From an uncultured virus (IMG/VR IMGVR_UViG_2724679134_000002) (Duplodnaviria > Heunggongvirae > Uroviricota > Caudoviricetes): a stretch of DNA of 64,000 bases. A program made the position numbers and the translations under genes. The notes under the pieces were generated by a model. The model had not been told where the DNA came from. It worked only from the letters and a program-made list of their open reading frames with translations, and ran no database searches. Positions 1 through 64,000 of this stretch are shown one piece after another; the first letter of the stretch is position 1; the number at the start of each line of letters is the position of its first letter. Location: IMG/VR virus record IMGVR_UViG_2724679134_000002. One strand, written 5' to 3'.

Positions 1-130
1 TATTGTGCAGGACGATTTCTTTGCTTACGAAAAGAAAATTGAAAAAGAAAATATAAAGAGAAGTAAGGGAATCAGAAAGGATCTCACTAAAGGATATATT
101 AAGATGCTAAGTGCCCAAAAGGAGGACTAA
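1..130 (+). CDS. 3' end of small gene upstream of yopN homologue (YopM/AimX position), partial
   Basis: Frame 2 reads IVQDDFFAYEKKIEKENIKRSKGIRKDLTKGYIKMLSAQKED*; TAA overlaps the next ATG. Confidence 0.6.
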   Translation, partial: IVQDDFFAYEKKIEKENIKRSKGIRKDLTKGYIKMLSAQKED

Positions 131-474
131 TGGTAATGCAAGTAGTAAACTTTAAGTCTGCAAAGGAGAAGAAGAGCAGATATGAAGAGATTGATGAAAG
201 CTTTGCTAATATGGCCAAGCAAACATATCTAGACAGTATCCTTAATATCAGAAAAATGATACTTAATGCAAAAACAGAAAATGATTTAAGATTAGCGAAG
301 ATGGAAGTTAATGCATTGCAACGGGATATTGACCGAGTTCTTTTAGGCGGAGATGGATTATCCAGAAGTGCTGATTGTAATCCACATTTTAATTCATTGT
401 TAATTTTCATTACTCAATTAAAAAAACATATTTCAAATGAATTTGAGCAGTTTATCTATAAACCACAACTGTAA
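130..474 (+). CDS. yopN: YopN-like lysis-lysogeny protein of the SPbeta repressor operon
   Basis: GGAGG RBS; 114 aa helical protein; position before yopO-P-Q-R. Confidence 0.6.
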   Translation: MVMQVVNFKSAKEKKSRYEEIDESFANMAKQTYLDSILNIRKMILNAKTENDLRLAKMEVNALQRDIDRVLLGGDGLSRSADCNPHFNSLLIFITQLKKHISNEFEQFIYKPQL

Positions 475-526
475 GTTGAATTAGGCATTATCCTTATTAT
501 ACATATTGCTATATAAGGGGGATTCT

Positions 527-733
527 ATGTCAAAGCTGATAAAAAAGCTGATGGAGAAACGTAACATAACAATTGAACGGATGTCCGAGGAAACGATGAT
601 TGATATTGTAAGTCTTAAAAGAATCATCGATGAACCAGATGAGGGAGATGTTGTTTCCATGAAGCTTATTGCTTTGGTATTGGATGTCTCTATTGATGAT
701 TTATTAAACGATTCAAAACGAAGGGAGGAATAA
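527..733 (+). CDS. yopO: XRE-family HTH regulator (YopO-like)
   Basis: MSKLIKKLMEKRNITIERMSEET...IALVLDVSIDDLL; RBS AAGGGGG before ATG 527. Confidence 0.75.
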   Translation: MSKLIKKLMEKRNITIERMSEETMIDIVSLKRIIDEPDEGDVVSMKLIALVLDVSIDDLLNDSKRREE

Positions 734-737
734 TCAA

Positions 738-1820
738 TTGAACGCAGAAGTTAAATCAATAAAGAATTATAAAGTATTTAATGACATTATGAGCTATCTC
801 TACAGTAAGGATATAGCCAGCAGCTCAGGGAATTCAAAGTATCTTCCGCAAGATGCAACAAGTATATCCAACACAAGAAAGAATTATACTGGAGATATAA
901 AAAACTTCTTTCGAACTCTAAAAGAAAAAGAAATAGAACATTTAACTGAAAATGATTTAGTAATTTCGAAAAGTGAATTGACTAGTTACATCAAACATCT
1001 TCAAAATGAAGGACTAGTAAACAAAACCATTAAAAGAAAACTAACTGCTGTTAAAATGCTTTACAAATACCTTAATCATGATTATAAAGAATATGTAGAT
1101 TTAAGTGTGTTTGATACTGTAGGAAAGTTGAAAACAATAGATAGAAACTGGGGCAGAACAAACAAAGAAGAGGCAGACTTAATAGCTGAAGATTTATTTA
1201 TAAATGAACGACAAAAACCTTTGATGAAAAAGCTTTTTGTAAAGGCAGCTACTAGAACTTCTTTTCGTTTAAATGCTCTTTTAAGAATTAGATGGTGTGA
1301 TCTTGAACATGATGCTCACACAGGGCATTATGTGGTAACAGTTATTGATAAAGGATCAAGAGTAGTTACAACGGGTATAAACCAGGTGTTTTACGAAGAG
1401 CTGTCACAGCTAAGAGAAGAGAACTCGCTCGAAACAGACTGTGTCTTTAAAGGACTTTCTGAACAATCAGTAAGAGACTCTTTAAAGCGTTCAAAAGAGA
1501 GGCTGGGCATCCCTCCAGAAAGAGACCTGAAATTTCATTCGTTTAAAGGCGTTGGTATTGATTATGTTTATGAGCATACTGGCCACGATCTATTAGCAGC
1601 AAGGGAACAGGGAAATCACAGCAATGTTTCAACTACCGAGAGGTATATGAGCAAAAGAAGCGATATTACAAACTCAGCTGGTGTAACTATGGATGAAGAA
1701 ATTGATATTAGACCCCTATACGAAGCAAGCAAAGAGGATTTTATCTCTTATTTTGAAAATATAGAACCGGTGGCACTAAAAAAATTCCTTAAATTCTTAT
1801 CGGAATCAAATGGAAATTGA
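738..1820 (+). CDS. yopP: Tyrosine recombinase/integrase-family protein (YopP-like)
   Basis: N-terminal core-binding region; TSFRLNAL, FHSFKG, GNHSN, TERY catalytic-type motifs. Confidence 0.85.
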   Translation: MNAEVKSIKNYKVFNDIMSYLYSKDIASSSGNSKYLPQDATSISNTRKNYTGDIKNFFRTLKEKEIEHLTENDLVISKSELTSYIKHLQNEGLVNKTIKRKLTAVKMLYKYLNHDYKEYVDLSVFDTVGKLKTIDRNWGRTNKEEADLIAEDLFINERQKPLMKKLFVKAATRTSFRLNALLRIRWCDLEHDAHTGHYVVTVIDKGSRVVTTGINQVFYEELSQLREENSLETDCVFKGLSEQSVRDSLKRSKERLGIPPERDLKFHSFKGVGIDYVYEHTGHDLLAAREQGNHSNVSTTERYMSKRSDITNSAGVTMDEEIDIRPLYEASKEDFISYFENIEPVALKKFLKFLSESNGN

Positions 1821-1899
1821 TTAATAATGACTATTTTTTATATTTCTCTTGATAATAAAGTGTCCCTTTGGTAACTTTATTTTAGCAACATGACATGAG

Positions 1900-3303
1900 G
1901 TGAAAGCAATAATGACAGTGATCTTTGACGAGGCAGCAAATGAGAAATTGCTCTCCGAAATGAGAGATGTGTTTTCTAAAAGAAAGCATATAAGATCTTT
2001 TATTAATAATGTTCATATAACAATGGCTGAATACAAAATATCTCCTGGTTCTACACAGAAAGTAATTAACGAGTTAGAGAATCCAGATATGGATTTGTCT
2101 AAGGAGTATATGTATTTCTTAGCAAAGTGTTTATATACCATTCTGGAATCAGAAAGATTTAATCCAGCCAACTATTTTACTGAAAAAGATATGCAAGAGA
2201 TTGAAACACTTTGGGAAGGTGAAATAGAGGAAGAAATTAAGCTGCCTTATACTTTTAATGGAGCAGTTAAATACTCTGACAGTAACCTGACTTTTCAAAT
2301 AACTGCGGAAGAACTTTATAGGTTGTTTGAAAATAAGCTTCTTCACTATAATCCTAATGCTCAAAGGACAAATAAAATAAAAAAAATAGAGGGCTCTGAT
2401 GTTGAAATCCCTGTCCCTCAGTTAAACAAACAATCTGTAGAGGAAATTAAAGAATTGTTTAAAGAGGGAAAACTAATCAGTTCAATGTTCACCTTTAATG
2501 CACGTTTAGGAAGTTCCAATGAAGGAATTGAATTAGATTATCATGAAGAGGATATGACTCTTACTGTAAAGGAAGGGACTATATTAGATGTGCTCGATGG
2601 CTATCACAGGTTGGTAGGTATTACTACGGCAATTAGACAGTATCCTGAATTAAAACATTTATTGAAGCGTGTGTTTAAAGTGGATATATACAACTATACT
2701 CAAAAACAGGCTAGAGAACACTTTGGACAGCAAAACACAATAAATCCTGTTAAAAAATCTAAAGTTGCTGAGATGAATCAGCATTATTATTCAAATAAAA
2801 TAGTTAAATTTATTCAAGATAACAGTCTAATCGGAGATTATATAAAGACCAATGGAGATTGGGTTAAGCAGGATCAAAATATGCTAATTACTTTCTCTGA
2901 TTTTAAGAAAGCAATTGAGCGCAGCTATTATAAAAAGGATTTTAACAACCAAGCAGACATTTTGAAGACAGGGAGATATTTGGCTGCCTTTTTTGATGCT
3001 CTGGCCACTATTTATATAGATGAATTTTTAGGGGATATTGCAGGAGAAAGAAAGAAATCCTTCGTTAATAGTCATATTTTCTTTAATGGATACGTCTTGT
3101 TAGCAAAACGATTCCATGATCTAGAGATTTCAATCGATGATATTGAATCTAAAATTGAAGAAGTTCTAAAACCCATTGATTTTAATAAAGATAATAAACT
3201 TTGGGATCAACTAGGAACAGTTGATAAAAACGGAAATGCTAAATCACCACAAAAAATCTGTGATTTCTTTAGAAAAATCGAGATAAATCAGCAATTCAAT
3301 TAG
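1900..3303 (+). CDS. yopQ: YopQ-like ParB/DndB-like protein of the repressor operon
   Basis: VLDGYHRL (DGQHR-like) motif; 467 aa; synteny. Confidence 0.8.
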   Translation: MKAIMTVIFDEAANEKLLSEMRDVFSKRKHIRSFINNVHITMAEYKISPGSTQKVINELENPDMDLSKEYMYFLAKCLYTILESERFNPANYFTEKDMQEIETLWEGEIEEEIKLPYTFNGAVKYSDSNLTFQITAEELYRLFENKLLHYNPNAQRTNKIKKIEGSDVEIPVPQLNKQSVEEIKELFKEGKLISSMFTFNARLGSSNEGIELDYHEEDMTLTVKEGTILDVLDGYHRLVGITTAIRQYPELKHLLKRVFKVDIYNYTQKQAREHFGQQNTINPVKKSKVAEMNQHYYSNKIVKFIQDNSLIGDYIKTNGDWVKQDQNMLITFSDFKKAIERSYYKKDFNNQADILKTGRYLAAFFDALATIYIDEFLGDIAGERKKSFVNSHIFFNGYVLLAKRFHDLEISIDDIESKIEEVLKPIDFNKDNKLWDQLGTVDKNGNAKSPQKICDFFRKIEINQQFN

Positions 3304-3311
3304 CTTAGGAG

Positions 3312-4301
3312 ATGTTTGACGTAATGTACAATAGTGATATTAAGGAAAAGTACCTAGATACTGTTTCAGAAGCGGTAGCTCATCAATTAAAACCCTTGTT
3401 TTCAAAATCAGAGATAACAGAAAATCTCTATAGTAAAGACATCTACGATTTCACCTCTATGCAGATTCTTGAATTAATTAGGTCTTATGATCAAACGACA
3501 ATTGGGAGCGTAAAAAGAACTTTATCATTATTGTCAATGTATATAGATTGGGCGGCATCTTATAATTTAAGTAAAGGAACAGTGAATTTAGCAAGAACTA
3601 TTTCAACTGATGAATTGTATGAATGTCTAGGTGATAAGAAACTTTACATTTCTTTTAGTGAACTAGAGGACATGCAAGATAAATTGCTTAATTACCAGTC
3701 TAAAGCAGTCTTAAGATGCTTATTTGAAGGCATATCAGGACTAGCACATTCTGAACTCCTTAGTTTGTCGAAACAGCAAATAGAAGAAGCAATGTTAAAT
3801 GACAATGTTTTGACGCTACATGACAAAAAGAACGGTATTCGGAAATTAAAAGTAAGTAGTGATTGTCTTGTTATAGCGTTAAATGCTTCCAAGGAGACTA
3901 AATATAAATTAAAAAATGGTAGAGCAGAGGGTCAAACGAAAGAAGTATCATTAGCTGAAAATGATTATGTAATCAAGACAAAGAAAACAAGAAGTAAACA
4001 TGATGGGGAAGCAGGTAAACACATAGTTACAAATCTAATTACCGATATCTCAGATTTCTTTAAAATTAATTTCCTCACTCCAAACACTATTGTTAGGTCA
4101 GGGCACTTATATCGCGCTTACCAATTATATAAAGAGAAGGGCGTGATTGATAACTCTGTCAGATACCAAATCATAGATGACTTTAATTTGATTGTTAGCA
4201 ATAAACACAGAGCGGTCTACAATATGAAAGACTATATAAATGAAGACGAAGTAAAGAAATGTTATGCGGAGGAATTAGGATTAAAAGAAGAAACTATATA
4301 G
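3312..4301 (+). CDS. yopR: Master repressor YopR/MrpR (integrase fold, degenerate active site)
   Basis: MYNSDIKEKYL start; recombinase-like fold without canonical catalytic motifs; synteny. Confidence 0.85.
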   Translation: MFDVMYNSDIKEKYLDTVSEAVAHQLKPLFSKSEITENLYSKDIYDFTSMQILELIRSYDQTTIGSVKRTLSLLSMYIDWAASYNLSKGTVNLARTISTDELYECLGDKKLYISFSELEDMQDKLLNYQSKAVLRCLFEGISGLAHSELLSLSKQQIEEAMLNDNVLTLHDKKNGIRKLKVSSDCLVIALNASKETKYKLKNGRAEGQTKEVSLAENDYVIKTKKTRSKHDGEAGKHIVTNLITDISDFFKINFLTPNTIVRSGHLYRAYQLYKEKGVIDNSVRYQIIDDFNLIVSNKHRAVYNMKDYINEDEVKKCYAEELGLKEETI

Positions 4302-4310
4302 TGTCATCAA

Positions 4311-4337
4311 CCCACTCAATCTTGAGTGGATTTTTTA
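4311..4337 (+). terminator. Intrinsic terminator after yopR
   Basis: CCACTCAA-tc-TTGAGTGG followed by T-run. Confidence 0.65.
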
Positions 4338-4520
4338 TTGAGTCAAAAAGTAAAAATAAGCATAAATATTATATTTTAAACTGATTTTAAAAATAATTTG
4401 AAATTCGACAAATTAAGACAAAATAAACCCTTTCCACAATTGGTAACCTGTAGTAATATAGCCATGTAAACCATATGGTTTACTCAGGAGGAGACCAAGA
4501 CATTAGTCTTAGTCGTTAAC

Positions 4521-4745
4521 TCAATGCCGTTCAACCTTGAATTCATAGAGGTCTTCCACATTACAATCTAATGCAGCAGCGATTCTTTTAGCAGTTCTAA
4601 TTGTCATTTCTGTCTTTTTCAACCGGTTATAATCGCTCAATTGCTGTTTCTTCATGCCGACTATTTCTGCAAGCTCATTGATTGTAATGTCTTTCTTTCT
4701 ACAAAGTTCAGGTATCAAGCATTGCCCGATCTCAACTTTGATCAT
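4521..4745 (-). CDS. yopS: XRE HTH regulator YopS-like
   Basis: ITINELAEIVGMKKQQLSDY...IAAALDCNVEDLYEF. Confidence 0.85.
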   Translation of the reverse strand: MIKVEIGQCLIPELCRKKDITINELAEIVGMKKQQLSDYNRLKKTEMTIRTAKRIAAALDCNVEDLYEFKVERH

Positions 4746-4868
4746 AATCGGACATCCTCCTGCTAGTTCTGTTATGGAAAGACATAATACATATCATACC
4801 ATACGATGACTTCAAATAACCACTAGCGTAATACCCACATTAAATGTATAATGTTATTAAACAAAACA

Positions 4869-4880
4869 GAACGCTTGTTC
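4869..4880. promoter_or_regulatory. LexA (SOS) box
   Basis: GAAC-gctt-GTTC in the divergent yopS/yopT intergenic region. Confidence 0.6.
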
Positions 4881-4923
4881 CCTTGTCGAGCTGTCAAAAA
4901 AGAGAAAATTATAGTATAGGAGA

Positions 4924-5145
4924 ATGAGGATGGCAGGTTATTTGAACAACATCTCGTTAAATCTTGAAATTGTATTGAAAAATAAGGCGAAAAATGAAGA
5001 AATCTCAGTAGGTATTGTAGAAAGACTTTGTGAAAAATTGCTGGTAGCAAGAGAGGTGTCCTTTGCCCAAGCTGACGGTACCGTTGAAAAATTTAAGTTG
5101 TGCGACATTGAATACGAAATAACGAATACTGAAGAAACGCATTAA
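4924..5145 (+). CDS. yopT: YopT-like small protein
   Basis: MAGYLNNISLNLEIVLKNKA; synteny. Confidence 0.7.
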   Translation: MRMAGYLNNISLNLEIVLKNKAKNEEISVGIVERLCEKLLVAREVSFAQADGTVEKFKLCDIEYEITNTEETH

Positions 5146-5191
5146 ATAAAATAAATAGGAAGACTCCATTGCAGCATGAATCACAGCATAG

Positions 5192-5410
5192 TTGGAGCTT
5201 GTAGGTGAACACGTGAAATTATCTGTTGATCTTCAGGATTACAACAACGTCAACCTAAAACTGACAAAAAAAGTACTGACTTCTGAGAATTATCAATTCC
5301 TTTTAAACTTTAACGGCAAAAGGCTAGATCTCACAGTTTCTGTGACCCCAGAGAATCTTATTAAAATAAGAGACAATATCAATGAATTAATATTTAGATT
5401 CACTGATTAA
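5192..5410 (+). CDS. Small phage protein (YopU position)
   Basis: ORF and synteny; start uncertain. Confidence 0.55.
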   Translation: MELVGEHVKLSVDLQDYNNVNLKLTKKVLTSENYQFLLNFNGKRLDLTVSVTPENLIKIRDNINELIFRFTD

Positions 5411-5520
5411 ATATCAAATTCGATCATTCTTAAAAAAATTGATCAAATTTGATTGACAATAACAGTAAAGTGATTTATCTTATAGTTAAGTATAAAAAAT
5501 AAGGATATTAAAGAGGTGAA

Positions 5521-5706
5521 ATGGAGAGGCAGATGCTTTTGGATGAAAAACTAAACAAGTTGAATGATTCATATGTGGCTTTACTTGATCATAAAAGTAA
5601 TGGTGATTTAAGGAGAGTAATTGGGGAATTTCATTCAATTATTGACTATGCATATGAAGGAATGTACATAACAGAAACAATACTTAACCAAGAGGGAGAA
5701 GGCTAA
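5521..5706 (+). CDS. Small early phage protein
   Basis: GAGGTG RBS; TTGACA promoter at 5453. Confidence 0.65.
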   Translation: MERQMLLDEKLNKLNDSYVALLDHKSNGDLRRVIGEFHSIIDYAYEGMYITETILNQEGEG

Positions 5707-5939
5707 TGAACATATTAAAGTCTGCAACAAACCGTATGATCACTTTAAGCGACAACAATAAAGCAAGTTTGGTTAGAAGAATTATAGAAAAAGAGAAGCT
5801 TGGATACGAATGCGTTAAACCAATTGAGAGTCATTACTCTGAATTTGTTGCTGGAGGTTCTGATAAAAAAGGGTGCAAATATCGAAGAGAATACATAGGA
5901 TGTACAAAACACTACGCCAAGATGATACTTCATCCATAA
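5706..5939 (+). CDS. Hypothetical phage protein
   Basis: Coupled to the previous ORF. Confidence 0.6.
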   Translation: MNILKSATNRMITLSDNNKASLVRRIIEKEKLGYECVKPIESHYSEFVAGGSDKKGCKYRREYIGCTKHYAKMILHP

Positions 5940-6002
5940 AAGTGAAATATAAGCATATAAAATGTAAGTTTTATTCAGACTTAAATTGTAGGAGGAAATT
6001 GC

Positions 6003-6221
6003 GTGAAAATAGGGAGCATCTTAGCATCAGAAAAAAAGCCATGTGCAGTATGTAATAGAAAAACTGACTCTTATAAAATCTATGAACAATCCAAGATAGC
6101 CATAGAAATACCAGCGTGTGATACAGAAAGCAGAAATTGTTTGCAGAAAGTAGACGTGAAAGATATGGCTTCATTCGCTTTAAAAGTGATCAAAAAAGAT
6201 ATTCAGGAGGATGCGCAATGA
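6003..6221 (+). CDS. Small Cys-containing phage protein
   Basis: GGAGG RBS; CAVC...C...C. Confidence 0.6.
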   Translation: MKIGSILASEKKPCAVCNRKTDSYKIYEQSKIAIEIPACDTESRNCLQKVDVKDMASFALKVIKKDIQEDAQ

Positions 6222-6790
6222 ATCTTGAAAAAATGTTCGAAATGCAAAAGGTGCTTGATGATCGGATAATCGAAGAAAAGGGGCTGCAAGGTCAGGACTT
6301 GTTGCCAAATCTCATTCTTGCTCTACAGGTGGAACTGGCCGAGTGTGCGAATGAATGGCGCGGCTTTAAGCATTGGAGCAATAACCGGGAGCCAAGAACA
6401 AAACATCCGTTAGAAGTTTCACCTAATGGTGCTTTCAGAAAAGGCGGAAACCCACTTCTTGAGGAATACGTGGACTGCCTGCATTTTATCTTGAGCATTG
6501 GGAATCTGATTAAATATGACACTGATAACGCACTAGATTTAGAAGGGGCGATTTGCGAACCCGATATTACAACCCAATTTATAGCGGTATTCGATAGAAT
6601 AAACACTTTGTCAGATGACGCATGTGACAAGAGCGATCTTACATTTTGGCTTGCACACAATCCTTACGAAAGTTTGTTCCAATTCTTTAATGGCATAGGG
6701 AAAATGTTGGGCTTCACACCGGAACAGATCGAAGCTGCTTACATGGAGAAAAACGCCGTCAATCATCAGCGGCAGCAGGAGGGGTATTGA
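6218..6790 (+). CDS. Dimeric all-alpha dUTPase (dUTPase_2 family)
   Basis: MNLEKMFEMQKVLD, LALQVELAECANEWRGFKHWS, LEEYVDCLHFILSIG, AYMEKNAVNHQRQ; start at RBS-preceded ATG 6218. Confidence 0.9.
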   Translation: MNLEKMFEMQKVLDDRIIEEKGLQGQDLLPNLILALQVELAECANEWRGFKHWSNNREPRTKHPLEVSPNGAFRKGGNPLLEEYVDCLHFILSIGNLIKYDTDNALDLEGAICEPDITTQFIAVFDRINTLSDDACDKSDLTFWLAHNPYESLFQFFNGIGKMLGFTPEQIEAAYMEKNAVNHQRQQEGY

Positions 6791-7140
6791 TGAACCATGC
6801 AGACAACCCGATCATTTCAGCCGTTATCAGCAAACTAAACGCACAACAGGAAAAGGGGCTTGCCAAGTACGGCCAGCCCGTCCAAGTTAATGCCTATGAT
6901 CTGCGCGGTTGGTTGCAGCATGCACTTGAAGAAACTCTTGATCATGCAGTCTATCTGGAAGCGGCCATCCAAACGCTGGACGAGAATCCGATTATCAAAG
7001 GCTTCAACGAAATGGAGTCTGTTCAGGACAGAATTAGAAATCTATATCCGCAACAGCATTGTGATGGATACGATCATGCAATGTCACATTTTAAAGAGAT
7101 TCTTGTATCGGCTCAATTATTGAAGGGGGGAAAATCATGA
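6787..7140 (+). CDS. Conserved phage protein (helical, possibly NTP-pyrophosphatase-like)
   Basis: GLAKYG...WLQHALEETLDHAVYLE. Confidence 0.55.
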   Translation: MMNHADNPIISAVISKLNAQQEKGLAKYGQPVQVNAYDLRGWLQHALEETLDHAVYLEAAIQTLDENPIIKGFNEMESVQDRIRNLYPQQHCDGYDHAMSHFKEILVSAQLLKGGKS

Positions 7141-7421
7141 AATCAAAACATTTCTTTGAAATCAATGAACCGTATTTTGCTCTTATCAAAGCGGAAAACA
7201 AGGCGGAAGCCGAGAAAATCTATAACGAAACTGTCGCCGACACAGACGAATACGAAAATTTTCAAGAAGAGGAAATCAACGAGGTAAGCCGTGATTATGC
7301 TCTTATCGAATGTACGAAAGCGGGGGACGGAAAGGGAAATCTTAAATCCACGAAATTTATCATAGAAACGTTCAACAAGCCGGAAAGCGAGATCCTCATT
7401 ATGGATGGTTCCCTACTATGA
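7137..7421 (+). CDS. Hypothetical phage protein
   Basis: Coupled ORF; FFEINEPYFALIKA. Confidence 0.65.
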   Translation: MKSKHFFEINEPYFALIKAENKAEAEKIYNETVADTDEYENFQEEEINEVSRDYALIECTKAGDGKGNLKSTKFIIETFNKPESEILIMDGSLL

Positions 7422-7828
7422 ACACAGCATACAGAGTGTGGGACGGACAGCAGATGCATTATTGGGATGATGAAGGGTTGAGCCTTGAAATCAAAGGTAC
7501 TGAGTGGATTTTATGGCGTGACGGTTGCAGGGTTATTGTTGCGGCAAGTTACGAAGAAGGAACGGCTCTCATGTGGGATACAGGGTTGAAGGATAAGCAC
7601 GACGGAGAGATATACCATAAGGATATTACTGAGGAATCGTTTGTGAATCCTTTGCTCAAAGAAAATGTTATTGACCGTTATGTTATTGAGAGACGAAAAG
7701 GCATCGACAGAATGAACCACGTCAGCAAAAAGAGCCAATTGGATAGGTTCTTATGGTATCGACTTGATGAAATCAAGGTTGTCGGCAACGTTTATGAAAA
7801 TCCTGAGTTATTGGAGGGCGCGGAGTGA
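7418..7828 (+). CDS. YopX-family protein
   Basis: YRVWD, TGLKDK..EIY..DI, VVGNVYENPELL. Confidence 0.9.
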   Translation: MNTAYRVWDGQQMHYWDDEGLSLEIKGTEWILWRDGCRVIVAASYEEGTALMWDTGLKDKHDGEIYHKDITEESFVNPLLKENVIDRYVIERRKGIDRMNHVSKKSQLDRFLWYRLDEIKVVGNVYENPELLEGAE

Positions 7829-8037
7829 TGGCATATGATAAAGAAGTGATTGAGATCAGATACAAAACAGTTGTGATTTGCGATAAATGCAGAAAAGAGA
7901 AGGTTTTGGGTATAGGAAAACCTTTAACATGGGAAGACCACATGAATGGCGCTTTGCATCACGGTTACACATTCACAGAGAAAGGAAACGGATTTGAAAA
8001 TCTATGCCCTAAATGTCAGAAGGAGGGCGCGGAGTGA
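7825..8037 (+). CDS. Small Zn-finger-like phage protein
   Basis: CDKC...CPKC. Confidence 0.65.
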   Translation: MMAYDKEVIEIRYKTVVICDKCRKEKVLGIGKPLTWEDHMNGALHHGYTFTEKGNGFENLCPKCQKEGAE

Positions 8038-8213
8038 GACAGGCAACGGAAAAACAATTAAGTCTAATCAAACGAATGGAAGAACTTATAAACGTAAAAT
8101 TCACCGGACATACAATTAAAGAAGCGAGTGAATTCATCTCGGAGCATATGGATAGATATCAAGAAGTGAAAGAATTCGTGTTTGATCAAACGTATTATTA
8201 TGATGCTTATTAG
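8034..8213 (+). CDS. Small phage protein
   Basis: GTG overlapping previous stop; ATEKQL..I...ASEFI. Confidence 0.55.
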   Translation: MRQATEKQLSLIKRMEELINVKFTGHTIKEASEFISEHMDRYQEVKEFVFDQTYYYDAY

Positions 8214-8279
8214 GTGCTAACTGAAAAAGTCAATCTTAATAAAAGATGCATTTTAAAATAAATTTAAAATAAGTGGAGA

Positions 8280-9086
8280 GTGACTCGTATGGAAAAAGAC
8301 ATTAAAAGTGAGCAAATTGAAGCAACCATTAACGAAAATAATGAAATGGGAGTATTTGAACACAGAACCATCCGAGAGGAGCACATGTACCGGGATGAGA
8401 TTTTGGATCGAATAAAAGCCGTTCCTCTTCTGGGGAACTCTACGGAGATTACAGTTGAGATGGCTGCGGAGTATTATATGGTTCCGGTTGATACGATCAA
8501 GACCGTCATTAAAAGAAATAGGGATGAATTTAATGATTATGCTGAAATTAGAGTTTTAAAAGGTAAGAGTTTAAAAGAATTTTGTCAGGTTCATGATGAA
8601 CCTCGCAAAATTATAAGTTCGAAAGTCAGAAGTTTGCAAATTGTTAATCGAAGAGGATTGCTCAGATTAGGAATGTTACTTACTGAATCCAAAGTTGGAA
8701 AATCAGTTAGACACTATTTGTTGAATGTAGAGGAGGCAACTCCAAATCAAATTGCTATCTGGGCAGCAAAAAGAGAAATTGCGAGGACAGAAAGAAAACA
8801 GCTTACAGATGCAATTAAGGAGTTTTATGAAGGAAACATGAAGGACGCTCATGCATATACAAACTTTACTCAGCTTGTTTATAAAGTTTGTTTTGATAAA
8901 AACAAAAAAGAGCTAATAAATGTATATGATTTAGATGAAAAGGATTCACTTAGAGATGCAATGACAACTGAGGATCTTAGAAAAGTGGTTCAAGCTGAAA
9001 AAACAATTTCTGTTTTGGTGAAATTGGGGAAAGATTACGCAGAAATCAAAGATGAGCTGTTAAAAAATAAGCATAAGTTTCAATAA
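8280..9086 (+). CDS. Putative antirepressor-type DNA-binding protein
   Basis: TVEMAAEYY.V...IKRNRDEF..NRRGLLRLGMLLTES N-domain; RKQLTDAIK..YTNFT C-domain typical of phage antirepressors. Confidence 0.55.
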   Translation: MTRMEKDIKSEQIEATINENNEMGVFEHRTIREEHMYRDEILDRIKAVPLLGNSTEITVEMAAEYYMVPVDTIKTVIKRNRDEFNDYAEIRVLKGKSLKEFCQVHDEPRKIISSKVRSLQIVNRRGLLRLGMLLTESKVGKSVRHYLLNVEEATPNQIAIWAAKREIARTERKQLTDAIKEFYEGNMKDAHAYTNFTQLVYKVCFDKNKKELINVYDLDEKDSLRDAMTTEDLRKVVQAEKTISVLVKLGKDYAEIKDELLKNKHKFQ

Positions 9087-9119
9087 AAGTAAAATTTTAA
9101 ACAGAATAGGAGAGAAATC

Positions 9120-9494
9120 ATGAACATATCAAATTTAGAGCAAAAGCTCCTTGAAAAGAAGACTGAAAAATTTAATAAAGAGATTGATAAAGGTGTTGAG
9201 ATTATTATTAACGCTATCCAGGCTCTTTATGATCAAGACAGTCATTCAATTTCTACTGGTGGAATGGCTGGGTTCAGAGGTGACCATGCTTCTGATATTC
9301 AGCAATACTTGAACAAAAAACTTAATGTAAGTACTGTATATCGAGCTGGTGATCTAACTAAGGTAAAAAATGATTCACGAGGATATGTAACCGAGTTACC
9401 AGGCGTAATTGGAAAAGCGCTGCTCGAACAAGCTACTACTGAATTCTTTACAAAGTTACAAGAGGTTCAAAACGTTTTAGACGATATTAATTAA
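9120..9494 (+). CDS. Hypothetical protein
   Basis: GGAG RBS; bounded by junction motifs 9084 and 9492. Confidence 0.65.
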   Translation: MNISNLEQKLLEKKTEKFNKEIDKGVEIIINAIQALYDQDSHSISTGGMAGFRGDHASDIQQYLNKKLNVSTVYRAGDLTKVKNDSRGYVTELPGVIGKALLEQATTEFFTKLQEVQNVLDDIN

Positions 9495-9576
9495 AATTGA
9501 AGTTCTAATCAAATACATATGAATAATCAATCTAGAATTAAGGAAAATTAACTAAAAAAATTGTGAGGAACTTTCA

Positions 9577-10002
9577 ATGAAACGATTTATTTTAATTTTA
9601 TCCTTAATAAGTATTATTGTTGCCTATCCCATTCAAACAAACGCCAGTCCAATGCCTTGTAGTGTAATACTGGAACCGGTAGATAAAAATCTTAAAAATG
9701 CTAAAGGTGTAGCATTAAACTATAAGGTGCAATTGAACCCACCGAGTGCTGCCAGAACTAATATAAGCATTCTTGCTGTCCATCTTCCTGCACCTTCTTC
9801 TTTTGGAAATTACGACAGTTACGAAGGATTTGCTACTAAACCAGGTGAGATTAGTTGGCGGTTTAAACTTTATCCCACTCCTGAGGAAGAGAGCCCAAGT
9901 TGGGCGGGAAGATTTGACTTAATTACAGCCGAAATGAAGAATGTTAAAGTTCAAGTACGTCTTTCGAATTCTAGAACCCAACAGTTGGGCCAAGTGTATT
10001 AA
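9577..10002 (+). CDS. yoqH: YoqH-like secreted protein; probable 1-nt deletion near the C-terminus
   Basis: Signal peptide then SPMPCSVILEP; shifted frame continues SVLTNNIQSCD*. Confidence 0.75.
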   Translation: MKRFILILSLISIIVAYPIQTNASPMPCSVILEPVDKNLKNAKGVALNYKVQLNPPSAARTNISILAVHLPAPSSFGNYDSYEGFATKPGEISWRFKLYPTPEEESPSWAGRFDLITAEMKNVKVQVRLSNSRTQQLGQVY

Positions 10003-10079
10003 CGAATAATATTCAATCTTGTGATTAGAAGTTATTTGAGGCCACAACAGTGTAAAACAAATGGATTGGATTGAAGTGA

Positions 10080-10274
10080 ATGATTAAATCGATTATTTTG
10101 CCTGAAGAGAATACAAAAATAACTGTCGGAAAACCAATAAGCGAAGAATCAAATACAAAGGTAATTGCAATTTATGACTATAGAGATGAACCTGAGGAAG
10201 CTTTTTGGGTGCACTTATCAAATGGGCACGATCTGTTTGTAGACAATGATGAGGTCGTTGTTGTATACGAATAA
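10080..10274 (+). CDS. yoqI: YoqI-like small protein
   Basis: MIKSIILPEENTKITVGKPI; follows yoqH. Confidence 0.65.
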   Translation: MIKSIILPEENTKITVGKPISEESNTKVIAIYDYRDEPEEAFWVHLSNGHDLFVDNDEVVVVYE

Positions 10275-10317
10275 ACTTATGGATCTGTATAAAAAGACTG
10301 TTTTATATAGAGAAGGG

Positions 10318-10509
10318 ATGAACTACTTAATGGATGGAAATCTTGCTATGGCTGATCACATAGTGTGGGAAACTGAGCTAGAAAATAACATTGGAATGGA
10401 TATTGTTACATATATGGAGCAGCATGGTGTCTCTAAGGCCGAAGCCGAAAAGGCTATTCTACCTTTGTATGAAGAAGAATTAAAAGCGTTGGAAAATAAA
10501 TCACAATAA
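10318..10509 (+). CDS. Small acidic protein
   Basis: Between junction motifs 10290 and 10507; start 10318 or 10330. Confidence 0.55.
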   Translation: MNYLMDGNLAMADHIVWETELENNIGMDIVTYMEQHGVSKAEAEKAILPLYEEELKALENKSQ

Positions 10510-10641
10510 AAGGATTATTTTATCTAGAGAGGACTGGACAAAATAATCAATAATAATACTCTATCGTAAGTTCATATTTTATATTACTTCGAAGAAAAAC
10601 ATTGAATTTAAAAAGGGAGCTAGAAGCCCCCAATTGCGATC

Positions 10642-10923
10642 TTATATTCGTACACCTTCATAGTGCCCAATCCAATATCCATCTGAAACTTTCGTAATAC
10701 CTTTTAAATACCAGCGATATCCGCCGTCTTCAAATGAGTTGGCAAAAATACCTGTACTGCTAGGTAAATCCCAAGTGATAGCTTGAGCTTTAAAATCATC
10801 ACTTGCAACATTAGCTATTCCCTGATCCGGGCTTGGGCTTGTACTTGCAGCGAATGCTGGAGATGCTGAAACAAGTAAACCTATAGATAATGCAACACCT
10901 GTTAATGCTTTTTTGTAACTCAT
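10642..10923 (-). CDS. yoqM: Secreted LCI-like antimicrobial peptide precursor (YoqM-like)
   Basis: Signal peptide; mature part resembles LCI (F..SF..G..W..K...GYW.G.YE). Confidence 0.7.
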   Translation of the reverse strand: MSYKKALTGVALSIGLLVSASPAFAASTSPSPDQGIANVASDDFKAQAITWDLPSSTGIFANSFEDGGYRWYLKGITKVSDGYWIGHYEGVRI

Positions 10924-11127
10924 GTAAATCCCCCATTCTTATAATTTTTTCTTTCAATTACATTATATGGTTTTTGTGGATAGGGAAATAGCGAAATTAC
11001 TCCCATATATATGGAAATTGTGTGTCGGTTAATGTCGTGATAGATGAGAAGGCAAATGGAGAGATGGATTATAGGATGGAATCATAAAAAATATAGAATA
11101 AAAATAAAATAAGCGGAGGTTATATTA

Positions 11128-11343
11128 GTGATGAAGATGAATCTGCATAGCAACCAGGTTGATGAAATTATAGGAGAGTATTACGCTGCTAAAGGATATT
11201 CAGTTCAGAGCATTGATCGCCAGGAAAATGGCCAAATGATTGTTGTTACGGAGCGAGTAGCAGAGGTGAAGGAACCAGCAAAAGCTGATATCGCATTTGA
11301 TTTTGTACATAGAAGACGGCATAAGAAGAAATATTTAGCTTAA
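11128..11343 (+). CDS. yoqN: YoqN-like small protein
   Basis: GGAGG RBS; synteny. Confidence 0.6.
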   Translation: MMKMNLHSNQVDEIIGEYYAAKGYSVQSIDRQENGQMIVVTERVAEVKEPAKADIAFDFVHRRRHKKKYLA

Positions 11344-11356
11344 AAAAGGCAAAGAG

Positions 11357-11731
11357 TCAAAGCTCTTTACCATCAGGTGTTTTCCTTAACCGATCTGCCA
11401 TATACTTAATTAAACTTAGCGCAGCAGACACTAATACAATAACTAAGACAATCTCAAGTAAAATGATAAGGCCCATATTTAAGCCATGGCTCTCAAAATA
11501 ATCACCAGTTATAGAGAGCAATTCATAAATTCCAAGCATTAATACAATGAAGGAAGAGCCTATAATAGCCAAAGACTTTTTAGAGAACTCCTTAGTATGT
11601 TCAAAATTATAAATCAATAAGAACAAAAATAGACAAGCCATAGCGATCTTTTTAGTCAATGAATCACTTGTTGAAAACCCTGACACAATTAAGGAGATAA
11701 TTAATCCAGCCATTCCGATTATTTTATTCAT
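11357..11731 (-). CDS. yoqO: YoqO-like membrane protein
   Basis: About four hydrophobic segments; 124 aa; synteny. Confidence 0.65.
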   Translation of the reverse strand: MNKIIGMAGLIISLIVSGFSTSDSLTKKIAMACLFLFLLIYNFEHTKEFSKKSLAIIGSSFIVLMLGIYELLSITGDYFESHGLNMGLIILLEIVLVIVLVSAALSLIKYMADRLRKTPDGKEL

Positions 11732-11852
11732 GACATCACCTGCTTTGTATAAGTATGATCTGGTGTCAGCTTACCAATTAAAGGGGATTTTCTCAAGATG
11801 ATACACATTAAAGTTAAATTAAAATCGTGATTTTAAAGGAAGAGGTGAAGTA

Positions 11853-12050
11853 TTGAAATTCATAGAATTAACTAAACCAAATGATGAAAAAATTGTGATT
11901 AATTTTAATAAAGTTATAAGTTTTGCAGTTGATCCAAATGATAAAACAGGCTGTCAAATTGTTACAGATGATACCCATTTTACAAATGTTGTTGAAAGCT
12001 ATGATTTTGTTAAAAAAATGATAAGGAGATTGGGCAATGACCCATTATAG
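11853..12050 (+). CDS. Small phage protein
   Basis: GAGGTG RBS just after motif 11820; MKFIELT. Confidence 0.6.
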   Translation: MKFIELTKPNDEKIVINFNKVISFAVDPNDKTGCQIVTDDTHFTNVVESYDFVKKMIRRLGNDPL

Positions 12051-12290
12051 AAAAAAGCCAGTTGTTGTTGAAGCAATGCTTTATAAAGGTGAGTGTAATT
12101 ATAAAGATGTATGTGCATTTGTTGATGAGGAATTGTTTATGGAATATCACGAAACAGATCAGATTTTAATAGTGCCTAATGTAGCAGGCGAATTGCGTGC
12201 AGACAAAGGCGATTTCATTATTAAAGGCTTAGATGGCGAGTTTTACCCTTGAAGCCTAACATATTTGATCAGACGTATTAGAAAGTCTAA
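12037..12290 (+). pseudogene. Conserved phage protein (YRKKPVVVEA family), disrupted at the C-terminus
   Basis: Stops at GEFYP; shifted frame gives KPNIFDQTY* matching the family tail YPCKPDIF..TY. Confidence 0.65.
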
Positions 12291-12330
12291 ATAAAAGATA
12301 GTTTTTAATCAGTTATTAGGAGGAAACGAA

Positions 12331-12863
12331 ATGAACGTAAATATAAAACGCTTATCACCGGACGCACAGATTCCGGCCTACGCATACGCAACGGACGCTG
12401 GCTTCGATCTAGTCGCGGCGTCCGACGTAATTATCGAACCAGGCGAGACATCGCTCGTGCCAACGGGCTTGGCGTTCGAGATTCCGGAGGGCTACGAAAT
12501 GCAGATCCGACCGCGATCCGGTATTACGCTGAAGACTAAATTACGCGTGCAGATCGGTACGGTTGACGCAGGCTATCGAGGAGAGGTCGGAGTGATTGTC
12601 GATAATATTGCGCTACCTTCGTTGTATATCAACGAAACGATATGACTATCGGAATACAATTCGACCAACACCCGTTAAGGATTGACGGAAAGAGAGAACC
12701 TTCGATATCCGATGAACAAGAGTATACGTACATCATCCGCAAAGGCGATCGTATCGCGCAAGCGGTAATCAAGCCGGTCGAGCAGGCGGTGTTTACGGAA
12801 GTTGATGCGCTCGGCGATAGCGATCGAGATGCGTGTGGTTTCGGGAGTAGCGGGGTTAACTAA
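12331..12863 (+). pseudogene. dut: Trimeric dUTPase split into two ORFs (12331-12645, 12642-12863)
   Basis: AGFDL, RPRSG, GTVDAGYRGE in ORF1; KGDRIAQ and degenerate RDACGFGSSG in ORF2. Confidence 0.8.
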
Positions 12864-13227
12864 TTCCAAGCTTGGCTTTAACTATGTTGCTAGCAAGCTC
12901 TGAAATTATGCTCAAAGAAGCTGCGCCTCCGACTTTAGACAGATGGGATTTTGTTTCAGACCATATACTATTCCCACGCACATTGTCCAGGAATTGGTGG
13001 CCGTAATATGTAATCTCAGAAACATCTAAACCGCCACCCATATATGAAAAGGATTTAATGAAACCAGCCTCACTAAGCTTATTAACAGTGTACAAAATAT
13101 CATCATGGTTATAGCTTGTCATTGAAGAAAGGTCAGCAATTTCCGAAATACTTAATGTTTGATTTAATTTTAGGTTTTCTTCGAGTCCGAGCAGTAAATC
13201 CCTTATGCAATCATACTTTAATTCCAT
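12856..13227 (-). CDS. DUF2513-like winged-helix protein
   Basis: DCIRDLLL...L.EAGFI...ITY.GHQFLDNVR...W. Confidence 0.7.
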   Translation of the reverse strand: MELKYDCIRDLLLGLEENLKLNQTLSISEIADLSSMTSYNHDDILYTVNKLSEAGFIKSFSYMGGGLDVSEITYYGHQFLDNVRGNSIWSETKSHLSKVGGAASLSIISELASNIVKAKLGIS

Positions 13228-13455
13228 CTTATCACCCTTTCAAAGTATATATTAAATTGTAACATGGAACGGGTTAATCAATATAAGGCATTGATTATAG
13301 AAAATAGCAACGGATTATTACTTAGGAAAGAAAAAATGATTTTTTCAATAAACATAAAATAGTTATTTTAACAATAAATTACCTAATTGATCAATGTACT
13401 AAATTTTCATTTGGTGTGTAATAGCGAGTCACTAAGGAATTATGTAACGGAGAGA

Positions 13456-14268
13456 TTATACTCTCCAGGATTCGAAGGAAGGTATGCGGAGTTTGCCGTG
13501 CTTAGTCTTAAATCTGTGCTTAACCTTACATAAAATAGGCTCAATAAATACATATTCATCAGATTCAGACTTTACTTGCTTCATAGAATGAAACTTGCAA
13601 CGTTCTGCATGTGGCATGAATTCCATAAACCCAGCTGCAGTTCCATCGGGATAGGATAGAAGGAATTTTATATCCTTTTTGGTGTAGCCGGTAATAAGAA
13701 CTTCGGTGTAATCGTAATTGATCACTTTCAGCCAATTATGTGAACGTTTATTGATCTCATAAGGGGAGTCAGCTTTTTTGAGTACGATTCCCTCTAAGTT
13801 CTTTTCTTGGGCCAGGTTAAAGTAAGCTAGTCCGTTACCTTGAATTCCTTCGATTACAAAGACATTTGGATGATTTAGCTCAAGTGAGTTTAGAACTGTC
13901 TTACGCTCAGTGAGTGGCTTAGCTGCCATTGACTGACCGTCTTTGTAAATAACATCAAAGACACAGTAAACAATCTTATGGGCTGATTTTTTGGACATGA
14001 AACGTTCCATTACAGCCTCAAAGTCAGGAGCACCGCCTGGAGCAGCTACAATTACTTCACCATCGAGTACTGTTCCATCTGGAATATCTAAGTCCAAGAG
14101 TTCTGGAAACTTGCTTGTTACTTCGTTGTTGTGACGAGTGTATAGCTTAATCTGATTATCAAATTTAGAAAGGATGAGTCTGATTCCATCAAATTTGAGC
14201 TCAGTAATATAATTCTCGTCGTCAAAAGGCTCTTTTATTGAATGCAATAGCATTGGCGATACAAACAA
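13456..14268 (-). CDS. ligB: ATP-dependent DNA ligase
   Basis: ELKFDGIR, LDGE, FD, EGIVLK, WLK motifs. Confidence 0.95.
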   Translation of the reverse strand: MFVSPMLLHSIKEPFDDENYITELKFDGIRLILSKFDNQIKLYTRHNNEVTSKFPELLDLDIPDGTVLDGEVIVAAPGGAPDFEAVMERFMSKKSAHKIVYCVFDVIYKDGQSMAAKPLTERKTVLNSLELNHPNVFVIEGIQGNGLAYFNLAQEKNLEGIVLKKADSPYEINKRSHNWLKVINYDYTEVLITGYTKKDIKFLLSYPDGTAAGFMEFMPHAERCKFHSMKQVKSESDEYVFIEPILCKVKHRFKTKHGKLRIPSFESWRV

Positions 14269-14337
14269 AATATCACCTCCTACTTAGAACATATTAGCTA
14301 AGCGAAGGTGATATATAAAGCGATATGGCAGTGGTAC

Positions 14338-15012
14338 TTAATGGGATTCAATGAGCTCAGGTGAATTGTTTTTAGGTGAATTCACTAAGGATGAAACCTG
14401 GTATGCTTCCATGTCATTAGGATCGTATGGCTGCAGTAAGCTTTGTAGATAGTCAGGATCAGTATTTTTAGGGTTAAGCCATTCTTTTTCGTTCACATCA
14501 GTTAGGATAACTGGCATCCGATCATGAATGTCTTCCATAAGCTCATTAGGCTTTGTTGTGATGATTGTGCATGTGTACAACGGATTGCCTTCTGGCGTGT
14601 TCCACTTTTCATATAAGCCGGCAAAAGCGAAGAGATTAGATGATTTAAGCTTAATCCGCATAGGAATCTTAGTCTTTGGATCAAGACGCTTCCATTCATA
14701 AAAACTGTCAGCGGGTATGATACAACGTTTGCTGACGAGTGGCTTTCGAAAACTTGGTTTCTCGGCCAATGTTTCAGCTCGAGCATTGATCATTTTATAG
14801 CCGATCTTTTCGTCTTTAGCCCAAGGAGGGATAAGACCCCATCTAAGTTTGCCCAGACGGTTATTGGATCCATCGTTGATAATTGTCAGGATGTTTTGTG
14901 AAGGAGCGACATTATAGCAAGGGTGATATTCACCTTCGGGTAAGAATTGATCTATGTTGAATTGCTCGATGATGTCATCAAACTCAGAAAATAAAGTGAA
15001 CCTGCCACACAT
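14338..15012 (-). CDS. yoqW: SRAP/HMCES abasic-site protein (YoqW-like)
   Basis: MCGRF N-terminus, INARAET, IHDRMPVIL. Confidence 0.95.
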   Translation of the reverse strand: MCGRFTLFSEFDDIIEQFNIDQFLPEGEYHPCYNVAPSQNILTIINDGSNNRLGKLRWGLIPPWAKDEKIGYKMINARAETLAEKPSFRKPLVSKRCIIPADSFYEWKRLDPKTKIPMRIKLKSSNLFAFAGLYEKWNTPEGNPLYTCTIITTKPNELMEDIHDRMPVILTDVNEKEWLNPKNTDPDYLQSLLQPYDPNDMEAYQVSSLVNSPKNNSPELIESH

Positions 15013-15082
15013 GTTCATCATCCTTTAGGGTTTTTGAATATTGTACAGGCTTGATACACGAAAATCAAAAAGGAGGAATGTG

Positions 15083-15304
15083 ATGCAGCAGCAAACAGTT
15101 GAGGTTAAGGAAGTTGAAGTGTTAATCAAAGGAATATGGAAAAAGAAAAAGTTCACTGACATTCAAAAGGGGCAAACCTTTAAGATTGAGGAGAATGAGA
15201 GAGTAAAGAAGTACATAGCAAGAACAAATCCTTATTGGGATGACATGTATGAGACTTACATAATTGATTTGTTGGATAAAAATAAAATTAGAAGATCTAG
15301 ATAA
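15083..15304 (+). CDS. yoqX: YoqX-like small protein
   Basis: GGAGG RBS; synteny. Confidence 0.6.
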
Positions 15305-15353
15305 AACAGAGATTTTATAAAGCTAAAAATAAATTGAAAATGAGGTAAGGAAA

Positions 15354-15500
15354 TTGAGATACAGAGCGAAAGTGAAAGCGGTAGCCGAAATGGAAGTATG
15401 GGTGGATGAAGATGCCGCAGGAAATATCGAAATAGAATACGTTGAATATGTTGATGAAATAGAGGATTTTGAAAATGTTAGACCAATGGACGGGAGGTAA
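15354..15500 (+). CDS. 48-aa acidic protein (not in ORF track)
   Basis: GAGGT RBS, TTG start, stop coupled to the next ATG. Confidence 0.5.
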   Translation: MRYRAKVKAVAEMEVWVDEDAAGNIEIEYVEYVDEIEDFENVRPMDGR

Positions 15501-15901
15501 TGAGAATGGACATTATCAAGATTCGTTACACATTCAGGCATAAAGGCAGCGGCAACATTGAAATGAAATGGTACAGCATCGGGCAATTGGAAGAAAAGGC
15601 CGCAGCCAAGTTGTCTCCGGTATTCTCAGATGAATATGAATTAATCAGCCGGGATTTATACACCGGATTTAAGGACAAGAACGGCCGGGAGATTTATGAG
15701 GGGGACATTGTGAAAGTCACTAACGGCGCGGAAGAGTTAGGCAAAGTTGATACCGGTATAGGAAAAGTTGAATGGCTTACTAAATGGGGATTTTGGAACG
15801 TTTCAAAAATAGAAAATGGTCTGGGCGATTTGCTTTTTAACGGTTATGTGGAAGTCATCGGCAACATTTATGAAGATCCTGAGCTTTTGGAGTATAAATA
15901 A
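15500..15901 (+). CDS. YopX-family protein
   Basis: YTGFKDKNGREIYEGDIV, EVIGNIYEDPELL. Confidence 0.9.
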   Translation: MRMDIIKIRYTFRHKGSGNIEMKWYSIGQLEEKAAAKLSPVFSDEYELISRDLYTGFKDKNGREIYEGDIVKVTNGAEELGKVDTGIGKVEWLTKWGFWNVSKIENGLGDLLFNGYVEVIGNIYEDPELLEYK

Positions 15902-15934
15902 AAACGATATTTTAAACAGATAAGGAGTGTTCAA

Positions 15935-16312
15935 ATGAACTCAGAAGTAGCAAGAAATTACTTTGTGAAAAAGGGGCTTAGCTATGAAGACATTACGGAG
16001 GGAGACATTTGTGTTTTAGTTATGCTGCTGAATAAGCATGTTAAACAGGCAGTTAAAGCACAGACAATGTCTGTTGATACAATGAGAATGAGTCAGAAAA
16101 TAAAAAGCAAATATAATACAAACGGAACTCTAAAAAGTTGTTATCTTTACATAAACAGTCATTATTTTATCCAAAGGGAAGCTATTAGCTTTAATGAGGA
16201 TGGCTTTATTGGTTTTGCAGGTTGGGCAGACTCAGGTAATAAACAACCCATTATAAATGCTTTTGTTGAATGGGTTGTTTACATGAGTGAACAACTTAGA
16301 CAAATTAGTTAA
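15935..16312 (+). CDS. Conserved phage hypothetical protein
   Basis: REAISFNEDGFIGFAGWAD; flanked by junction motifs. Confidence 0.7.
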   Translation: MNSEVARNYFVKKGLSYEDITEGDICVLVMLLNKHVKQAVKAQTMSVDTMRMSQKIKSKYNTNGTLKSCYLYINSHYFIQREAISFNEDGFIGFAGWADSGNKQPIINAFVEWVVYMSEQLRQIS

Positions 16313-16345
16313 AAAGTGATTATTTAATCAGAAAGGAATTTTACA

Positions 16346-16492
16346 TTGTCTAATTACTACTGCAGTAAATGTAAAAAGGTTTGTGCAAAAAACGAAGTTA
16401 ATTTATTAGAAGGCATGTGGGAAGGGGATTGGGAAGAAGTACACTTAATATGTGGTGAGAAAGTCTCTTGGTTTTTGATCGAAAAGGAGTGA
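16346..16492 (+). CDS. 48-aa Cys-containing protein (not in ORF track)
   Basis: AAAGGA RBS, TTG start, YYCSKC. Confidence 0.45.
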   Translation: MSNYYCSKCKKVCAKNEVNLLEGMWEGDWEEVHLICGEKVSWFLIEKE

Positions 16493-16496
16493 AAGG

Positions 16497-17093
16497 ATGG
16501 ACTACATAGAAAAAGCGAAAAAAGAAATTAAAGATAATTGGTTTAAAAATCATGTTGCTGAAATCAGAGGCAATGAGGGGCTGCAGGTTATCTATTGGGA
16601 AAAGCCTGGGACATTTGAGTACCGAACAACGTTTGTATTGTCTGACAATAACATATTTATTTCTGGAGATATAGGTGAAGCAGTTTATAACCTAACATGT
16701 AGTGCCACATTAAAAAACATAAAAGAATTTGATCTTCGCTATTTAACTAGAAAACTGACAGCTCATTCAGATGAAAGATGGAGTTTTAACTACAAGAAGG
16801 CACTCAGGGAATTAGACGAATGGTATTTAGAGAGGAAAGATGACCAATTAGACGATTTGGATGAATTGCATGGAGATTTAAGGGAAGCAGCAATGAATTT
16901 TTCATTACATGAGCATTTTAAAACTGCAGTCTTTTCTATTTATGAGACCACTACAGCGCATTGGTTTGACACAGAAGAAGCAGAAAGTGTTTCTGATTTT
17001 GGCAGTGAGTTACCGCATCAATTTATTGCATACTGGGTTGGATTACAAATGGCAATTAAGCAGCTAGAAAAAACAAATACGAATTCTGCATAA
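16497..17093 (+). CDS. Conserved phage hypothetical protein
   Basis: AAGGAG RBS; IFISGDIGEAVY. Confidence 0.7.
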   Translation: MDYIEKAKKEIKDNWFKNHVAEIRGNEGLQVIYWEKPGTFEYRTTFVLSDNNIFISGDIGEAVYNLTCSATLKNIKEFDLRYLTRKLTAHSDERWSFNYKKALRELDEWYLERKDDQLDDLDELHGDLREAAMNFSLHEHFKTAVFSIYETTTAHWFDTEEAESVSDFGSELPHQFIAYWVGLQMAIKQLEKTNTNSA

Positions 17094-17188
17094 AAGTAAT
17101 TTTTTATTCAAAGGGGGTGTTCTTAATGTAATTCATATCGTTGCTTAAAAGTGAAATATAAGAAAGTATATAAGAAAGTGGGCGTTTT

Positions 17189-17548
17189 ATGTTTAAGGTA
17201 ATGAAGCTAAAGAGGGAAAATTACTCTCACTGTGTACTAATTCAATCACAAGAGTCCCTTCACAGTATGAAGGTTGATTTGGAAAGGTTTATTGCAAGAG
17301 AAAATATAGAAGGGAGAGTACTGCTTGATACTTTGTTTCATGCAGGAAATACATATGATCGTTTTTACGAGATAAAAATTAAACATGAAAAACTTAATTG
17401 GTCGATGTTGAAGGTTGTATCTGTTGAAAAGCAAAGTGAAATTAGAAAAAAAGTTGGGAGATTTCTTATGAATAATCCTAAGTTAGTCGAATCATCTACT
17501 TTGACTAATATCCAAAAACGGTTGCTGAGTGCAGGAATAGGAATATAA
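17189..17548 (+). CDS. Putative RnlB-family antitoxin (orphan)
   Basis: GRVLLDTLFHAGNTYDRFYE resembles the recalled RnlB pattern G.V..D.L...G....RF. Confidence 0.5.
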   Translation: MFKVMKLKRENYSHCVLIQSQESLHSMKVDLERFIARENIEGRVLLDTLFHAGNTYDRFYEIKIKHEKLNWSMLKVVSVEKQSEIRKKVGRFLMNNPKLVESSTLTNIQKRLLSAGIGI

Positions 17549-17569
17549 AAAAGGAGTGTTTTATTATTA

Positions 17570-18391
17570 ATGAATAAAAACAGAATAGAGGAAAGTCCAA
17601 ACAAGATATTTGGGGCAAAGAAGGGCAGCTTTGGACGGCAATCCCTTCTTCACCTGGCACTTCGCAAGGTTACGAAGCTACATAAGTATATCATAGTTAA
17701 GAAGACTTTTCCATTGTTGGCAGCGTTGTCTTCATTTCTGAATCCATGCAGTGTATTAGCGGCAGATAAGTACAATAACTTCGAGGAGTTAAAAGCAAAT
17801 GAATCACCACTTAGCTATAACATTTTCACAAATAATCTAGGTACACCAGTGTTAATTCTTGCTCCTCACGGTGGTGGAATAGAGGGAGGTACAAGTGAAT
17901 TAGCCAGGGAACTGAGTAAATCCCACTCTACTTATCTGTTTGAAGCATTGAAAACTTCAGGATCATCTGACCTACATATCACCAGTGCAAATTTTGACGA
18001 GCCACAAGCCTTAGAAATACTGAACAATCACGATTTGACCATTTCACTTCATGGTTATGCGTCTAGTGAGAAACACACATTAGTTGGGGGTACCGACAGA
18101 GAAAAAGCTGAACAGATGACAGCCGTACTAAATGATGCCGGTTTCTCTGCTGAGCTGCTACCGGTTGGAGCTCATTTAGCTGGAACAAATCCAAATAACA
18201 TTGCTAATAAGAATAAGACTGGAATGAGTATTCAGCTTGAGATAAGCACGGAGCAGCGTAGATCAATGTTTAACACTTTTTCATTAAAAGGGCGTGACGG
18301 GACTAAGAATGAAATGTTTTACGATTTTGTAAACGCTGTCTCACAGTTCATAGATGAAAATGTAGGTGGTTTGGCAGGTGAGGCAGCATGA
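17570..18391 (+). CDS. yoqZ: Poly-gamma-glutamate hydrolase (YoqZ/PghZ, DUF867)
   Basis: APHGGGIEGGTSE, HITSANFDEP, SLHG, QLEIS. Confidence 0.9.
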   Translation: MNKNRIEESPNKIFGAKKGSFGRQSLLHLALRKVTKLHKYIIVKKTFPLLAALSSFLNPCSVLAADKYNNFEELKANESPLSYNIFTNNLGTPVLILAPHGGGIEGGTSELARELSKSHSTYLFEALKTSGSSDLHITSANFDEPQALEILNNHDLTISLHGYASSEKHTLVGGTDREKAEQMTAVLNDAGFSAELLPVGAHLAGTNPNNIANKNKTGMSIQLEISTEQRRSMFNTFSLKGRDGTKNEMFYDFVNAVSQFIDENVGGLAGEAA

Positions 18392-20133
18392 ATATGATAG
18401 ACAAATCTCTTCGAGTTCATGTTGATTTTGAGCAGTGGGGAATCAATCCAGAAGGTTTAAACCCAATTGAAACTACTAAGGGATTCAATGATGCTCTTCA
18501 GTCTGCTGCATCTAACTTTTATTCCGTAGTTGAAGTGCCAAAGGGCAATTATTTGATTGATGCAGTAAATACATCTAAACGGTTGCCTGAGTTTGGTGGC
18601 GGTATAAAGATTCCTTCTAATATAGAGTTGATTCTTCACCCAGAAGCAGTATTTAGAGTTAATCCTAATGGATACCAAGGATATTCTTGCTTCTACATTG
18701 GACAAGCAGAAAATGTGACTATACGTGGCGGGCGTATTATTGGGGATCGCTATGAGCACGATTACTCCAAAATTAACACAATACAGAAAACACATGAATG
18801 GGGATATGGTATACACGTACACGGTAGCAGAAATGTATTGATTGAGAATGTAAGTGTATCAGATTGCATTGGTGATAATATTTGGATAGCTGCTGACGGA
18901 ATGATGAACACTGACGTGACTTACACACCTTCACGAAGTGTAACTGTAAGGAAGTGCAGATTAAAACGTGGAAGAAGAAATAACCTGGCAACAAACGGTT
19001 GTGAAGGACTTCTTGTAGAGGACTGTGATATTGAAGAAGCTGGAGGTGACACTATTGGCCCTCAATTGGGAATTGACTTAGAAGGGTTCGCTGAAAAAGG
19101 CATAAAATATGATCATCCTTATGAATTAACTATTGCAGATTGCAGGTTTAAAAAAAATGGGCGTGGTTCGATTACAGCTCATACAAGTGGAAAAGTAATT
19201 ATTAAAGATAATTACTGTGACAATGTTATTTCATATGGCTTTAGTACAGATGTGAGCATTAAAGGAAACAAGATAATCAATGAAGGAGAACCAAAAGAAT
19301 ACGGGATAGACTCTATTGGTGTATCAAGCACTGAAACAGGAAATAGAGCCAAAATAACTGGGAACACTGTTCGTGGATTTAAAATAGGAATAATGGTTAG
19401 AGGCAGAGGGGTTACAGCGAAAAATAATACCATTGGGAATTCATCTAACTGTGCGATAGCCACTCATACAGCAGAAGAAGTTTTTATTGCAAAAAACAAA
19501 ATAGAAAACAGCAACTGTATACAGATTCAAGTGAGAAATTCTTCAGATGTTAAAGTTAACGGCAATACAGGAAAGGGAACAACTTCATCCTATGCTCTAA
19601 AAGTAATTGATTCTAAAGATGTGACTTTGACTGGAAATGAATTTTCAAATATTTACGGAGGACTTTACTGTGAACGATCCCAAGCAGTCAGGGTAAAGTC
19701 AAATGATTTCCTAATGAGAGGAACAGGGTACGGGATTTATTGGGATAAGAGCTCAGAAGTTTTCTTAACAAGGAATGAGATTTATGAGCCAAGAAACATT
19801 GCAATTACTGGTACTGCTGATATATACAATATAAGGATTAGTGAAAACCAAATTTATAATTGCAAAGCGTTAGTTGCAATCCATTTGCTTGGTGGATCTG
19901 ATCATATGCTTAGAGGGAATGAAATCATGTTCAACAGGGAAGCGGATCAAGGATACGGCATATATTTGGAGAGCACAAAGAAAGTACGTTTAATCAGGAA
20001 TGATGTTCAGGGGATTGGTGACAGAGTGCTTTCACATCCATATGCCACATTTAAATCTTCAAATACGACTTTAATACATAACACTTATAACAGCGGTACA
20101 CTTAGATTGGCAGTAGATGATATTGTAATCTAA
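18388..20133 (+). CDS. yorA: Right-handed beta-helix (pectin-lyase-like) protein YorA
   Basis: VPKGNYLI plus many beta-helix repeats; synteny. Confidence 0.85.
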   Translation: MNMIDKSLRVHVDFEQWGINPEGLNPIETTKGFNDALQSAASNFYSVVEVPKGNYLIDAVNTSKRLPEFGGGIKIPSNIELILHPEAVFRVNPNGYQGYSCFYIGQAENVTIRGGRIIGDRYEHDYSKINTIQKTHEWGYGIHVHGSRNVLIENVSVSDCIGDNIWIAADGMMNTDVTYTPSRSVTVRKCRLKRGRRNNLATNGCEGLLVEDCDIEEAGGDTIGPQLGIDLEGFAEKGIKYDHPYELTIADCRFKKNGRGSITAHTSGKVIIKDNYCDNVISYGFSTDVSIKGNKIINEGEPKEYGIDSIGVSSTETGNRAKITGNTVRGFKIGIMVRGRGVTAKNNTIGNSSNCAIATHTAEEVFIAKNKIENSNCIQIQVRNSSDVKVNGNTGKGTTSSYALKVIDSKDVTLTGNEFSNIYGGLYCERSQAVRVKSNDFLMRGTGYGIYWDKSSEVFLTRNEIYEPRNIAITGTADIYNIRISENQIYNCKALVAIHLLGGSDHMLRGNEIMFNREADQGYGIYLESTKKVRLIRNDVQGIGDRVLSHPYATFKSSNTTLIHNTYNSGTLRLAVDDIVI

Positions 20134-20159
20134 ATGCGCAGTAATTAAAAAATACACAA

Positions 20160-20171
20160 GAACACCTGTTC
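20160..20171. promoter_or_regulatory. LexA box upstream of yorB
   Basis: GAAC-acct-GTTC with downstream TATAAT. Confidence 0.7.
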
Positions 20172-20233
20172 TTACTCTCTGTTTTGCTATATAATTCAAG
20201 AGTACCAAAAATTACAAAACAGGGGATGAAACA

Positions 20234-20521
20234 ATGAGTGAACAAAAACTAGAGATTAGAAAGATATCCTATGAAGTTTTCGATGATTATGATCCATTTA
20301 CAGAAGAACATTTAGGAAAAGTGGTCAATGGTTCGTTTGATATGTTAGTTTCAAAGAAAAATGTAGCACAAGTAGGATCTAGACAAATTGATTTTGCAAA
20401 TGAAGTAAAGCTAGGGTACGGGGTATTTGGAAAAGACACAGAAGAGAAAATCAAAGAGCACCTTTTAGCTGCATATATGTTAATTGCCGAAGGCGCTAAG
20501 AACTACGGTCTAGAAAGCTAA
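20234..20521 (+). CDS. yorB: YorB-like protein
   Basis: Synteny; SOS box. Confidence 0.65.
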   Translation: MSEQKLEIRKISYEVFDDYDPFTEEHLGKVVNGSFDMLVSKKNVAQVGSRQIDFANEVKLGYGVFGKDTEEKIKEHLLAAYMLIAEGAKNYGLES

Positions 20522-20587
20522 GTTAAGAAAAATGCTGGGTTAGTCAAAGATTGACCCAGCAATATAGAATTTAAAGGGGATGCTTGT

Positions 20588-20971
20588 ATGCCAAATATTA
20601 TTTCTAAAGAACAGGATGGAGCAATCAAATATTTTAGAAACAAATTAAATTTATCTGATAAAGACTTATACATACCACTGATTAATTTCGATCTGCTTCG
20701 AGACAAGCACGAACAATATGCGAACATTCTTTATGAGCTATATAAAAGTGATCCATATTTGTTTATCAGGGCTTTAAAGGAAGGGTATGTGGTTAATCAG
20801 CCAATTGATTTTGATGAAGCTATTGTACGCTTCTTTAAGGGTGAAGAACTAGCTATTGTACATAAAACAACTGGCAAGAGATCCAATGTTAATGTGAAGA
20901 TGAAGCAGCTACCGGAAGGGTTTGCTTTGCAGACAATGGATATGTGGCTATGGAGTGAAATTGTAAAATAG
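20588..20971 (+). CDS. yorC: YorC-like protein
   Basis: MPNIISKEQD; synteny. Confidence 0.65.
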   Translation: MPNIISKEQDGAIKYFRNKLNLSDKDLYIPLINFDLLRDKHEQYANILYELYKSDPYLFIRALKEGYVVNQPIDFDEAIVRFFKGEELAIVHKTTGKRSNVNVKMKQLPEGFALQTMDMWLWSEIVK

Positions 20972-21041
20972 CAAACTGTTTACCTATATTAAGAAAATAT
21001 GATATTATGTAGAAGAATTTGATAATTAAGGGGATGTTTTT

Positions 21042-21356
21042 GTGGAATTTAAAGTAGGACAAGATGTATCAGAAATCTGGAATATTCATGGTTCAATTTT
21101 GCCAGAAGTTTTATTGTTTATGTTTCCAAGAGCAGATGAAACTAGCTCATGGAGTTTTATAAATGATAATGGAAGACATATTTTTGCTGACTGGAATTTA
21201 AAAGAGCCAATTCCTACAGTTGAAGAAATTGAAAAAGCAGCGATTGAGCTGGAAGAGAAGAAAAATGCACCTAAGCCGAAAACTCTTGAGGAAAGAGTTG
21301 CTGATTTAGAAAAACAGGTAGCTTACTTAACAAGTAAGGTTGAAGGCACAAACTAA
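21042..21356 (+). CDS. yorD: YorD-like protein
   Basis: WNLKEPIPTVEEI; coiled-coil tail; synteny. Confidence 0.65.
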   Translation: MEFKVGQDVSEIWNIHGSILPEVLLFMFPRADETSSWSFINDNGRHIFADWNLKEPIPTVEEIEKAAIELEEKKNAPKPKTLEERVADLEKQVAYLTSKVEGTN

Positions 21357-21458
21357 CAAAGAGTCCCTTATAAGGGGCTTTTCTTTTTAAATAAAATTAT
21401 CATTTTATAGAGAAATTTCTTAACAATAAAAAATAAGGAAATTTATTTTAAAAAACAG

Positions 21459-21487
21459 TAGACAAATGCAAAAAATAAGCATATAAT
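21459..21487 (+). promoter_or_regulatory. Sigma-A-type early promoter with conserved AAAAATAAG spacer (SPbeta repeated element)
   Basis: TAGACA-17-TATAAT; related copies at 31773, 37025, 48048, 48125. Confidence 0.75.
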
Positions 21488-21519
21488 TAAAATCAAGTTA
21501 AAGGGAAGGAGGCGACATA

Positions 21520-21888
21520 ATGGAGGTATTAGGGATTACGGAAAAGGCGCTGGAGTATTATAAGGACAATGTAAAAGGCAATAAATCAATTAACCCTGAT
21601 CAAGCTGTTCTAAAGATGACTAGGAATGTAAGACTTGTCAAAGAAACTCATCCTAAAAGAGTTAAAAAACGTTTGTTTCATACTCAATATGCCTATGGAA
21701 ATATGTTGATTAAAGTAAACAGAAAAAAGCAAGTGTTTGAGATTATCAATAAGTCGGGCAATGAAAGTTATGATCCTGATTGGAAGTTCCCTAAGAGGAG
21801 ATACATAGAACTTAATAAAGAACTTGGAATTAAAGACTGTAAGTTTACTAAGAGCACATATTCAAGAAAGCAAAATAAACAAAAATGA
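21520..21888 (+). CDS. yorE: YorE-like protein
   Basis: GGAGG RBS; first gene of the replication operon. Confidence 0.7.
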   Translation: MEVLGITEKALEYYKDNVKGNKSINPDQAVLKMTRNVRLVKETHPKRVKKRLFHTQYAYGNMLIKVNRKKQVFEIINKSGNESYDPDWKFPKRRYIELNKELGIKDCKFTKSTYSRKQNKQK

Positions 21889-21908
21889 AATTAGGGGAGA
21901 TTATATTT

Positions 21909-23252
21909 ATGGTAAAAAAGAAAAAAGATGATATAAAAATTAATAAAAACCATGGCGGTAAAGAGTTCTCAAATTCATTCAGATTTATCGGAAAAGTTAA
22001 ACCGGTTCAAAAGAAAGACGAAGCCACTGATAGTTGGAACGAAGTACCGTTTTTTGAGAATACAGTTACTCGAACTAATAAAAACAGAAGAGTCCTCCAG
22101 TTTATTGTAGAAACAGCTTATCGTAATGAGCTAAAGGTTGAATTGGCTGGAATGGAAAAGGATGATGCTTATCTCTACAGTTCAAAGCATGGAAAATCAC
22201 AAAAAATAAGCTGGGAAGATCGGAAAAACAAAGAAAAGTACCCAGATGATACGTATCATTTAATTCTTCCTGAGTGGGATTTAGCTGAACACTTATCCAA
22301 AATGCTTAATGATGGCATGTGGGTTGATGTGAGAGGTAGTTATGAATTCAGTACTTTCCAAAATAATGACGGTGAAGATATTAAGGTTGTAAAAAGAATT
22401 GTTAATCAAATTTTCCCCCTCAAAAATGGAGAAGTCGAAATCAATAACGTGAAAAATGGAGACGAGTACCGTGTATATGATTCAGAAGTTGACGGGATTC
22501 GTCTTGGTACCGGTAAAGCTAAAGAAGGAACTTTGAAAGTTATGGTGGGATGGTTGGAACCTTCAGGCGGAGAGTTGTTTATTACTAAAGTAGAGAACGG
22601 TGTTGAAGGCAAACGGTTCAAGGTAGCTTATAATGAAGCAGTTTCACAAACAGATCGCATTAAAATAGTCAACAACGTAGAGAGCTCAGTAAGAGTTAAC
22701 AAAGCAGATGGGAAATATGAATATGTTCCATATATCAGAGACTTTAAATCTGAGGATTTTAAAGAGATTAATACTTTTGAAATGCAAATTGGAATCAAAA
22801 GTACATACCAAGATGAAGAAACAAAAGATACTAAAATCAATGCAGCGTTTCTGTCTTACGGCAAAGAAAAAAGCCAAGTGGATGATGTAGAGCTGATTAC
22901 ATATTACAAAACTCCTGAAGAAGGGAAAACATGTTTTGCTGATGCATTCGCAAGTCTAAACCGACTTGATTTTCTTGTAGTAGAAGGTGTGGACAATAAT
23001 AGGGCCGAATTTGCAACTATCGAAGTGCAAGAGACCGAGACTGAAGACAATCCATTTGAAAATGTCGGTGAAAAAGTAACTTCATTCGAACAAGTCTCTA
23101 CTGGTACGAAGAAGGGATTAGAGGTTGTGAACTACATTGGAGGTACATACAAAACAGATCTTCTTACAGAAGAAGAAATCTCAAATGAATCAGAACCAAA
23201 TCAAGATCCTTTTGCAGAAGTACAAGTTACGGATGATGATTTACCGTTTTAA
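21909..23252 (+). CDS. yorF: YorF-like probable single-stranded DNA-binding protein
   Basis: Beta-rich; acidic C-terminal DDDLPF tail; replication module. Confidence 0.65.
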   Translation: MVKKKKDDIKINKNHGGKEFSNSFRFIGKVKPVQKKDEATDSWNEVPFFENTVTRTNKNRRVLQFIVETAYRNELKVELAGMEKDDAYLYSSKHGKSQKISWEDRKNKEKYPDDTYHLILPEWDLAEHLSKMLNDGMWVDVRGSYEFSTFQNNDGEDIKVVKRIVNQIFPLKNGEVEINNVKNGDEYRVYDSEVDGIRLGTGKAKEGTLKVMVGWLEPSGGELFITKVENGVEGKRFKVAYNEAVSQTDRIKIVNNVESSVRVNKADGKYEYVPYIRDFKSEDFKEINTFEMQIGIKSTYQDEETKDTKINAAFLSYGKEKSQVDDVELITYYKTPEEGKTCFADAFASLNRLDFLVVEGVDNNRAEFATIEVQETETEDNPFENVGEKVTSFEQVSTGTKKGLEVVNYIGGTYKTDLLTEEEISNESEPNQDPFAEVQVTDDDLPF

Positions 23253-23309
23253 GAATTTATGGGAACTTAACTTAAAGTAAAACAAAAATAAAATTTAAGG
23301 AGAAATAAA

Positions 23310-24452
23310 ATGGGATTCCGAAAAAAAATTAAAAATAATAAACCTAAAGTTGAACTGCAGTCAATTATGACTTTAATTGCTGGAGGTTATAAGACAGGTA
23401 AAACAAGACTTTGGAAGGAGGTTACTGAACTTCACTATCTAGATCCAGAAGAGGCTTTGTTATTGTCTTTTGAAGACGGGTATGAAACGTGGGAATTGGA
23501 TAACATCGTGCCATTACATGAAGAGGGTACTGATAAATCATTGTGGAAAGTGTGGGATTTTTTCAAAAAAAGTGTTGTTCCTGACCTTGTAGAAGAAGCT
23601 AAAACAAATAGGATTGTAAAGCTTATTGGAATTGACACAGCTGACAGAGCAATTGATGCATGTGTAGCGTGGGTTATTAATGACAGAAATAAAAAATATG
23701 GAAAAAGCTTTGATTCCTTACAAGATATTTCAGACTCAACCAAAGAGAATGGCTGGACAGCACTTTATGATGAGTTAAAAAAACCTTTCGATACGCTTAA
23801 GAATGCAGGATACGGATTGATGTCATTAGCTTGGACAAAAGAGAAAGAAACTACGCTCTATGATGGCATGAAGTATAATTCTATTCAACTTATGATGAAT
23901 AATACTGGAAGAAAAGTTTTTGAATCACAAGCAAGTTTAATTTGCTGCTTACATAGTGAGGTATCAGTATTAGATAAACAAGGAAATGAGCTTGAAGATA
24001 ATCTAAAAGATAAAAAAGGAAAAGATAGAGCGAGTAATTTCCATGAAACAAAAGTAATGATGTATTTTAGACCGTCAGAATTTGTAGACATTGCCGGTGG
24101 ACGTTATACGGAATTACCTGAAAAGGTTCCGTACAGCGCACAAAACTTTTTAGATGTTTTCGAGAATGCTGTTAAAGGACAACTGAAAAAGACAACAAAA
24201 ACTGTTTCTGAACTTAAAACTGAAGAAACTGCTGCCAGAGAAGAGCGTACTAAAGAATATACAGAAAAAGTAGAAAATGATCCTGTTCATATTATGCAAG
24301 AGATTGATGAACTGGTAAAAGATCTTGGAAGAGACGTAAAAGAAAAATTGGTAAGCTCTTTTACCGAAGCGTTTGGTATGGGAAATTACAAACAATTGAA
24401 AACGCCTGAGGATTTGAGTAAGGCACTATTAATTGTTAAGGAAGCTATATAA
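23310..24452 (+). CDS. yorG: YorG-like P-loop ATPase (possible Sak4-like recombinase)
   Basis: GGYKTGKT Walker A; IGIDT Walker B. Confidence 0.75.
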   Translation: MGFRKKIKNNKPKVELQSIMTLIAGGYKTGKTRLWKEVTELHYLDPEEALLLSFEDGYETWELDNIVPLHEEGTDKSLWKVWDFFKKSVVPDLVEEAKTNRIVKLIGIDTADRAIDACVAWVINDRNKKYGKSFDSLQDISDSTKENGWTALYDELKKPFDTLKNAGYGLMSLAWTKEKETTLYDGMKYNSIQLMMNNTGRKVFESQASLICCLHSEVSVLDKQGNELEDNLKDKKGKDRASNFHETKVMMYFRPSEFVDIAGGRYTELPEKVPYSAQNFLDVFENAVKGQLKKTTKTVSELKTEETAAREERTKEYTEKVENDPVHIMQEIDELVKDLGRDVKEKLVSSFTEAFGMGNYKQLKTPEDLSKALLIVKEAI

Positions 24453-24507
24453 GAAATATTATATAAGGGAGGAAATAAAACCCCTCCCTTATTTAGAAGG
24501 TGAGATA

Positions 24508-25116
24508 TTGAAGGAACTCAAATGCCAATATTGCGGTTTAAAGAGCGAGTTATCGAAGATGAAATGCTATTCAAAACCAACTGGGAAATACAATAAAAAC
24601 GGCAGCGAGAAAATATTGAGAAAATATGTTCATTTACAATGTGATGAATCATACCGAAAAGAAATTGCATTTAAAGAAAATGAATTAAAGGAGTTAGACA
24701 GTTTATATAGCCATTTAATTAAATTACATAATATTGATGTTCTCGATGGGCGTATGATGGAAAAAATTCATGATTTAAGAAACGGAACAGTTAAAATTAA
24801 AAACAAAAAAATCCAAAAATATAAAAAAGGTGTTCCGTTCCGAGATATTCTTTACACATATGAACTTAATGACAAACAATTGAAGAATATTTTGAGCTAC
24901 ATGGTGTTTGAGACTAAATGGAATGAATTTTCCTATTTACTTGGCACAGTGGTCAACAACTTGGCTGATGCTAAAGGAGCAACTCAGAGAGAAGAAGTAC
25001 TTAAAAAACGCACTAATGCGGTGATTAAAAATAATATTGAAACTCAAAGCTATAACTTTCAACCAAAACAAATAGCAACAAAAAAAGACGAGTTGGATAT
25101 ATCCGATTTTTTATAG
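24508..25116 (+). CDS. yorH: YorH-like replication protein with Zn-finger-like N-terminus
   Basis: AAGGTG RBS before TTG; CQYC...H..C. Confidence 0.6.
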   Translation: MKELKCQYCGLKSELSKMKCYSKPTGKYNKNGSEKILRKYVHLQCDESYRKEIAFKENELKELDSLYSHLIKLHNIDVLDGRMMEKIHDLRNGTVKIKNKKIQKYKKGVPFRDILYTYELNDKQLKNILSYMVFETKWNEFSYLLGTVVNNLADAKGATQREEVLKKRTNAVIKNNIETQSYNFQPKQIATKKDELDISDFL

Positions 25117-25125
25117 GAGGTCTTC

Positions 25126-26649
25126 ATGACAAAGTTTTTAAATGAGTTTATTGAACCCTCTCACATACATGAAGCACTTTTTGTAGGCTATTTATGGTCT
25201 AACCCTGCCTTATATCAACGTTATAGAGCGCATAAAATAACTGTTAATACATTTACAACACAGACTTGGTACTTTTATTTTACAGTCGGTCTTCAAATGT
25301 TTGAGAGTGGAATTAGGGATTTTGACGATAAGACAGCGTATGCTTTTTTAGTATCAAGGCCAAAAGAAAAAAACAAAAAAAGTTACATAGATGCTTATAA
25401 TGATTTTGGCGCATTTGAAACGATTGAAGATTTAATTAATGAGTGCAGAAATGACAGCCAAAATGAAGAATACCACTTATCAGAAATGCAAAAATACGAA
25501 AGTTTGAGAAGACTCCAGTCAGAAGCTCTAATTGATGTTACTGACCGTGCCCTTATTCAAAAATTAACTGGAATGTCTCTTAAGCAACTCCAAATGTATG
25601 TACAGTTTAAATTCAAAGAAACATTTTCTCATGTAAATGCAGGGGAAGTTATAGAACATGACCTTGTTGAGGATCTTGATTTAACAATTGAGGAACTGAA
25701 CACAGGGGAGTCAATGGGTATACCATTACATGATTCTCCAAGGCTTAGCCGTAAAATTAAAGGGTGGAAAGACGGATCGTTGTATTACTTGGTTTTAGCT
25801 TCTGGAGTTGGAAAAAGCTCCATTGCAATGGAAAAATTCATTCTGTCTTTATTCGAAAATAAAGAAAAAGCTATATTGGCCATTAATGAAGAAAGTGTTA
25901 AGAAGTGGCGCTCATTGCTTCTGGCTACAATCAGTTCCAAAATACTTCGAAAACCAATTAATAGGGAAAAAATGTACGAGGGGCACTTTGAAGTTAAAAC
26001 TTTAGACAAACTAAATGAAGCTAAAGAGTGGGCTAAGGAAAATGGAAAGGGGCTCGTTAAGACACTGGAATTAAAGAAATATAGGGTTGAAGATATCCTG
26101 AGTAGAGTTGAATTGTATCGGCCAAAAGGATTCAAAAAACTCATTATCGATACTTTTAAGCCTGATAGGTCGCAAAAAGATATGGCTAGATGGGAATCCT
26201 TTTCAAACTCTGCGCAAGAGTTACACGATCTAATTAAAGAAGATAACCAAAATGTAGGAACATTAGCAACTGTGCAGCTTAAATTAGGGAAGGAATCGCG
26301 TTATCTAGATTTAGATGCAACTGGTAAGAGTATGGAGATAAATGAAGTTGCAGCAGTCGTTATGATGGGCAGATTATTATTCGATGACGAGTTTCCTGGC
26401 GCAAAAACAGCAAATGGGAAGAATAGTCCCTATATATTACATCCCTACAATTATAAAAAAGATGGCTTGACAGGAGAGTACTACACAGAAGAGTATCGAC
26501 TTGATCCTGAAAAGAAATATCTTGTTCTGTTTTTAGCAAAAAATCGTTTTGGAAGTGAGGAAGAGCAGATAATCTTTGAGGTTAATTACGGAATCAATAC
26601 TTTCAAAGAGGTTGCTTACGTTCAAGTTCCTAGAATCGGGGTAGCTTAA
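25126..26649 (+). CDS. yorI: DnaB-like replicative helicase
   Basis: ASGVGKS, IIDT, VQL, AKNRFG. Confidence 0.9.
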   Translation: MTKFLNEFIEPSHIHEALFVGYLWSNPALYQRYRAHKITVNTFTTQTWYFYFTVGLQMFESGIRDFDDKTAYAFLVSRPKEKNKKSYIDAYNDFGAFETIEDLINECRNDSQNEEYHLSEMQKYESLRRLQSEALIDVTDRALIQKLTGMSLKQLQMYVQFKFKETFSHVNAGEVIEHDLVEDLDLTIEELNTGESMGIPLHDSPRLSRKIKGWKDGSLYYLVLASGVGKSSIAMEKFILSLFENKEKAILAINEESVKKWRSLLLATISSKILRKPINREKMYEGHFEVKTLDKLNEAKEWAKENGKGLVKTLELKKYRVEDILSRVELYRPKGFKKLIIDTFKPDRSQKDMARWESFSNSAQELHDLIKEDNQNVGTLATVQLKLGKESRYLDLDATGKSMEINEVAAVVMMGRLLFDDEFPGAKTANGKNSPYILHPYNYKKDGLTGEYYTEEYRLDPEKKYLVLFLAKNRFGSEEEQIIFEVNYGINTFKEVAYVQVPRIGVA

Positions 26650-26663
26650 GAGGGTGGCGATAG

Positions 26664-27725
26664 ATGTCCGATCTACAAAAAATACGAGAAAGAATTTATA
26701 AAGAGGAAAAGATTGATCAAGTTTTAGAAGCTCTTGGTTGTTGGGGAATTGGTACTGAACAAGGCGGTAAATTGTTTGTCGCAGGTCTACCTGATGGAGA
26801 TAACCAGCGAAGTGTTCAAATAAAAAATACGCCCTCATTAACTTCAAATATAAGGAGTAAGGGAATTACCGGTACCATATTTGATGTTGTATCATACATA
26901 CTTTATGAGGCTGATACTGAGGAAGCAAGAAAATCAAGCCTTTCTAAAAGTAAATTTTGGTTATGTAATAAACTTCAATACTTAGAGTACATAGACGACT
27001 TTTATAAACTAACTGCGGAAAAAGAAAAACCTCAACCAAATAAATGGCTGCATAAGCTACAGAAGAAACGCAAGAAAGAGGAACTGCAATCTGCTGAGAA
27101 TGAAATTTTATCTGAAAATATCCTCGAACAATACGGAGCTACGCCTTACTTAGGTTGGTACAATGAAGGATTGTCTATAAAAACACAAAAGCTTTTCGGA
27201 GTAGGGATTGACGTAAGATCTGACCGTATAACATTCCCAGTGCATAATAGGCATGGACAGTTAATTGGGATAAAAGGGCGCTATTGTGGCGACAATCCAA
27301 TAATTGAAGATAAATATAAATATATCTACATACATCCCTGTAATAAATCAATCGAGTTCTACAATTTACACAGAGCTCTTCCGCACATTAAAGAATTAAA
27401 AGAAGCTATAGTGGTTGAAGGAGGAAAAACAACATGGTATCTAACTCAATGGGGGTTTAGAAATTGTATTTCAATTGAAGGCGACAGTATGTCCGAAGAG
27501 CAATTAATCTTACTGAAGACCCTAGGGCTAGATGTGAAATTTATATTTGCCTATGATAAAGATAAAAATGCTGAATTTGTTTCAAAAGAAGCAGCACGAT
27601 TAAAGGGAAGATTAAAATATGGAGTATTTGACACTAAAGGGTTATTAAAAGAAAAAGATTCGCCAACTGATAAAGGAAAAGAAATATGGCAAAGTCTGTA
27701 CCAAAATAAATTTAAAATAAGATAA
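26664..27725 (+). CDS. yorJ: DNA primase (TOPRIM)
   Basis: RITFPVHN..G.LIGIKGR, VVEG, AYDKD. Confidence 0.85.
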   Translation: MSDLQKIRERIYKEEKIDQVLEALGCWGIGTEQGGKLFVAGLPDGDNQRSVQIKNTPSLTSNIRSKGITGTIFDVVSYILYEADTEEARKSSLSKSKFWLCNKLQYLEYIDDFYKLTAEKEKPQPNKWLHKLQKKRKKEELQSAENEILSENILEQYGATPYLGWYNEGLSIKTQKLFGVGIDVRSDRITFPVHNRHGQLIGIKGRYCGDNPIIEDKYKYIYIHPCNKSIEFYNLHRALPHIKELKEAIVVEGGKTTWYLTQWGFRNCISIEGDSMSEEQLILLKTLGLDVKFIFAYDKDKNAEFVSKEAARLKGRLKYGVFDTKGLLKEKDSPTDKGKEIWQSLYQNKFKIR

Positions 27726-27740
27726 TAGGAGGTCTGCTTA

Positions 27741-29420
27741 TTGAATTATCAATTAATTGGAGACAATACTTACACAGACCCAATACATACAGTTTTACAA
27801 AATCGGAAATTAGATAAAGATGTTTTCTATAATCTTAGCGAAAAGGTCATTATCCATCACAGTAATTTAAAAAACATATATAAAGCAGTTGACTGCGTTT
27901 TACATCATATAAAAATGCAGTCTCCAATCTTTGTCCAAGTTGATCCCGATTGTGATGGCTATATGTCTGCAGCAATTTTGATCAATTATTTAAACAAAGC
28001 TTTCCCTGAAAATAAAATTAACTGGCGAGTTCAAGAAGACAAAACCCATGGAGTGATTATCGAGACAGTTCCTAACGAATCAAAACTGGTTATAGTGCCT
28101 GATGCAGGGTCTAATGAGTATGAAGTACATAAAGAATTAAAAAGTAATGGAATTGATGTTCTAGTTATAGATCATCACGAATCTGAATTTGAATCAACAG
28201 ATGCAATAGTCGTTAACAACCAACTCTCTGATAACTATAATAACAAAATGTTATCAGGTGCAGGAATGGCATATAAATTCTGTAAAGCACTTGATGAAAG
28301 ACTAAAGGTGAATTTTGCTGACGATTACTTAGATTTGGTGGCTATTGGTAATATAGGCGATATGATGGATCTCCGATCGCCAGAAACACGTTTCTATGTT
28401 AAAGAAGGATTAAAGAAAATTAGAAATCCTTTGATAAAAGAAATATTAGATAAACAGAGTTATTTTTTAAAAGGGGATGTGAACATTTCTTTTGTAGCGT
28501 TCTCTATAAACCCATTAATCAATGCATCTATCAGAGTAGGGGACTTAGAAGAAAAGAAAGACCTTATGAAGGCGTTACTTGAGAGTGAAGAGAAGGTTTA
28601 CTATTCAAGGAAGAAGGTTTATGAACCTCTAATTACATCTGTAACAAGAAGGATTGGAAATACTAGAAATAGACAAAAGAATGCTTTAGAAAAGCCCGTG
28701 AAGTTATTATTGAATAAGGTCAAGAATGAAGGGAAATCCAATGATAAGGTTATTGTACTTGACTATACAGGACTATTAGATACGGCACTAAGGGGGCTAG
28801 TCGCTAACCAGCTTTCAAAAAGATTTAAACGCCCAGTTCTTTTAGGAGCTTTGACAGAAGAAGGTAAGGTCGAGGGATCTGCAAGAGGTTATGAGAAAGG
28901 TAACATTAGTGATTTTAAAGAACTTTTACATAAAACAGGGCTATTTGAATCATGTGAAGGGCATTCTAATGCTTTTGGATTCACAATTACTCCGAGTAAC
29001 TTTAAGACGCTGCATAACAGGTTAAATGATTTTATAGACGTACCTGTTAATTTTGATGATAAATTCGATGTTGATTTTATAATACCTTTCACTGAGATGA
29101 ATCCGGATATCATTGAACAAATATATGAAAATGATGATGAATGGGGCTCAACTGTTGAAGAACCGTTAATAGCAATTGAAGAAATCGAGGTCAATAAATC
29201 AAATATAAAGATATACAAAAAAAGAACATCAACATTTGTGATCAAATTGGACGGATTCAAATTATCGAAACCCTACTATAAAGGGGAGTTTGATCAATTC
29301 TTTGAAAATGGAGAAGAGTCATTTTTCATCAATGTAGTTGGGAGATGCAAAGTCCAAGACAATAAATATCGTTTTATTGAGATTGTTGATTTGGAAGTGA
29401 CAGGGAGCTTTTTATTTTAA
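27741..29420 (+). CDS. yorK: RecJ-like DHH exonuclease
   Basis: DPDCDG, DHH, GSARG, GHSNAFG. Confidence 0.9.
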   Translation: MNYQLIGDNTYTDPIHTVLQNRKLDKDVFYNLSEKVIIHHSNLKNIYKAVDCVLHHIKMQSPIFVQVDPDCDGYMSAAILINYLNKAFPENKINWRVQEDKTHGVIIETVPNESKLVIVPDAGSNEYEVHKELKSNGIDVLVIDHHESEFESTDAIVVNNQLSDNYNNKMLSGAGMAYKFCKALDERLKVNFADDYLDLVAIGNIGDMMDLRSPETRFYVKEGLKKIRNPLIKEILDKQSYFLKGDVNISFVAFSINPLINASIRVGDLEEKKDLMKALLESEEKVYYSRKKVYEPLITSVTRRIGNTRNRQKNALEKPVKLLLNKVKNEGKSNDKVIVLDYTGLLDTALRGLVANQLSKRFKRPVLLGALTEEGKVEGSARGYEKGNISDFKELLHKTGLFESCEGHSNAFGFTITPSNFKTLHNRLNDFIDVPVNFDDKFDVDFIIPFTEMNPDIIEQIYENDDEWGSTVEEPLIAIEEIEVNKSNIKIYKKRTSTFVIKLDGFKLSKPYYKGEFDQFFENGEESFFINVVGRCKVQDNKYRFIEIVDLEVTGSFLF

Positions 29421-29432
29421 AGGAGTGTTGCG

Positions 29433-31730
29433 ATGATTATTCAACCTAAATTAGAAACGGATGTAACGAAAAAGTATGAAAAACATTGGGTTGAAGATTT
29501 TAATGAGATAAAAACATTGTTTTATCAAGATAAACCAAAACTGTGTGTATTGGATTCTGAGACAACTGGATTACACATAATTAAAGATAAGCCTTTTATG
29601 TGGGTTTTCAGTTGGCTCCTTCCAAGAGAAAAACGAACAGAGAATTTAAAAGGAAGAAGCTTTGCATTTGAGTCAAACAAGGATATTTTAATAAAAGTAA
29701 TTGAACTTACTAAACTTTGTGTAATGACGGTTGGCCATAATGTTAAATATGATTTACATATGCTGATAAACGGAGGAGTCCAAGATGAATTAGTTTTCGG
29801 ACTAAGTAACATAACTGATACTATGGGCTTGTGCAGACTGACTTTTGATGCTGTATCTGCCAGAGATGGTGGAGACATGCTTGGGTTAAAAAAAGTATCA
29901 GAAAAGTACATAGACCCTAGAGCAGCAGAATTTGAAAAAGAAGTTAAGAAAGAGCTTAGACGTATCAATGATCAAAAAAGAAATCTTTTAAAAGAGTTAC
30001 TGAAGCCCTACAAGGAAATTGGTTGGGGCATAGGTAAAATTAAAGATGCCTACAAGGTTAAAAAACGAAATGATATGGATCAGTTTACTAGAGAAAGAAA
30101 GCAAAGATGGATTGAAGTTCCAAAGGAAATCGAAGAACTATATTTTCAGTGGATGGAAGACAACCCTTTTGCAAATTATTCAGAAGTAGACAGAAATATT
30201 ATGATGGAGTATGTACACAGCGATGGGATTTATACTCTTGAGTTAGTTGAATATACTTACCCTACAATCTTAAAACGAAATCAAAAAGCTATTCTTGAAC
30301 ATGAAAATTCATTAATTATGGAGTTACTTCGTATGGAAAGGGTAGGTATGAAAGTAGACATGCCTTACTTAGAAAGTTGCTACAAAAAATGTGAAGATGA
30401 AATCCAACGACATTATGAAGAACTTTGGAATATAGTTGGAGAAAACTTTACTGCTTCTCAAGGTACGGTTATTCAGGATTATTTCGAAAAGAAGCTAGGT
30501 AATAGACCGGGAGCAACAGACAAAACATTCTTGAAGAAACATAAAGATGATCGACTGTCGCAGCTTATTACTCGATTAAGAAGACTTGAAAAATGGCAAT
30601 CTACATATATTTCTAGAATTATTGAGGTTGCACAATATGATGAACATTTCTATACACAGTATGGACAATTTAACACTGTTTCAGGAAGATTAGGATCAGA
30701 TGCGCAGCAATTCCCAAAAGAGAGGATTTTAACTGAAGAAGGTGAGAAGTACGAAAAAGAAAATGGAGAAGGAAAAGCTTCTTCAGAATATGAGATTTTT
30801 TCACCAAGAAAAGCATTTATAGTAGAAGGTGGAGATTACTCAAAGATTGCATACTTTGACTTATCACAAATTGAATTAAGAGCTCAAGCGAATTACACTG
30901 TTCTTCTTAATCGGCCTGATTTAAACCTTTGTAGAGCCTACATGCCGTTTAAATGTGTGCATTATAAAACCAATGAAGTTTTTAAATTTGATACGAAAAA
31001 AGAAAGAGAACGTTGGTCAGAAAAAAAGGATGATGGTAGCTCAGTTTGGTTACTTGAAGATGGGAACAGTTGGACTCCAACTGATGTACATAGTGAAACA
31101 TCTCATAACACACTTATGGCATTAGCTTTTAAATGTGTAGAAAAGTATAAACAGTATGAACATGATAAAGACTCTCCTGTTGATGAGAAATCATTTAAAA
31201 AGTTTTGGCGTTATATTGGAAAGATGTTTAATTTCATGCGAAATTATGGAGGTGGGGCAGCAAAAGCATCTGAGGCTTTAGAAGTTTCGATGGAGATAGC
31301 GAATGCCCTTGTAACTGGTTGGTCAAGTACCTTCCCAGAAGTCTCTTATTATCAAAAACAGGTTGCAAGTAAAGTGCAAAAGAGTAACCATGCAGTAAAT
31401 ATGTATGGAAGAGTGTACTACTTAACAAATACTGATAAAGCGTATAAGGTAGGCAATTATCTTGTACAAGGATCTTGTGCGGATATGCTTAAAGGTTATG
31501 TAGTTAAAATTGGGCAGTTTTTAAGAGAAAACAAATGTAAATCCCTACCTTTGGCAAATATTCATGATGAGCTTCAATTTTTGATTTACAAAGGAGAAGA
31601 ATGGATTTTTCCGCATATAAAACGAATCATGGAAGATGTAGATTGGATGCAAGTTCCTGTAGTAGTTGACTTAGAAATCACTGAAACTACATGGGCTGAT
31701 AAAAAAGAAGTTGAAATTAAAGCATCGTAA
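29433..31730 (+). CDS. Family A DNA polymerase with 3'-5' exonuclease
   Basis: LDSETTGL, GHNVKYD, TVSGRL, DLSQIELR, R..GK...F...YG, NYLVQGS.AD, IHDE. Confidence 0.92.
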   Translation: MIIQPKLETDVTKKYEKHWVEDFNEIKTLFYQDKPKLCVLDSETTGLHIIKDKPFMWVFSWLLPREKRTENLKGRSFAFESNKDILIKVIELTKLCVMTVGHNVKYDLHMLINGGVQDELVFGLSNITDTMGLCRLTFDAVSARDGGDMLGLKKVSEKYIDPRAAEFEKEVKKELRRINDQKRNLLKELLKPYKEIGWGIGKIKDAYKVKKRNDMDQFTRERKQRWIEVPKEIEELYFQWMEDNPFANYSEVDRNIMMEYVHSDGIYTLELVEYTYPTILKRNQKAILEHENSLIMELLRMERVGMKVDMPYLESCYKKCEDEIQRHYEELWNIVGENFTASQGTVIQDYFEKKLGNRPGATDKTFLKKHKDDRLSQLITRLRRLEKWQSTYISRIIEVAQYDEHFYTQYGQFNTVSGRLGSDAQQFPKERILTEEGEKYEKENGEGKASSEYEIFSPRKAFIVEGGDYSKIAYFDLSQIELRAQANYTVLLNRPDLNLCRAYMPFKCVHYKTNEVFKFDTKKERERWSEKKDDGSSVWLLEDGNSWTPTDVHSETSHNTLMALAFKCVEKYKQYEHDKDSPVDEKSFKKFWRYIGKMFNFMRNYGGGAAKASEALEVSMEIANALVTGWSSTFPEVSYYQKQVASKVQKSNHAVNMYGRVYYLTNTDKAYKVGNYLVQGSCADMLKGYVVKIGQFLRENKCKSLPLANIHDELQFLIYKGEEWIFPHIKRIMEDVDWMQVPVVVDLEITETTWADKKEVEIKAS

Positions 31731-31949
31731 AAATTTTAGCAACGGAAGTGATGAAAATTTTCAAAAAACTCATAGACAAATATAAAAAATATGTATATTA
31801 TAATATTAATAATATNNNNNNNNNNNNNNNNNNNNNNNNNNNNNNNNNNNNNNNNNNNNNNNNNNNNNNNNNNNNNNNNNNNNNNNNNNNNNNNNNNNNN
31901 NNNNNNNNNNNNNNNNNNNNNNNNNNNNNNNNNNNNNNNNNNNNNNNNN

Positions 31950-32621
31950 ACAATTATAGCCAGCATTATTGTTTTAACAGGTGGTGTTGTATTCAACATT
32001 AAAAATATCGTAAAAGATGATGAAGAAGACATTCAAGTTTCAATAAAAGAGTCATTTTATAAGAACAAAAAAGAGACTATTGAAAGGATTACACATAAAA
32101 AAGAGAGGAATTTCACGCTTCCGAAATTAAAAAGTAAATTGGATAAGCAGAAAGAAAGCCAAAAGAAATTCATCTATGAGAAAATTTCTTACCCAAAGAA
32201 AGAACAATTTACGAAAACACAAACTAATCCAACTTCAAAAGTGAAAAATAATCATTTTAACAAAACAAGAGTAACGAAACGTGAAGAAGAGCAAAGTAAC
32301 AATCATTCTATTAATGTTGTGGCAACTGCGTACACTGCTTTTTGTTCAACAGGCTGCATCGGTAAAACTAAGACAGGCTACGATGTTTCAAATACATCGT
32401 ATTACAGAGGAAAACGAATTATTGCTGTAGATCCCAGCCTTATTCCTTTAAATTCTTTGGTTGAAGTCAGTTATAAAGGAGGGAGCTTTCAAGCATACGC
32501 AATTGACACTGGAGGGGATATCAAAAGTAACCGAATAGATATTCTAATGAACACAAAAAGTGAAGCAAAAACATTTGGAAGACAGCAAGCAAGTGTGAAA
32601 GTGCTGGAAAACGATTGGTAA
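31950..32621 (+). CDS. yorM: YorM-like membrane-anchored 3D-domain protein; 5' end lost in N-gap
   Basis: ATAYT, IAVDP..IPL, AIDTGGDIK..RIDI. Confidence 0.8.
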   Translation, partial: TIIASIIVLTGGVVFNIKNIVKDDEEDIQVSIKESFYKNKKETIERITHKKERNFTLPKLKSKLDKQKESQKKFIYEKISYPKKEQFTKTQTNPTSKVKNNHFNKTRVTKREEEQSNNHSINVVATAYTAFCSTGCIGKTKTGYDVSNTSYYRGKRIIAVDPSLIPLNSLVEVSYKGGSFQAYAIDTGGDIKSNRIDILMNTKSEAKTFGRQQASVKVLENDW

Positions 32622-32739
32622 AAATGTGGTAAATGTGTCCAATTGAAAGAAGTATATAAACATTTCGTTAACACGTACGATGCAATACATACATAGAAAA
32701 ATATGACAATATAAATAATACATAGAGAGAGTGGTATAG

Positions 32740-32898
32740 ATGTTTAAACTAGAACAAGAAGTCTACGTAAAATCGACTGGTGAGCCAGGTATTATTGCAG
32801 CTATATACCCTGAAACAAATAGTCTTGAACTTTGCTATTACGATGGCACGTATGATGAGCGGAAAATCGATGATATTTTAGAAGGTGATCAACTTTAA
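32740..32898 (+). CDS. 52-aa SH3-like small protein (not in ORF track)
   Basis: MFKLEQEVYVKSTGEPGIIAAIYPE...YYDGTYDE. Confidence 0.55.
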   Translation: MFKLEQEVYVKSTGEPGIIAAIYPETNSLELCYYDGTYDERKIDDILEGDQL

Positions 32899-33014
32899 GT
32901 TTCTTCTTGTTTTTTTAAAATAAAAAATAAGGTGATAAACCACGAAGAATAATCTTCAGACTGAATTGTCATTTACTGAAGAATGAGGAATTAACATCGA
33001 AAGGAGGTGATAAC

Positions 33015-33230
33015 TTGCCAAAATTCTGGTCATATCCATTGGGCTTAATAGTGAAAATAAATGAAAACGCAAGACGAACATGCCCTCATCACGTAGGAAG
33101 AAAAGGGAAAATTATTGAGCTTCTTCATTCAGCTACATACGACTACGCAGTCAGTGACGAGACAGGAGATATTACATTCTTTAAGGAACATGAATTAAAT
33201 CCAATCCAAGGAGATGAATTATATGCTTAA
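33015..33230 (+). CDS. yorP: YorP-like small protein
   Basis: MPKFWSYP..HHVGRKGKIIE; AAGGAGGTG RBS. Confidence 0.75.
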   Translation: MPKFWSYPLGLIVKINENARRTCPHHVGRKGKIIELLHSATYDYAVSDETGDITFFKEHELNPIQGDELYA

Positions 33231-33381
33231 AGTGAACGATAAAGTTATTGTTGATTTCACTGAAGAGCAAGGTGTCATTTCAAAAGTAGATTACAGATAC
33301 AGTCAGGTCGAAGTTGAATATTCAGATGGTACATATCAAGTAGTAGGGCTTCACAAGGTTAGAAAGGTGGGGAATGAATGA
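33223..33381 (+). CDS. 52-aa SH3-like small protein (YorQ position; not in ORF track)
   Basis: MLKVNDKVIVDFTEEQGVISKVD...YSDGTYQ. Confidence 0.55.
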   Translation: MLKVNDKVIVDFTEEQGVISKVDYRYSQVEVEYSDGTYQVVGLHKVRKVGNE

Positions 33382-33875
33382 CATTAATCATACTGGAAGG
33401 GGCAGATTGCTGCTATAAATCAACTGTAGCAGCAAAACTAAGTAAAGAAATGGGCTATCCAATCATCAAAGGATCAAGCTTTGAATTAGCCACAAGCGGA
33501 AACGAAAAGCTTTTTGAACACTTTAGCAAGTTAGCTGATGAAGACAACGTGATTATTGATCGGTTTATTTATTCCAATTTGGTTTACGCGAGGAAGTTCA
33601 AGGATTATTCTATCCTAACAGAACAGCAACTTAGAATCATTGAGGATAAAATTAAAATGAAAGCGAAAGTTGTGTACTTACATGCTGATCCAAAAATTAT
33701 TAAGGAACGCTTAAGTATACGAGGTGATGAATACATAGAAGGAAAAGATATTGATTCAATTTTACGCTTGTACAGAGAAGTTATGAGCAATGCAGACTTA
33801 TATACATATTCATGGGATACAGGACAATGGGATAGCGATGAGATTGTTGAGGGTTTGACTTACTTATTTGGATAA
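33378..33875 (+). CDS. yorR: Deoxynucleotide monophosphate kinase-like (YorR)
   Basis: LEGADCCYKST P-loop variant; IIDRF..S..VY. Confidence 0.8.
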   Translation: MTLIILEGADCCYKSTVAAKLSKEMGYPIIKGSSFELATSGNEKLFEHFSKLADEDNVIIDRFIYSNLVYARKFKDYSILTEQQLRIIEDKIKMKAKVVYLHADPKIIKERLSIRGDEYIEGKDIDSILRLYREVMSNADLYTYSWDTGQWDSDEIVEGLTYLFG

Positions 33876-33932
33876 AGACTAGGTAAAATAATCGTTTTAA
33901 AGAAAGGAGTGAAAAATCACCCCTTCATATGA

Positions 33933-34277
33933 TTAACGAGCATTAACAGTGATTTTATAAATCACATAATTGTCGTTAATGTCATAGGCGTATACCAATG
34001 CAGTACCTAAAGTTGAATGAGAAGATACAATACCACTTGAGCTTATACTGATTAGGTTGCTGCCAGATACTATTTCCCAACGTGTATAGCCTTTTAACAA
34101 ATGGACATTGGAATTCCTCAACATATGAAAATCAACTGTTGCTATAGGATCACCGAGCTGTTTAACTTGTCCAGTATTGACCGGTTCATGAGCAGAAGCA
34201 TGTGTTGTTAGAGATGGGAGAGCCAATGCAGAAATTGATAAAGCCGAAACAATCAATCCTTTGAAAAACTTTTTCAT
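33933..34277 (-). CDS. Secreted beta-rich (Ig-like) protein, antisense cargo
   Basis: Signal peptide; GGAGG RBS; flanked by motifs 33884 and 34367. Confidence 0.7.
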   Translation of the reverse strand: MKKFFKGLIVSALSISALALPSLTTHASAHEPVNTGQVKQLGDPIATVDFHMLRNSNVHLLKGYTRWEIVSGSNLISISSSGIVSSHSTLGTALVYAYDINDNYVIYKITVNAR

Positions 34278-34553
34278 AAGATATACCTCCTAGGTTTTGA
34301 TTGTGATTACAAGTCTAGTCTAGCATGTTAAATATTTGAAATGTGTGAAGTGTTTGTGAAACTGATTAAAATATCTCTTTTAAAGAAAAGGAGGGTTTAA
34401 TTGAACAGTTTTTTAAAAAGGTTATCTGTAGCATGTAAGTCTACAATTCATCACAAAGCTTATCAAAGAATGAATGAAGCAAATAAAGAAATTAATAAGG
34501 TGCTAAATAAATTTAAATAAAAGATCAATTTTATTTAAAGATGGGAGTGGCTT

Positions 34554-34763
34554 ATGGAAAGTACAGTGTTTATAAATCCAGTTTCGTCTTATGCTTACAA
34601 AAGAAAGAATGAGTTAGGAATTGTCATTGGTTTTGTTGGATATAAGCCTAAAAACCATGAATCTAGACTGTGTTATAAGGTTCGTTATGAAAGTGATGGT
34701 ATGGTTGACTACGTTCCTGTTTCAGACGTGGAGCAAGGGCATTATAGATTGATTTCTGTATAA
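34554..34763 (+). CDS. Small phage protein
   Basis: GGGAG RBS; between motifs 34518 and 34761. Confidence 0.65.
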   Translation: MESTVFINPVSSYAYKRKNELGIVIGFVGYKPKNHESRLCYKVRYESDGMVDYVPVSDVEQGHYRLISV

Positions 34764-34795
34764 AATTTGTCTTTTATACAAATATAAAATAAGAG

Positions 34796-35008
34796 GTGTT
34801 AAATATCAATTACGAGCAAATCATTGAAAAATTTAAACAGACTGTCGAAGAGTATAGGAAGAAAATCAACAATGGGGAAATAGAAAGAGCTGAGCAGTTT
34901 GTTCTTGAAATGGGTGCAGAAATCGAAACAACAGCTCACTTTATGGAAGCTCTCAAAGCAGGAAAAAGAACGATTGAGGATGAGATATCACTACATAAAG
35001 GGGTGTAA
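34796..35008 (+). CDS. Small helical protein
   Basis: ORF in operon; start uncertain. Confidence 0.55.
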   Translation: MLNINYEQIIEKFKQTVEEYRKKINNGEIERAEQFVLEMGAEIETTAHFMEALKAGKRTIEDEISLHKGV

Positions 35009-35011
35009 ACA

Positions 35012-35377
35012 ATGTTAACTGATCAAGAAAAGATAGATTTGGTAAACGCTCTTGATTTTATAGTCATTGAACCACATACGCAAAGCACTTACGTACATAA
35101 CGATGAAAAGACAATAAAAGTATTGCATAAGGTTTTACGCACTATTTCAGTAGATGAGTATATTGAGTGCTTTAAAAAAGGGAATTTGATCGATATCTTT
35201 CCTGCTGCAATGCAAGAAGCCGGTGCAGAAGGTTTTAAAGATGGGCAGTTTGTGATTATGCCAAAGAAATTTTATGTTGATCAGTGCTATGCGATGAGCA
35301 AGGAAATTGAACGGTTAACTAATCTGATTGATAAATTAAGTATTAAATCAAATACGTATAGAGGTTTGATTCATTAA
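35012..35377 (+). CDS. SPbeta-type hypothetical protein
   Basis: AAGGGGTG RBS; MLTDQEKIDL. Confidence 0.65.
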   Translation: MLTDQEKIDLVNALDFIVIEPHTQSTYVHNDEKTIKVLHKVLRTISVDEYIECFKKGNLIDIFPAAMQEAGAEGFKDGQFVIMPKKFYVDQCYAMSKEIERLTNLIDKLSIKSNTYRGLIH

Positions 35378-35417
35378 GTTGTTTCAATGAAAAAATGAAA
35401 GGAAAAAGGGATGTTTA

Positions 35418-35645
35418 TTGAAAAAGTATTATGTAAGGTGTAAAGACAGCAAAGGCGAAAATGCTTCTCTAGTTATTGAAGCGCTATCACCTGAACAGGC
35501 AAAAGAACAAGCAAAAGAAGTACATAAAGCTAGAACTATTTACAATGTAAGCTTAGGAGAAGGAACGTCAAGGAATTATCTAGAGAGAAAATATTCTCCG
35601 TACATAAAAAACGACAACAGCAAGGCTATTACTATTTTTTCATAA
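35418..35645 (+). CDS. Small phage protein
   Basis: RBS; IEALSPEQAKE. Confidence 0.6.
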   Translation: MKKYYVRCKDSKGENASLVIEALSPEQAKEQAKEVHKARTIYNVSLGEGTSRNYLERKYSPYIKNDNSKAITIFS

Positions 35646-35659
35646 GGGAGGTCATCTAC

Positions 35660-35857
35660 TTGTATATATCTGAGCCAATAAAAGAAACACTTGTGCAAAA
35701 TATGGATCAGCTTAGCAGTAAAATCGATGAGTTATTCATTTACCTCGAAAATGAGTTGCCTTCCACAAATGAAAGACAATGGAAAACTATAGACAAAAAA
35801 TTCGGTGAGGTTTTTACTAAATCCAACGAATTACAAAATTACATAAGCTGTTTATAA
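35660..35857 (+). CDS. Small helical protein
   Basis: GGAGG RBS. Confidence 0.6.
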   Translation: MYISEPIKETLVQNMDQLSSKIDELFIYLENELPSTNERQWKTIDKKFGEVFTKSNELQNYISCL

Positions 35858-36039
35858 ATGTGAGCAATATCCCTTTGAGTTATTGATATCTGTGATACTT
35901 ATTATTCAAAATCGCCTTTGTTTCTTAACAATTATTTATATGATTGGTAGCATTTATAAAAGAAAGAAGGTGATTTATGAGATTGTCTGTTTGATAGAGT
36001 GCCAGATGAGAATTATATTTTTACAAAGGGGTTATTTTA

Positions 36040-36798
36040 ATGAACAAGTCTTTTTTTCGAACGATCTTAGTATTAGTTGCCGTATTTGTACTGGCCTTTG
36101 CAACATTTCCGCAAAATAGTGATGCAAAGAGTACAATCTCAACAGATAATATCGACAAGGATAAAGTAAAATCAGAGGCAGAATTTATTGCAGATCACAC
36201 CATTGATGTGAGCAATAAGACTAAGGAAAAACTTCTTTCAAAGGCAGAAAAAGCAATTGAAGACGGAGACATTAAGTATCATAAATCAAACGAAAAAGTA
36301 TTTGATAATGAATCAGTTAGAGCTATTAAGTATGATGATGGTACAGTAGCTTATTCAGTTTCTTATTTATACGTGGATACTGAAAAAGTAGATAGAGTTA
36401 GTTCATTCAATGTTTCATTTGATAGCGATATGAATATTGAAGAATACTATGAAGTTGATATGAAGAAAATCAGCAGTACTCAAAACGAAATGACATATTG
36501 GGTTAATGGTATTAAAGACGAAGGCAAATCTGGTGTCTTTGAAACAGAAAAATCTTCAAAAAATGAAACAAGCTCATCTAACATGATGAGTACTAAGAGT
36601 TGGACTGGGTGTGTATCAGATTGTTTAGGTGATAAAAATATTAGCCAATGGGCAATCACTGGTTTAGCTATTTTATGTGGAGCTGCATGTACAGCTGGTG
36701 TCCCAGCAACAGCAGGAACTGCTTGCTATGCTTGTGTAAATACTGCTGGTATTATTGGTGTTAATGCATTCTTTGATTGTATGGAGAAGTGTAAATGA
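36040..36798 (+). CDS. Secreted protein with C-terminal 8-Cys hydrophobic domain; bacteriocin-precursor-like
   Basis: Signal peptide; WTGCVSDC...LCGAAC...ACYAC...DCMEKCK. Confidence 0.65.
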   Translation: MNKSFFRTILVLVAVFVLAFATFPQNSDAKSTISTDNIDKDKVKSEAEFIADHTIDVSNKTKEKLLSKAEKAIEDGDIKYHKSNEKVFDNESVRAIKYDDGTVAYSVSYLYVDTEKVDRVSSFNVSFDSDMNIEEYYEVDMKKISSTQNEMTYWVNGIKDEGKSGVFETEKSSKNETSSSNMMSTKSWTGCVSDCLGDKNISQWAITGLAILCGAACTAGVPATAGTACYACVNTAGIIGVNAFFDCMEKCK

Positions 36799-36959
36799 TC
36801 AATATCTTAAGTAAAATACTATTTATTTTGTCTGGTTGCGCATTGTTGATCTTTGGGATTATTTTAAAGAATGGATCAATGGCTTTTGGATTGTTCGCCT
36901 TATTCTTCATAGCGGCAATAATTGTTCGTGTATTTCATAAACGAACTAATGAACATTAA
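36795..36959 (+). CDS. 54-aa two-TM protein, putative immunity (not in ORF track)
   Basis: ATGA overlap; MINILSKILFILSGCALLIFGIILKNGSMAFGLFALFFIAAIIVRVFHKRTNEH. Confidence 0.6.
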   Translation: MINILSKILFILSGCALLIFGIILKNGSMAFGLFALFFIAAIIVRVFHKRTNEH

Positions 36960-37407
36960 CAGCAACCGTATTGTTTTGTAGGGGAGGAAACTCTCCTACT
37001 CTTAAAAATAAGTTAAAAAAACAATAGACAAAAATAAAAAATAAGTATATAATTAATGTACATTACAGGCAAAGGAGAGTGTTAATGAACATATATGTGA
37101 CATCTGTAAAGAGTACATAAGCGGAAAAGCAATTTGTCTTAGAATCAGAGATGAAAAAACTTATGAAGACTCGAGAGAGTGAAAAATGAGTGTAGGAATT
37201 TAAGAGTTAAGAAGACTTTAAATTATTTAGGACTTTAACACAAAAATAAAAATAGAGTATAAAATATTCCTTTTATCTAGAAAGGAGGTAGAAAATTAAA
37301 CATATATATATAAACCTCAACAAAACGAAACGCCATAAAGGTTTCTTATGGCGTCTAACAGAACATGGAGGTACTCTTAACACGGCAGCGGAGGCAAAAA
37401 AGAGTTC

Positions 37408-37500
37408 TTAACCGAAGAAAGCTGCTCCAACAATGATTAATAAGATGAATAGCACCACGATTAATGCGAAGGAGCTACCATAACCATTTGAGTATCCCAT
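37408..37500 (-). CDS. YjcZ/SscA-family small sporulation membrane peptide (not in ORF track)
   Basis: MGYSNGYGSSFALIVVLFILLIIVGAAFFG; AAGGAGGTG RBS. Confidence 0.85.
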   Translation of the reverse strand: MGYSNGYGSSFALIVVLFILLIIVGAAFFG

Positions 37501-37982
37501 ATTAGCCACCTCCTTTTTAAGAGGATAGTACATGATATGCCGATGGAACAATTTCGATAGGGTTGCTAGTTTAATTGATTTAAAAATGATTGCTTAGTCT
37601 AAGTAAAATCTGCATTTAAAGAGTTAGAGGGAAATTATAATCAACGGAAATTTTCATGATTTCCCGGGCAAGCGCAGTATACGACAATTTAAAACAAATA
37701 ATGGGGAGAGATAAAAGAATAAATATGAGTGTCAAAAAAAGGGAGCAAAATTAAAGTCATTAAGGAAGTTAGAGGTCATTGGGGACACATTATTTATCTG
37801 ATTGGAAGCGAATGGTTAGTTAAAGAGGTAATTGCTCAAGAAACTGGAACTGTGTTCTGTAGAGATAATGATTATGGGATACCACAGACACATTATGAAG
37901 TAATCTAAATAAATTTCAATTTTATATAGAAATTAAAATAATTAGGTCTATAATCAACCTACAATATATGGAATTCGCCTAT

Positions 37983-38010
37983 GCACTGTAAAAGTTGTTT
38001 AGCATATATT
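37983..38010 (+). promoter_or_regulatory. Putative sigma-K promoter
   Basis: GCAC-16-CATATATT. Confidence 0.45.
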
Positions 38011-38046
38011 GCCTAAGAAACGATGGGTTAAAAAAGGAGAGTAATT

Positions 38047-38385
38047 ATGAACAACTTTTACGGATATTATGATGAGTTTTATCGACCGTTGCCGGGAACT
38101 GGAAGCCAACAACAAACACCGGCTATTCCAGGTCATTTAATGACCGAATATCAAAATTTGGTTAAAAATCCATCTGCTGCACAACATATGCTCCATGGGG
38201 GACCTGGGCAGGGTTATGCAGTGGGATGTGACATGAAGTGGACTATCGTTCTACTCAAAAACGGACATCTATTCTTAATGTTTGTTTTTTCAGCGAGTCC
38301 TACAGGCAATACTACAGGGATAATATTCCCTTCATTTACTTTTGGGTCATTTCCAACATCATCTATCTTGGCTTATAAATGTTAG
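38047..38385 (+). CDS. Possible spore-associated protein
   Basis: AAGGAG RBS; Tyr/Gly/Pro-rich N-terminus; hairpin downstream. Confidence 0.6.
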   Translation: MNNFYGYYDEFYRPLPGTGSQQQTPAIPGHLMTEYQNLVKNPSAAQHMLHGGPGQGYAVGCDMKWTIVLLKNGHLFLMFVFSASPTGNTTGIIFPSFTFGSFPTSSILAYKC

Positions 38386-38508
38386 TTAAATGGGGGGAGA
38401 TACTCCCTCCCAATCAGATTAAGGAAGCATGAAATGAACAATCTAAGCTTAACAGGAGTCTATATAAAAGTTTTATTTTAAACCAATTTTGCCAAAGGAG
38501 AGTTAGAT

Positions 38509-38862
38509 ATGATCTTAAAAGAAATTGCGGTTTATGAAGAAAAATTCAATAATTATTTACCGAAGGAAACGAGAATGGTGCTTCATTACAAGAACATTGA
38601 AGCTGTTGAGAATGAGGACAAGATTACAATAAACACTGGTAAGAATTCAACGGCGTATAAGGTGTTTGATTTAGACGGGATACAAAAAGACCCACTAAAA
38701 ATGAAATTGACAAGTTATGAGGGAGAAACAATAGTGGTCGGTGTGACCATTAACAAAATTCATTTCAACTTAGCTGGAGACTTGGCAGTTAAATTAGAAT
38801 TCAAAGTGCTCAAACCAGTAGCTAGCGGTGTCGGCGAACCAGGAATTTATTCATTACTTTAA
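38509..38862 (+). CDS. Hypothetical protein
   Basis: AAGGAG RBS; between motifs 38465 and 38860. Confidence 0.65.
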   Translation: MILKEIAVYEEKFNNYLPKETRMVLHYKNIEAVENEDKITINTGKNSTAYKVFDLDGIQKDPLKMKLTSYEGETIVVGVTINKIHFNLAGDLAVKLEFKVLKPVASGVGEPGIYSLL

Positions 38863-38903
38863 AAGGATGATTTTAAAGGATTGAAGATGGCTTATGCCAT
38901 CTC

Positions 38904-39218
38904 CTAGAACCCAAGTTTCCTTACCACATAGTCTTCAGTAGCTTGTTCAAGCATTTCTTGCCAGTTGAAAAACTTACTGTTGGCGCGAATATAATCATCC
39001 CATTCTTGATCAGGTATAGCAGCAAAATCTTCATCATTATTTATTTCAAATGGAGAAGTTTCTATCATTTCATCAAGATTCATGAATTTTGTGTTTTTTC
39101 TTACGAAATCCGTAGTAAGCAATTCTACAAGCGGCACACTTTTTGTGCCATTTAGCTCTTTGGCATTACGCTGAATCTTATCAAGTTTTTTACTAAAGTC
39201 TTTAAAGCTATTAGACAT
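38904..39218 (-). CDS. Conserved hypothetical protein with acidic core
   Basis: GGAGTG RBS; F..KNTKF...W++ML..A..Y. Confidence 0.7.
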   Translation of the reverse strand: MSNSFKDFSKKLDKIQRNAKELNGTKSVPLVELLTTDFVRKNTKFMNLDEMIETSPFEINNDEDFAAIPDQEWDDYIRANSKFFNWQEMLEQATEDYVVRKLGF

Positions 39219-39228
39219 TAAATCACTC

Positions 39229-39372
39229 CTATTTTCTTTTTGATTTTGCTTGAGATAAGACTGAACCTGCTAAACTCTTAGCTGTTTTACTTGAAGATTT
39301 AGAGTTAAGCACTTTTGATGCTTTAGTTGAAAGCTTTGAAGAAGAAACTCTTCGACTACTAGACTTTGCCAA
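39229..39372 (-). CDS. 47-aa Ser/Lys-rich basic protein (not in ORF track)
   Basis: GGTGGTG RBS, TTG start: MAKSSSRRVSSSKLSTKASKVLNSKSSSKTAKSLAGSVLSQAKSKRK. Confidence 0.6.
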   Translation of the reverse strand: MAKSSSRRVSSSKLSTKASKVLNSKSSSKTAKSLAGSVLSQAKSKRK

Positions 39373-39540
39373 GGAAATCACCACCTGTCGAGGGAAAGTA
39401 TGTTCTATTTAACTAAATATAGTATACATGATTCGACAGAAAACACAAGATATTGATAAAAAGTTACTAATCTTTGTGAAAAAATCAGATATTCCGTTAA
39501 GTTTAATTAAAATCACAGTTTCATAGGGAGGGAATTTGAA

Positions 39541-39690
39541 TTGAGTGCAGCGAGAAAGTGGAAAGACCTTCGAAGCAAATTAATTGGATATAAAGTGTTT
39601 GGAAAGTTCAATGATGTTGTTATCGACCATATTCTTAATGATATGGATGAATTAGATGCTAAATATTATAAAGTCAAAAATGAAAAATAA
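39541..39690 (+). CDS. 49-aa protein (not in ORF track)
   Basis: GGAGG RBS, TTG start, MSAARKWKDLR. Confidence 0.55.
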   Translation: MSAARKWKDLRSKLIGYKVFGKFNDVVIDHILNDMDELDAKYYKVKNEK

Positions 39691-39708
39691 AGAAAAGGGA
39701 GTTGTGGA

Positions 39709-40050
39709 ATGGGAGCTGCTAGACAATTATACGTGAAGCGTAGTGACCTGGTGATTTTAAATGAGGCGAAAGATAATACGAAAATACATATGCAAAATGG
39801 TGAATCATTTACGGTATTTAGAGGAGAGCTTATTGCAACAGACTTAGAAGGAAATCAAATGGTTATACCACAAAGTCAAAAGGATAATTACATTCCTGTT
39901 CAAAAAATGTCTGATTTAGAAGCTCAGATGGCACAAGGATATGCCGAAATGGCTGCGATTAATCTTGAGATGTCGGAAGCTTTCAACCAAGCTGAAAATG
40001 AAGCTGAAACAGTAACTACAGATTTAATTACAGGGGCATATAACGATTAG
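39709..40050 (+). CDS. yosL: YosL-like MazE-mimic (MazF inhibitor)
   Basis: MAQGYAEMAAINLEMSEAFNQAENEAET resembles the B. subtilis MazE C-terminus; upstream of nrdI. Confidence 0.8.
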   Translation: MGAARQLYVKRSDLVILNEAKDNTKIHMQNGESFTVFRGELIATDLEGNQMVIPQSQKDNYIPVQKMSDLEAQMAQGYAEMAAINLEMSEAFNQAENEAETVTTDLITGAYND

Positions 40051-40445
40051 TGATCATTACATATGAAAGTAAAACAGGCAATGTAAGAAGGTTTGTTAAA
40101 ACATTACAGCAAGAGTTAGATATTGAGGCAATTGAAATAACTGATGATACGATCATCAATCAAGAGTTCATACATATTACATATACGATAGGCTTTGGGG
40201 AAGTACCTGAAAGAACTTTGAATTTTATCAATAAGAATAAAAATAAAATAAGAGGAGTTGTTGTTAGTGGTAACAAGGTTTGGGGTGATAACTATGGTTT
40301 AGCTGGAGACAAGCTTTCAGCTAAGTTCCACACACCATTGTTATTAAAGTTTGAACTTAGTGGAACGAAACAAGACTTACAGAAGATCATTCAGGAGGTA
40401 CAACTTATTGACAAACACAATACCAAAGTGGATCAAGCTCAATAA
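40050..40445 (+). CDS. nrdI: Class Ib RNR flavodoxin NrdI
   Basis: YESKTGNVRRF, SGNKVWG, KFELSG. Confidence 0.95.
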   Translation: MIITYESKTGNVRRFVKTLQQELDIEAIEITDDTIINQEFIHITYTIGFGEVPERTLNFINKNKNKIRGVVVSGNKVWGDNYGLAGDKLSAKFHTPLLLKFELSGTKQDLQKIIQEVQLIDKHNTKVDQAQ

Positions 40446-42507
40446 TGAGATCATGATTCAGAAAGATGGGAAGTATCAATTCGAAAAGGATAAGGAGGCC
40501 GTACATAGTTACTTTGTTGATTACATTAATCAAAACACAGTCTTTTTCCATGATTTAAAAGAGAAGCTGGATTATTTGATTAAAAATGATTATTACGAAG
40601 AAGAATTCTTAGATCAATATACATTCGAACAGATTAAATCAATCTATAAAATTGCTTATAGTTACAAATTTAGATTCCCCTCCTTCATGAGTGCATTTAA
40701 GTTCTACAATGACTATGCATTAAAAACAAACGACAAAACAAAGATCCTGGAAAGGTACGAGGATCGTGTCTCAATTGTAGCTCTATATTGTGCTGATGGT
40801 GACTACGAGAAAGCTGTTGAGAATGTACATACAATGATGAAACAAGAGTATCAGCCGGCAACACCTACATTCCTTAATGCTGGACGTAAGCGAAGAGGTG
40901 AAATGGTGAGCTGCTTTTTACTTGAAGTGGATGACAGTTTGAATGCTATTTCTAGAGCTATTGATATCTCTATGCAGCTTTCTAAGCTAGGAGGAGGAGT
41001 AGCGCTTAATCTAAACAAATTAAGAGCCAAAGGCGAAGCGATTAAAGACGTAGAGAATGCGACTAAAGGTGTCGTAGGTGTTATGAAACTATTGGATACT
41101 GCTTTTAGATATGCAGATCAGATGGGACAAAGGCAAGGGTCAGGAGCGGCTTATCTAAGTGTATTCCATCCAGACATTACAGACTTCCTGGATACAAAAA
41201 AAATCTCAGCAGATGAAGATGTCCGAGTTAAAACACTGTCTATTGGCGTAGTTGTTCCAGATAAATTTATTGAATTGGCAAGGGAAGACAAGGATTATTA
41301 CATGTTCTATCCGCATTCAGTATACAAGGAGTATGGGCAGTATCTAGATGAGTTAGACATTAATGAAAAGTATGATGAGCTTGTTGAAAATCCAAGAGTA
41401 AGAAAAGCAAAGGGAAATGCTCGAAAGCTACTGGAGCAATTGGCCATTTTACGAAGTGAATCCGGATATCCGTATATTATGTTTGCTGATAACGTAAATA
41501 AAGTGCATCCAAATGAACATATTTCAAAAGTGAAATTTTCGAATTTGTGTTCTGAAGTCCTCCAATCATCCCAAGTATCAGTCTATACAGATTACGATCA
41601 AGAAGATGAAATTGGATTAGACATCTCTTGCAATCTTGGCTCAATGAACATTGTAAATGTAATGAGTAATCAATCAATTGCAACTACAGTGAAAACAGCA
41701 ATTGACTCACTGACAACTGTTACAAGAAAAACAAACATTGTAAATGCCCCAGCAGTTGCAAGAGCAAACACACTGATGAGATCAATTGGCTTAGGTCAAA
41801 TGAACCTCCATGGATTTCTAGCTCAAAACAATATTGCTTATGAAAGTGAAGAAGCTAAGGATTTTGTTAATACATACTTTATGATGATCAATTATTATTC
41901 CTTGCAACGTTCAATGGAAATTGCAAAGGAAACAGGGGAGAAATATTACAAGTTTGAAGGCTCAACTTACAAATCAGGTGAATACTTCAAAAAGTATGAA
42001 GAGAACTGCTTTAAGCCTAAGTTTGAAAAAGTTCAAAAGCTATTTGGCGATCAACACATTCCTGATGAATCAGATTGGTCTAAGCTGAAAGAGCAAGTTA
42101 TGGAACATGGGCTATATCATTCTTACAGACAAGCAGTTGCACCAACTGGAAGCATCTCATATGTTCAATCATCTACAGCGGGTGTAATGCCAATTATGGA
42201 GCGGATTGAGGAACGTACATACGGAAACAGCAAAACATATTATCCGATGCCTGGGCTATCGCCTCAGAACTGGTTTTTCTATAAGGAAGCGTACGATATG
42301 GACATGTTCAAGGTAGTTGATTTGATTGCAACTATTCAGCAGCATGTTGACCAAGGAATTTCGTTTACCTTGTTCTTGAAGGATACGATGACCACGAGAG
42401 ACCTAAACAGGATAGATCTTTACGCACATCACATGGGTATCAAGACACTTTACTACGCAAGAACTAAAGATACGGGGCAGGAAGGATGCTTGTCGTGCGT
42501 GGTTTAA
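40408..42507 (+). CDS. nrdE: Class Ib ribonucleotide reductase alpha subunit, no intron or intein
   Basis: TPTFLNAG, SCFL, SNLCSE, APTGSIS, YYAR, CLSC; GGAGG before TTG 40408. Confidence 0.95.
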   Translation: MTNTIPKWIKLNNEIMIQKDGKYQFEKDKEAVHSYFVDYINQNTVFFHDLKEKLDYLIKNDYYEEEFLDQYTFEQIKSIYKIAYSYKFRFPSFMSAFKFYNDYALKTNDKTKILERYEDRVSIVALYCADGDYEKAVENVHTMMKQEYQPATPTFLNAGRKRRGEMVSCFLLEVDDSLNAISRAIDISMQLSKLGGGVALNLNKLRAKGEAIKDVENATKGVVGVMKLLDTAFRYADQMGQRQGSGAAYLSVFHPDITDFLDTKKISADEDVRVKTLSIGVVVPDKFIELAREDKDYYMFYPHSVYKEYGQYLDELDINEKYDELVENPRVRKAKGNARKLLEQLAILRSESGYPYIMFADNVNKVHPNEHISKVKFSNLCSEVLQSSQVSVYTDYDQEDEIGLDISCNLGSMNIVNVMSNQSIATTVKTAIDSLTTVTRKTNIVNAPAVARANTLMRSIGLGQMNLHGFLAQNNIAYESEEAKDFVNTYFMMINYYSLQRSMEIAKETGEKYYKFEGSTYKSGEYFKKYEENCFKPKFEKVQKLFGDQHIPDESDWSKLKEQVMEHGLYHSYRQAVAPTGSISYVQSSTAGVMPIMERIEERTYGNSKTYYPMPGLSPQNWFFYKEAYDMDMFKVVDLIATIQQHVDQGISFTLFLKDTMTTRDLNRIDLYAHHMGIKTLYYARTKDTGQEGCLSCVV

Positions 42508-42632
42508 ATGGTGAAATTTATTGGAAGGGTAGAGTCAATAAACTGAACGTTTCTTAACCGGGAAATGAAGTGCGGGGTAAAAAACTTCAGATTAAAAGAA
42601 GTCAGCAATTTCGCCGACTTCAATTAATATTT

Positions 42633-43055
42633 TTAAAGTCCCACGACTCTGAAGAAACCAGTATTGCTATCACCAGTTCCATTATCATAATAGAATTTAT
42701 ATTCGCCTGTTTGATCAACGTCAAACGTTTTAACGATTGTTTCTCCTGCATCTAACTTTGTTGAAGATAGAAGGATGTTTCCATTAGGATAATAAAGTGT
42801 AAAATTGAAAGCTTTATTCCCATCATTTGCTACGAAAACTCTGATTTGATCTTGATTAGATCCGTTGTAGTTGAATTTAATTTCTTTATTGTTTCCAGCA
42901 AAAGTTTTACAAACTAAATAAGGACTATCACATGCCCAACTCATAGGTTTTACGGTTTTTACTTGATTCGGTAATGGTTTTGCGGATACATCTGCAACTC
43001 CAACAAAAGGAATTAGTCCAATTGCGATAGCTCCAGCAATGACTTTCTTTTTCAT
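42633..43055 (-). CDS. Secreted beta-sandwich protein inserted between nrdE and nrdF
   Basis: Signal peptide; GAGGGGG RBS; own antisense promoter region. Confidence 0.7.
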   Translation of the reverse strand: MKKKVIAGAIAIGLIPFVGVADVSAKPLPNQVKTVKPMSWACDSPYLVCKTFAGNNKEIKFNYNGSNQDQIRVFVANDGNKAFNFTLYYPNGNILLSSTKLDAGETIVKTFDVDQTGEYKFYYDNGTGDSNTGFFRVVGL

Positions 43056-43172
43056 TTTTTATTCCCCCTCTTAATAATGAGATTGATACACTATATAATT
43101 TACAATATTTAATAAATATTTCCTTCTTTTTCAAGAGGGGAGGGGCAAATAAAATTCAAGGAGGACATACAT

Positions 43173-44177
43173 TTGTCACAAATTAACAATCCCTTTGCTG
43201 CTGCTGACTGGTCGCAACATGAAGATGATTTCACCCAGATGTTTTACAACCAAAACGTTAAACAATTCTGGTTGCCAGAGGAGATTGCCTTAAATGGCGA
43301 TCTCCTCACTTGGAAGTACCTTGGGAAAAACGAACAAGATACTTATATGAAGGTGCTCGCCGGGCTTACTCTTCTTGATACCGAGCAGGGAAATACGGGA
43401 ATGCCGATCGTGGCCGACCACGTAGAGGGCCATCNNNNNNNNNNGCGCAAAGCGGTGCTGAACTTTATGGCCATGATGGAGAATGCAGTTCATGCTAAGT
43501 CTTACAGCAATATCTTTCTAACATTAGCTCCAACAGAGCAGATTAATGAAGTATTCGAATGGGTTAAGAACAATAAATATTTACAAAAGAAAGCACAAAT
43601 GATTGTCTCAATCTATAAATCAATCAAGAAAGATAATGACATTTCCTTATTTAAAGGAATGGTCGCTTCTGTGTTCTTGGAGAGTTTTCTTTTCTACTCA
43701 GGTTTTTATTACCCACTTTATTTTTATGGACAAGGTAAGTTAATGCAGAGTGGGGAAATCATAAATTTAATTATCCGTGACGAAGCGATTCATGGAACAT
43801 ACATTGGATTGTTAGCTCAGGAGATTTATAAGAAGCAAACACCAGAGAAGCAAATAGAACTGTATGCATGGGCTCTAAGTTTGCTCCAAGATCTATATGA
43901 AAATGAATTGGACTACACAGAGGATGTTTATGATGAAGTTGGTTTAGCATCTGATGTTAAGAAATTCATTAGGTACAACGCAAATAAGGCAATAAATAAC
44001 TTGGGATTTGATCATTATTTTGTAGAAGAGGATGTCAATCCAATTGTTATTAATGGATTGAGCACTAAGACAAAGTCACACGATTTCTTTTCGACTAAGG
44101 GAAATGGGTATAAAAAAGCAACAGTTGAGTCATTAAAGGATTCTGATTTCATTTTTAACGAGAAAGGGTGTATTTAA
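43173..44177 (+). CDS. nrdF: Class Ib ribonucleotide reductase beta subunit (10-N gap inside)
   Basis: [32 protein letters not shown]. Confidence 0.95.
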
Positions 44178-44419
44178 TGAGACTGATCAAATTAGAGCAG
44201 CCAAATTGCAATCCGTGTAAAATGGTGTCCAATTATTTAAATCAAGCAAATATTGAATATGAAACAATCGATGTAACACAGCAACCTGAAGTAGCAGCAA
44301 GATTTGAAGTTATGGGAGTGCCAGTAACTATTTTGCTTAATGACCAAGGTGAGGAAGTAAAACGTAGTATTGGTTTTAAACCTGAAGAACTTGAACAGTT
44401 GTTAAAGGAATTACAATAG
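44177..44419 (+). CDS. yosR: Thioredoxin/NrdH-like redoxin
   Basis: CNPC; GVPV. Confidence 0.9.
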   Translation: MRLIKLEQPNCNPCKMVSNYLNQANIEYETIDVTQQPEVAARFEVMGVPVTILLNDQGEEVKRSIGFKPEELEQLLKELQ

Positions 44420-44461
44420 AAGGGTAATTTTAAACAAATATAAAATAAAGGGAGATAATGA

Positions 44462-44824
44462 ATGTATTTTATTGAGGATCAAGAAGGCTTAATTGGTAAC
44501 GAAGTTGCTTATGTTTGGGCAAATCAATTTTGTGAGCAAACAACAATTATTACGAAAGATGGAGGCGTATTTATGGCTAGTCAACAAGCTGACTGGGACG
44601 ATGGTTATGAGACAAGAATATTATACGCGCACGAAGCTAAAAAAATCTTATATCCTCTGAAAAGAGAGTTGCATGAAAAAGGTGTGATTGATGAATTAGA
44701 GTGGGAAGAGTACGAGAATGAGCTAAAAAAGAAGCAAGCTGTTGAAAGAGAGAAGTATCTCAAAGAGCAAGAAGAAAGAGAACGTAAACGCTATGAGGAG
44801 TTGAAAGCAAAGTTCGAACAATAA
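44462..44824 (+). CDS. Hypothetical protein with coiled-coil tail
   Basis: GGGAG RBS. Confidence 0.65.
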   Translation: MYFIEDQEGLIGNEVAYVWANQFCEQTTIITKDGGVFMASQQADWDDGYETRILYAHEAKKILYPLKRELHEKGVIDELEWEEYENELKKKQAVEREKYLKEQEERERKRYEELKAKFEQ

Positions 44825-44896
44825 TGAGTTGTTTGTTCAACTGAAGAAAACAGTATAAGATTATACATAATAAGAAACAAAAGGAGCTAATACATT

Positions 44897-45325
44897 ATGC
44901 AAATTAAAATCAAATATCTAGACGAAACACAAACAAGAATCAGCAAAATTGAGCAAGGAGATTGGATTGATCTTAGAGCTGCCGAAGATGTAACGATCAA
45001 TAAAGATGAATTTAAACTTGTCCCATTAGGTGTAGCAATGGAGTTACCTGAAGGTTACGAAGCACATGTCGTCCCTCGATCAAGTACATATAAGAATTTT
45101 GGTGTCATTCAGACTAATTCAATGGGTGTAATTGATGAGTCATACAAAGGAGACAATGATTTCTGGTTCTTCCCAGCTTATGCATTACGTGATACTGAAA
45201 TTAAAAAGGGAGATCGGATATGTCAGTTTAGAATCATGAAGAAAATGCCGACAGTGGAATTAGTTGAGGTTGCCCATTTAGGGAATGACGACAGAGGAGG
45301 ATTAGGTTCAACAGGAACTAAGTAA
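44897..45325 (+). CDS. yosS: Trimeric dUTPase
   Basis: [33 protein letters not shown]. Confidence 0.95.
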
Positions 45326-45428
45326 ATAATTAAAACCTTGGCTGTATTCATGCTGTGTGATTTGAACAATGGAGGTTTCAGCCAAGGTACATATTACCTT
45401 ATGTATTTAGTGGATAGTTTATACTTGC

Positions 45429-45665
45429 TTAACTTAGCTGTTGAATATTAACAACGACTGTACCTATTGCAATGATGAGATATAGGAATCCATGATATTT
45501 CTGTTTTTTAATAAAAGCATCAATCCCAAAGCCAACAAAAAGAGCAGCTAAAATCAATTGTACAGCTACAAAAATTGTTTGATTATGAGTGAAGAAAGAA
45601 TAAAATAATAAAAACGCTAAAATGATTAGACCGATAAGGCAAACAATCTTTAATGCTTTACTCAA
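45429..45665 (-). CDS. Small three-TM membrane protein
   Basis: Hydrophobic; GGAGTG RBS. Confidence 0.65.
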   Translation of the reverse strand: MSKALKIVCLIGLIILAFLLFYSFFTHNQTIFVAVQLILAALFVGFGIDAFIKKQKYHGFLYLIIAIGTVVVNIQQLS

Positions 45666-45783
45666 AAAATCACTCCTACCACTGATGTTATTATTACTCT
45701 ATCACATTCAGGAAGGTGTTTGTATTTAACGTAATTCAAATAAAAGAAGACTTTTAACGAGATTTAAAAGGAGGAGATAGACC

Positions 45784-45978
45784 ATAAAACCCGATGGACA
45801 CAACAACTTACAAACAAAGTTTAATGACTTGTTGTACAGGAATGGACTTTGCTTAGGCTTTATAAATAAACAGGGGCTTGAAGATAAATTTATTGAACAT
45901 ATGAAGGAAGTTGCAAAATATGAAGAAGATCATCGGTACAGAGTTGCAGCTAAAAACTTCTTGGATTTATTAGAATAA
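45784..45978 (+). CDS. 64-aa ORF with apparent ATA start (not in ORF track)
   Basis: AAGGAGGAG RBS then ATA; open frame to TAA. Confidence 0.45.
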   Translation: MKPDGHNNLQTKFNDLLYRNGLCLGFINKQGLEDKFIEHMKEVAKYEEDHRYRVAAKNFLDLLE

Positions 45979-46003
45979 AAATAAAATAAAGGGAGATGAG
46001 GGG

Positions 46004-46309
46004 TTGGGAAAACATAAAAATATAATTGAAAAGTGTCTTATGAAAATAAGTGATCTTGAAAAAGCGCTAACCTTATTTAATGAAGATGAAGAGGAATATA
46101 TAAGTGTATTGGCAAAGATGCAATCTCAATATGATCAGATTGCAAATACAGCAATGGAAGGTTTCAAGGAATTGACTTTACATATCAGGAATACAGGAAA
46201 TAAGCGAGTACAACGGGGAATTGATCAACTACCACAAACCATTAAAGAAACCGTAAGTGATCAAATAAGTGAATTTAAAGAAGAACTAAAAGGGGGATTG
46301 TTTGATTAA
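46004..46309 (+). CDS. Hypothetical helical protein
   Basis: RBS and ORF. Confidence 0.6.
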   Translation: MGKHKNIIEKCLMKISDLEKALTLFNEDEEEYISVLAKMQSQYDQIANTAMEGFKELTLHIRNTGNKRVQRGIDQLPQTIKETVSDQISEFKEELKGGLFD

Positions 46310-46438
46310 AAGAGGATACGCATGATTTTTCAATAGATACAGATTTGATGAAGAAGCCTATTTTTACTTGGACAAATGACATTTGATTTTGAGGGAAATA
46401 CAATGCAATAAACAGGGAGAGCGACTGGAGGATTAAAA

Positions 46439-46615
46439 GTGTATAGACAATATCCAATCTGGTACACACAAACGCCTTACAATCAGTATTATGTACCTCA
46501 ATATCAAACATATATGTCATATGATGCTGAGAGATGCTATCAGCGATGTATGTACCAAACGGGTGGGAATTATCAGTTATGTAACAGGATTTGTTATGAA
46601 GATGTACAGGTGTAA
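46439..46615 (+). CDS. 58-aa Tyr/Gln-rich four-Cys peptide (not in ORF track)
   Basis: GGAGG RBS, GTG start; MYRQYPIWYTQTPYNQYY...RCYQRC...LCNRICY; hairpin downstream. Confidence 0.6.
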   Translation: MYRQYPIWYTQTPYNQYYVPQYQTYMSYDAERCYQRCMYQTGGNYQLCNRICYEDVQV

Positions 46616-46684
46616 ATGAGTTGAACACAGAGAGAGGAGGACTAGTTCCTTCTCTTCAAGAAAATATTAAGGAGGTGCATTCAT

Positions 46685-47089
46685 ATTATTTATGTAACGT
46701 TATTCTTAGTAGCTTATTTAATTGTATTAAACATAAATGAAATCAGGCTAATCGCAAGAGGCGAGGCAAATGTTTATAAGAAAGTTAAACAAATCATAGA
46801 CAACTCATCAATGCATGATTTAAATAAAAATAAGAACTTAGTGTACTTGTTTACGTTACTTAAAGGAATCTCTTTTATAATCCCTTTAGCTTTGATTGGT
46901 CTCATTTTGCACGAAAATGTTATTATTCTATTATGGACAGCATTCACAATAATTTACACTGTGCTCACCATGTTTAAGGTGCTTGATGTTATAGAGGGTG
47001 AGACATGTGTTAAGCAAAATAATTACGTATATTGGCTAGTTGTATGCGGTAACATGGTAGTTGCCTTAAATTTTATTATTACCTGGTGA
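46685..47089 (+). CDS. Membrane protein, probably starting at ATT 46685
   Basis: GGAGGTG RBS; 42 open in-frame codons upstream of track start 46811. Confidence 0.55.
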
Positions 47090-47124
47090 CACATTTATTA
47101 GGGAATATGAAAGGAAATAAGAAA

Positions 47125-47964
47125 ATGACTCAATTTGATATACAATATAATTCAATAATAACTGACATAATAAAAAATGGAATATCTGACGAGGAATTTA
47201 ATGTAAGGACTAAATGGGATTCTGATGGTACACCTGCCCATACTTTGAGTGTAATTAGTAAGCAAATGAGATTCGATAATTCTGAGTTGCCTATATTGAC
47301 AACAAAGAAGGTTGCCTGGAAAACAGCTATTAAAGAACTGCTATGGATTTGGCAGCTTAAATCAAACGATGTTAATGAATTAAATAAAATGGGTGTACAT
47401 ATTTGGGATCAATGGAAACAAGACAATGGAACAATCGGTAATGCATATGGTTATCAACTTGGTAAGAAGAACAGAGTTTTAAATGGTGAAACAGTTGACC
47501 AAGTCGATTATCTTCTCCATCAGTTAAAGAACAATCCATCATCACGTAGGCACATTACAATGCTATGGAATCCAGATGAATTAGACTCAATGGCATTAAC
47601 GCCATGTGTGTATGAAACTCAATGGTATGTTAAGCAAGGAAAACTCCACCTGGAGGTAAGAGCACGCAGTAATGACATGGCATTGGGAAATCCGTTCAAT
47701 GTATTCCAGTACAATATATTGCAACGCATGATTGCTCAAGTAACGGGTTATGAGCTCGGTGAGTATATCTTTAACATTGGTGATTGCCATGTTTACACAC
47801 GTCATATTGACAATTTGAGAATCCAAATGGAAAGGGAACAGTTTGAAGCACCTGAATTATGGATCAATCCTGAAGTCAAAGATTTTTATGAATTCACCAT
47901 CGATGACTTCAAATTAATTGACTATAAACACGGGGATAAGCTTTCATTTGAGGTAGCAGTATAA
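47125..47964 (+). CDS. thyA: Thymidylate synthase (B. subtilis ThyA / phi3T ThyP3 type)
   Basis: LTTKK, MALTPC, RSND, GDCHVY; 279 aa. Confidence 0.95.
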   Translation: MTQFDIQYNSIITDIIKNGISDEEFNVRTKWDSDGTPAHTLSVISKQMRFDNSELPILTTKKVAWKTAIKELLWIWQLKSNDVNELNKMGVHIWDQWKQDNGTIGNAYGYQLGKKNRVLNGETVDQVDYLLHQLKNNPSSRRHITMLWNPDELDSMALTPCVYETQWYVKQGKLHLEVRARSNDMALGNPFNVFQYNILQRMIAQVTGYELGEYIFNIGDCHVYTRHIDNLRIQMEREQFEAPELWINPEVKDFYEFTIDDFKLIDYKHGDKLSFEVAV

Positions 47965-48023
47965 TGCTGCCTCTAATTGTTTGCTCTAATAAATCATTGG
48001 CCATTGGCCATCAGATTATATAA
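47964..48023 (+). pseudogene. N-terminal remnant of dihydrofolate reductase
   Basis: MLPLIVCSNKSLAIGHQ resembles a DHFR N-terminus; coupled to thyA stop. Confidence 0.55.
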
Positions 48024-48203
48024 CATACGAAAAATTTAAATCTCTTATAGACAAATATAAAAAATAAGTATAATATATGAGTAGGGTATTAACCTAATCT
48101 TTTTAATTTTAAATGAGAAACAAATCGACAAAAATAAAAAATAAGAATAACTAAAAGTTTGGTTAAAACTAATATTTTATTCAAACTTTAAGGAGGTGAT
48201 TCA

Positions 48204-48557
48204 TTGGAGGTAGGAGACAAAATATATAGCACCAACGAACAGATAACAGCCTTAGAGGAAAAGAAATATCAAATTGAAACAACTTTACTTGAAAAACAGA
48301 GGGATTTGTTAAGACTTGAAACACAGCAAAGCAAAGAGAGACTGGAATTACTATTCGAGCTTAGTGAAATCTTAACCCAATTAGAAGGTGAAGAGTGGGT
48401 AAGCTCAACGATTGCTATTAGAATTATCACAATAAATAAAAGAAAGTACTTGGATCTATTTGTGCTTAGTGATGAAAAAGCATACATAAATAAAGATAAA
48501 TTTAAATTGCTTCATGATGAATTTTTTGACCTGAAACAACAATTAAATGTTATCTGA
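48204..48557 (+). CDS. Coiled-coil hypothetical protein
   Basis: AAGGAGGTG RBS after motif 48164. Confidence 0.65.
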
Positions 48558-48569
48558 GGAGGTTACGTA

Positions 48570-49277
48570 ATGGAAAATAAAGTGCTAATCGACCACGCAA
48601 GAACTGTCTTTGAAAAGAAAGACGACAATTATTTTGGTTATAAATCTAGTTTAGGAGATATCGTTATTGGTGGGTCATATTCTTATAAGTTCGTAGTTCA
48701 CTATGCTAAGACAAATGAAGACGTTGTTATTATACCTGGCGACGTGAATAGGGTAACAACTCCGGTTTGCACAACACAAGAAGATCGCTTATGGAAGCCG
48801 GAGAAAAGCGCCCAAGCCAGCCGTGATGAAATCGTTGAGCAGGCGAAGGCGGACGTTGCGAAATTGGCGAATAAATACGGTTACTACTACGCTTATGGAC
48901 GGAATACGAAAGCGGAATTTATCGTAAATTGCGAGAAAAGAACCGTAGTCACAATTTTACGGTGGGTAGCGGATGGTCAAATCGTAGCAAGAGGAATCGC
49001 AAAAGCCGCACCGTCCGACTGTTTCAACGTTCATATCGGCCGTGCGATCGCGCTAAAACGTGCGTTAGGCTTGGCGGTGCCTGACGAATACTTAAACGCA
49101 CCGCAGCCGACAGAGGTTCGTGTGGGCGACGTAATTAGGTACGAAGCTAGCGGAAGAGTTGCGACGGTTGTATCAAATGAATCAGACGCAGACCTTCCGG
49201 CTGAGACGTATCTAACTACCGCAGAATCGTATCTGAATAGAATCATCGACGACTCACGCGAAGAGGTGGGCGAATGA
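48570..49277 (+). CDS. Phage hypothetical protein
   Basis: GGAGG RBS; GIAKA.P.DCFNVHIGRAIAL.RA. Confidence 0.7.
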   Translation: MENKVLIDHARTVFEKKDDNYFGYKSSLGDIVIGGSYSYKFVVHYAKTNEDVVIIPGDVNRVTTPVCTTQEDRLWKPEKSAQASRDEIVEQAKADVAKLANKYGYYYAYGRNTKAEFIVNCEKRTVVTILRWVADGQIVARGIAKAAPSDCFNVHIGRAIALKRALGLAVPDEYLNAPQPTEVRVGDVIRYEASGRVATVVSNESDADLPAETYLTTAESYLNRIIDDSREEVGE

Positions 49278-49480
49278 AAATCGGACAGATAACGTTTGGG
49301 ACGCCAGAATACATTGAAGCTACGAAGCTATCTGAAAGACTAGGTCAGACGGATGAAATAATAGATAAAATTGAAACTTTAACGGAAGAACTCTTTAGAG
49401 GAGGACGATATAACATTGGGACGACTGAACAGCGAGGAAGAGTCGCTCGAACAACGCAGTTACTGTCGGATTTATTATGA
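49274..49480 (+). CDS. Small phage protein
   Basis: Coupled ORF. Confidence 0.5.
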   Translation: MKIGQITFGTPEYIEATKLSERLGQTDEIIDKIETLTEELFRGGRYNIGTTEQRGRVARTTQLLSDLL

Positions 49481-49721
49481 CGAAAGAGGTGGAAGGTGAG
49501 TGACGTATTATAGATGCTTAAAGACAAAGGTGTTTAAAAAATATAGCGGATATGATTGGACTTGCGAGGGAATGTTTGGAAAACCAAGAGTGAGAGGCAG
49601 CGATAAAAGAAAGCGATCGAAACATGAACGAACAATCCGAAAAGTGATGGATAAAAAAGAAATTAGTTATTGCATTTAAATTAATATAAAATCTGTATTT
49701 TATGAAGAGGAGTCGCGAGCT

Positions 49722-50006
49722 ATGGAGAAAATCAATGGCAGGTATAGGATTAAAATGCCTTGTCCAAAGGGAATTTCAGGGTGTGCGGTTTGTCATTATG
49801 TGTGGATAGACGAAGAAGTATATGACCAGATTCACGATTGTTATTATGATTACTATGGCAAAAAACCAGACCCAACATCTGTGGTTCAAATACATAAACA
49901 CCTGCCGAGAGATATTCATTTGTTAGCAGAAGAATGGGGATGGAATGACACAGAGGTCGGAGAAAAAATTTATAAATGGCTGAGAGAAGATTGTTGTAGG
50001 CTTTAG
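49722..50006 (+). CDS. Hypothetical protein
   Basis: GAGGAG RBS after motif 49687. Confidence 0.6.
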   Translation: MEKINGRYRIKMPCPKGISGCAVCHYVWIDEEVYDQIHDCYYDYYGKKPDPTSVVQIHKHLPRDIHLLAEEWGWNDTEVGEKIYKWLREDCCRL

Positions 50007-50113
50007 ATTGATGATCGAGTTGGCTATATGAGAGTTTCTGAGGTGAATACAATGCCACTAGTTCTTTACGGATTTGGAAGAGGAGCATAAAAAAGGGGGT
50101 TACTCCCCATTGG

Positions 50114-50347
50114 TCAAGGTTTAGTTTTGCCTGATTTGCTGAATTTATCAAGATTGATAATTGGTACGTTTGTGCCAATAACCTTGCTGAATACAAGATA
50201 AATAAAAAAACCAAAAAACGCTCCTGGAGTTCTTCCAAACATAAGAATACTTAAAGATACTAAAATAATAGCCATCATTGCATCAACAAGCAAACTTATC
50301 ATACGATGCATTTTAAAATACTCTCTTATATTTTTTAACTTGTTCAT
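50114..50347 (-). CDS. Small membrane protein
   Basis: GAGGTG RBS before MNKLKN; two hydrophobic segments. Confidence 0.55.
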   Translation of the reverse strand: MNKLKNIREYFKMHRMISLLVDAMMAIILVSLSILMFGRTPGAFFGFFIYLVFSKVIGTNVPIINLDKFSKSGKTKP

Positions 50348-50453
50348 TATGCACCTCTGGATGAAATTTATATAGAAAATCATACCATTGAAATATTAGG
50401 CGGTGCAATAAAGTTATAAGAAAAAAGGAGTAACGTTAGTCACTCCTTATAAA

Positions 50454-50672
50454 TTAATGAAATTGACCATTCATACTTTGTTGAGCTAGGCGAACTAAGC
50501 GTTTGGTTATTTCTCCACCAACTGAGCCGTTTGCACGGGAAGTAGTCTCGGCACCTAATTGAACACCAAACTCTTGAGCTATTTCGAATTTCATTTGTTC
50601 GATAGCTGAAGCTGCTTGCGGTACAACTAACTCATTATTATTGTTTGATTTTGATCTGTTTTGTTGAGGCAT
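50454..50672 (-). CDS. sspC: Alpha/beta-type small acid-soluble spore protein
   Basis: [26 protein letters not shown]. Confidence 0.95.
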
Positions 50673-50716
50673 GTGATCATCTCCTAAATTAATATGTAAA
50701 CAAGCTTGTTCGATCA

Positions 50717-50745
50717 TATTATGGAGAGTTTTTCTGAGATTATGC
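50717..50745 (-). promoter_or_regulatory. Sigma-G promoter of sspC
   Basis: GCATA-17-CATAATA on the minus strand. Confidence 0.65.
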
Positions 50746-50823
50746 ATTTGATTTCAAATGAATATTGCTCGAGGATGAGTAATTGATTTCTTTAATACTA
50801 ATGTTTAATGGAAGGAGGACAAT

Positions 50824-51651
50824 ATGAAAATTGATTACGTTTCTGATCTCCATATTAACCATTGGATACCTTGGAACAACAACCAAATCAAATGGGAAAA
50901 TCGGACAAGGGAGATTGTCAGAAGGTTAATCTCAAATGGAAGTGGCGAGGTATTAATCATTGCCGGAGATTTCACTGAGTGGAATCAACAAACGTTATGG
51001 GTTCTCGAAGAAGTAGCAAAGCAATACGAGAAGGTTTACTTTACATATGGAAATCATGATCTTTACTTACTCAGTAAAAACCAAAATAGAAAATACTCAG
51101 ACTCATTAGGTAGGTTGAATGATTTAATTAAGAAGGCTGCCGACATCAAGAATGTAACTCCACTGATTAAATCAACGGATACATACAAAGGGAAAGTCTT
51201 CGCAGGAGATGTTATGTGGTATCTACCAAAAGGAAATGAAGGATGGGATTTTTTCAAAGGAGTGTCTAATGATTCAAACTATATCAGTCTTAATGGATAC
51301 AGCAAAGAAGATGGGGTAAGGGCGATGTGGAAAGAATCAATGGACTGGTATGACACTCTTGAAAACTCTCACATCGATGTATTTGTTTCACATGTCCCAC
51401 CTCTTCATAACCCATATTCACCATTTGAGCCCAACAGCTGCTATATGGTCGAATTGCCATTCATTAATGCCGAACATTGGATTTGTGGACACGATCATTT
51501 ACAAACTGAGTTTTATAAAGAAGGAACGAGCTTTCACATGAACTGCATTGGGTATCCGTATGACTATGATATGTACCCAAGAGTAAATGAAATACCAGGT
51601 AATCAAGTTGACACGTATAAAACGTTTGAATTGAAGACGTTTGAAATTTAA
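50824..51651 (+). CDS. yotB: Metallophosphoesterase
   Basis: SDLH, AGD, GNHD, SH.PP, GHDH. Confidence 0.9.
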
Positions 51652-51720
51652 TTAGTAAAGGAGGATACATCTTGTTGCATTCATTTTCGTTTAATTTTTA
51701 ATAAGAAGCTCCCTTTAAAA

Positions 51721-52002
51721 ATGATGATCAAACATTGTGAAAATGACTTCAAAATACAATTGGGTAAACCAGTAAGGCATTGGTCGTCTGGAGTTCAGGA
51801 AGAAATCGGCTTATTTTTAACCTTAAGTACAAGTCAAATCGAATTTCGTTTTTTAAATAACAATAAATTCGGGGGAGCTCTCAGAAGGGTTGAACATTTC
51901 ATAGGGAAGCAATTTAAAGGTGAAACTGTTGGAATTATTCATCATAATAACGTGGCAAGATTAAAGGAAATTCCTAAAGTGAAAATTATTAATCTGAATT
52001 AG
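51721..52002 (+). CDS. Hypothetical protein
   Basis: ORF; start uncertain. Confidence 0.4.
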   Translation: MMIKHCENDFKIQLGKPVRHWSSGVQEEIGLFLTLSTSQIEFRFLNNNKFGGALRRVEHFIGKQFKGETVGIIHHNNVARLKEIPKVKIINLN

Positions 52003-52029
52003 ATCAATAACTAAGTAAGAGGTGATTAA

Positions 52030-52260
52030 ATGGATTTTTCAAGTGTTAAAGAGGGTGACGAAATAAAATACATTGGTGAGTCTTGGGCTTACGGAGGAAC
52101 TTATACAACTGTTTCAGCAGAATCTACATACAGTAACGAAGATAACTGCCCAAAACACGAAAGAGGGCGATTGGTGATTATTGAGTTTATGAATGACGGT
52201 ACGCCAATGTTCTTCACATTAGATCAGCTTAATCCTGAAGAGTGGGAATTAGTTGATTAA
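52030..52260 (+). CDS. Small acidic protein
   Basis: GAGGTG RBS. Confidence 0.6.
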   Translation: MDFSSVKEGDEIKYIGESWAYGGTYTTVSAESTYSNEDNCPKHERGRLVIIEFMNDGTPMFFTLDQLNPEEWELVD

Positions 52261-52302
52261 TAGGTTTTTAGGTAAAATTCTAATTTTATTCAGAAAGGGG
52301 AA

Positions 52303-52554
52303 ATGATAATGGATTACACAAAACGGTTAGAAGAAAAGTACCCCAATAGAATTATTCAGTATGTAAGACAGAGGGAAGGTTTAGATGAGAAAGACACCTC
52401 CGTGGATAAAGAAATTTTAGAAATGACGAACTCAGAAGTTTTTAGAGAGGTTCTAGCGTGGAATGGTTTTCTTGGAGGATGGGATCGTACAATTAAAGAT
52501 TGGATTAAGAGCATTTATGGAATCAATCTTGATGACTTGAAAAGTGAAAATTGA
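52303..52554 (+). CDS. Small phage protein
   Basis: AAGGGG RBS; between motifs 52273 and 52556. Confidence 0.65.
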   Translation: MIMDYTKRLEEKYPNRIIQYVRQREGLDEKDTSVDKEILEMTNSEVFREVLAWNGFLGGWDRTIKDWIKSIYGINLDDLKSEN

Positions 52555-52758
52555 ATAAAATGTTGATTTCATTTAGAAAGGTGGAAACAGATTGATTGTT
52601 ACAGCATGGATTTTGTTAGTTGCATTTGGGCTTGTGTTGTTAGCAAATATTGATTCCCAAGGGGATATTAAATTTGCAGTGTATATTGGTGCATTAAAAT
52701 TTGTTTCAGTATTTATTGTTGCTATTGCAGCGGGGGTGATCTGGGGAGGGTTGTTTCA

Positions 52759-53121
52759 ATGATTGAAATTTTTAAAGATACAGAAGCTATCCATGATTTA
52801 GTTTACCATTCTAAGATTAACACGTTTGTTTGGGACGTAGAATTTGACATTGTTTTATCCGAAAGTAAGGAATTGAATAGATGTTATTTTGTGAAATACT
52901 TTAATCCGTATGGAAAAAATGGAAAGTGTGATTATACGGTTAGCTCAATAGATATATTTTCAGAAGGTAAACGACTCTTAAGCAAAAATGTATTCAATTT
53001 TAAAATTAAAAAGGCAATTCACGTTGCAACATCAAAAGACGTAACTAAAATAGTTTCACATTTAAGTAAAAGCATCAATAATCCATTTCCAATTGTAAAA
53101 GAAGTTGTTTATCTAGATTAA
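52759..53121 (+). CDS. SPbeta yot-type hypothetical protein
   Basis: GGAGG RBS. Confidence 0.6.
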
Positions 53122-53193
53122 TGCAAATAGGAACTGGATAAAATCGGTCTTTTATTTAGAGTGAAAATAAAATTAGTGGATTAGTGAAGTGCT

Positions 53194-53418
53194 TTATGAA
53201 TTGAAAATTCCAACTAATAATCCAAAGAGACTTAACACTATTGAAATGCAAAGAAAAGCCCAAATCAAAGCGGTTAAGGGATTGTTGAGTCCAATTCTTT
53301 CTTTCCATCTTATTTTAGTGGATTCAGCAGTTTTATTCTTTGCTAATTGAATATATAAAACAACATTCAGACAAAGTGAAATAACAAGCGCTGGAACTAA
53401 ATAAAGGTTCATAGTCAT
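53194..53418 (-). CDS. Small two-TM membrane protein
   Basis: GGAAGG RBS before MTMNLYL; hydrophobic. Confidence 0.5.
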   Translation of the reverse strand: MTMNLYLVPALVISLCLNVVLYIQLAKNKTAESTKIRWKERIGLNNPLTALIWAFLCISIVLSLFGLLVGIFNS

Positions 53419-53514
53419 CAACCTTCCCAGATTATTAACATTCATAACACTAATGCAAAACCAATAATAACATATCCATATTTTACCTTCAATATAGATT
53501 AGGAGAGTGATTGA

Positions 53515-54072
53515 TTGGCAACAACAAATCAAGGGAAAGTTTTTGAAGCGAACATTGAAAAATCTGCTAGAGACCAAAAGTTGTTCTTCTACAGGATTAA
53601 AGATGTTAATCCAATGTTCTTGAAAAGGGGAGCTGCAGTATCAAAAAATAAATATGATTGCTTCCTACACTTTAAGGGGTACTTGTTCCCTTTTGAGCTT
53701 AAATCAACAAAGAACAAGTCCATTTCCTTCAGTGAAAAGATTATAAAAGGACAGCAGATTAAACACTTGAAAGATGCAACACAATACCCAGACATAATCC
53801 CAGGCTTCCTGTTTCAATTTAGAGAGCCTGAGAATAAGGTTTATTTCGTACATATTGATGATTTCTTAGAATATAAAAACATAGCTGAAAATCAGTTAGA
53901 ACATACATATAAGAATAAAGTTAATAAGTCCAGTATCCCGATTGCGATATGTGAAGAGATTGGAACCGAAGTTCGCTGGATGAAAAAGAAAGTCAATTAT
54001 ACATATTACTTGAACAAGCTGTGCAATACATTGATTGAAAAAAAGATGGTAAAGAGGGGGTTATTAATATAG
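53515..54072 (+). CDS. yotM: RecU-like Holliday junction resolvase
   Basis: GKVFE, YD, FELKST, QIKHL. Confidence 0.8.
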   Translation: MATTNQGKVFEANIEKSARDQKLFFYRIKDVNPMFLKRGAAVSKNKYDCFLHFKGYLFPFELKSTKNKSISFSEKIIKGQQIKHLKDATQYPDIIPGFLFQFREPENKVYFVHIDDFLEYKNIAENQLEHTYKNKVNKSSIPIAICEEIGTEVRWMKKKVNYTYYLNKLCNTLIEKKMVKRGLLI

Positions 54073-54122
54073 AAGAAAATTGGATTCAAAAGTATTTTTT
54101 TGAAAGTTCAAGAGGTATAGAT

Positions 54123-54770
54123 ATGTATCATTACCTCTGGTTTCTTTGTGAAAGTCGAAACTTCACAAAAGAAAATGCAATTACATACACCCAACGAGTT
54201 TATGATTTGGACATATCACAAGTTATAGATAAATACCCTATTGGATGGAGTTCATGCGATATTTTCAAAAGATACGAAAAGGAAAGTAAGACCAATCGGC
54301 TCTTGGAGAATACACGAGATGAATTCAATAAAATCATAAGACCATTTTATGTAAAATTTATAGATGATTATTTTTATGATAAAGAGGATTGTTTAGATGT
54401 AAGACAAAGATGGGAGGAGATACATCATATCCATCCATTAGTTTATGGAGGAACAAATTCATTACATAATCTAATTCATTTAAGCTGTTTTAATCACAGA
54501 CTTTTACATAATAATCCACTGGAACAATTTGAATTAGAAAATCACAAGGCTCTTTGTTACCTGGGAAGCCTGTACAGTGCTCCTAACTTGAGCAATCTGT
54601 TTAAAAAGTATGACTTTCACAGGTATAAAAATAATGAAACTATTTTAAAAGCAATTGAAATGGCAGTACATAATGAAATGAGTCTATATTACGAAAAATT
54701 AGAGTTATTGGACAAACCATTCCAATCATACATTGATGACAAGTCATCATTAGGGGTGGTACATCAATGA
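54123..54770 (+). CDS. HNH endonuclease-like protein (may start at ATA 54069)
   Basis: EIHHIHPLVYGGTNSLHNLIHLSCFNHRLLH. Confidence 0.8.
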   Translation: MYHYLWFLCESRNFTKENAITYTQRVYDLDISQVIDKYPIGWSSCDIFKRYEKESKTNRLLENTRDEFNKIIRPFYVKFIDDYFYDKEDCLDVRQRWEEIHHIHPLVYGGTNSLHNLIHLSCFNHRLLHNNPLEQFELENHKALCYLGSLYSAPNLSNLFKKYDFHRYKNNETILKAIEMAVHNEMSLYYEKLELLDKPFQSYIDDKSSLGVVHQ

Positions 54771-54913
54771 GCAAACGCAGAGAATGCCCAGAGAATTACA
54801 AAGTAACTACTGAAATTACAGAGGAGGTTCAAAATTGGGTTAATGAAGTGATGTCCAGTAAAGAGTTTTATGATTTTGCAGCTACTTTAATGTACAAGTA
54901 CAAAAAAGCCTGA
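54767..54913 (+). CDS. 48-aa protein, candidate recombination directionality factor (not in ORF track)
   Basis: GGGGTGG RBS, ATGA overlap; immediately upstream of the recombinase. Confidence 0.45.
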   Translation: MSKRRECPENYKVTTEITEEVQNWVNEVMSSKEFYDFAATLMYKYKKA

Positions 54914-54917
54914 AACC

Positions 54918-54951
54918 ACAAGTATACCGTCTTAAACGATGGTATACTTGT
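54918..54951. terminator. Hairpin between early operon and recombinase gene
   Basis: ACAAGTATACCGTC-ttaaac-GATGGTATACTTGT. Confidence 0.6.
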
Positions 54952-55000
54952 TAACATATAGAGACATAAAAGATAAAACATTCTGGAGGTTGATCATTTA

Positions 55001-56698
55001 TTGCTTATATTAAATGGTGATCAAAAGTTAAGTACTGAGAAAATAATGAGCCTTATAGGAAAAATAAATGCACTTATTTATGCAAGGGTATCTACAACTG
55101 ATCAAGCTAATAAAGGATTTTCAATTGATTCACAAATTGAAAGATGTAAAGAACGAGCCATTAAGAAATTTGGTTACAAGGAAAGTGAAATAATTGTTTT
55201 AGTTGAACCGGGTGGTATGGGCGATGATCCAAATAGGCCAGCACTAAATCATGCTCTTTATTTATTAGAAAGAGGATTAGGAAAAAAGTTTATTGTTCTA
55301 CATCCTGATCGGTTAACAAGGGACAATACTTTGCAAGGTGTTGTATCACGTAGAATTTGGGGAATGGGTGTTGATATTGAATTTATAGAATTTGAAGTTA
55401 ACCCACATGATCCTGAGTCCATGCTTATGTACAATATACAGGGCTCAATCGCTCAATATAATAAAGCCAAGATCCATGCAAACTCAAAAAGGGGACGATT
55501 AGCAAAAGCTAAGAAGGGTGAGCTGCCTTCTTTTAAGAGGCTATATGGCTATAAGTTTAATACCAAAACAGATCTCCCTGAATATCATGAAGATGAAAAA
55601 GAAATACTGCTTGAAATGAAGGACATGTTAATAAATAAAAAAATGTCTTCTAATGACATAGCTAAAGAACTTTCAAGAAGAGGTGTGGCAGCTCCTAACG
55701 GCAAGACTTGGTATCAGTCAACGGTTAGCAGGATGTTGCAAAATGAGGATTATACGGGAAACTATTATTATGGAAAGTCAAAAGTTGTTCAGCTAAACGG
55801 AAAGAAAAAACAAGTTCCTACACCAAAAGAAGAATGGATATTAATTAAGATACCAGCAATGTGGGATCACCAAACAAGAGAACAAATCATAAAGCAAATG
55901 AAATTGAACTTTAAAGGAAGAAGCAGATCATCTCGTGATTACTTATTAAAAGGAAAAGCTAAGTGCGGTCGTTGTGGAGGTGCTTGCGGATCTGGCATTA
56001 CTTCAAAAACAAAATCAGGTGTTTATAAATATTATTCTTGTAGAAATAAAAATGTAAAGGGTTATCAAAATGGCAAAAAAATATGTACTTGCAAAGGTAA
56101 GAATTGGCGAGTAGATATCGTTGATGATGCATTTTGGAAATGGTTTAAAAAGCTTTTGTCCAATCCAAAGGAATTCTTAGAACAATTTTTAGTTGAAACT
56201 TCAAATGAAAAGAAAATTGAGGAGTTAGAAAATAAAAAAGAAAAGTTGGATAAGCAACTTGAAGACATTGATTCTGAAATCTCTAACTACGTTATTCTTT
56301 TTGGAAAAGGGAAGATAAATGAAGACATGTTCGATAAGATAACACAGCCTCTCGAATTGAACAAAGAACACATAAAAAATGAAATTGAAATTTTAAATTC
56401 TCACCTATCAGCAAACAAACAAGATAACGACAAAAATCAAAAATTAATTGAGTATATAAATTCGTTTTCTGAAATGATTACAAAAGACATTTCAATGCAT
56501 GAGAAGAGACAATTTCTTGATTTTTTCATTGAGAAAGTTACATTGTTCGATGATGACCATATGGAGATTGTATGGAAAGGCGCTGGATTAAATGATTCCG
56601 ACCAAGTGGATTTTCTGAACAGCGAGCAGGGAGGGGAGTTTAGTAACTCGCATAAAAGATTAAACCATATTCAAGCATATGGAAGACAAACAGCATGA
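55001..56698 (+). CDS. Large serine recombinase (prophage integrase)
   Basis: YARVST..Q, DRLTR, recombinase domain, CGRCG..YYSC Zn ribbon, coiled coil. Confidence 0.95.
   Translation: MLILNGDQKLSTEKIMSLIGKINALIYARVSTTDQANKGFSIDSQIERCKERAIKKFGYKESEIIVLVEPGGMGDDPNRPALNHALYLLERGLGKKFIVLHPDRLTRDNTLQGVVSRRIWGMGVDIEFIEFEVNPHDPESMLMYNIQGSIAQYNKAKIHANSKRGRLAKAKKGELPSFKRLYGYKFNTKTDLPEYHEDEKEILLEMKDMLINKKMSSNDIAKELSRRGVAAPNGKTWYQSTVSRMLQNEDYTGNYYYGKSKVVQLNGKKKQVPTPKEEWILIKIPAMWDHQTREQIIKQMKLNFKGRSRSSRDYLLKGKAKCGRCGGACGSGITSKTKSGVYKYYSCRNKNVKGYQNGKKICTCKGKNWRVDIVDDAFWKWFKKLLSNPKEFLEQFLVETSNEKKIEELENKKEKLDKQLEDIDSEISNYVILFGKGKINEDMFDKITQPLELNKEHIKNEIEILNSHLSANKQDNDKNQKLIEYINSFSEMITKDISMHEKRQFLDFFIEKVTLFDDDHMEIVWKGAGLNDSDQVDFLNSEQGGEFSNSHKRLNHIQAYGRQTA
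56665..56682. other. Prophage att junction within spoVK
   Basis: Inverted repeat CCATAT-tcAAgc-ATATGG centred on AA (56673-4); SpoVK similarity starts at K-H-M-E-D-K. Confidence 0.7.
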
Positions 56699-57089
56699 AT
56701 TTATTTTAATTCTTGCCGGATATTCAAGAGAAATGGACCATTTTTTATCATTAAATCCCGGACTTCAATCACGATTTCCCATTAGTATTGATTTTCCGGA
56801 TTACTCCGTATCCCAGCTGATGGATATTGCGAAACGAATGATCGCAGATAGGGAATATCAATTCAGTCAGGAAGCGGAATGGAAATTAAAAGATTACTTA
56901 ATGACGGTCAAAAGCACAACAAGCCCCGTCAAATTCAGCAACGGGCGATTTGTGAGAAATGTCATTGAAAAATCAATACGCACTCAAGCTATGAGGCTCT
57001 TAATGGGAGATCAATACTTAAAAAGCGACTTGATGACAATAAAAAGCCAGGATCTCACAATAAAAGAAGAGGTGCCGGGCACAGGATAG
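56673..57089 (+). pseudogene. spoVK: 3' part of spoVK (AAA+ sporulation ATPase), interrupted by the prophage
   Basis: KHMEDKQHEFILILAGY..NPGLQSRF..FPDY..NGRFVRN; upstream of hflX as in B. subtilis. Confidence 0.92.
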
Positions 57090-57239
57090 ACCTCTCGCCA
57101 CAGGGAGGTCTGTTTGTTTACTCTTTTTTAGCTGTATATGTGCCATATAAAGCCGAAATATCAAGTGATTTGTGGTATACGCCTGATCGGTTTGGTATGA
57201 TAATACTACTGCCCATTACGTAAAGAAAGGAACATCCAT

Positions 57240-58502
57240 TTGAATGAACAAGAACTGATACAAGAAAAGGCAATATTAGTTGGCTGCCAACTGCCTCATA
57301 TCTCAGACGAGCATTTTGACAATTCTCTTGCGGAGCTTGCCTCCCTTACGAAAACAGCAGAAGGGACGGTATTGACCAGTGTCACGCAAAAAAGAAACAG
57401 GGCTGACGCAGCCACTTATATAGGAAAGGGGAAAGTGGAAGAACTCAAAGCGTTGTGCGAAGAGCTGTCAGCAGATCTTTTGATTTTTAATGACGAGCTA
57501 TCGCCAAGCCAATTAAAATCGCTGGCTACCGCCATTGAAGTGAAAATCATTGACCGCACCCAATTAATACTGGATATTTTCGCAAAAAGGGCCAAAACAA
57601 GAGAAGGAAAACTTCAAATAGAATTAGCCCAGCTGCAATACGCGCTTCCAAGACTGAGCGGACAAGGTATTAATCTCTCCAGACAAGGAGGAGGCATCGG
57701 GGCAAGAGGGCCGGGTGAAACAAAGCTGGAAACAGACCGCCGTCATATTAGAAATCGCATTCACGAAATAAACACCCAATTGACTGCGGTTACCCGACAC
57801 AGAAGCCGATACCGGGATAGAAGAAAGAAAAACGGAGTCCTTCAGCTTGCTTTGGTCGGATATACCAACGCCGGAAAATCCACTTGGTTCAATCGTCTGA
57901 CCAGCGCTGACAGCTATGAAGAGGATCTTTTGTTTGCGACGCTTGATCCGATGACGAGAAAAATGGTGCTGCCAAGCGGCTACAGTGTGCTGCTGTCGGA
58001 TACGGTAGGGTTTATACAAGATCTGCCGACGACATTAATTGCGGCATTCAGATCGACGCTTGAGGAAGTGAAGGAAGCCGATGTTATTTTGCATGTCATT
58101 GATTCCTCAAACGAGGATTACACAGGCCATGAAAAAACCGTTATTCGGCTATTGGAGGAGCTCAAAGCAGACGATATTCCGATTCTGACAGCTTACAACA
58201 AACGAGACCAAAAACTGCCCGACTTCATCCCGTCAACCGGAAAACATCATATTATGCTCAGTGCCAGAATCGAAGATGATGCTGCGAGATTTAAAGAAAA
58301 CATAGAAAAGTATTTGCGGGAAGAGCTTTTAACGTCGTATACGGCTAGAGTTCCGGCGGATGAAGGAAAGCTGATTGCCAGAATTAAATCAGAAACAATG
58401 GTTGAACGCACTCATTTTAATGAAGAAAATGAATGGTATGAAATCTCAGGATATGTACAAGCCGAACAAAATATATCAGGTGAACTGAAGAAGTACATGT
58501 AA
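57240..58502 (+). CDS. hflX: GTPase HflX (YnbA)
   Basis: [22 protein letters not shown]. Confidence 0.97.
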
Positions 58503-58518
58503 GAAAGGAATACAGAAA

Positions 58519-59784
58519 ATGTTTGAAACACTAACGCACGGCGAATTATTAAAAAAGACCGCTAAAGAAGTAGAAGCAGAAATTTCTGACGTTCATAAAA
58601 GAATTGAGGAGATCAGTGAGCGCAATGAATGGAGAGTGCTTCAAAGCTACAGAAAACATAAAGTGAGCGATACCCACTTTACGCCGTCTACCGGATACGG
58701 CTACGATGACATTGGAAGAGACACGCTGGAAAACATATACGCAGATGTTTTTGGCGGAGAAGCGGGGTTGGTAAGACCGCAGATCATCTCAGGCACCCAT
58801 GCCATTTCCATTGCGTTATTTGGAGTGCTAAGACCCGGAGATGAATTGCTTTATATCACAGGAAAGCCTTATGACACGCTTGAAGAAATCGTCGGAGTCA
58901 GAGGGGGAGAAAATTCCGGCTCACTGAAGGATTTTCATATAGGATACAATGCAGTTGATCTGACCCAGGAGGGAAAAGTCGACTACGAAGGGGTAGCCGC
59001 AGCAATTAATGAAAATACGAAGGTGATAGGCATTCAGCGTTCTAAAGGCTATGCGAACCGGCCGTCTTTCCTCATTAAAGAGATTCAGGAAATGATCCGC
59101 TTTGTCAAAGAGATAAACGAAAATCTCATTGTGTTTGTGGACAACTGCTACGGTGAATTTGCAGAGGAGCTTGAGCCTTGCCATGTGGGAGCCGATCTCA
59201 TGGCGGGCTCGCTTATCAAAAATCCAGGCGGCGGACTTGCCAAGACCGGAGGATACCTTGTCGGTAAAGCCAAATGGATAGAAGCCTGTTCGTACCGGAT
59301 GACATCTCCAGGCATCGGCAGGGAAGCGGGCGCATCACTTTATTCACTGCAGGAAATGTATCAGGGCTTTTTTCTTGCTCCGCATGTTGTCTCTCAAAGC
59401 TTAAAAGGCGCCGTATTTACCGCACGTTTTCTTGAAAAGCTCGGTTTTACATCTAATCCGCGCTGGGATGCGGGAAGAACGGACTTAATTCAAACCGTTG
59501 AGTTTTCGGATCGGGATAAAATGATTGCTTTTTGTCAGGCGATCCAATACGCGTCACCTATCAATGCCCACGTCACCCCGTATCCGAGCTATATGCCGGG
59601 GTACGAAGATGATGTCATCATGGCTGCCGGCACTTTTGTGCAAGGAGCGAGTATTGAATTATCAGCGGATGGACCCATCAGGCCGCCATATGTCGCATAC
59701 GTTCAGGGAGGATTAACTTACTCCCACGTGAAAAACGCCATTTGCAGTGCGGTGAATGCATTGATGGAAAAGCAATTAATTTAA
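58519..59784 (+). CDS. ynbB: Methionine gamma-lyase-like PLP enzyme YnbB
   Basis: GYGYDDIGRD, DNCYGEF, GSLIKNPGGG. Confidence 0.93.
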   Translation: MFETLTHGELLKKTAKEVEAEISDVHKRIEEISERNEWRVLQSYRKHKVSDTHFTPSTGYGYDDIGRDTLENIYADVFGGEAGLVRPQIISGTHAISIALFGVLRPGDELLYITGKPYDTLEEIVGVRGGENSGSLKDFHIGYNAVDLTQEGKVDYEGVAAAINENTKVIGIQRSKGYANRPSFLIKEIQEMIRFVKEINENLIVFVDNCYGEFAEELEPCHVGADLMAGSLIKNPGGGLAKTGGYLVGKAKWIEACSYRMTSPGIGREAGASLYSLQEMYQGFFLAPHVVSQSLKGAVFTARFLEKLGFTSNPRWDAGRTDLIQTVEFSDRDKMIAFCQAIQYASPINAHVTPYPSYMPGYEDDVIMAAGTFVQGASIELSADGPIRPPYVAYVQGGLTYSHVKNAICSAVNALMEKQLI

Positions 59785-59811
59785 ATAGTTTAAAATTTTC
59801 AATGAATTCGA

Positions 59812-59862
59812 TGTTAAGAATCCTTACATCGTGTTGACACATTATATTACATGACCTATAAT
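59812..59862 (+). promoter_or_regulatory. glnRA promoter with GlnR/TnrA operators
   Basis: TGTTA-N7-TTACA at 59812-28; TTGACA(59834)-17-TATAAT(59857); second site 59835-51. Confidence 0.9.
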
Positions 59863-59893
59863 AAAACTAAGTTAAGAAGAGGAGGAAATTGAG

Positions 59894-60301
59894 ATGAGTG
59901 ATAACATTCGCCGCTCAATGCCTTTATTTCCAATAGGAATTGTCATGCAGTTAACAGAGTTATCTGCACGCCAAATTCGATATTATGAGGAAAATGGACT
60001 GATATTTCCGGCACGAAGCGAAGGGAATAGACGATTATTTTCTTTCCATGATGTAGATAAACTGTTAGAGATTAAGCACCTGATTGAACAAGGTGTGAAT
60101 ATGGCAGGGATCAAACAAATTCTGGCAAAGGCATCGGCTGAAGCAGAAGAGAAGCAAGATGAGAAAACGAAAAAACCGATGAAGCACGATCTGTCTGACG
60201 ACGAGTTGAGAAAGCTTCTGAAAAATGAGCTCTTACAGGCAGGGCGTTTCCAGCGGGGGAATACATTCCGTCAGGGTGATATGTCCCGATTCTTTCATTA
60301 A
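59894..60301 (+). CDS. glnR: MerR-family repressor GlnR
   Basis: [32 protein letters not shown]. Confidence 0.97.
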
Positions 60302-60358
60302 TCCGTTAGCAACTGTTTTGCTATATACATTTACCTTTTAGAGGAGGAGTTTTACGAA

Positions 60359-61693
60359 ATGGCAAAGTACACAAGAGAAGATATCGTAAAATTAGTAAAT
60401 GAGGAAAACGTTAAGTATATCCGTCTTCAATTTACAGACATTCTTGGAACAATCAAAAACGTTGAAATTCCTGTGAGCCAGCTTGAAAAAGCACTGGATA
60501 ATAAATGCATGTTTGACGGTTCTTCAATTGAAGGTTTTGTTCGTATCGAAGAATCTGACATGTATTTGTATCCTGATCTAAATACATTTGTTATCTTCCC
60601 ATGGACAGCTGAAAAAGGTAAAGTAGCACGTTTCATCTGTGACATTTACAATCCGGATGGAACGCCATTCGATGGTGATCCTCGAAACAATTTAAAACGG
60701 ATTTTGAAAGAAATGAAAGATCTTGGATTTAGTGATTTCAATCTCGGACCAGAGCCTGAATTTTTCTTATTTAAATTAGATGAAAAAGGCGAACCTACTT
60801 TAGAATTAAACGACAAAGGCGGATACTTCGACTTGGCGCCGACAGACCTTGGCGAAAACTGCCGCCGCGATATCGTTCTTGAACTTGAAGAAATGGGCTT
60901 TGAAATCGAAGCATCCCACCACGAAGTTGCCCCGGGGCAGCACGAAATTGATTTCAAATACGCTGGAGCGATCCGTTCTTGCGACGACATTCAGACTTTT
61001 AAACTAGTTGTAAAAACAATCGCCCGTAAGCACGGTCTGCATGCGACATTCATGCCGAAACCATTGTTCGGCGTAAACGGTTCTGGTATGCACTGCAATC
61101 TATCACTCTTCAAAGATGGCGTTAACTCATTCTATGACAAAAATGCTGACCTTGAATTGAGCGAAACAGCGAAACACTTTATTGCAGGAATTGTGAAGCA
61201 CGCAACAAGTTTCACTGCGGTCACAAACCCGACAGTAAACTCTTACAAACGTCTTGTGCCTGGTTATGAAGCCCCTTGCTACGTTGCATGGAGCGCACAA
61301 AACAGAAGCCCGTTAATCCGCATCCCGGCTTCCCGCGGTATCAGCACACGAGTTGAAGTGCGAAGCGTTGATCCGGCTGCGAACCCATACCTTGCACTAA
61401 GCGTATTGCTTGCTGCTGGTCTTGACGGAATCAAAAACAAACTTGAAGCACCGGCGCCGATTGACCGCAACATTTATGTCATGAGTAAAGAAGAACGCCT
61501 GGAAAACGGAATCGTAGACCTTCCGGCAACTCTTGCAGAAGCTCTAGACGAATTCAAATCAAACGAAGTCATGGTAAAAGCTCTCGGAGAGCATTTATTC
61601 GAGCACTTCATCGAAGCAAAAGAAATCGAGTGGGATATGTTCAGAACGCAAGTCCATCCTTGGGAGCGCGAACAGTATATGTCTCAGTATTAA
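60359..61693 (+). CDS. glnA: Glutamine synthetase type I
   Basis: [26 protein letters not shown]; 444 aa. Confidence 0.98.
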
Positions 61694-61699
61694 TCTCTC

Positions 61700-61734
61700 A
61701 ATCCCTTGGCACTATTGGTGTCAGGGGATTTTTT
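61700..61734 (+). terminator. glnA terminator
   Basis: AATCCCTTGGCAC...GTGTCAGGGGATT plus T-run. Confidence 0.8.
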
Positions 61735-61849
61735 GATTATTTAACAATTTTAATAACTTAATATAAATCATACACCACCCACAAAACACCCACAAAAAAA
61801 CAATAAAAAATTACTCCATAATTGTGGAGATATAATCTTCGTACTTATT

Positions 61850-62340
61850 CATTGAATCCCTATCAATCTTTTTGCTGATGTGTGAGTAAATATCTGACGT
61901 AACTTGAATACTTTTATGACCCAGTCGTTCTTGTATCATATTTCATTGAAGCACCTGACCCAAGCAGCAAAACGGCATGTGTGTCACGAAGGGCATGAAT
62001 AGGGAGTTTCTCTAGACCAACTTTATTTAGTATCTCGGACAAAAGCATTAAACAAGGACGATTTAGGTAAATGTGAACCATCTTTGCGAGTGAAGACTAA
62101 GTTAAGGTCATGGTGATAGATCTCATTAAGCTGAATTTTATCTTCGTTTTGTCGTTTTCTTAGTTCGTGAAGTTCATTAACCAACCTTTGATCAATAGTA
62201 ATAATACACCTGGATGTATAAGTCTTAGGGTCACCAAATAATTCATCTTTTGAAGCTGCTTTAAAATCTAGAGTTTTAGAAATTGAGATGGTTTTATTTT
62301 TTAAATCAATATCTGACCACTGTAAAGCAGCAGCCTCGCC
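61850..62340 (-). pseudogene. Degenerate tyrosine integrase fragment
   Basis: GEAAALQWSDIDL, PKT, then after a stop IHALRDTHA and frameshifted ERLGHKSIQVTSDIYSH. Confidence 0.8.
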
Positions 62341-62841
62341 TTTTATTAATAAGCACAATCAAAGAAACGAATTTCTAAAAGCCAAAAAGAGAATGTTAAG
62401 GTTATTAAAATATACGCAGAATATGTTTACAGAGGAATTGATAGGAGAGTATAGAAAACCTTATGTTTTATCTAATAATTTTTCTCTTGCTAAACTGATC
62501 GCTACTAATACAAATTTAATTTATGATGACCGATGGCCGGACTATATTCCCTCACTAGATAAATTTTTAGACGATAAAAAAGTTAATGATATCATAAAAT
62601 GGCTAAGGAGCATTGATGCGTTCTTAATAAGGGTTGAACAGGAGTTTGCCATGATAGTGCCTTCAAATAGAAAGATTATATATGATGAAATTTTGCATGA
62701 ACTCAGCAAGTTATCACCTGAAATAGAAACTACAATTAAGTCTCTTGAAACTTAGGATAGTTGTAAATCGTTTGTTAAATTTTGTGATATATTACATTTT
62801 TGTGCTCCTTTACCGATACTAAAGGTAAGGGGGTGATATGT

Positions 62842-63066
62842 GTGAATCTTACTCAAGTTAACAATTCAGAATATGAGCATCAAGGGTATGGAGCCGGAAG
62901 TGGCGACGTGATAAGAGAAGAATATAAATGCCCTTGTGGAAGTGGACGAGTAGTTTACGAAAAAGAAAACATTCCCGGTTTCAGAAGTACCGAGATAGAT
63001 TGTTATTGCAAGCAATGTAATGAGAAATACGATTTCGGTAGAGGAACGGCAACATTAAAAAAATAA
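62842..63066 (+). CDS. Small Zn-finger-like protein
   Basis: AAGGGGGTG RBS; CPCG...CKQC; hairpin downstream. Confidence 0.6.
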   Translation: MNLTQVNNSEYEHQGYGAGSGDVIREEYKCPCGSGRVVYEKENIPGFRSTEIDCYCKQCNEKYDFGRGTATLKK

Positions 63067-63222
63067 TTATTAGTTTGAATTGCGCTCCTTCTGGGGTGCT
63101 TTTTTATATTCTCTGTAAACTGTTTACGGTAAATCGTTCGACAAATTTTGCAAAATGTTTTGTTATTCTTTAATTTCATAGATAATAAGAAAAGATGTTT
63201 TTGTGGAACGAAAGGAGATAGT

Positions 63223-63870
63223 ATGTTGTTAGTATCTTTTCTAGATGGAATAAAAAACTTTGGCTTGGTTATACTCTCACTTTGTACGGTGTTATATGCA
63301 AGAAAAACGTATCTAGCTACTAATACACCCAGAATTATAGTAAAAAGCACAAAATATTCTTCGACAAGAGATAAAGGTGATACCTTAGTTTTTCACATGA
63401 ATAATTTTGGAAAAGGTATAGCTGTAAAGACTTATCTGATTCTAGAATCTAAGGATGGTTCTGAAGTAACTAATTATTTATCGAAGCCTGAAGTAACAAT
63501 TGAAACTGATGAAGAAAGAGAAATTCGATTTAATTTTTCTGAAAATTGAATTTTATATTTTAAGAACTTAACAGGTTTTATTTTCTCACAGGATTTTTCT
63601 GGTAGATTTTATTATGTTAAATTAGATTTAAGCCAAAGTTTTAGTAATCAACACCTTAAAGAATTCGATAAATCTGTGCGTCCTATAAATCGTTTTGCTA
63701 ATCCTTTGAAATTTAGAAAAATGAAAACTTCAATGAAACGAGCAATAGAACAAAGAAATACCTATGTAGATGAGGTGGAAAGAGCACATGAGAAATTACA
63801 TTCAGCTGTAAATGATGAACAATTCTTAAAACAATTAGAACAGCTCGAAAAGGATAGCAAGACTATTTAA
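63223..63870 (+). pseudogene. Membrane-anchored protein interrupted by one in-frame TGA (63547-49)
   Basis: AAGGAG RBS; frame stays open after the TGA into ORF 63676-63870. Confidence 0.6.
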
Positions 63871-64000
63871 ATAATTTAGTAGTTAAAAGCACCTACAGGT
63901 GCTTTTTTATATTGTTGAAGGTTTATTTGCCTTAAAACACGTGTCATATTGTGACACAAATATTTTGCACGATATGAATTTAATTTAAATCTTGGGGCTC

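Follow-up and report, generated by a model that had tools for sequence, protein, structure and literature searches.

The accessory genes of an SPbeta-like Bacillus prophage, contained in a stretch of 64,000 nucleotides that we call the window, are punctuated by a strict 16-base palindrome, TAAAA-N6-TTTTA, whose six central bases we call the spacer. What do these palindromes do? The initial annotation had proposed integron- or pdif-like gene cassettes, with a regulator binding site or an mRNA hairpin as alternatives. Our comparison of related genomes suggests another answer: the palindromes have the look of ready-made joints at which SPbeta-like phages shuffle their accessory genes. The initial annotation cited no earlier description of the motif, and our literature search likewise found no paper describing it. 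We rejected its identification with SPBRE, the operator of MrpR/SroF, which is a different, non-palindromic box. In published work, MrpR/YopR/SroF binds a non-palindromic box distinct from the palindrome, and MrpR ChAP-seq yields ten peaks, located at SPBRE promoters, as opposed to some 30.

Strictness and placement of the motif

A pattern scan of the window found 26 perfect copies from 5958 to 53154, where the initial annotation had counted 24. In 100 dinucleotide shuffles of the window the mean was 0.91 and the maximum 4, and none reached 26; the shuffled control suggested earlier thus bears out the array. One-mismatch copies numbered 21 against about 19 expected. Because these stay at background, all ten arm bases appear to be read, and the motif is all-or-none. 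Five of the 21, all at gene junctions, are apparently decayed copies: 9492..9507 (right arm TTCTA, spacer TTGAAG, left arm on a stop codon), 37604..37619 (right arm TTTAA, spacer TCTGCA; 37618 is the first base of a block of homology to SPBc2), 39508..39523 (right arm TTTCA, spacer TCACAG, from the one-mismatch scan), 44417..44432 (left arm TAGAA on a TAG stop, spacer GGGTAA) and 52556..52571 (right arm TTTCA, spacer TGTTGA). Perfect copies with three of these spacers occur elsewhere, TTGAAG at SPBc2 87599, GGGTAA at SPBc2 126703 and TGTTGA in Goe12 and Goe13. About seven near-perfect copies had been claimed; these five stand, but the site at 16310 is more degenerate, with a 7-bp spacer or two mismatches.

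By the calls of a crude ORF picker, 24 of the 26 perfect copies lie outside genes, with coding sequence making up 80% of the window, and the median gap from the upstream gene's stop codon to the palindrome is a few bases. The left arm overlaps the stop codon at 10 sites (eight perfect, two near-perfect), in agreement with the earlier figure of at least 10, and the ORF calls also confirm the single-gene intervals 9084-9492, 10290-10507, 34518-34761, 38465-38860 and 52273-52556. Palindromes also bracket minus-strand genes and sit between convergent genes. No perfect copy was found in 1-5957 (the sro/repressor operon) or 53155-64000 (serine recombinase and host genes), as the initial annotation had observed. 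Its third copy-free region, the replication block, does hold a single perfect copy, at 29509..29524, inside the family-A DNA polymerase ORF. This copy has a counterpart in none of seven SPbeta-like phages and is possibly a chance occurrence, about one per window being expected. All 26 perfect-copy spacers differ from one another, as stated earlier for the array. Such uniqueness within a genome is a chance outcome, since from the spacer composition we estimate that some 30 sites would show about 0.5 coincidences.

Conserved sites as swap points

The motif is specific to the SPbeta-like family. Perfect copies number 34 in SPBc2, 34 in Goe11, 36 in Goe12, 37 in Goe13, 30 in phi3T, 35 in SPR and 34 in BUCT083, and a reversed-pattern control gives 0 to 2 across these seven phages. 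SPO1, SPP1 and phi105 contain zero copies. Five proviruses with YomM 60-67% identical carry 19, 18, 10, 5 and 14 copies, versus 1 to 4 for the control.

Of the 26 window spacers, 20 recur in at least one of the seven phages, in collinear order. Those present in all seven are GATGCA (8240..8255), AGACTG (10290..10305), GATAGT (12292..12307), TTTGTC (34761..34776, left arm on a stop codon), TATTCC (37260..37275, with an A-tract box abutting on the left), GTTTTA (38465..38480), CTAATA (48164..48179, upstream of a yosX-like gene), TTCTAA (52273..52288) and TCGGTC (53139..53154). Six of seven share GTAAAA (9084..9099), GATCAA (34518..34533) and GGATGA (38860..38875), each with its left arm on a stop codon, and five share TGTAAG (5958..5973). 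Four share ACGATA (15899..15914) and GTAATT (17091..17106), both with the left arm on a stop codon, and GAGTCA (32044..32059), which adjoins masked N in the yorM-upstream region and has the allele AAGTCA in SPBc2 and phi3T. Two share TATCTC (34367..34382), TCTGTA (49687..49702) and TTATCA (21392..21407); the last lies 3' of a terminator-like T run, upstream of the replication block, and the other five phages carry its reverse complement, TGATAA, at the same place. CAGAGA (15302..15317, left arm on a stop codon) recurs in BUCT083 alone. Absent from all seven are GGATTA (10507..10522, left arm on a stop codon), TCGTGA (11820..11835), TAGTTA (13355..13370, between two minus-strand genes) and TAATCG (33884..33899, between convergent genes). 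Other phages have GAATAC at the copies syntenic with GAAGAC (45741..45756), a single change.

Sharing extends to a B. pumilus L052 prophage with a YopP of only 44% identity. Four of its eight spacers match a 65-spacer panel (expected 0.13, P about 1e-5), and TGTAAG, AGACTG, GATAGT and TTCTAA from the window occur there. Spacers do mutate (TTGGAA/TAGGAA, AAGTCA/GAGTCA, GAAGAC/GAATAC); at sites matched by flank homology their conservation is only slightly above that of the flanks (0.991 versus 0.961, and 0.940 versus 0.906).

The copies mark exact swap points of unrelated genes in related phages, and flank reassortment does not reach beyond the site's 16-20 bp. At GATGCA, TTCTAA, GTTTTA, TATTCC and CTAATA a single 16-mer joins differing combinations of left and right flanks, and flanks are likewise reassorted at GGATGA. 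TTCTAA and CTAATA each show the full set of four combinations; at the latter, repressor-box type and downstream gene are combined in all four ways. Across 80 IMG/VR loci and 8 genomes, the AGACTG site shows many flank combinations, with one right-flank class joined to 9 left-flank classes and four-combination cycles. We also collected short matches, defined as syntenic, unique and exact over 16-45 bp with both flanks unlike, from 28 genome pairs. A perfect palindrome is present in 172 of the 277, representing 23 spacers, and identity at these matches extends mostly just 0-2 bp beyond the 16-mer.

In informative genome comparisons, which are phylogenetically non-independent, window junctions with a copy were broken in 93 of 105 cases versus 179 of 305 (59%) for junctions without one. 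Gene-content breaks in SPbeta-like genomes, the comparison proposed by the initial annotation, thus fall on palindromes far above chance. Contigs of four related strains start or stop matching at 34382, 34537, 34755/34760, 37260, 38853, 45738/45743 and 48189. Matches to X2 and X8 stop at 34382, the last base of the TATCTC palindrome; pieces of X1 and X13 end at 34537, beside 34518..34533; others begin at 34755 and 34760, beside 34761..34776; an X2 piece begins at 37260, the start of the TATTCC palindrome; and joints at 45738 and 45743 fall at GAAGAC. Homology to phi3T ends at 49702, with the TCTGTA copy. Overall, a copy is found within 20 bp of only 24 of the 118 distinct homology boundaries in 4400-54000. 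Together with the 59% breakage at palindrome-free junctions, this proportion indicates that the sites are frequent joints, not sole ones.

A crossover joint or a docking site

The shape of the site bears on what might recognize it. TAAAA-N6-TTTTA is the invariant core of a 28-bp dyad with an 11-6-11 layout, TYTnnA-TAAAA-N6-TTTTA-TnnARA, in which TYT at -6 to -4 mirrors ARA at +19 to +21 (60 sites). The AGA after the right arm had been taken as ribosome-binding-site context; it is present, but because TYT 5' of the left arm mirrors it, it is part of the longer dyad and not such context alone. Positions -5 and +20 combine as C-A 13, C-G 13, T-A 13 and T-G 11 times. Symmetric outer positions without covariation suggest a site read as double-stranded DNA by a symmetric protein, not a hairpin.

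We consider it about 45% probable that the palindromes are in-register crossover joints bound by an SPbeta-specific symmetric protein, probably through tyrosine-recombinase-type exchange; here we infer protein binding, the identity of the binder and an enzymatic, as opposed to microhomology-driven, crossover. Paired subunits would bind each copy symmetrically as double-stranded DNA. Every copy has an individual 6-bp centre, and the order of centres is kept among related phages. When related genomes meet by co-infection or infection of a lysogen, equivalent copies would serve as crossover points at which adjoining DNA is exchanged in register, even without flank homology, and two crossovers would swap the genes between two sites. 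The likeliest chemistry would be tyrosine-recombinase-type strand exchange across the 6-bp centre, and for this the two centres would have to match.

Conserved residues make YopP/SroD or YomM the possible recombinase. The YopP/SroD-like protein (738..1820, plus strand) has a tyrosine-recombinase fold with Pfam Phage_integrase and SAM-like domains, and is reportedly an auxiliary repressor, which counts against a role as recombinase. Its family keeps R177, K205, H267, H294 and Y303, and with SPBc2 YomM it retains Arg-I, the beta-hairpin Lys, His-II, His-III and the catalytic Tyr. An alternative candidate binder is the YopQ/SroE-like protein of the DndB family (1912..3303, plus strand; Pfam DndB, E = 1.5e-13), next to the master repressor MrpR/YopR/SroF (3324..4301, plus strand; Pfam MrpR_C_cat, E = 1.3e-115). 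A section of one report calls the role of SroE unclear (10.1101/2025.11.27.690993).

A regulator or architectural binding site is a live rival, and a quite possible one. The palindrome would then be the docking site of a dimeric phage protein with another main job, and gene exchange would be a by-product. The protein might be a lysogeny regulator or roadblock, such as the DndB-like SroE/YopQ or a small helix-turn-helix protein, or else an architectural one of the HU/IHF kind, YonN for example. No conserved island between the variable genes is longer than the 16-20 identical bases, and recombination would therefore tend to resolve there, by homology-facilitated illegitimate recombination, single-strand annealing through the phage's Sak4-like protein or template switching at the protein-bound site. 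A strict, family-specific motif without covariation suits such a protein, and helix-turn-helix dimers of the CRP/FNR type would also match its 5-N6-5 geometry. Two Cro/C1-type helix-turn-helix proteins and the DndB-family protein are encoded beside the repressor, and a repressor box abuts the palindrome at two sites. Spacer drift and the many breaks away from palindromes also favor docking, as do four laboratory phi3Ts x SPbeta hybrids: their crossovers lie within shared stretches of 1.4-18 kb, long homology that indicates ordinary homologous recombination. A protein blind to the centre, however, gives no reason for ordered centres across phages with differing genes, B. pumilus included, and 16-20 bp of identity is short for homologous recombination. 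Moreover, copies stand at gene ends regardless of transcription direction and off promoter- and terminator-like sites: promoter-like sites are not enriched (60 versus 80 in shuffles), and 33200-53190 has 14 terminator-like sites, with no palindrome on any of them. The ten MrpR ChAP-seq peaks also count against a docking site.

Cassettes, hairpins and known systems

Integron- or pdif-like cassettes, in which a recombinase would excise a gene with its palindrome as a circle and insert it at another palindrome, are improbable. The single-gene intervals and the position of copies close behind the upstream stop codon, like attC, fit this proposal, as does the layout of the dyad. Yet among 8 genomes no case pairs site-gene-site with a single site whose outer flanks both match; two scans for cassette gain or loss gave 0 events, and 1 event that was an overlap artefact. 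The sites hold a fixed order and do not move about, and what the genomes show instead of excisable cassettes is in-register replacement between two fixed, individually recognisable sites.

Least credible is an RNA element, a hairpin that would direct the processing, stability or termination of mRNA or couple translation between cistrons: in long operons, copies do occupy the gap from a stop codon to the following ribosome-binding site, and phages such as T7 and SP82 carry intercistronic RNase III sites, but the outer positions lack base-pair covariation, the stem would be five A-U pairs (32-nt folds at copies average -2.6 kcal/mol, z = -1), the five one-mismatch junction copies are unbiased toward G-U-compatible changes (three of the five are T-to-C in the right arm), copies flank minus-strand genes and sit between convergent genes, and the terminator scan matches no copy. 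Of the two alternatives in the initial annotation, the hairpin is therefore disfavored and the regulator site still live.

Known recombination systems offer likenesses and differences. The attC sites are folded imperfect repeats, whereas the window palindromes are short perfect dyads, a further point against cassettes. Inverted arms around a 6-bp spacer had been likened to a tyrosine-recombinase core, and the resemblance holds: with the outer arms the palindrome dyad has an 11-6-11 layout, which is also that of Xer sites. A point against the candidate enzymes is that they depart from Xer and other canonical recombinases at one position, where these have the second Arg and both YopP (K270) and YomM have Lys, giving HxxK, not HxxR.

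A strict palindrome between genes of SPbeta-like phages

The palindrome TAAAA-N6-TTTTA occurs in 26 perfect copies in the window, whereas 100 dinucleotide shuffles contain 0.91 on average and never more than 4, and the enrichment over shuffled sequence that a genuine array would require was thus borne out. The details in the initial annotation were essentially right, except that it had counted 24 perfect copies. Ten copies do begin on the upstream stop codon, as it had described. The site that it listed at 16310 is a degenerate copy, and the replication block, in which it had seen none, contains a perfect copy at 29509, inside the polymerase open reading frame (ORF). With genes called by a crude ORF picker, coding sequence makes up 80% of the window, yet 24 of the 26 perfect copies fall outside the calls. 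The motif is all-or-none: 21 copies with one mismatch were counted where about 19 are expected, and 153 with two where 176 are expected. Five one-mismatch copies lie at junctions (9492, 37604, 39508, 44417, and 52556), three of which have perfect counterparts with the same spacer, the central N6, in other phages.

The other background controls were the reversed pattern and three unrelated B. subtilis phages. Perfect copies number 34 in SPBc2, 34 in Goe11, 36 in Goe12, 37 in Goe13, 30 in phi3T, 35 in SPR, and 34 in BUCT083; the reversed, non-complemented control pattern occurs zero to two times in each of these seven phages. Five proviruses with a version of the tyrosine-recombinase-like protein YomM that is 60-67% identical contain 19, 18, 10, 5, and 14 copies (control, 1-4), and a B. 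pumilus prophage fragment with a 44% identical YopP has 8 copies in 21 kb. No copy was found in SPO1 (132 kb), SPP1, or phi105. The element is real, strict, and family-specific; it belongs to the SPbeta family and is a feature neither of the host nor of AT-rich DNA in general. Its absence from SPO1, SPP1, and phi105 speaks for a factor of the phage family. We found no description of the motif in the literature searched.

A megablast search with positions 30000-40000 of the window matched only SPbeta-like Bacillus phages (25 records), with Goe11 and Goe14 as the best matches (59% covered, 83% identity), and the YopP cluster closest to that of the window (97% identity) is named Bacillus atrophaeus. 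Pfam matches outlined a sro/repressor operon at 527-4301, which encodes a Cro/C1-type HTH protein, a YopP-like protein of tyrosine-recombinase fold, DndB-like YopQ, and MrpR; a replication block with a family-A polymerase at 21520-31730, followed by nucleotide-metabolism genes; and a large serine recombinase at 55001-56698 with Resolvase, Recombinase, and Zn-ribbon domains. The host genes beyond it, also from Pfam, comprise an AAA-lid fragment, an hflX-type GTPase, a methionine gamma-lyase, a MerR/GlnR-type regulator, and glutamine synthetase. The AAA-lid fragment lies directly behind the serine recombinase at the prophage end (55001-57089), which may represent an insertion into a spoVK-like gene; an insertion of this kind is reported for phage Goe14. 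The family-A DNA polymerase is encoded at 29433-31730 and is likewise present in Goe11 and Goe12, whereas SPBc2 has the larger YorL instead, making the replication module one of the swapped blocks.

Several other features of the window were recorded. Two adjoining ORFs at 12331-12863 match positions 3-91 (N-terminal) and 86-129 (C-terminal) of the trimeric dUTPase profile and look like a split or frameshifted dUTPase; a dimeric-type dUTPase (6218-6790) and an intact trimeric one (44897-45325) are also encoded. In the nrdE-like gene (40408-42507), contigs of two related strains have 288 additional letters at 41551-41560, an insertion polymorphism. This ribonucleotide reductase large subunit is unbroken in the window, whereas its SPBc2 counterpart contains both an intron and an intein according to the annotation. 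Runs of N (bases masked or unknown) occupy 31816-31949, in the yorM-upstream region beside the palindrome at 32044, and 43435-43444, in an nrdF-like gene. The accessory genes at 10642-10923 (minus strand) and 17279-17548 (plus strand), both within palindrome-bounded stretches, match the LCI fold, an antimicrobial-peptide family, and the RnlB antitoxin family, respectively.

Ordered centres and reassorted flanks

Comparison of the window with the seven phages gave good support for the conclusion that the palindromes are ordered, individually recognizable junction sites whose flanks have been reassorted within 16-20 bp. Twenty of the 26 window spacers are present in at least one of the seven phages, ten of them in all seven, and the positions of shared spacers are collinear in every genome compared. 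Four of the eight spacers of the B. pumilus prophage match the 65-spacer panel (0.13 expected); its DNA homology is otherwise confined to patches (70-87%). For sites matched by homology of both flanks, conservation was 0.991 in the spacer versus 0.961 in the flanks; for those matched by one flank, it was 0.940 versus 0.906. Several single-base spacer alleles exist. As spacer conservation exceeds that of the flanks only modestly, we do not claim strong purifying selection on the centres; what we claim is that a site outlives its flanks. No spacer is duplicated inside any of the eight genomes, and as chance predicts less than one duplicate per genome, this uniqueness is not evidence. The site at 21392-21407 has the centre TTATCA in the window, phi3T, and BUCT083; its syntenic counterpart in SPBc2, Goe11, Goe12, Goe13, and SPR has TGATAA, the exact reverse complement, a difference due either to a flip of the centre or to two point changes.

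When one and the same 16-mer was compared in the eight genomes, left and right flanks were found in differing combinations. The sites with centres TTCTAA (52273) and CTAATA (48164) show all four pairings of two left and two right types. The left types at CTAATA carry either an SPbeta-type or a phi3T-type repressor box, which means that an immunity-specific operator and the gene downstream of it have been reassorted against each other precisely at the palindrome. At AGACTG (10290), a single right-flank class occurs with nine left-flank classes among 80 IMG/VR loci and the eight genomes, forming several four-combination cycles; many of the singletons are probably chance hits.

To generalize from single sites, we collected from the 28 genome pairs every exact match of 16-45 bp that was unique and syntenic and had unlike 30-bp flanks on both sides. 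The uniqueness and synteny filters were needed because unfiltered matches were dominated by repressor boxes and chance 16-mers. A perfect palindrome was contained in 172 of 277 such isolated matches (62%), with 23 spacers represented, and truncated or one-mismatch copies account for several of the other 51 sequences. Identity mostly extends just 0-2 bp past the 16-mer.

Gene-content breakpoints in related phages were also found at the motif, as the initial annotation had anticipated. Window junctions with a copy were broken in 93 of 105 informative genome comparisons, versus 179 of 305 for the others (120 of 200 for those of at least 15 bp), and SPBc2 junctions in 122 of 175 with a copy versus 357 of 836 without, the compared genomes being related rather than independent samples. 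Most of the 118 distinct BLAST homology boundaries lie elsewhere, and the 24 that fall within 20 bp of a copy make up a share about six times the 3.5% of the sequence that those intervals cover. Match edges listed for contigs of four related strains, from four studies, are at 34382, 34537, 34755/34760, 37260, 38853, 45738/45743, and 48189; in one related-strain contig, the TTCTAA palindrome stands directly behind position 51644, among the matches listed. The sequencing runs were compared as contigs, none with more than one-third of the sampled words. In four laboratory phi3Ts x SPbeta hybrids, the crossovers lie within shared stretches of 1.4-18 kb. They are ordinary homologous recombination and, because the shared stretches are long, uninformative about the sites. 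Shared blocks of the parents start or stop at palindromes (Hyb2 104632, 106012, and 119045).

We favor the reading that the palindromes are in-register crossover sites worked by a recombinase-type protein, with a probability of roughly 0.45. Both the enzymatic nature of the exchange and the identity of the enzyme are inferences. Alternatively, the palindrome might be a docking site with another primary role, exchange being a by-product, which we regard as a serious though less favored possibility. Identical 16-mers between reassorted flanks, with identity ending 0-2 bp beyond them, fit an exchange inside the site between partners with the same centre, but microhomology-based joining would look alike. 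The initial annotation had instead proposed exchangeable integron- or pdif-like cassettes bounded by the sites. Integron arrays comprise an IntI integrase, attI, the promoter Pc, and attC imperfect repeats folded as single strands. Integron-like cassettes now appear very improbable, because among the eight genomes no clean pair of site-gene-site and single-site states with the same outer flanks was found, the events seen are replacements between fixed sites rather than insertion and excision, the Pfam hits of the window include no integron-type organization, and the sites are short perfect dyads without covariation rather than folded imperfect repeats of the attC type.

The dyad and its candidate proteins

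When the 26 window sites and 34 SPBc2 sites were aligned in the direction of their genes, the 60 sequences gave the layout T(45) Y(52) T(36) n n A(47) TAAAA, N6, TTTTA W n n A(48) R(57) A(55). The symmetry continues outward: T, Y, and T at -6 to -4 are mirrored by A, R, and A at +19 to +21, and A at -1 is mirrored by T/A at +16. Within the spacer, K is preferred at the first base and M at the last. The full element is a 28-bp dyad, 11-6-11, with the two-arm layout of a recombinase core site. Its symmetric outer positions do not covary: at six flank pairs, Watson-Crick combinations are as frequent as expected from shuffling, and at -5/+20 the four combinations are equally frequent. The RNA fold is weak (mean, -2.6 kcal/mol per 32 nt; z = -1), copies are found also beside minus-strand genes and between convergent genes, and in 33200-53190 neither the 14 terminator-like sites nor the best promoter-like sites coincide with a copy. 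This combination points to a double-stranded site, each half of which is read independently by a symmetric protein, rather than a hairpin. With no compensatory pairing and so weak a fold, a structured RNA element, whether a processing site or a terminator, is very improbable.

The palindrome is also distinct from the known repeated element of these phages. SPBRE, the SPbeta repeated element, is described as the operator of the integrase-fold repressor MrpR (YopR, SroF), with about ten promoter sites reported (Kohm et al. 2023, PMC10516654). The 15-mer common to the upstream regions of ten ChAP-seq target genes in SPBc2, AAAAAATATGTATAT / ACAAATAATATGTAT, is another, non-palindromic sequence, which rules out identity of the motif with SPBRE. 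For phi3T, the SroF box is described as a 26-bp non-palindrome bound by a monomer, and SroE as a second repressor (10.1101/2025.11.27.690993). Like the palindrome, SPBRE is a repeated intergenic element of the same phages, and it abuts the palindrome at two sites; it differs in sequence and lacks the palindromic form, its SPbeta version being ACAAAWAATATGTATAT-like and its phi3T version a 26-bp A-tract box. Immediately to the left of the TATTCC (37260) and CTAATA palindromes are A-tract boxes similar to the SroF/MrpR box, at 37235-37259 and 48120-48160 in the window and at 107932 and 121065 in phi3T. The left arm is abutted by the published phi3T box in phi3T and BUCT083 and by an SPBRE-type box in SPBc2. 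The two features annotated as "palindrome" in the SPBc2 record are other sequences.

The YopP-like protein (SroD) encoded at 738-1820 is one of 12 family members, with identities as low as 28%, among which R177, K205, H267, H294, and Y303 are invariant. Aligned to XerA/XerD, these residues correspond to Arg-I, the hairpin Lys, His-II, His-III, and the catalytic Tyr, and the second-Arg position is occupied by Lys (K270), leaving five of the six canonical residues. YomM of SPBc2 shares the HxxK pattern and weakly resembles Cre. A PDB sequence search with the single YopP-like protein returned nothing, even at E = 10, whereas a profile of the 12 sequences reached XerA and XerD. YopP and YomM are only candidates for the recombinase of the sites; DndB-like YopQ/SroE, HTH proteins, and HU-like YonN are other possible binders. 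Three loci with YopP relatives among genome contigs have 8, 2, and 0 copies in 21, 21, and 5.6 kb. Of seven loci encoding a 60-67% identical YomM, four lack a copy within 10 kb, and the whole records of five of the seven contain 5-19. All these carriers are SPbeta-like, so that the presence of YopP or YomM alongside the motif does not identify either as the enzyme. Another palindrome, AGTGT-N4-ACACT, recurs near the recombinase gene in distant YomM-bearing proviruses, within longer inverted repeats (locus L249, 14130 and 14551; locus L250, 13152 and 14999).

A more specific form of the crossover reading, which we advance tentatively, is that SPbeta-like phages possess a dedicated, address-coded site-specific recombination system worked by YopP/SroD or YomM. 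Each genome would carry about 30 core sites with identical arms and individual 6-bp centres, and the phage enzyme, of tyrosine-recombinase type, would perform crossovers between equivalent sites whenever two genomes reside in one cell, so that genes could be swapped in register without need of flanking homology. As the centres differ between sites, only like sites would pair, and deletions inside one genome would be forbidden. Such a system, if true, would give viruses an inbuilt means of shuffling genes with one another. If the sites are enzyme-worked, they would be heterospecific recombination sites put to a new use in nature and would offer a ready-made toolkit for multi-site cassette exchange in Bacillus. 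If they are merely protein-docking islands, they would point to an unrecognized DNA-binding factor with about 30 sites per genome in SPbeta, the regulation of which is under active study.

Comparison with known systems

Tyrosine-recombinase core sites, such as those of loxP/Cre, FRT/Flp, and dif/XerCD, consist of inverted arms of about 11-13 bp around a centre of 6-8 bp, at the edges of which the recombinase cleaves, and heterospecific lox and FRT variants serve cassette exchange. The palindromes resemble lox, FRT, and dif sites in having inverted arms and a 6-bp centre (11-6-11). Flank reassortment confined to the site is compatible with exchange that needs no flanking homology, as in core-site systems, and the phage encodes proteins of tyrosine-recombinase fold. 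What sets the palindromes apart from lox, FRT, and dif is their number, about 30 natural sites in a genome, the individual centre of each, and their apparent use between genomes rather than within one; and unlike canonical tyrosine recombinases, the candidate enzymes have Lys at the second-Arg position.

The PeSLs (promoter-early stem-loops) of T4-type phages are described as promoter-plus-terminator cassettes that recombine through homology and yield mini-circles (Arbiol et al. 2010, PMC2839356). As presented there, they share with our sites the character of short conserved intergenic elements among small non-essential genes in plastic regions of a large phage, at which insertions, deletions, and replacements between relatives end. 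Unlike PeSLs, the palindromes are neither promoter-like nor terminator-like, only 16-28 bp are conserved, each copy has its own centre, and the eight genomes show no signature of indels or circles. A regulatory cassette of the PeSL type was rejected, as no terminator-like or best promoter-like site in 33200-53190 lies on a copy and the folds are weak. The pdif sites of dif modules in Acinetobacter plasmids are described as resembling the host dif and are thought to use XerC/XerD, with modules moving between plasmids (Mindlin et al. 2019, PMC6449649). In that account, as here, accessory genes in the variable part of a mobile replicon are bordered by numerous sites of recombinase type; unlike pdif, the palindrome is confined to one phage family and occupies fixed, ordered positions.

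The origin of phage mosaicism is an old open question, in which exchange guided at linkers is set against random illegitimate joining followed by selection. Lambdoid linker sequences are few and debated. Such linker or boundary sequences were reportedly proposed for lambdoid phages in the modular theory, a proposal associated with Susskind and Botstein in 1978 and with Clark et al. in 2001. One strict palindrome family marks many joints in SPbeta of B. subtilis 168, a classic tractable model phage, which makes the question directly testable. As in the lambdoid proposal, short conserved sequences between modules would guide exchange among related phages. Unlike the lambdoid linkers, the palindromes form a single strict family with site-specific centres, which is present at about 30 junctions and makes up 62% of the isolated identity islands.
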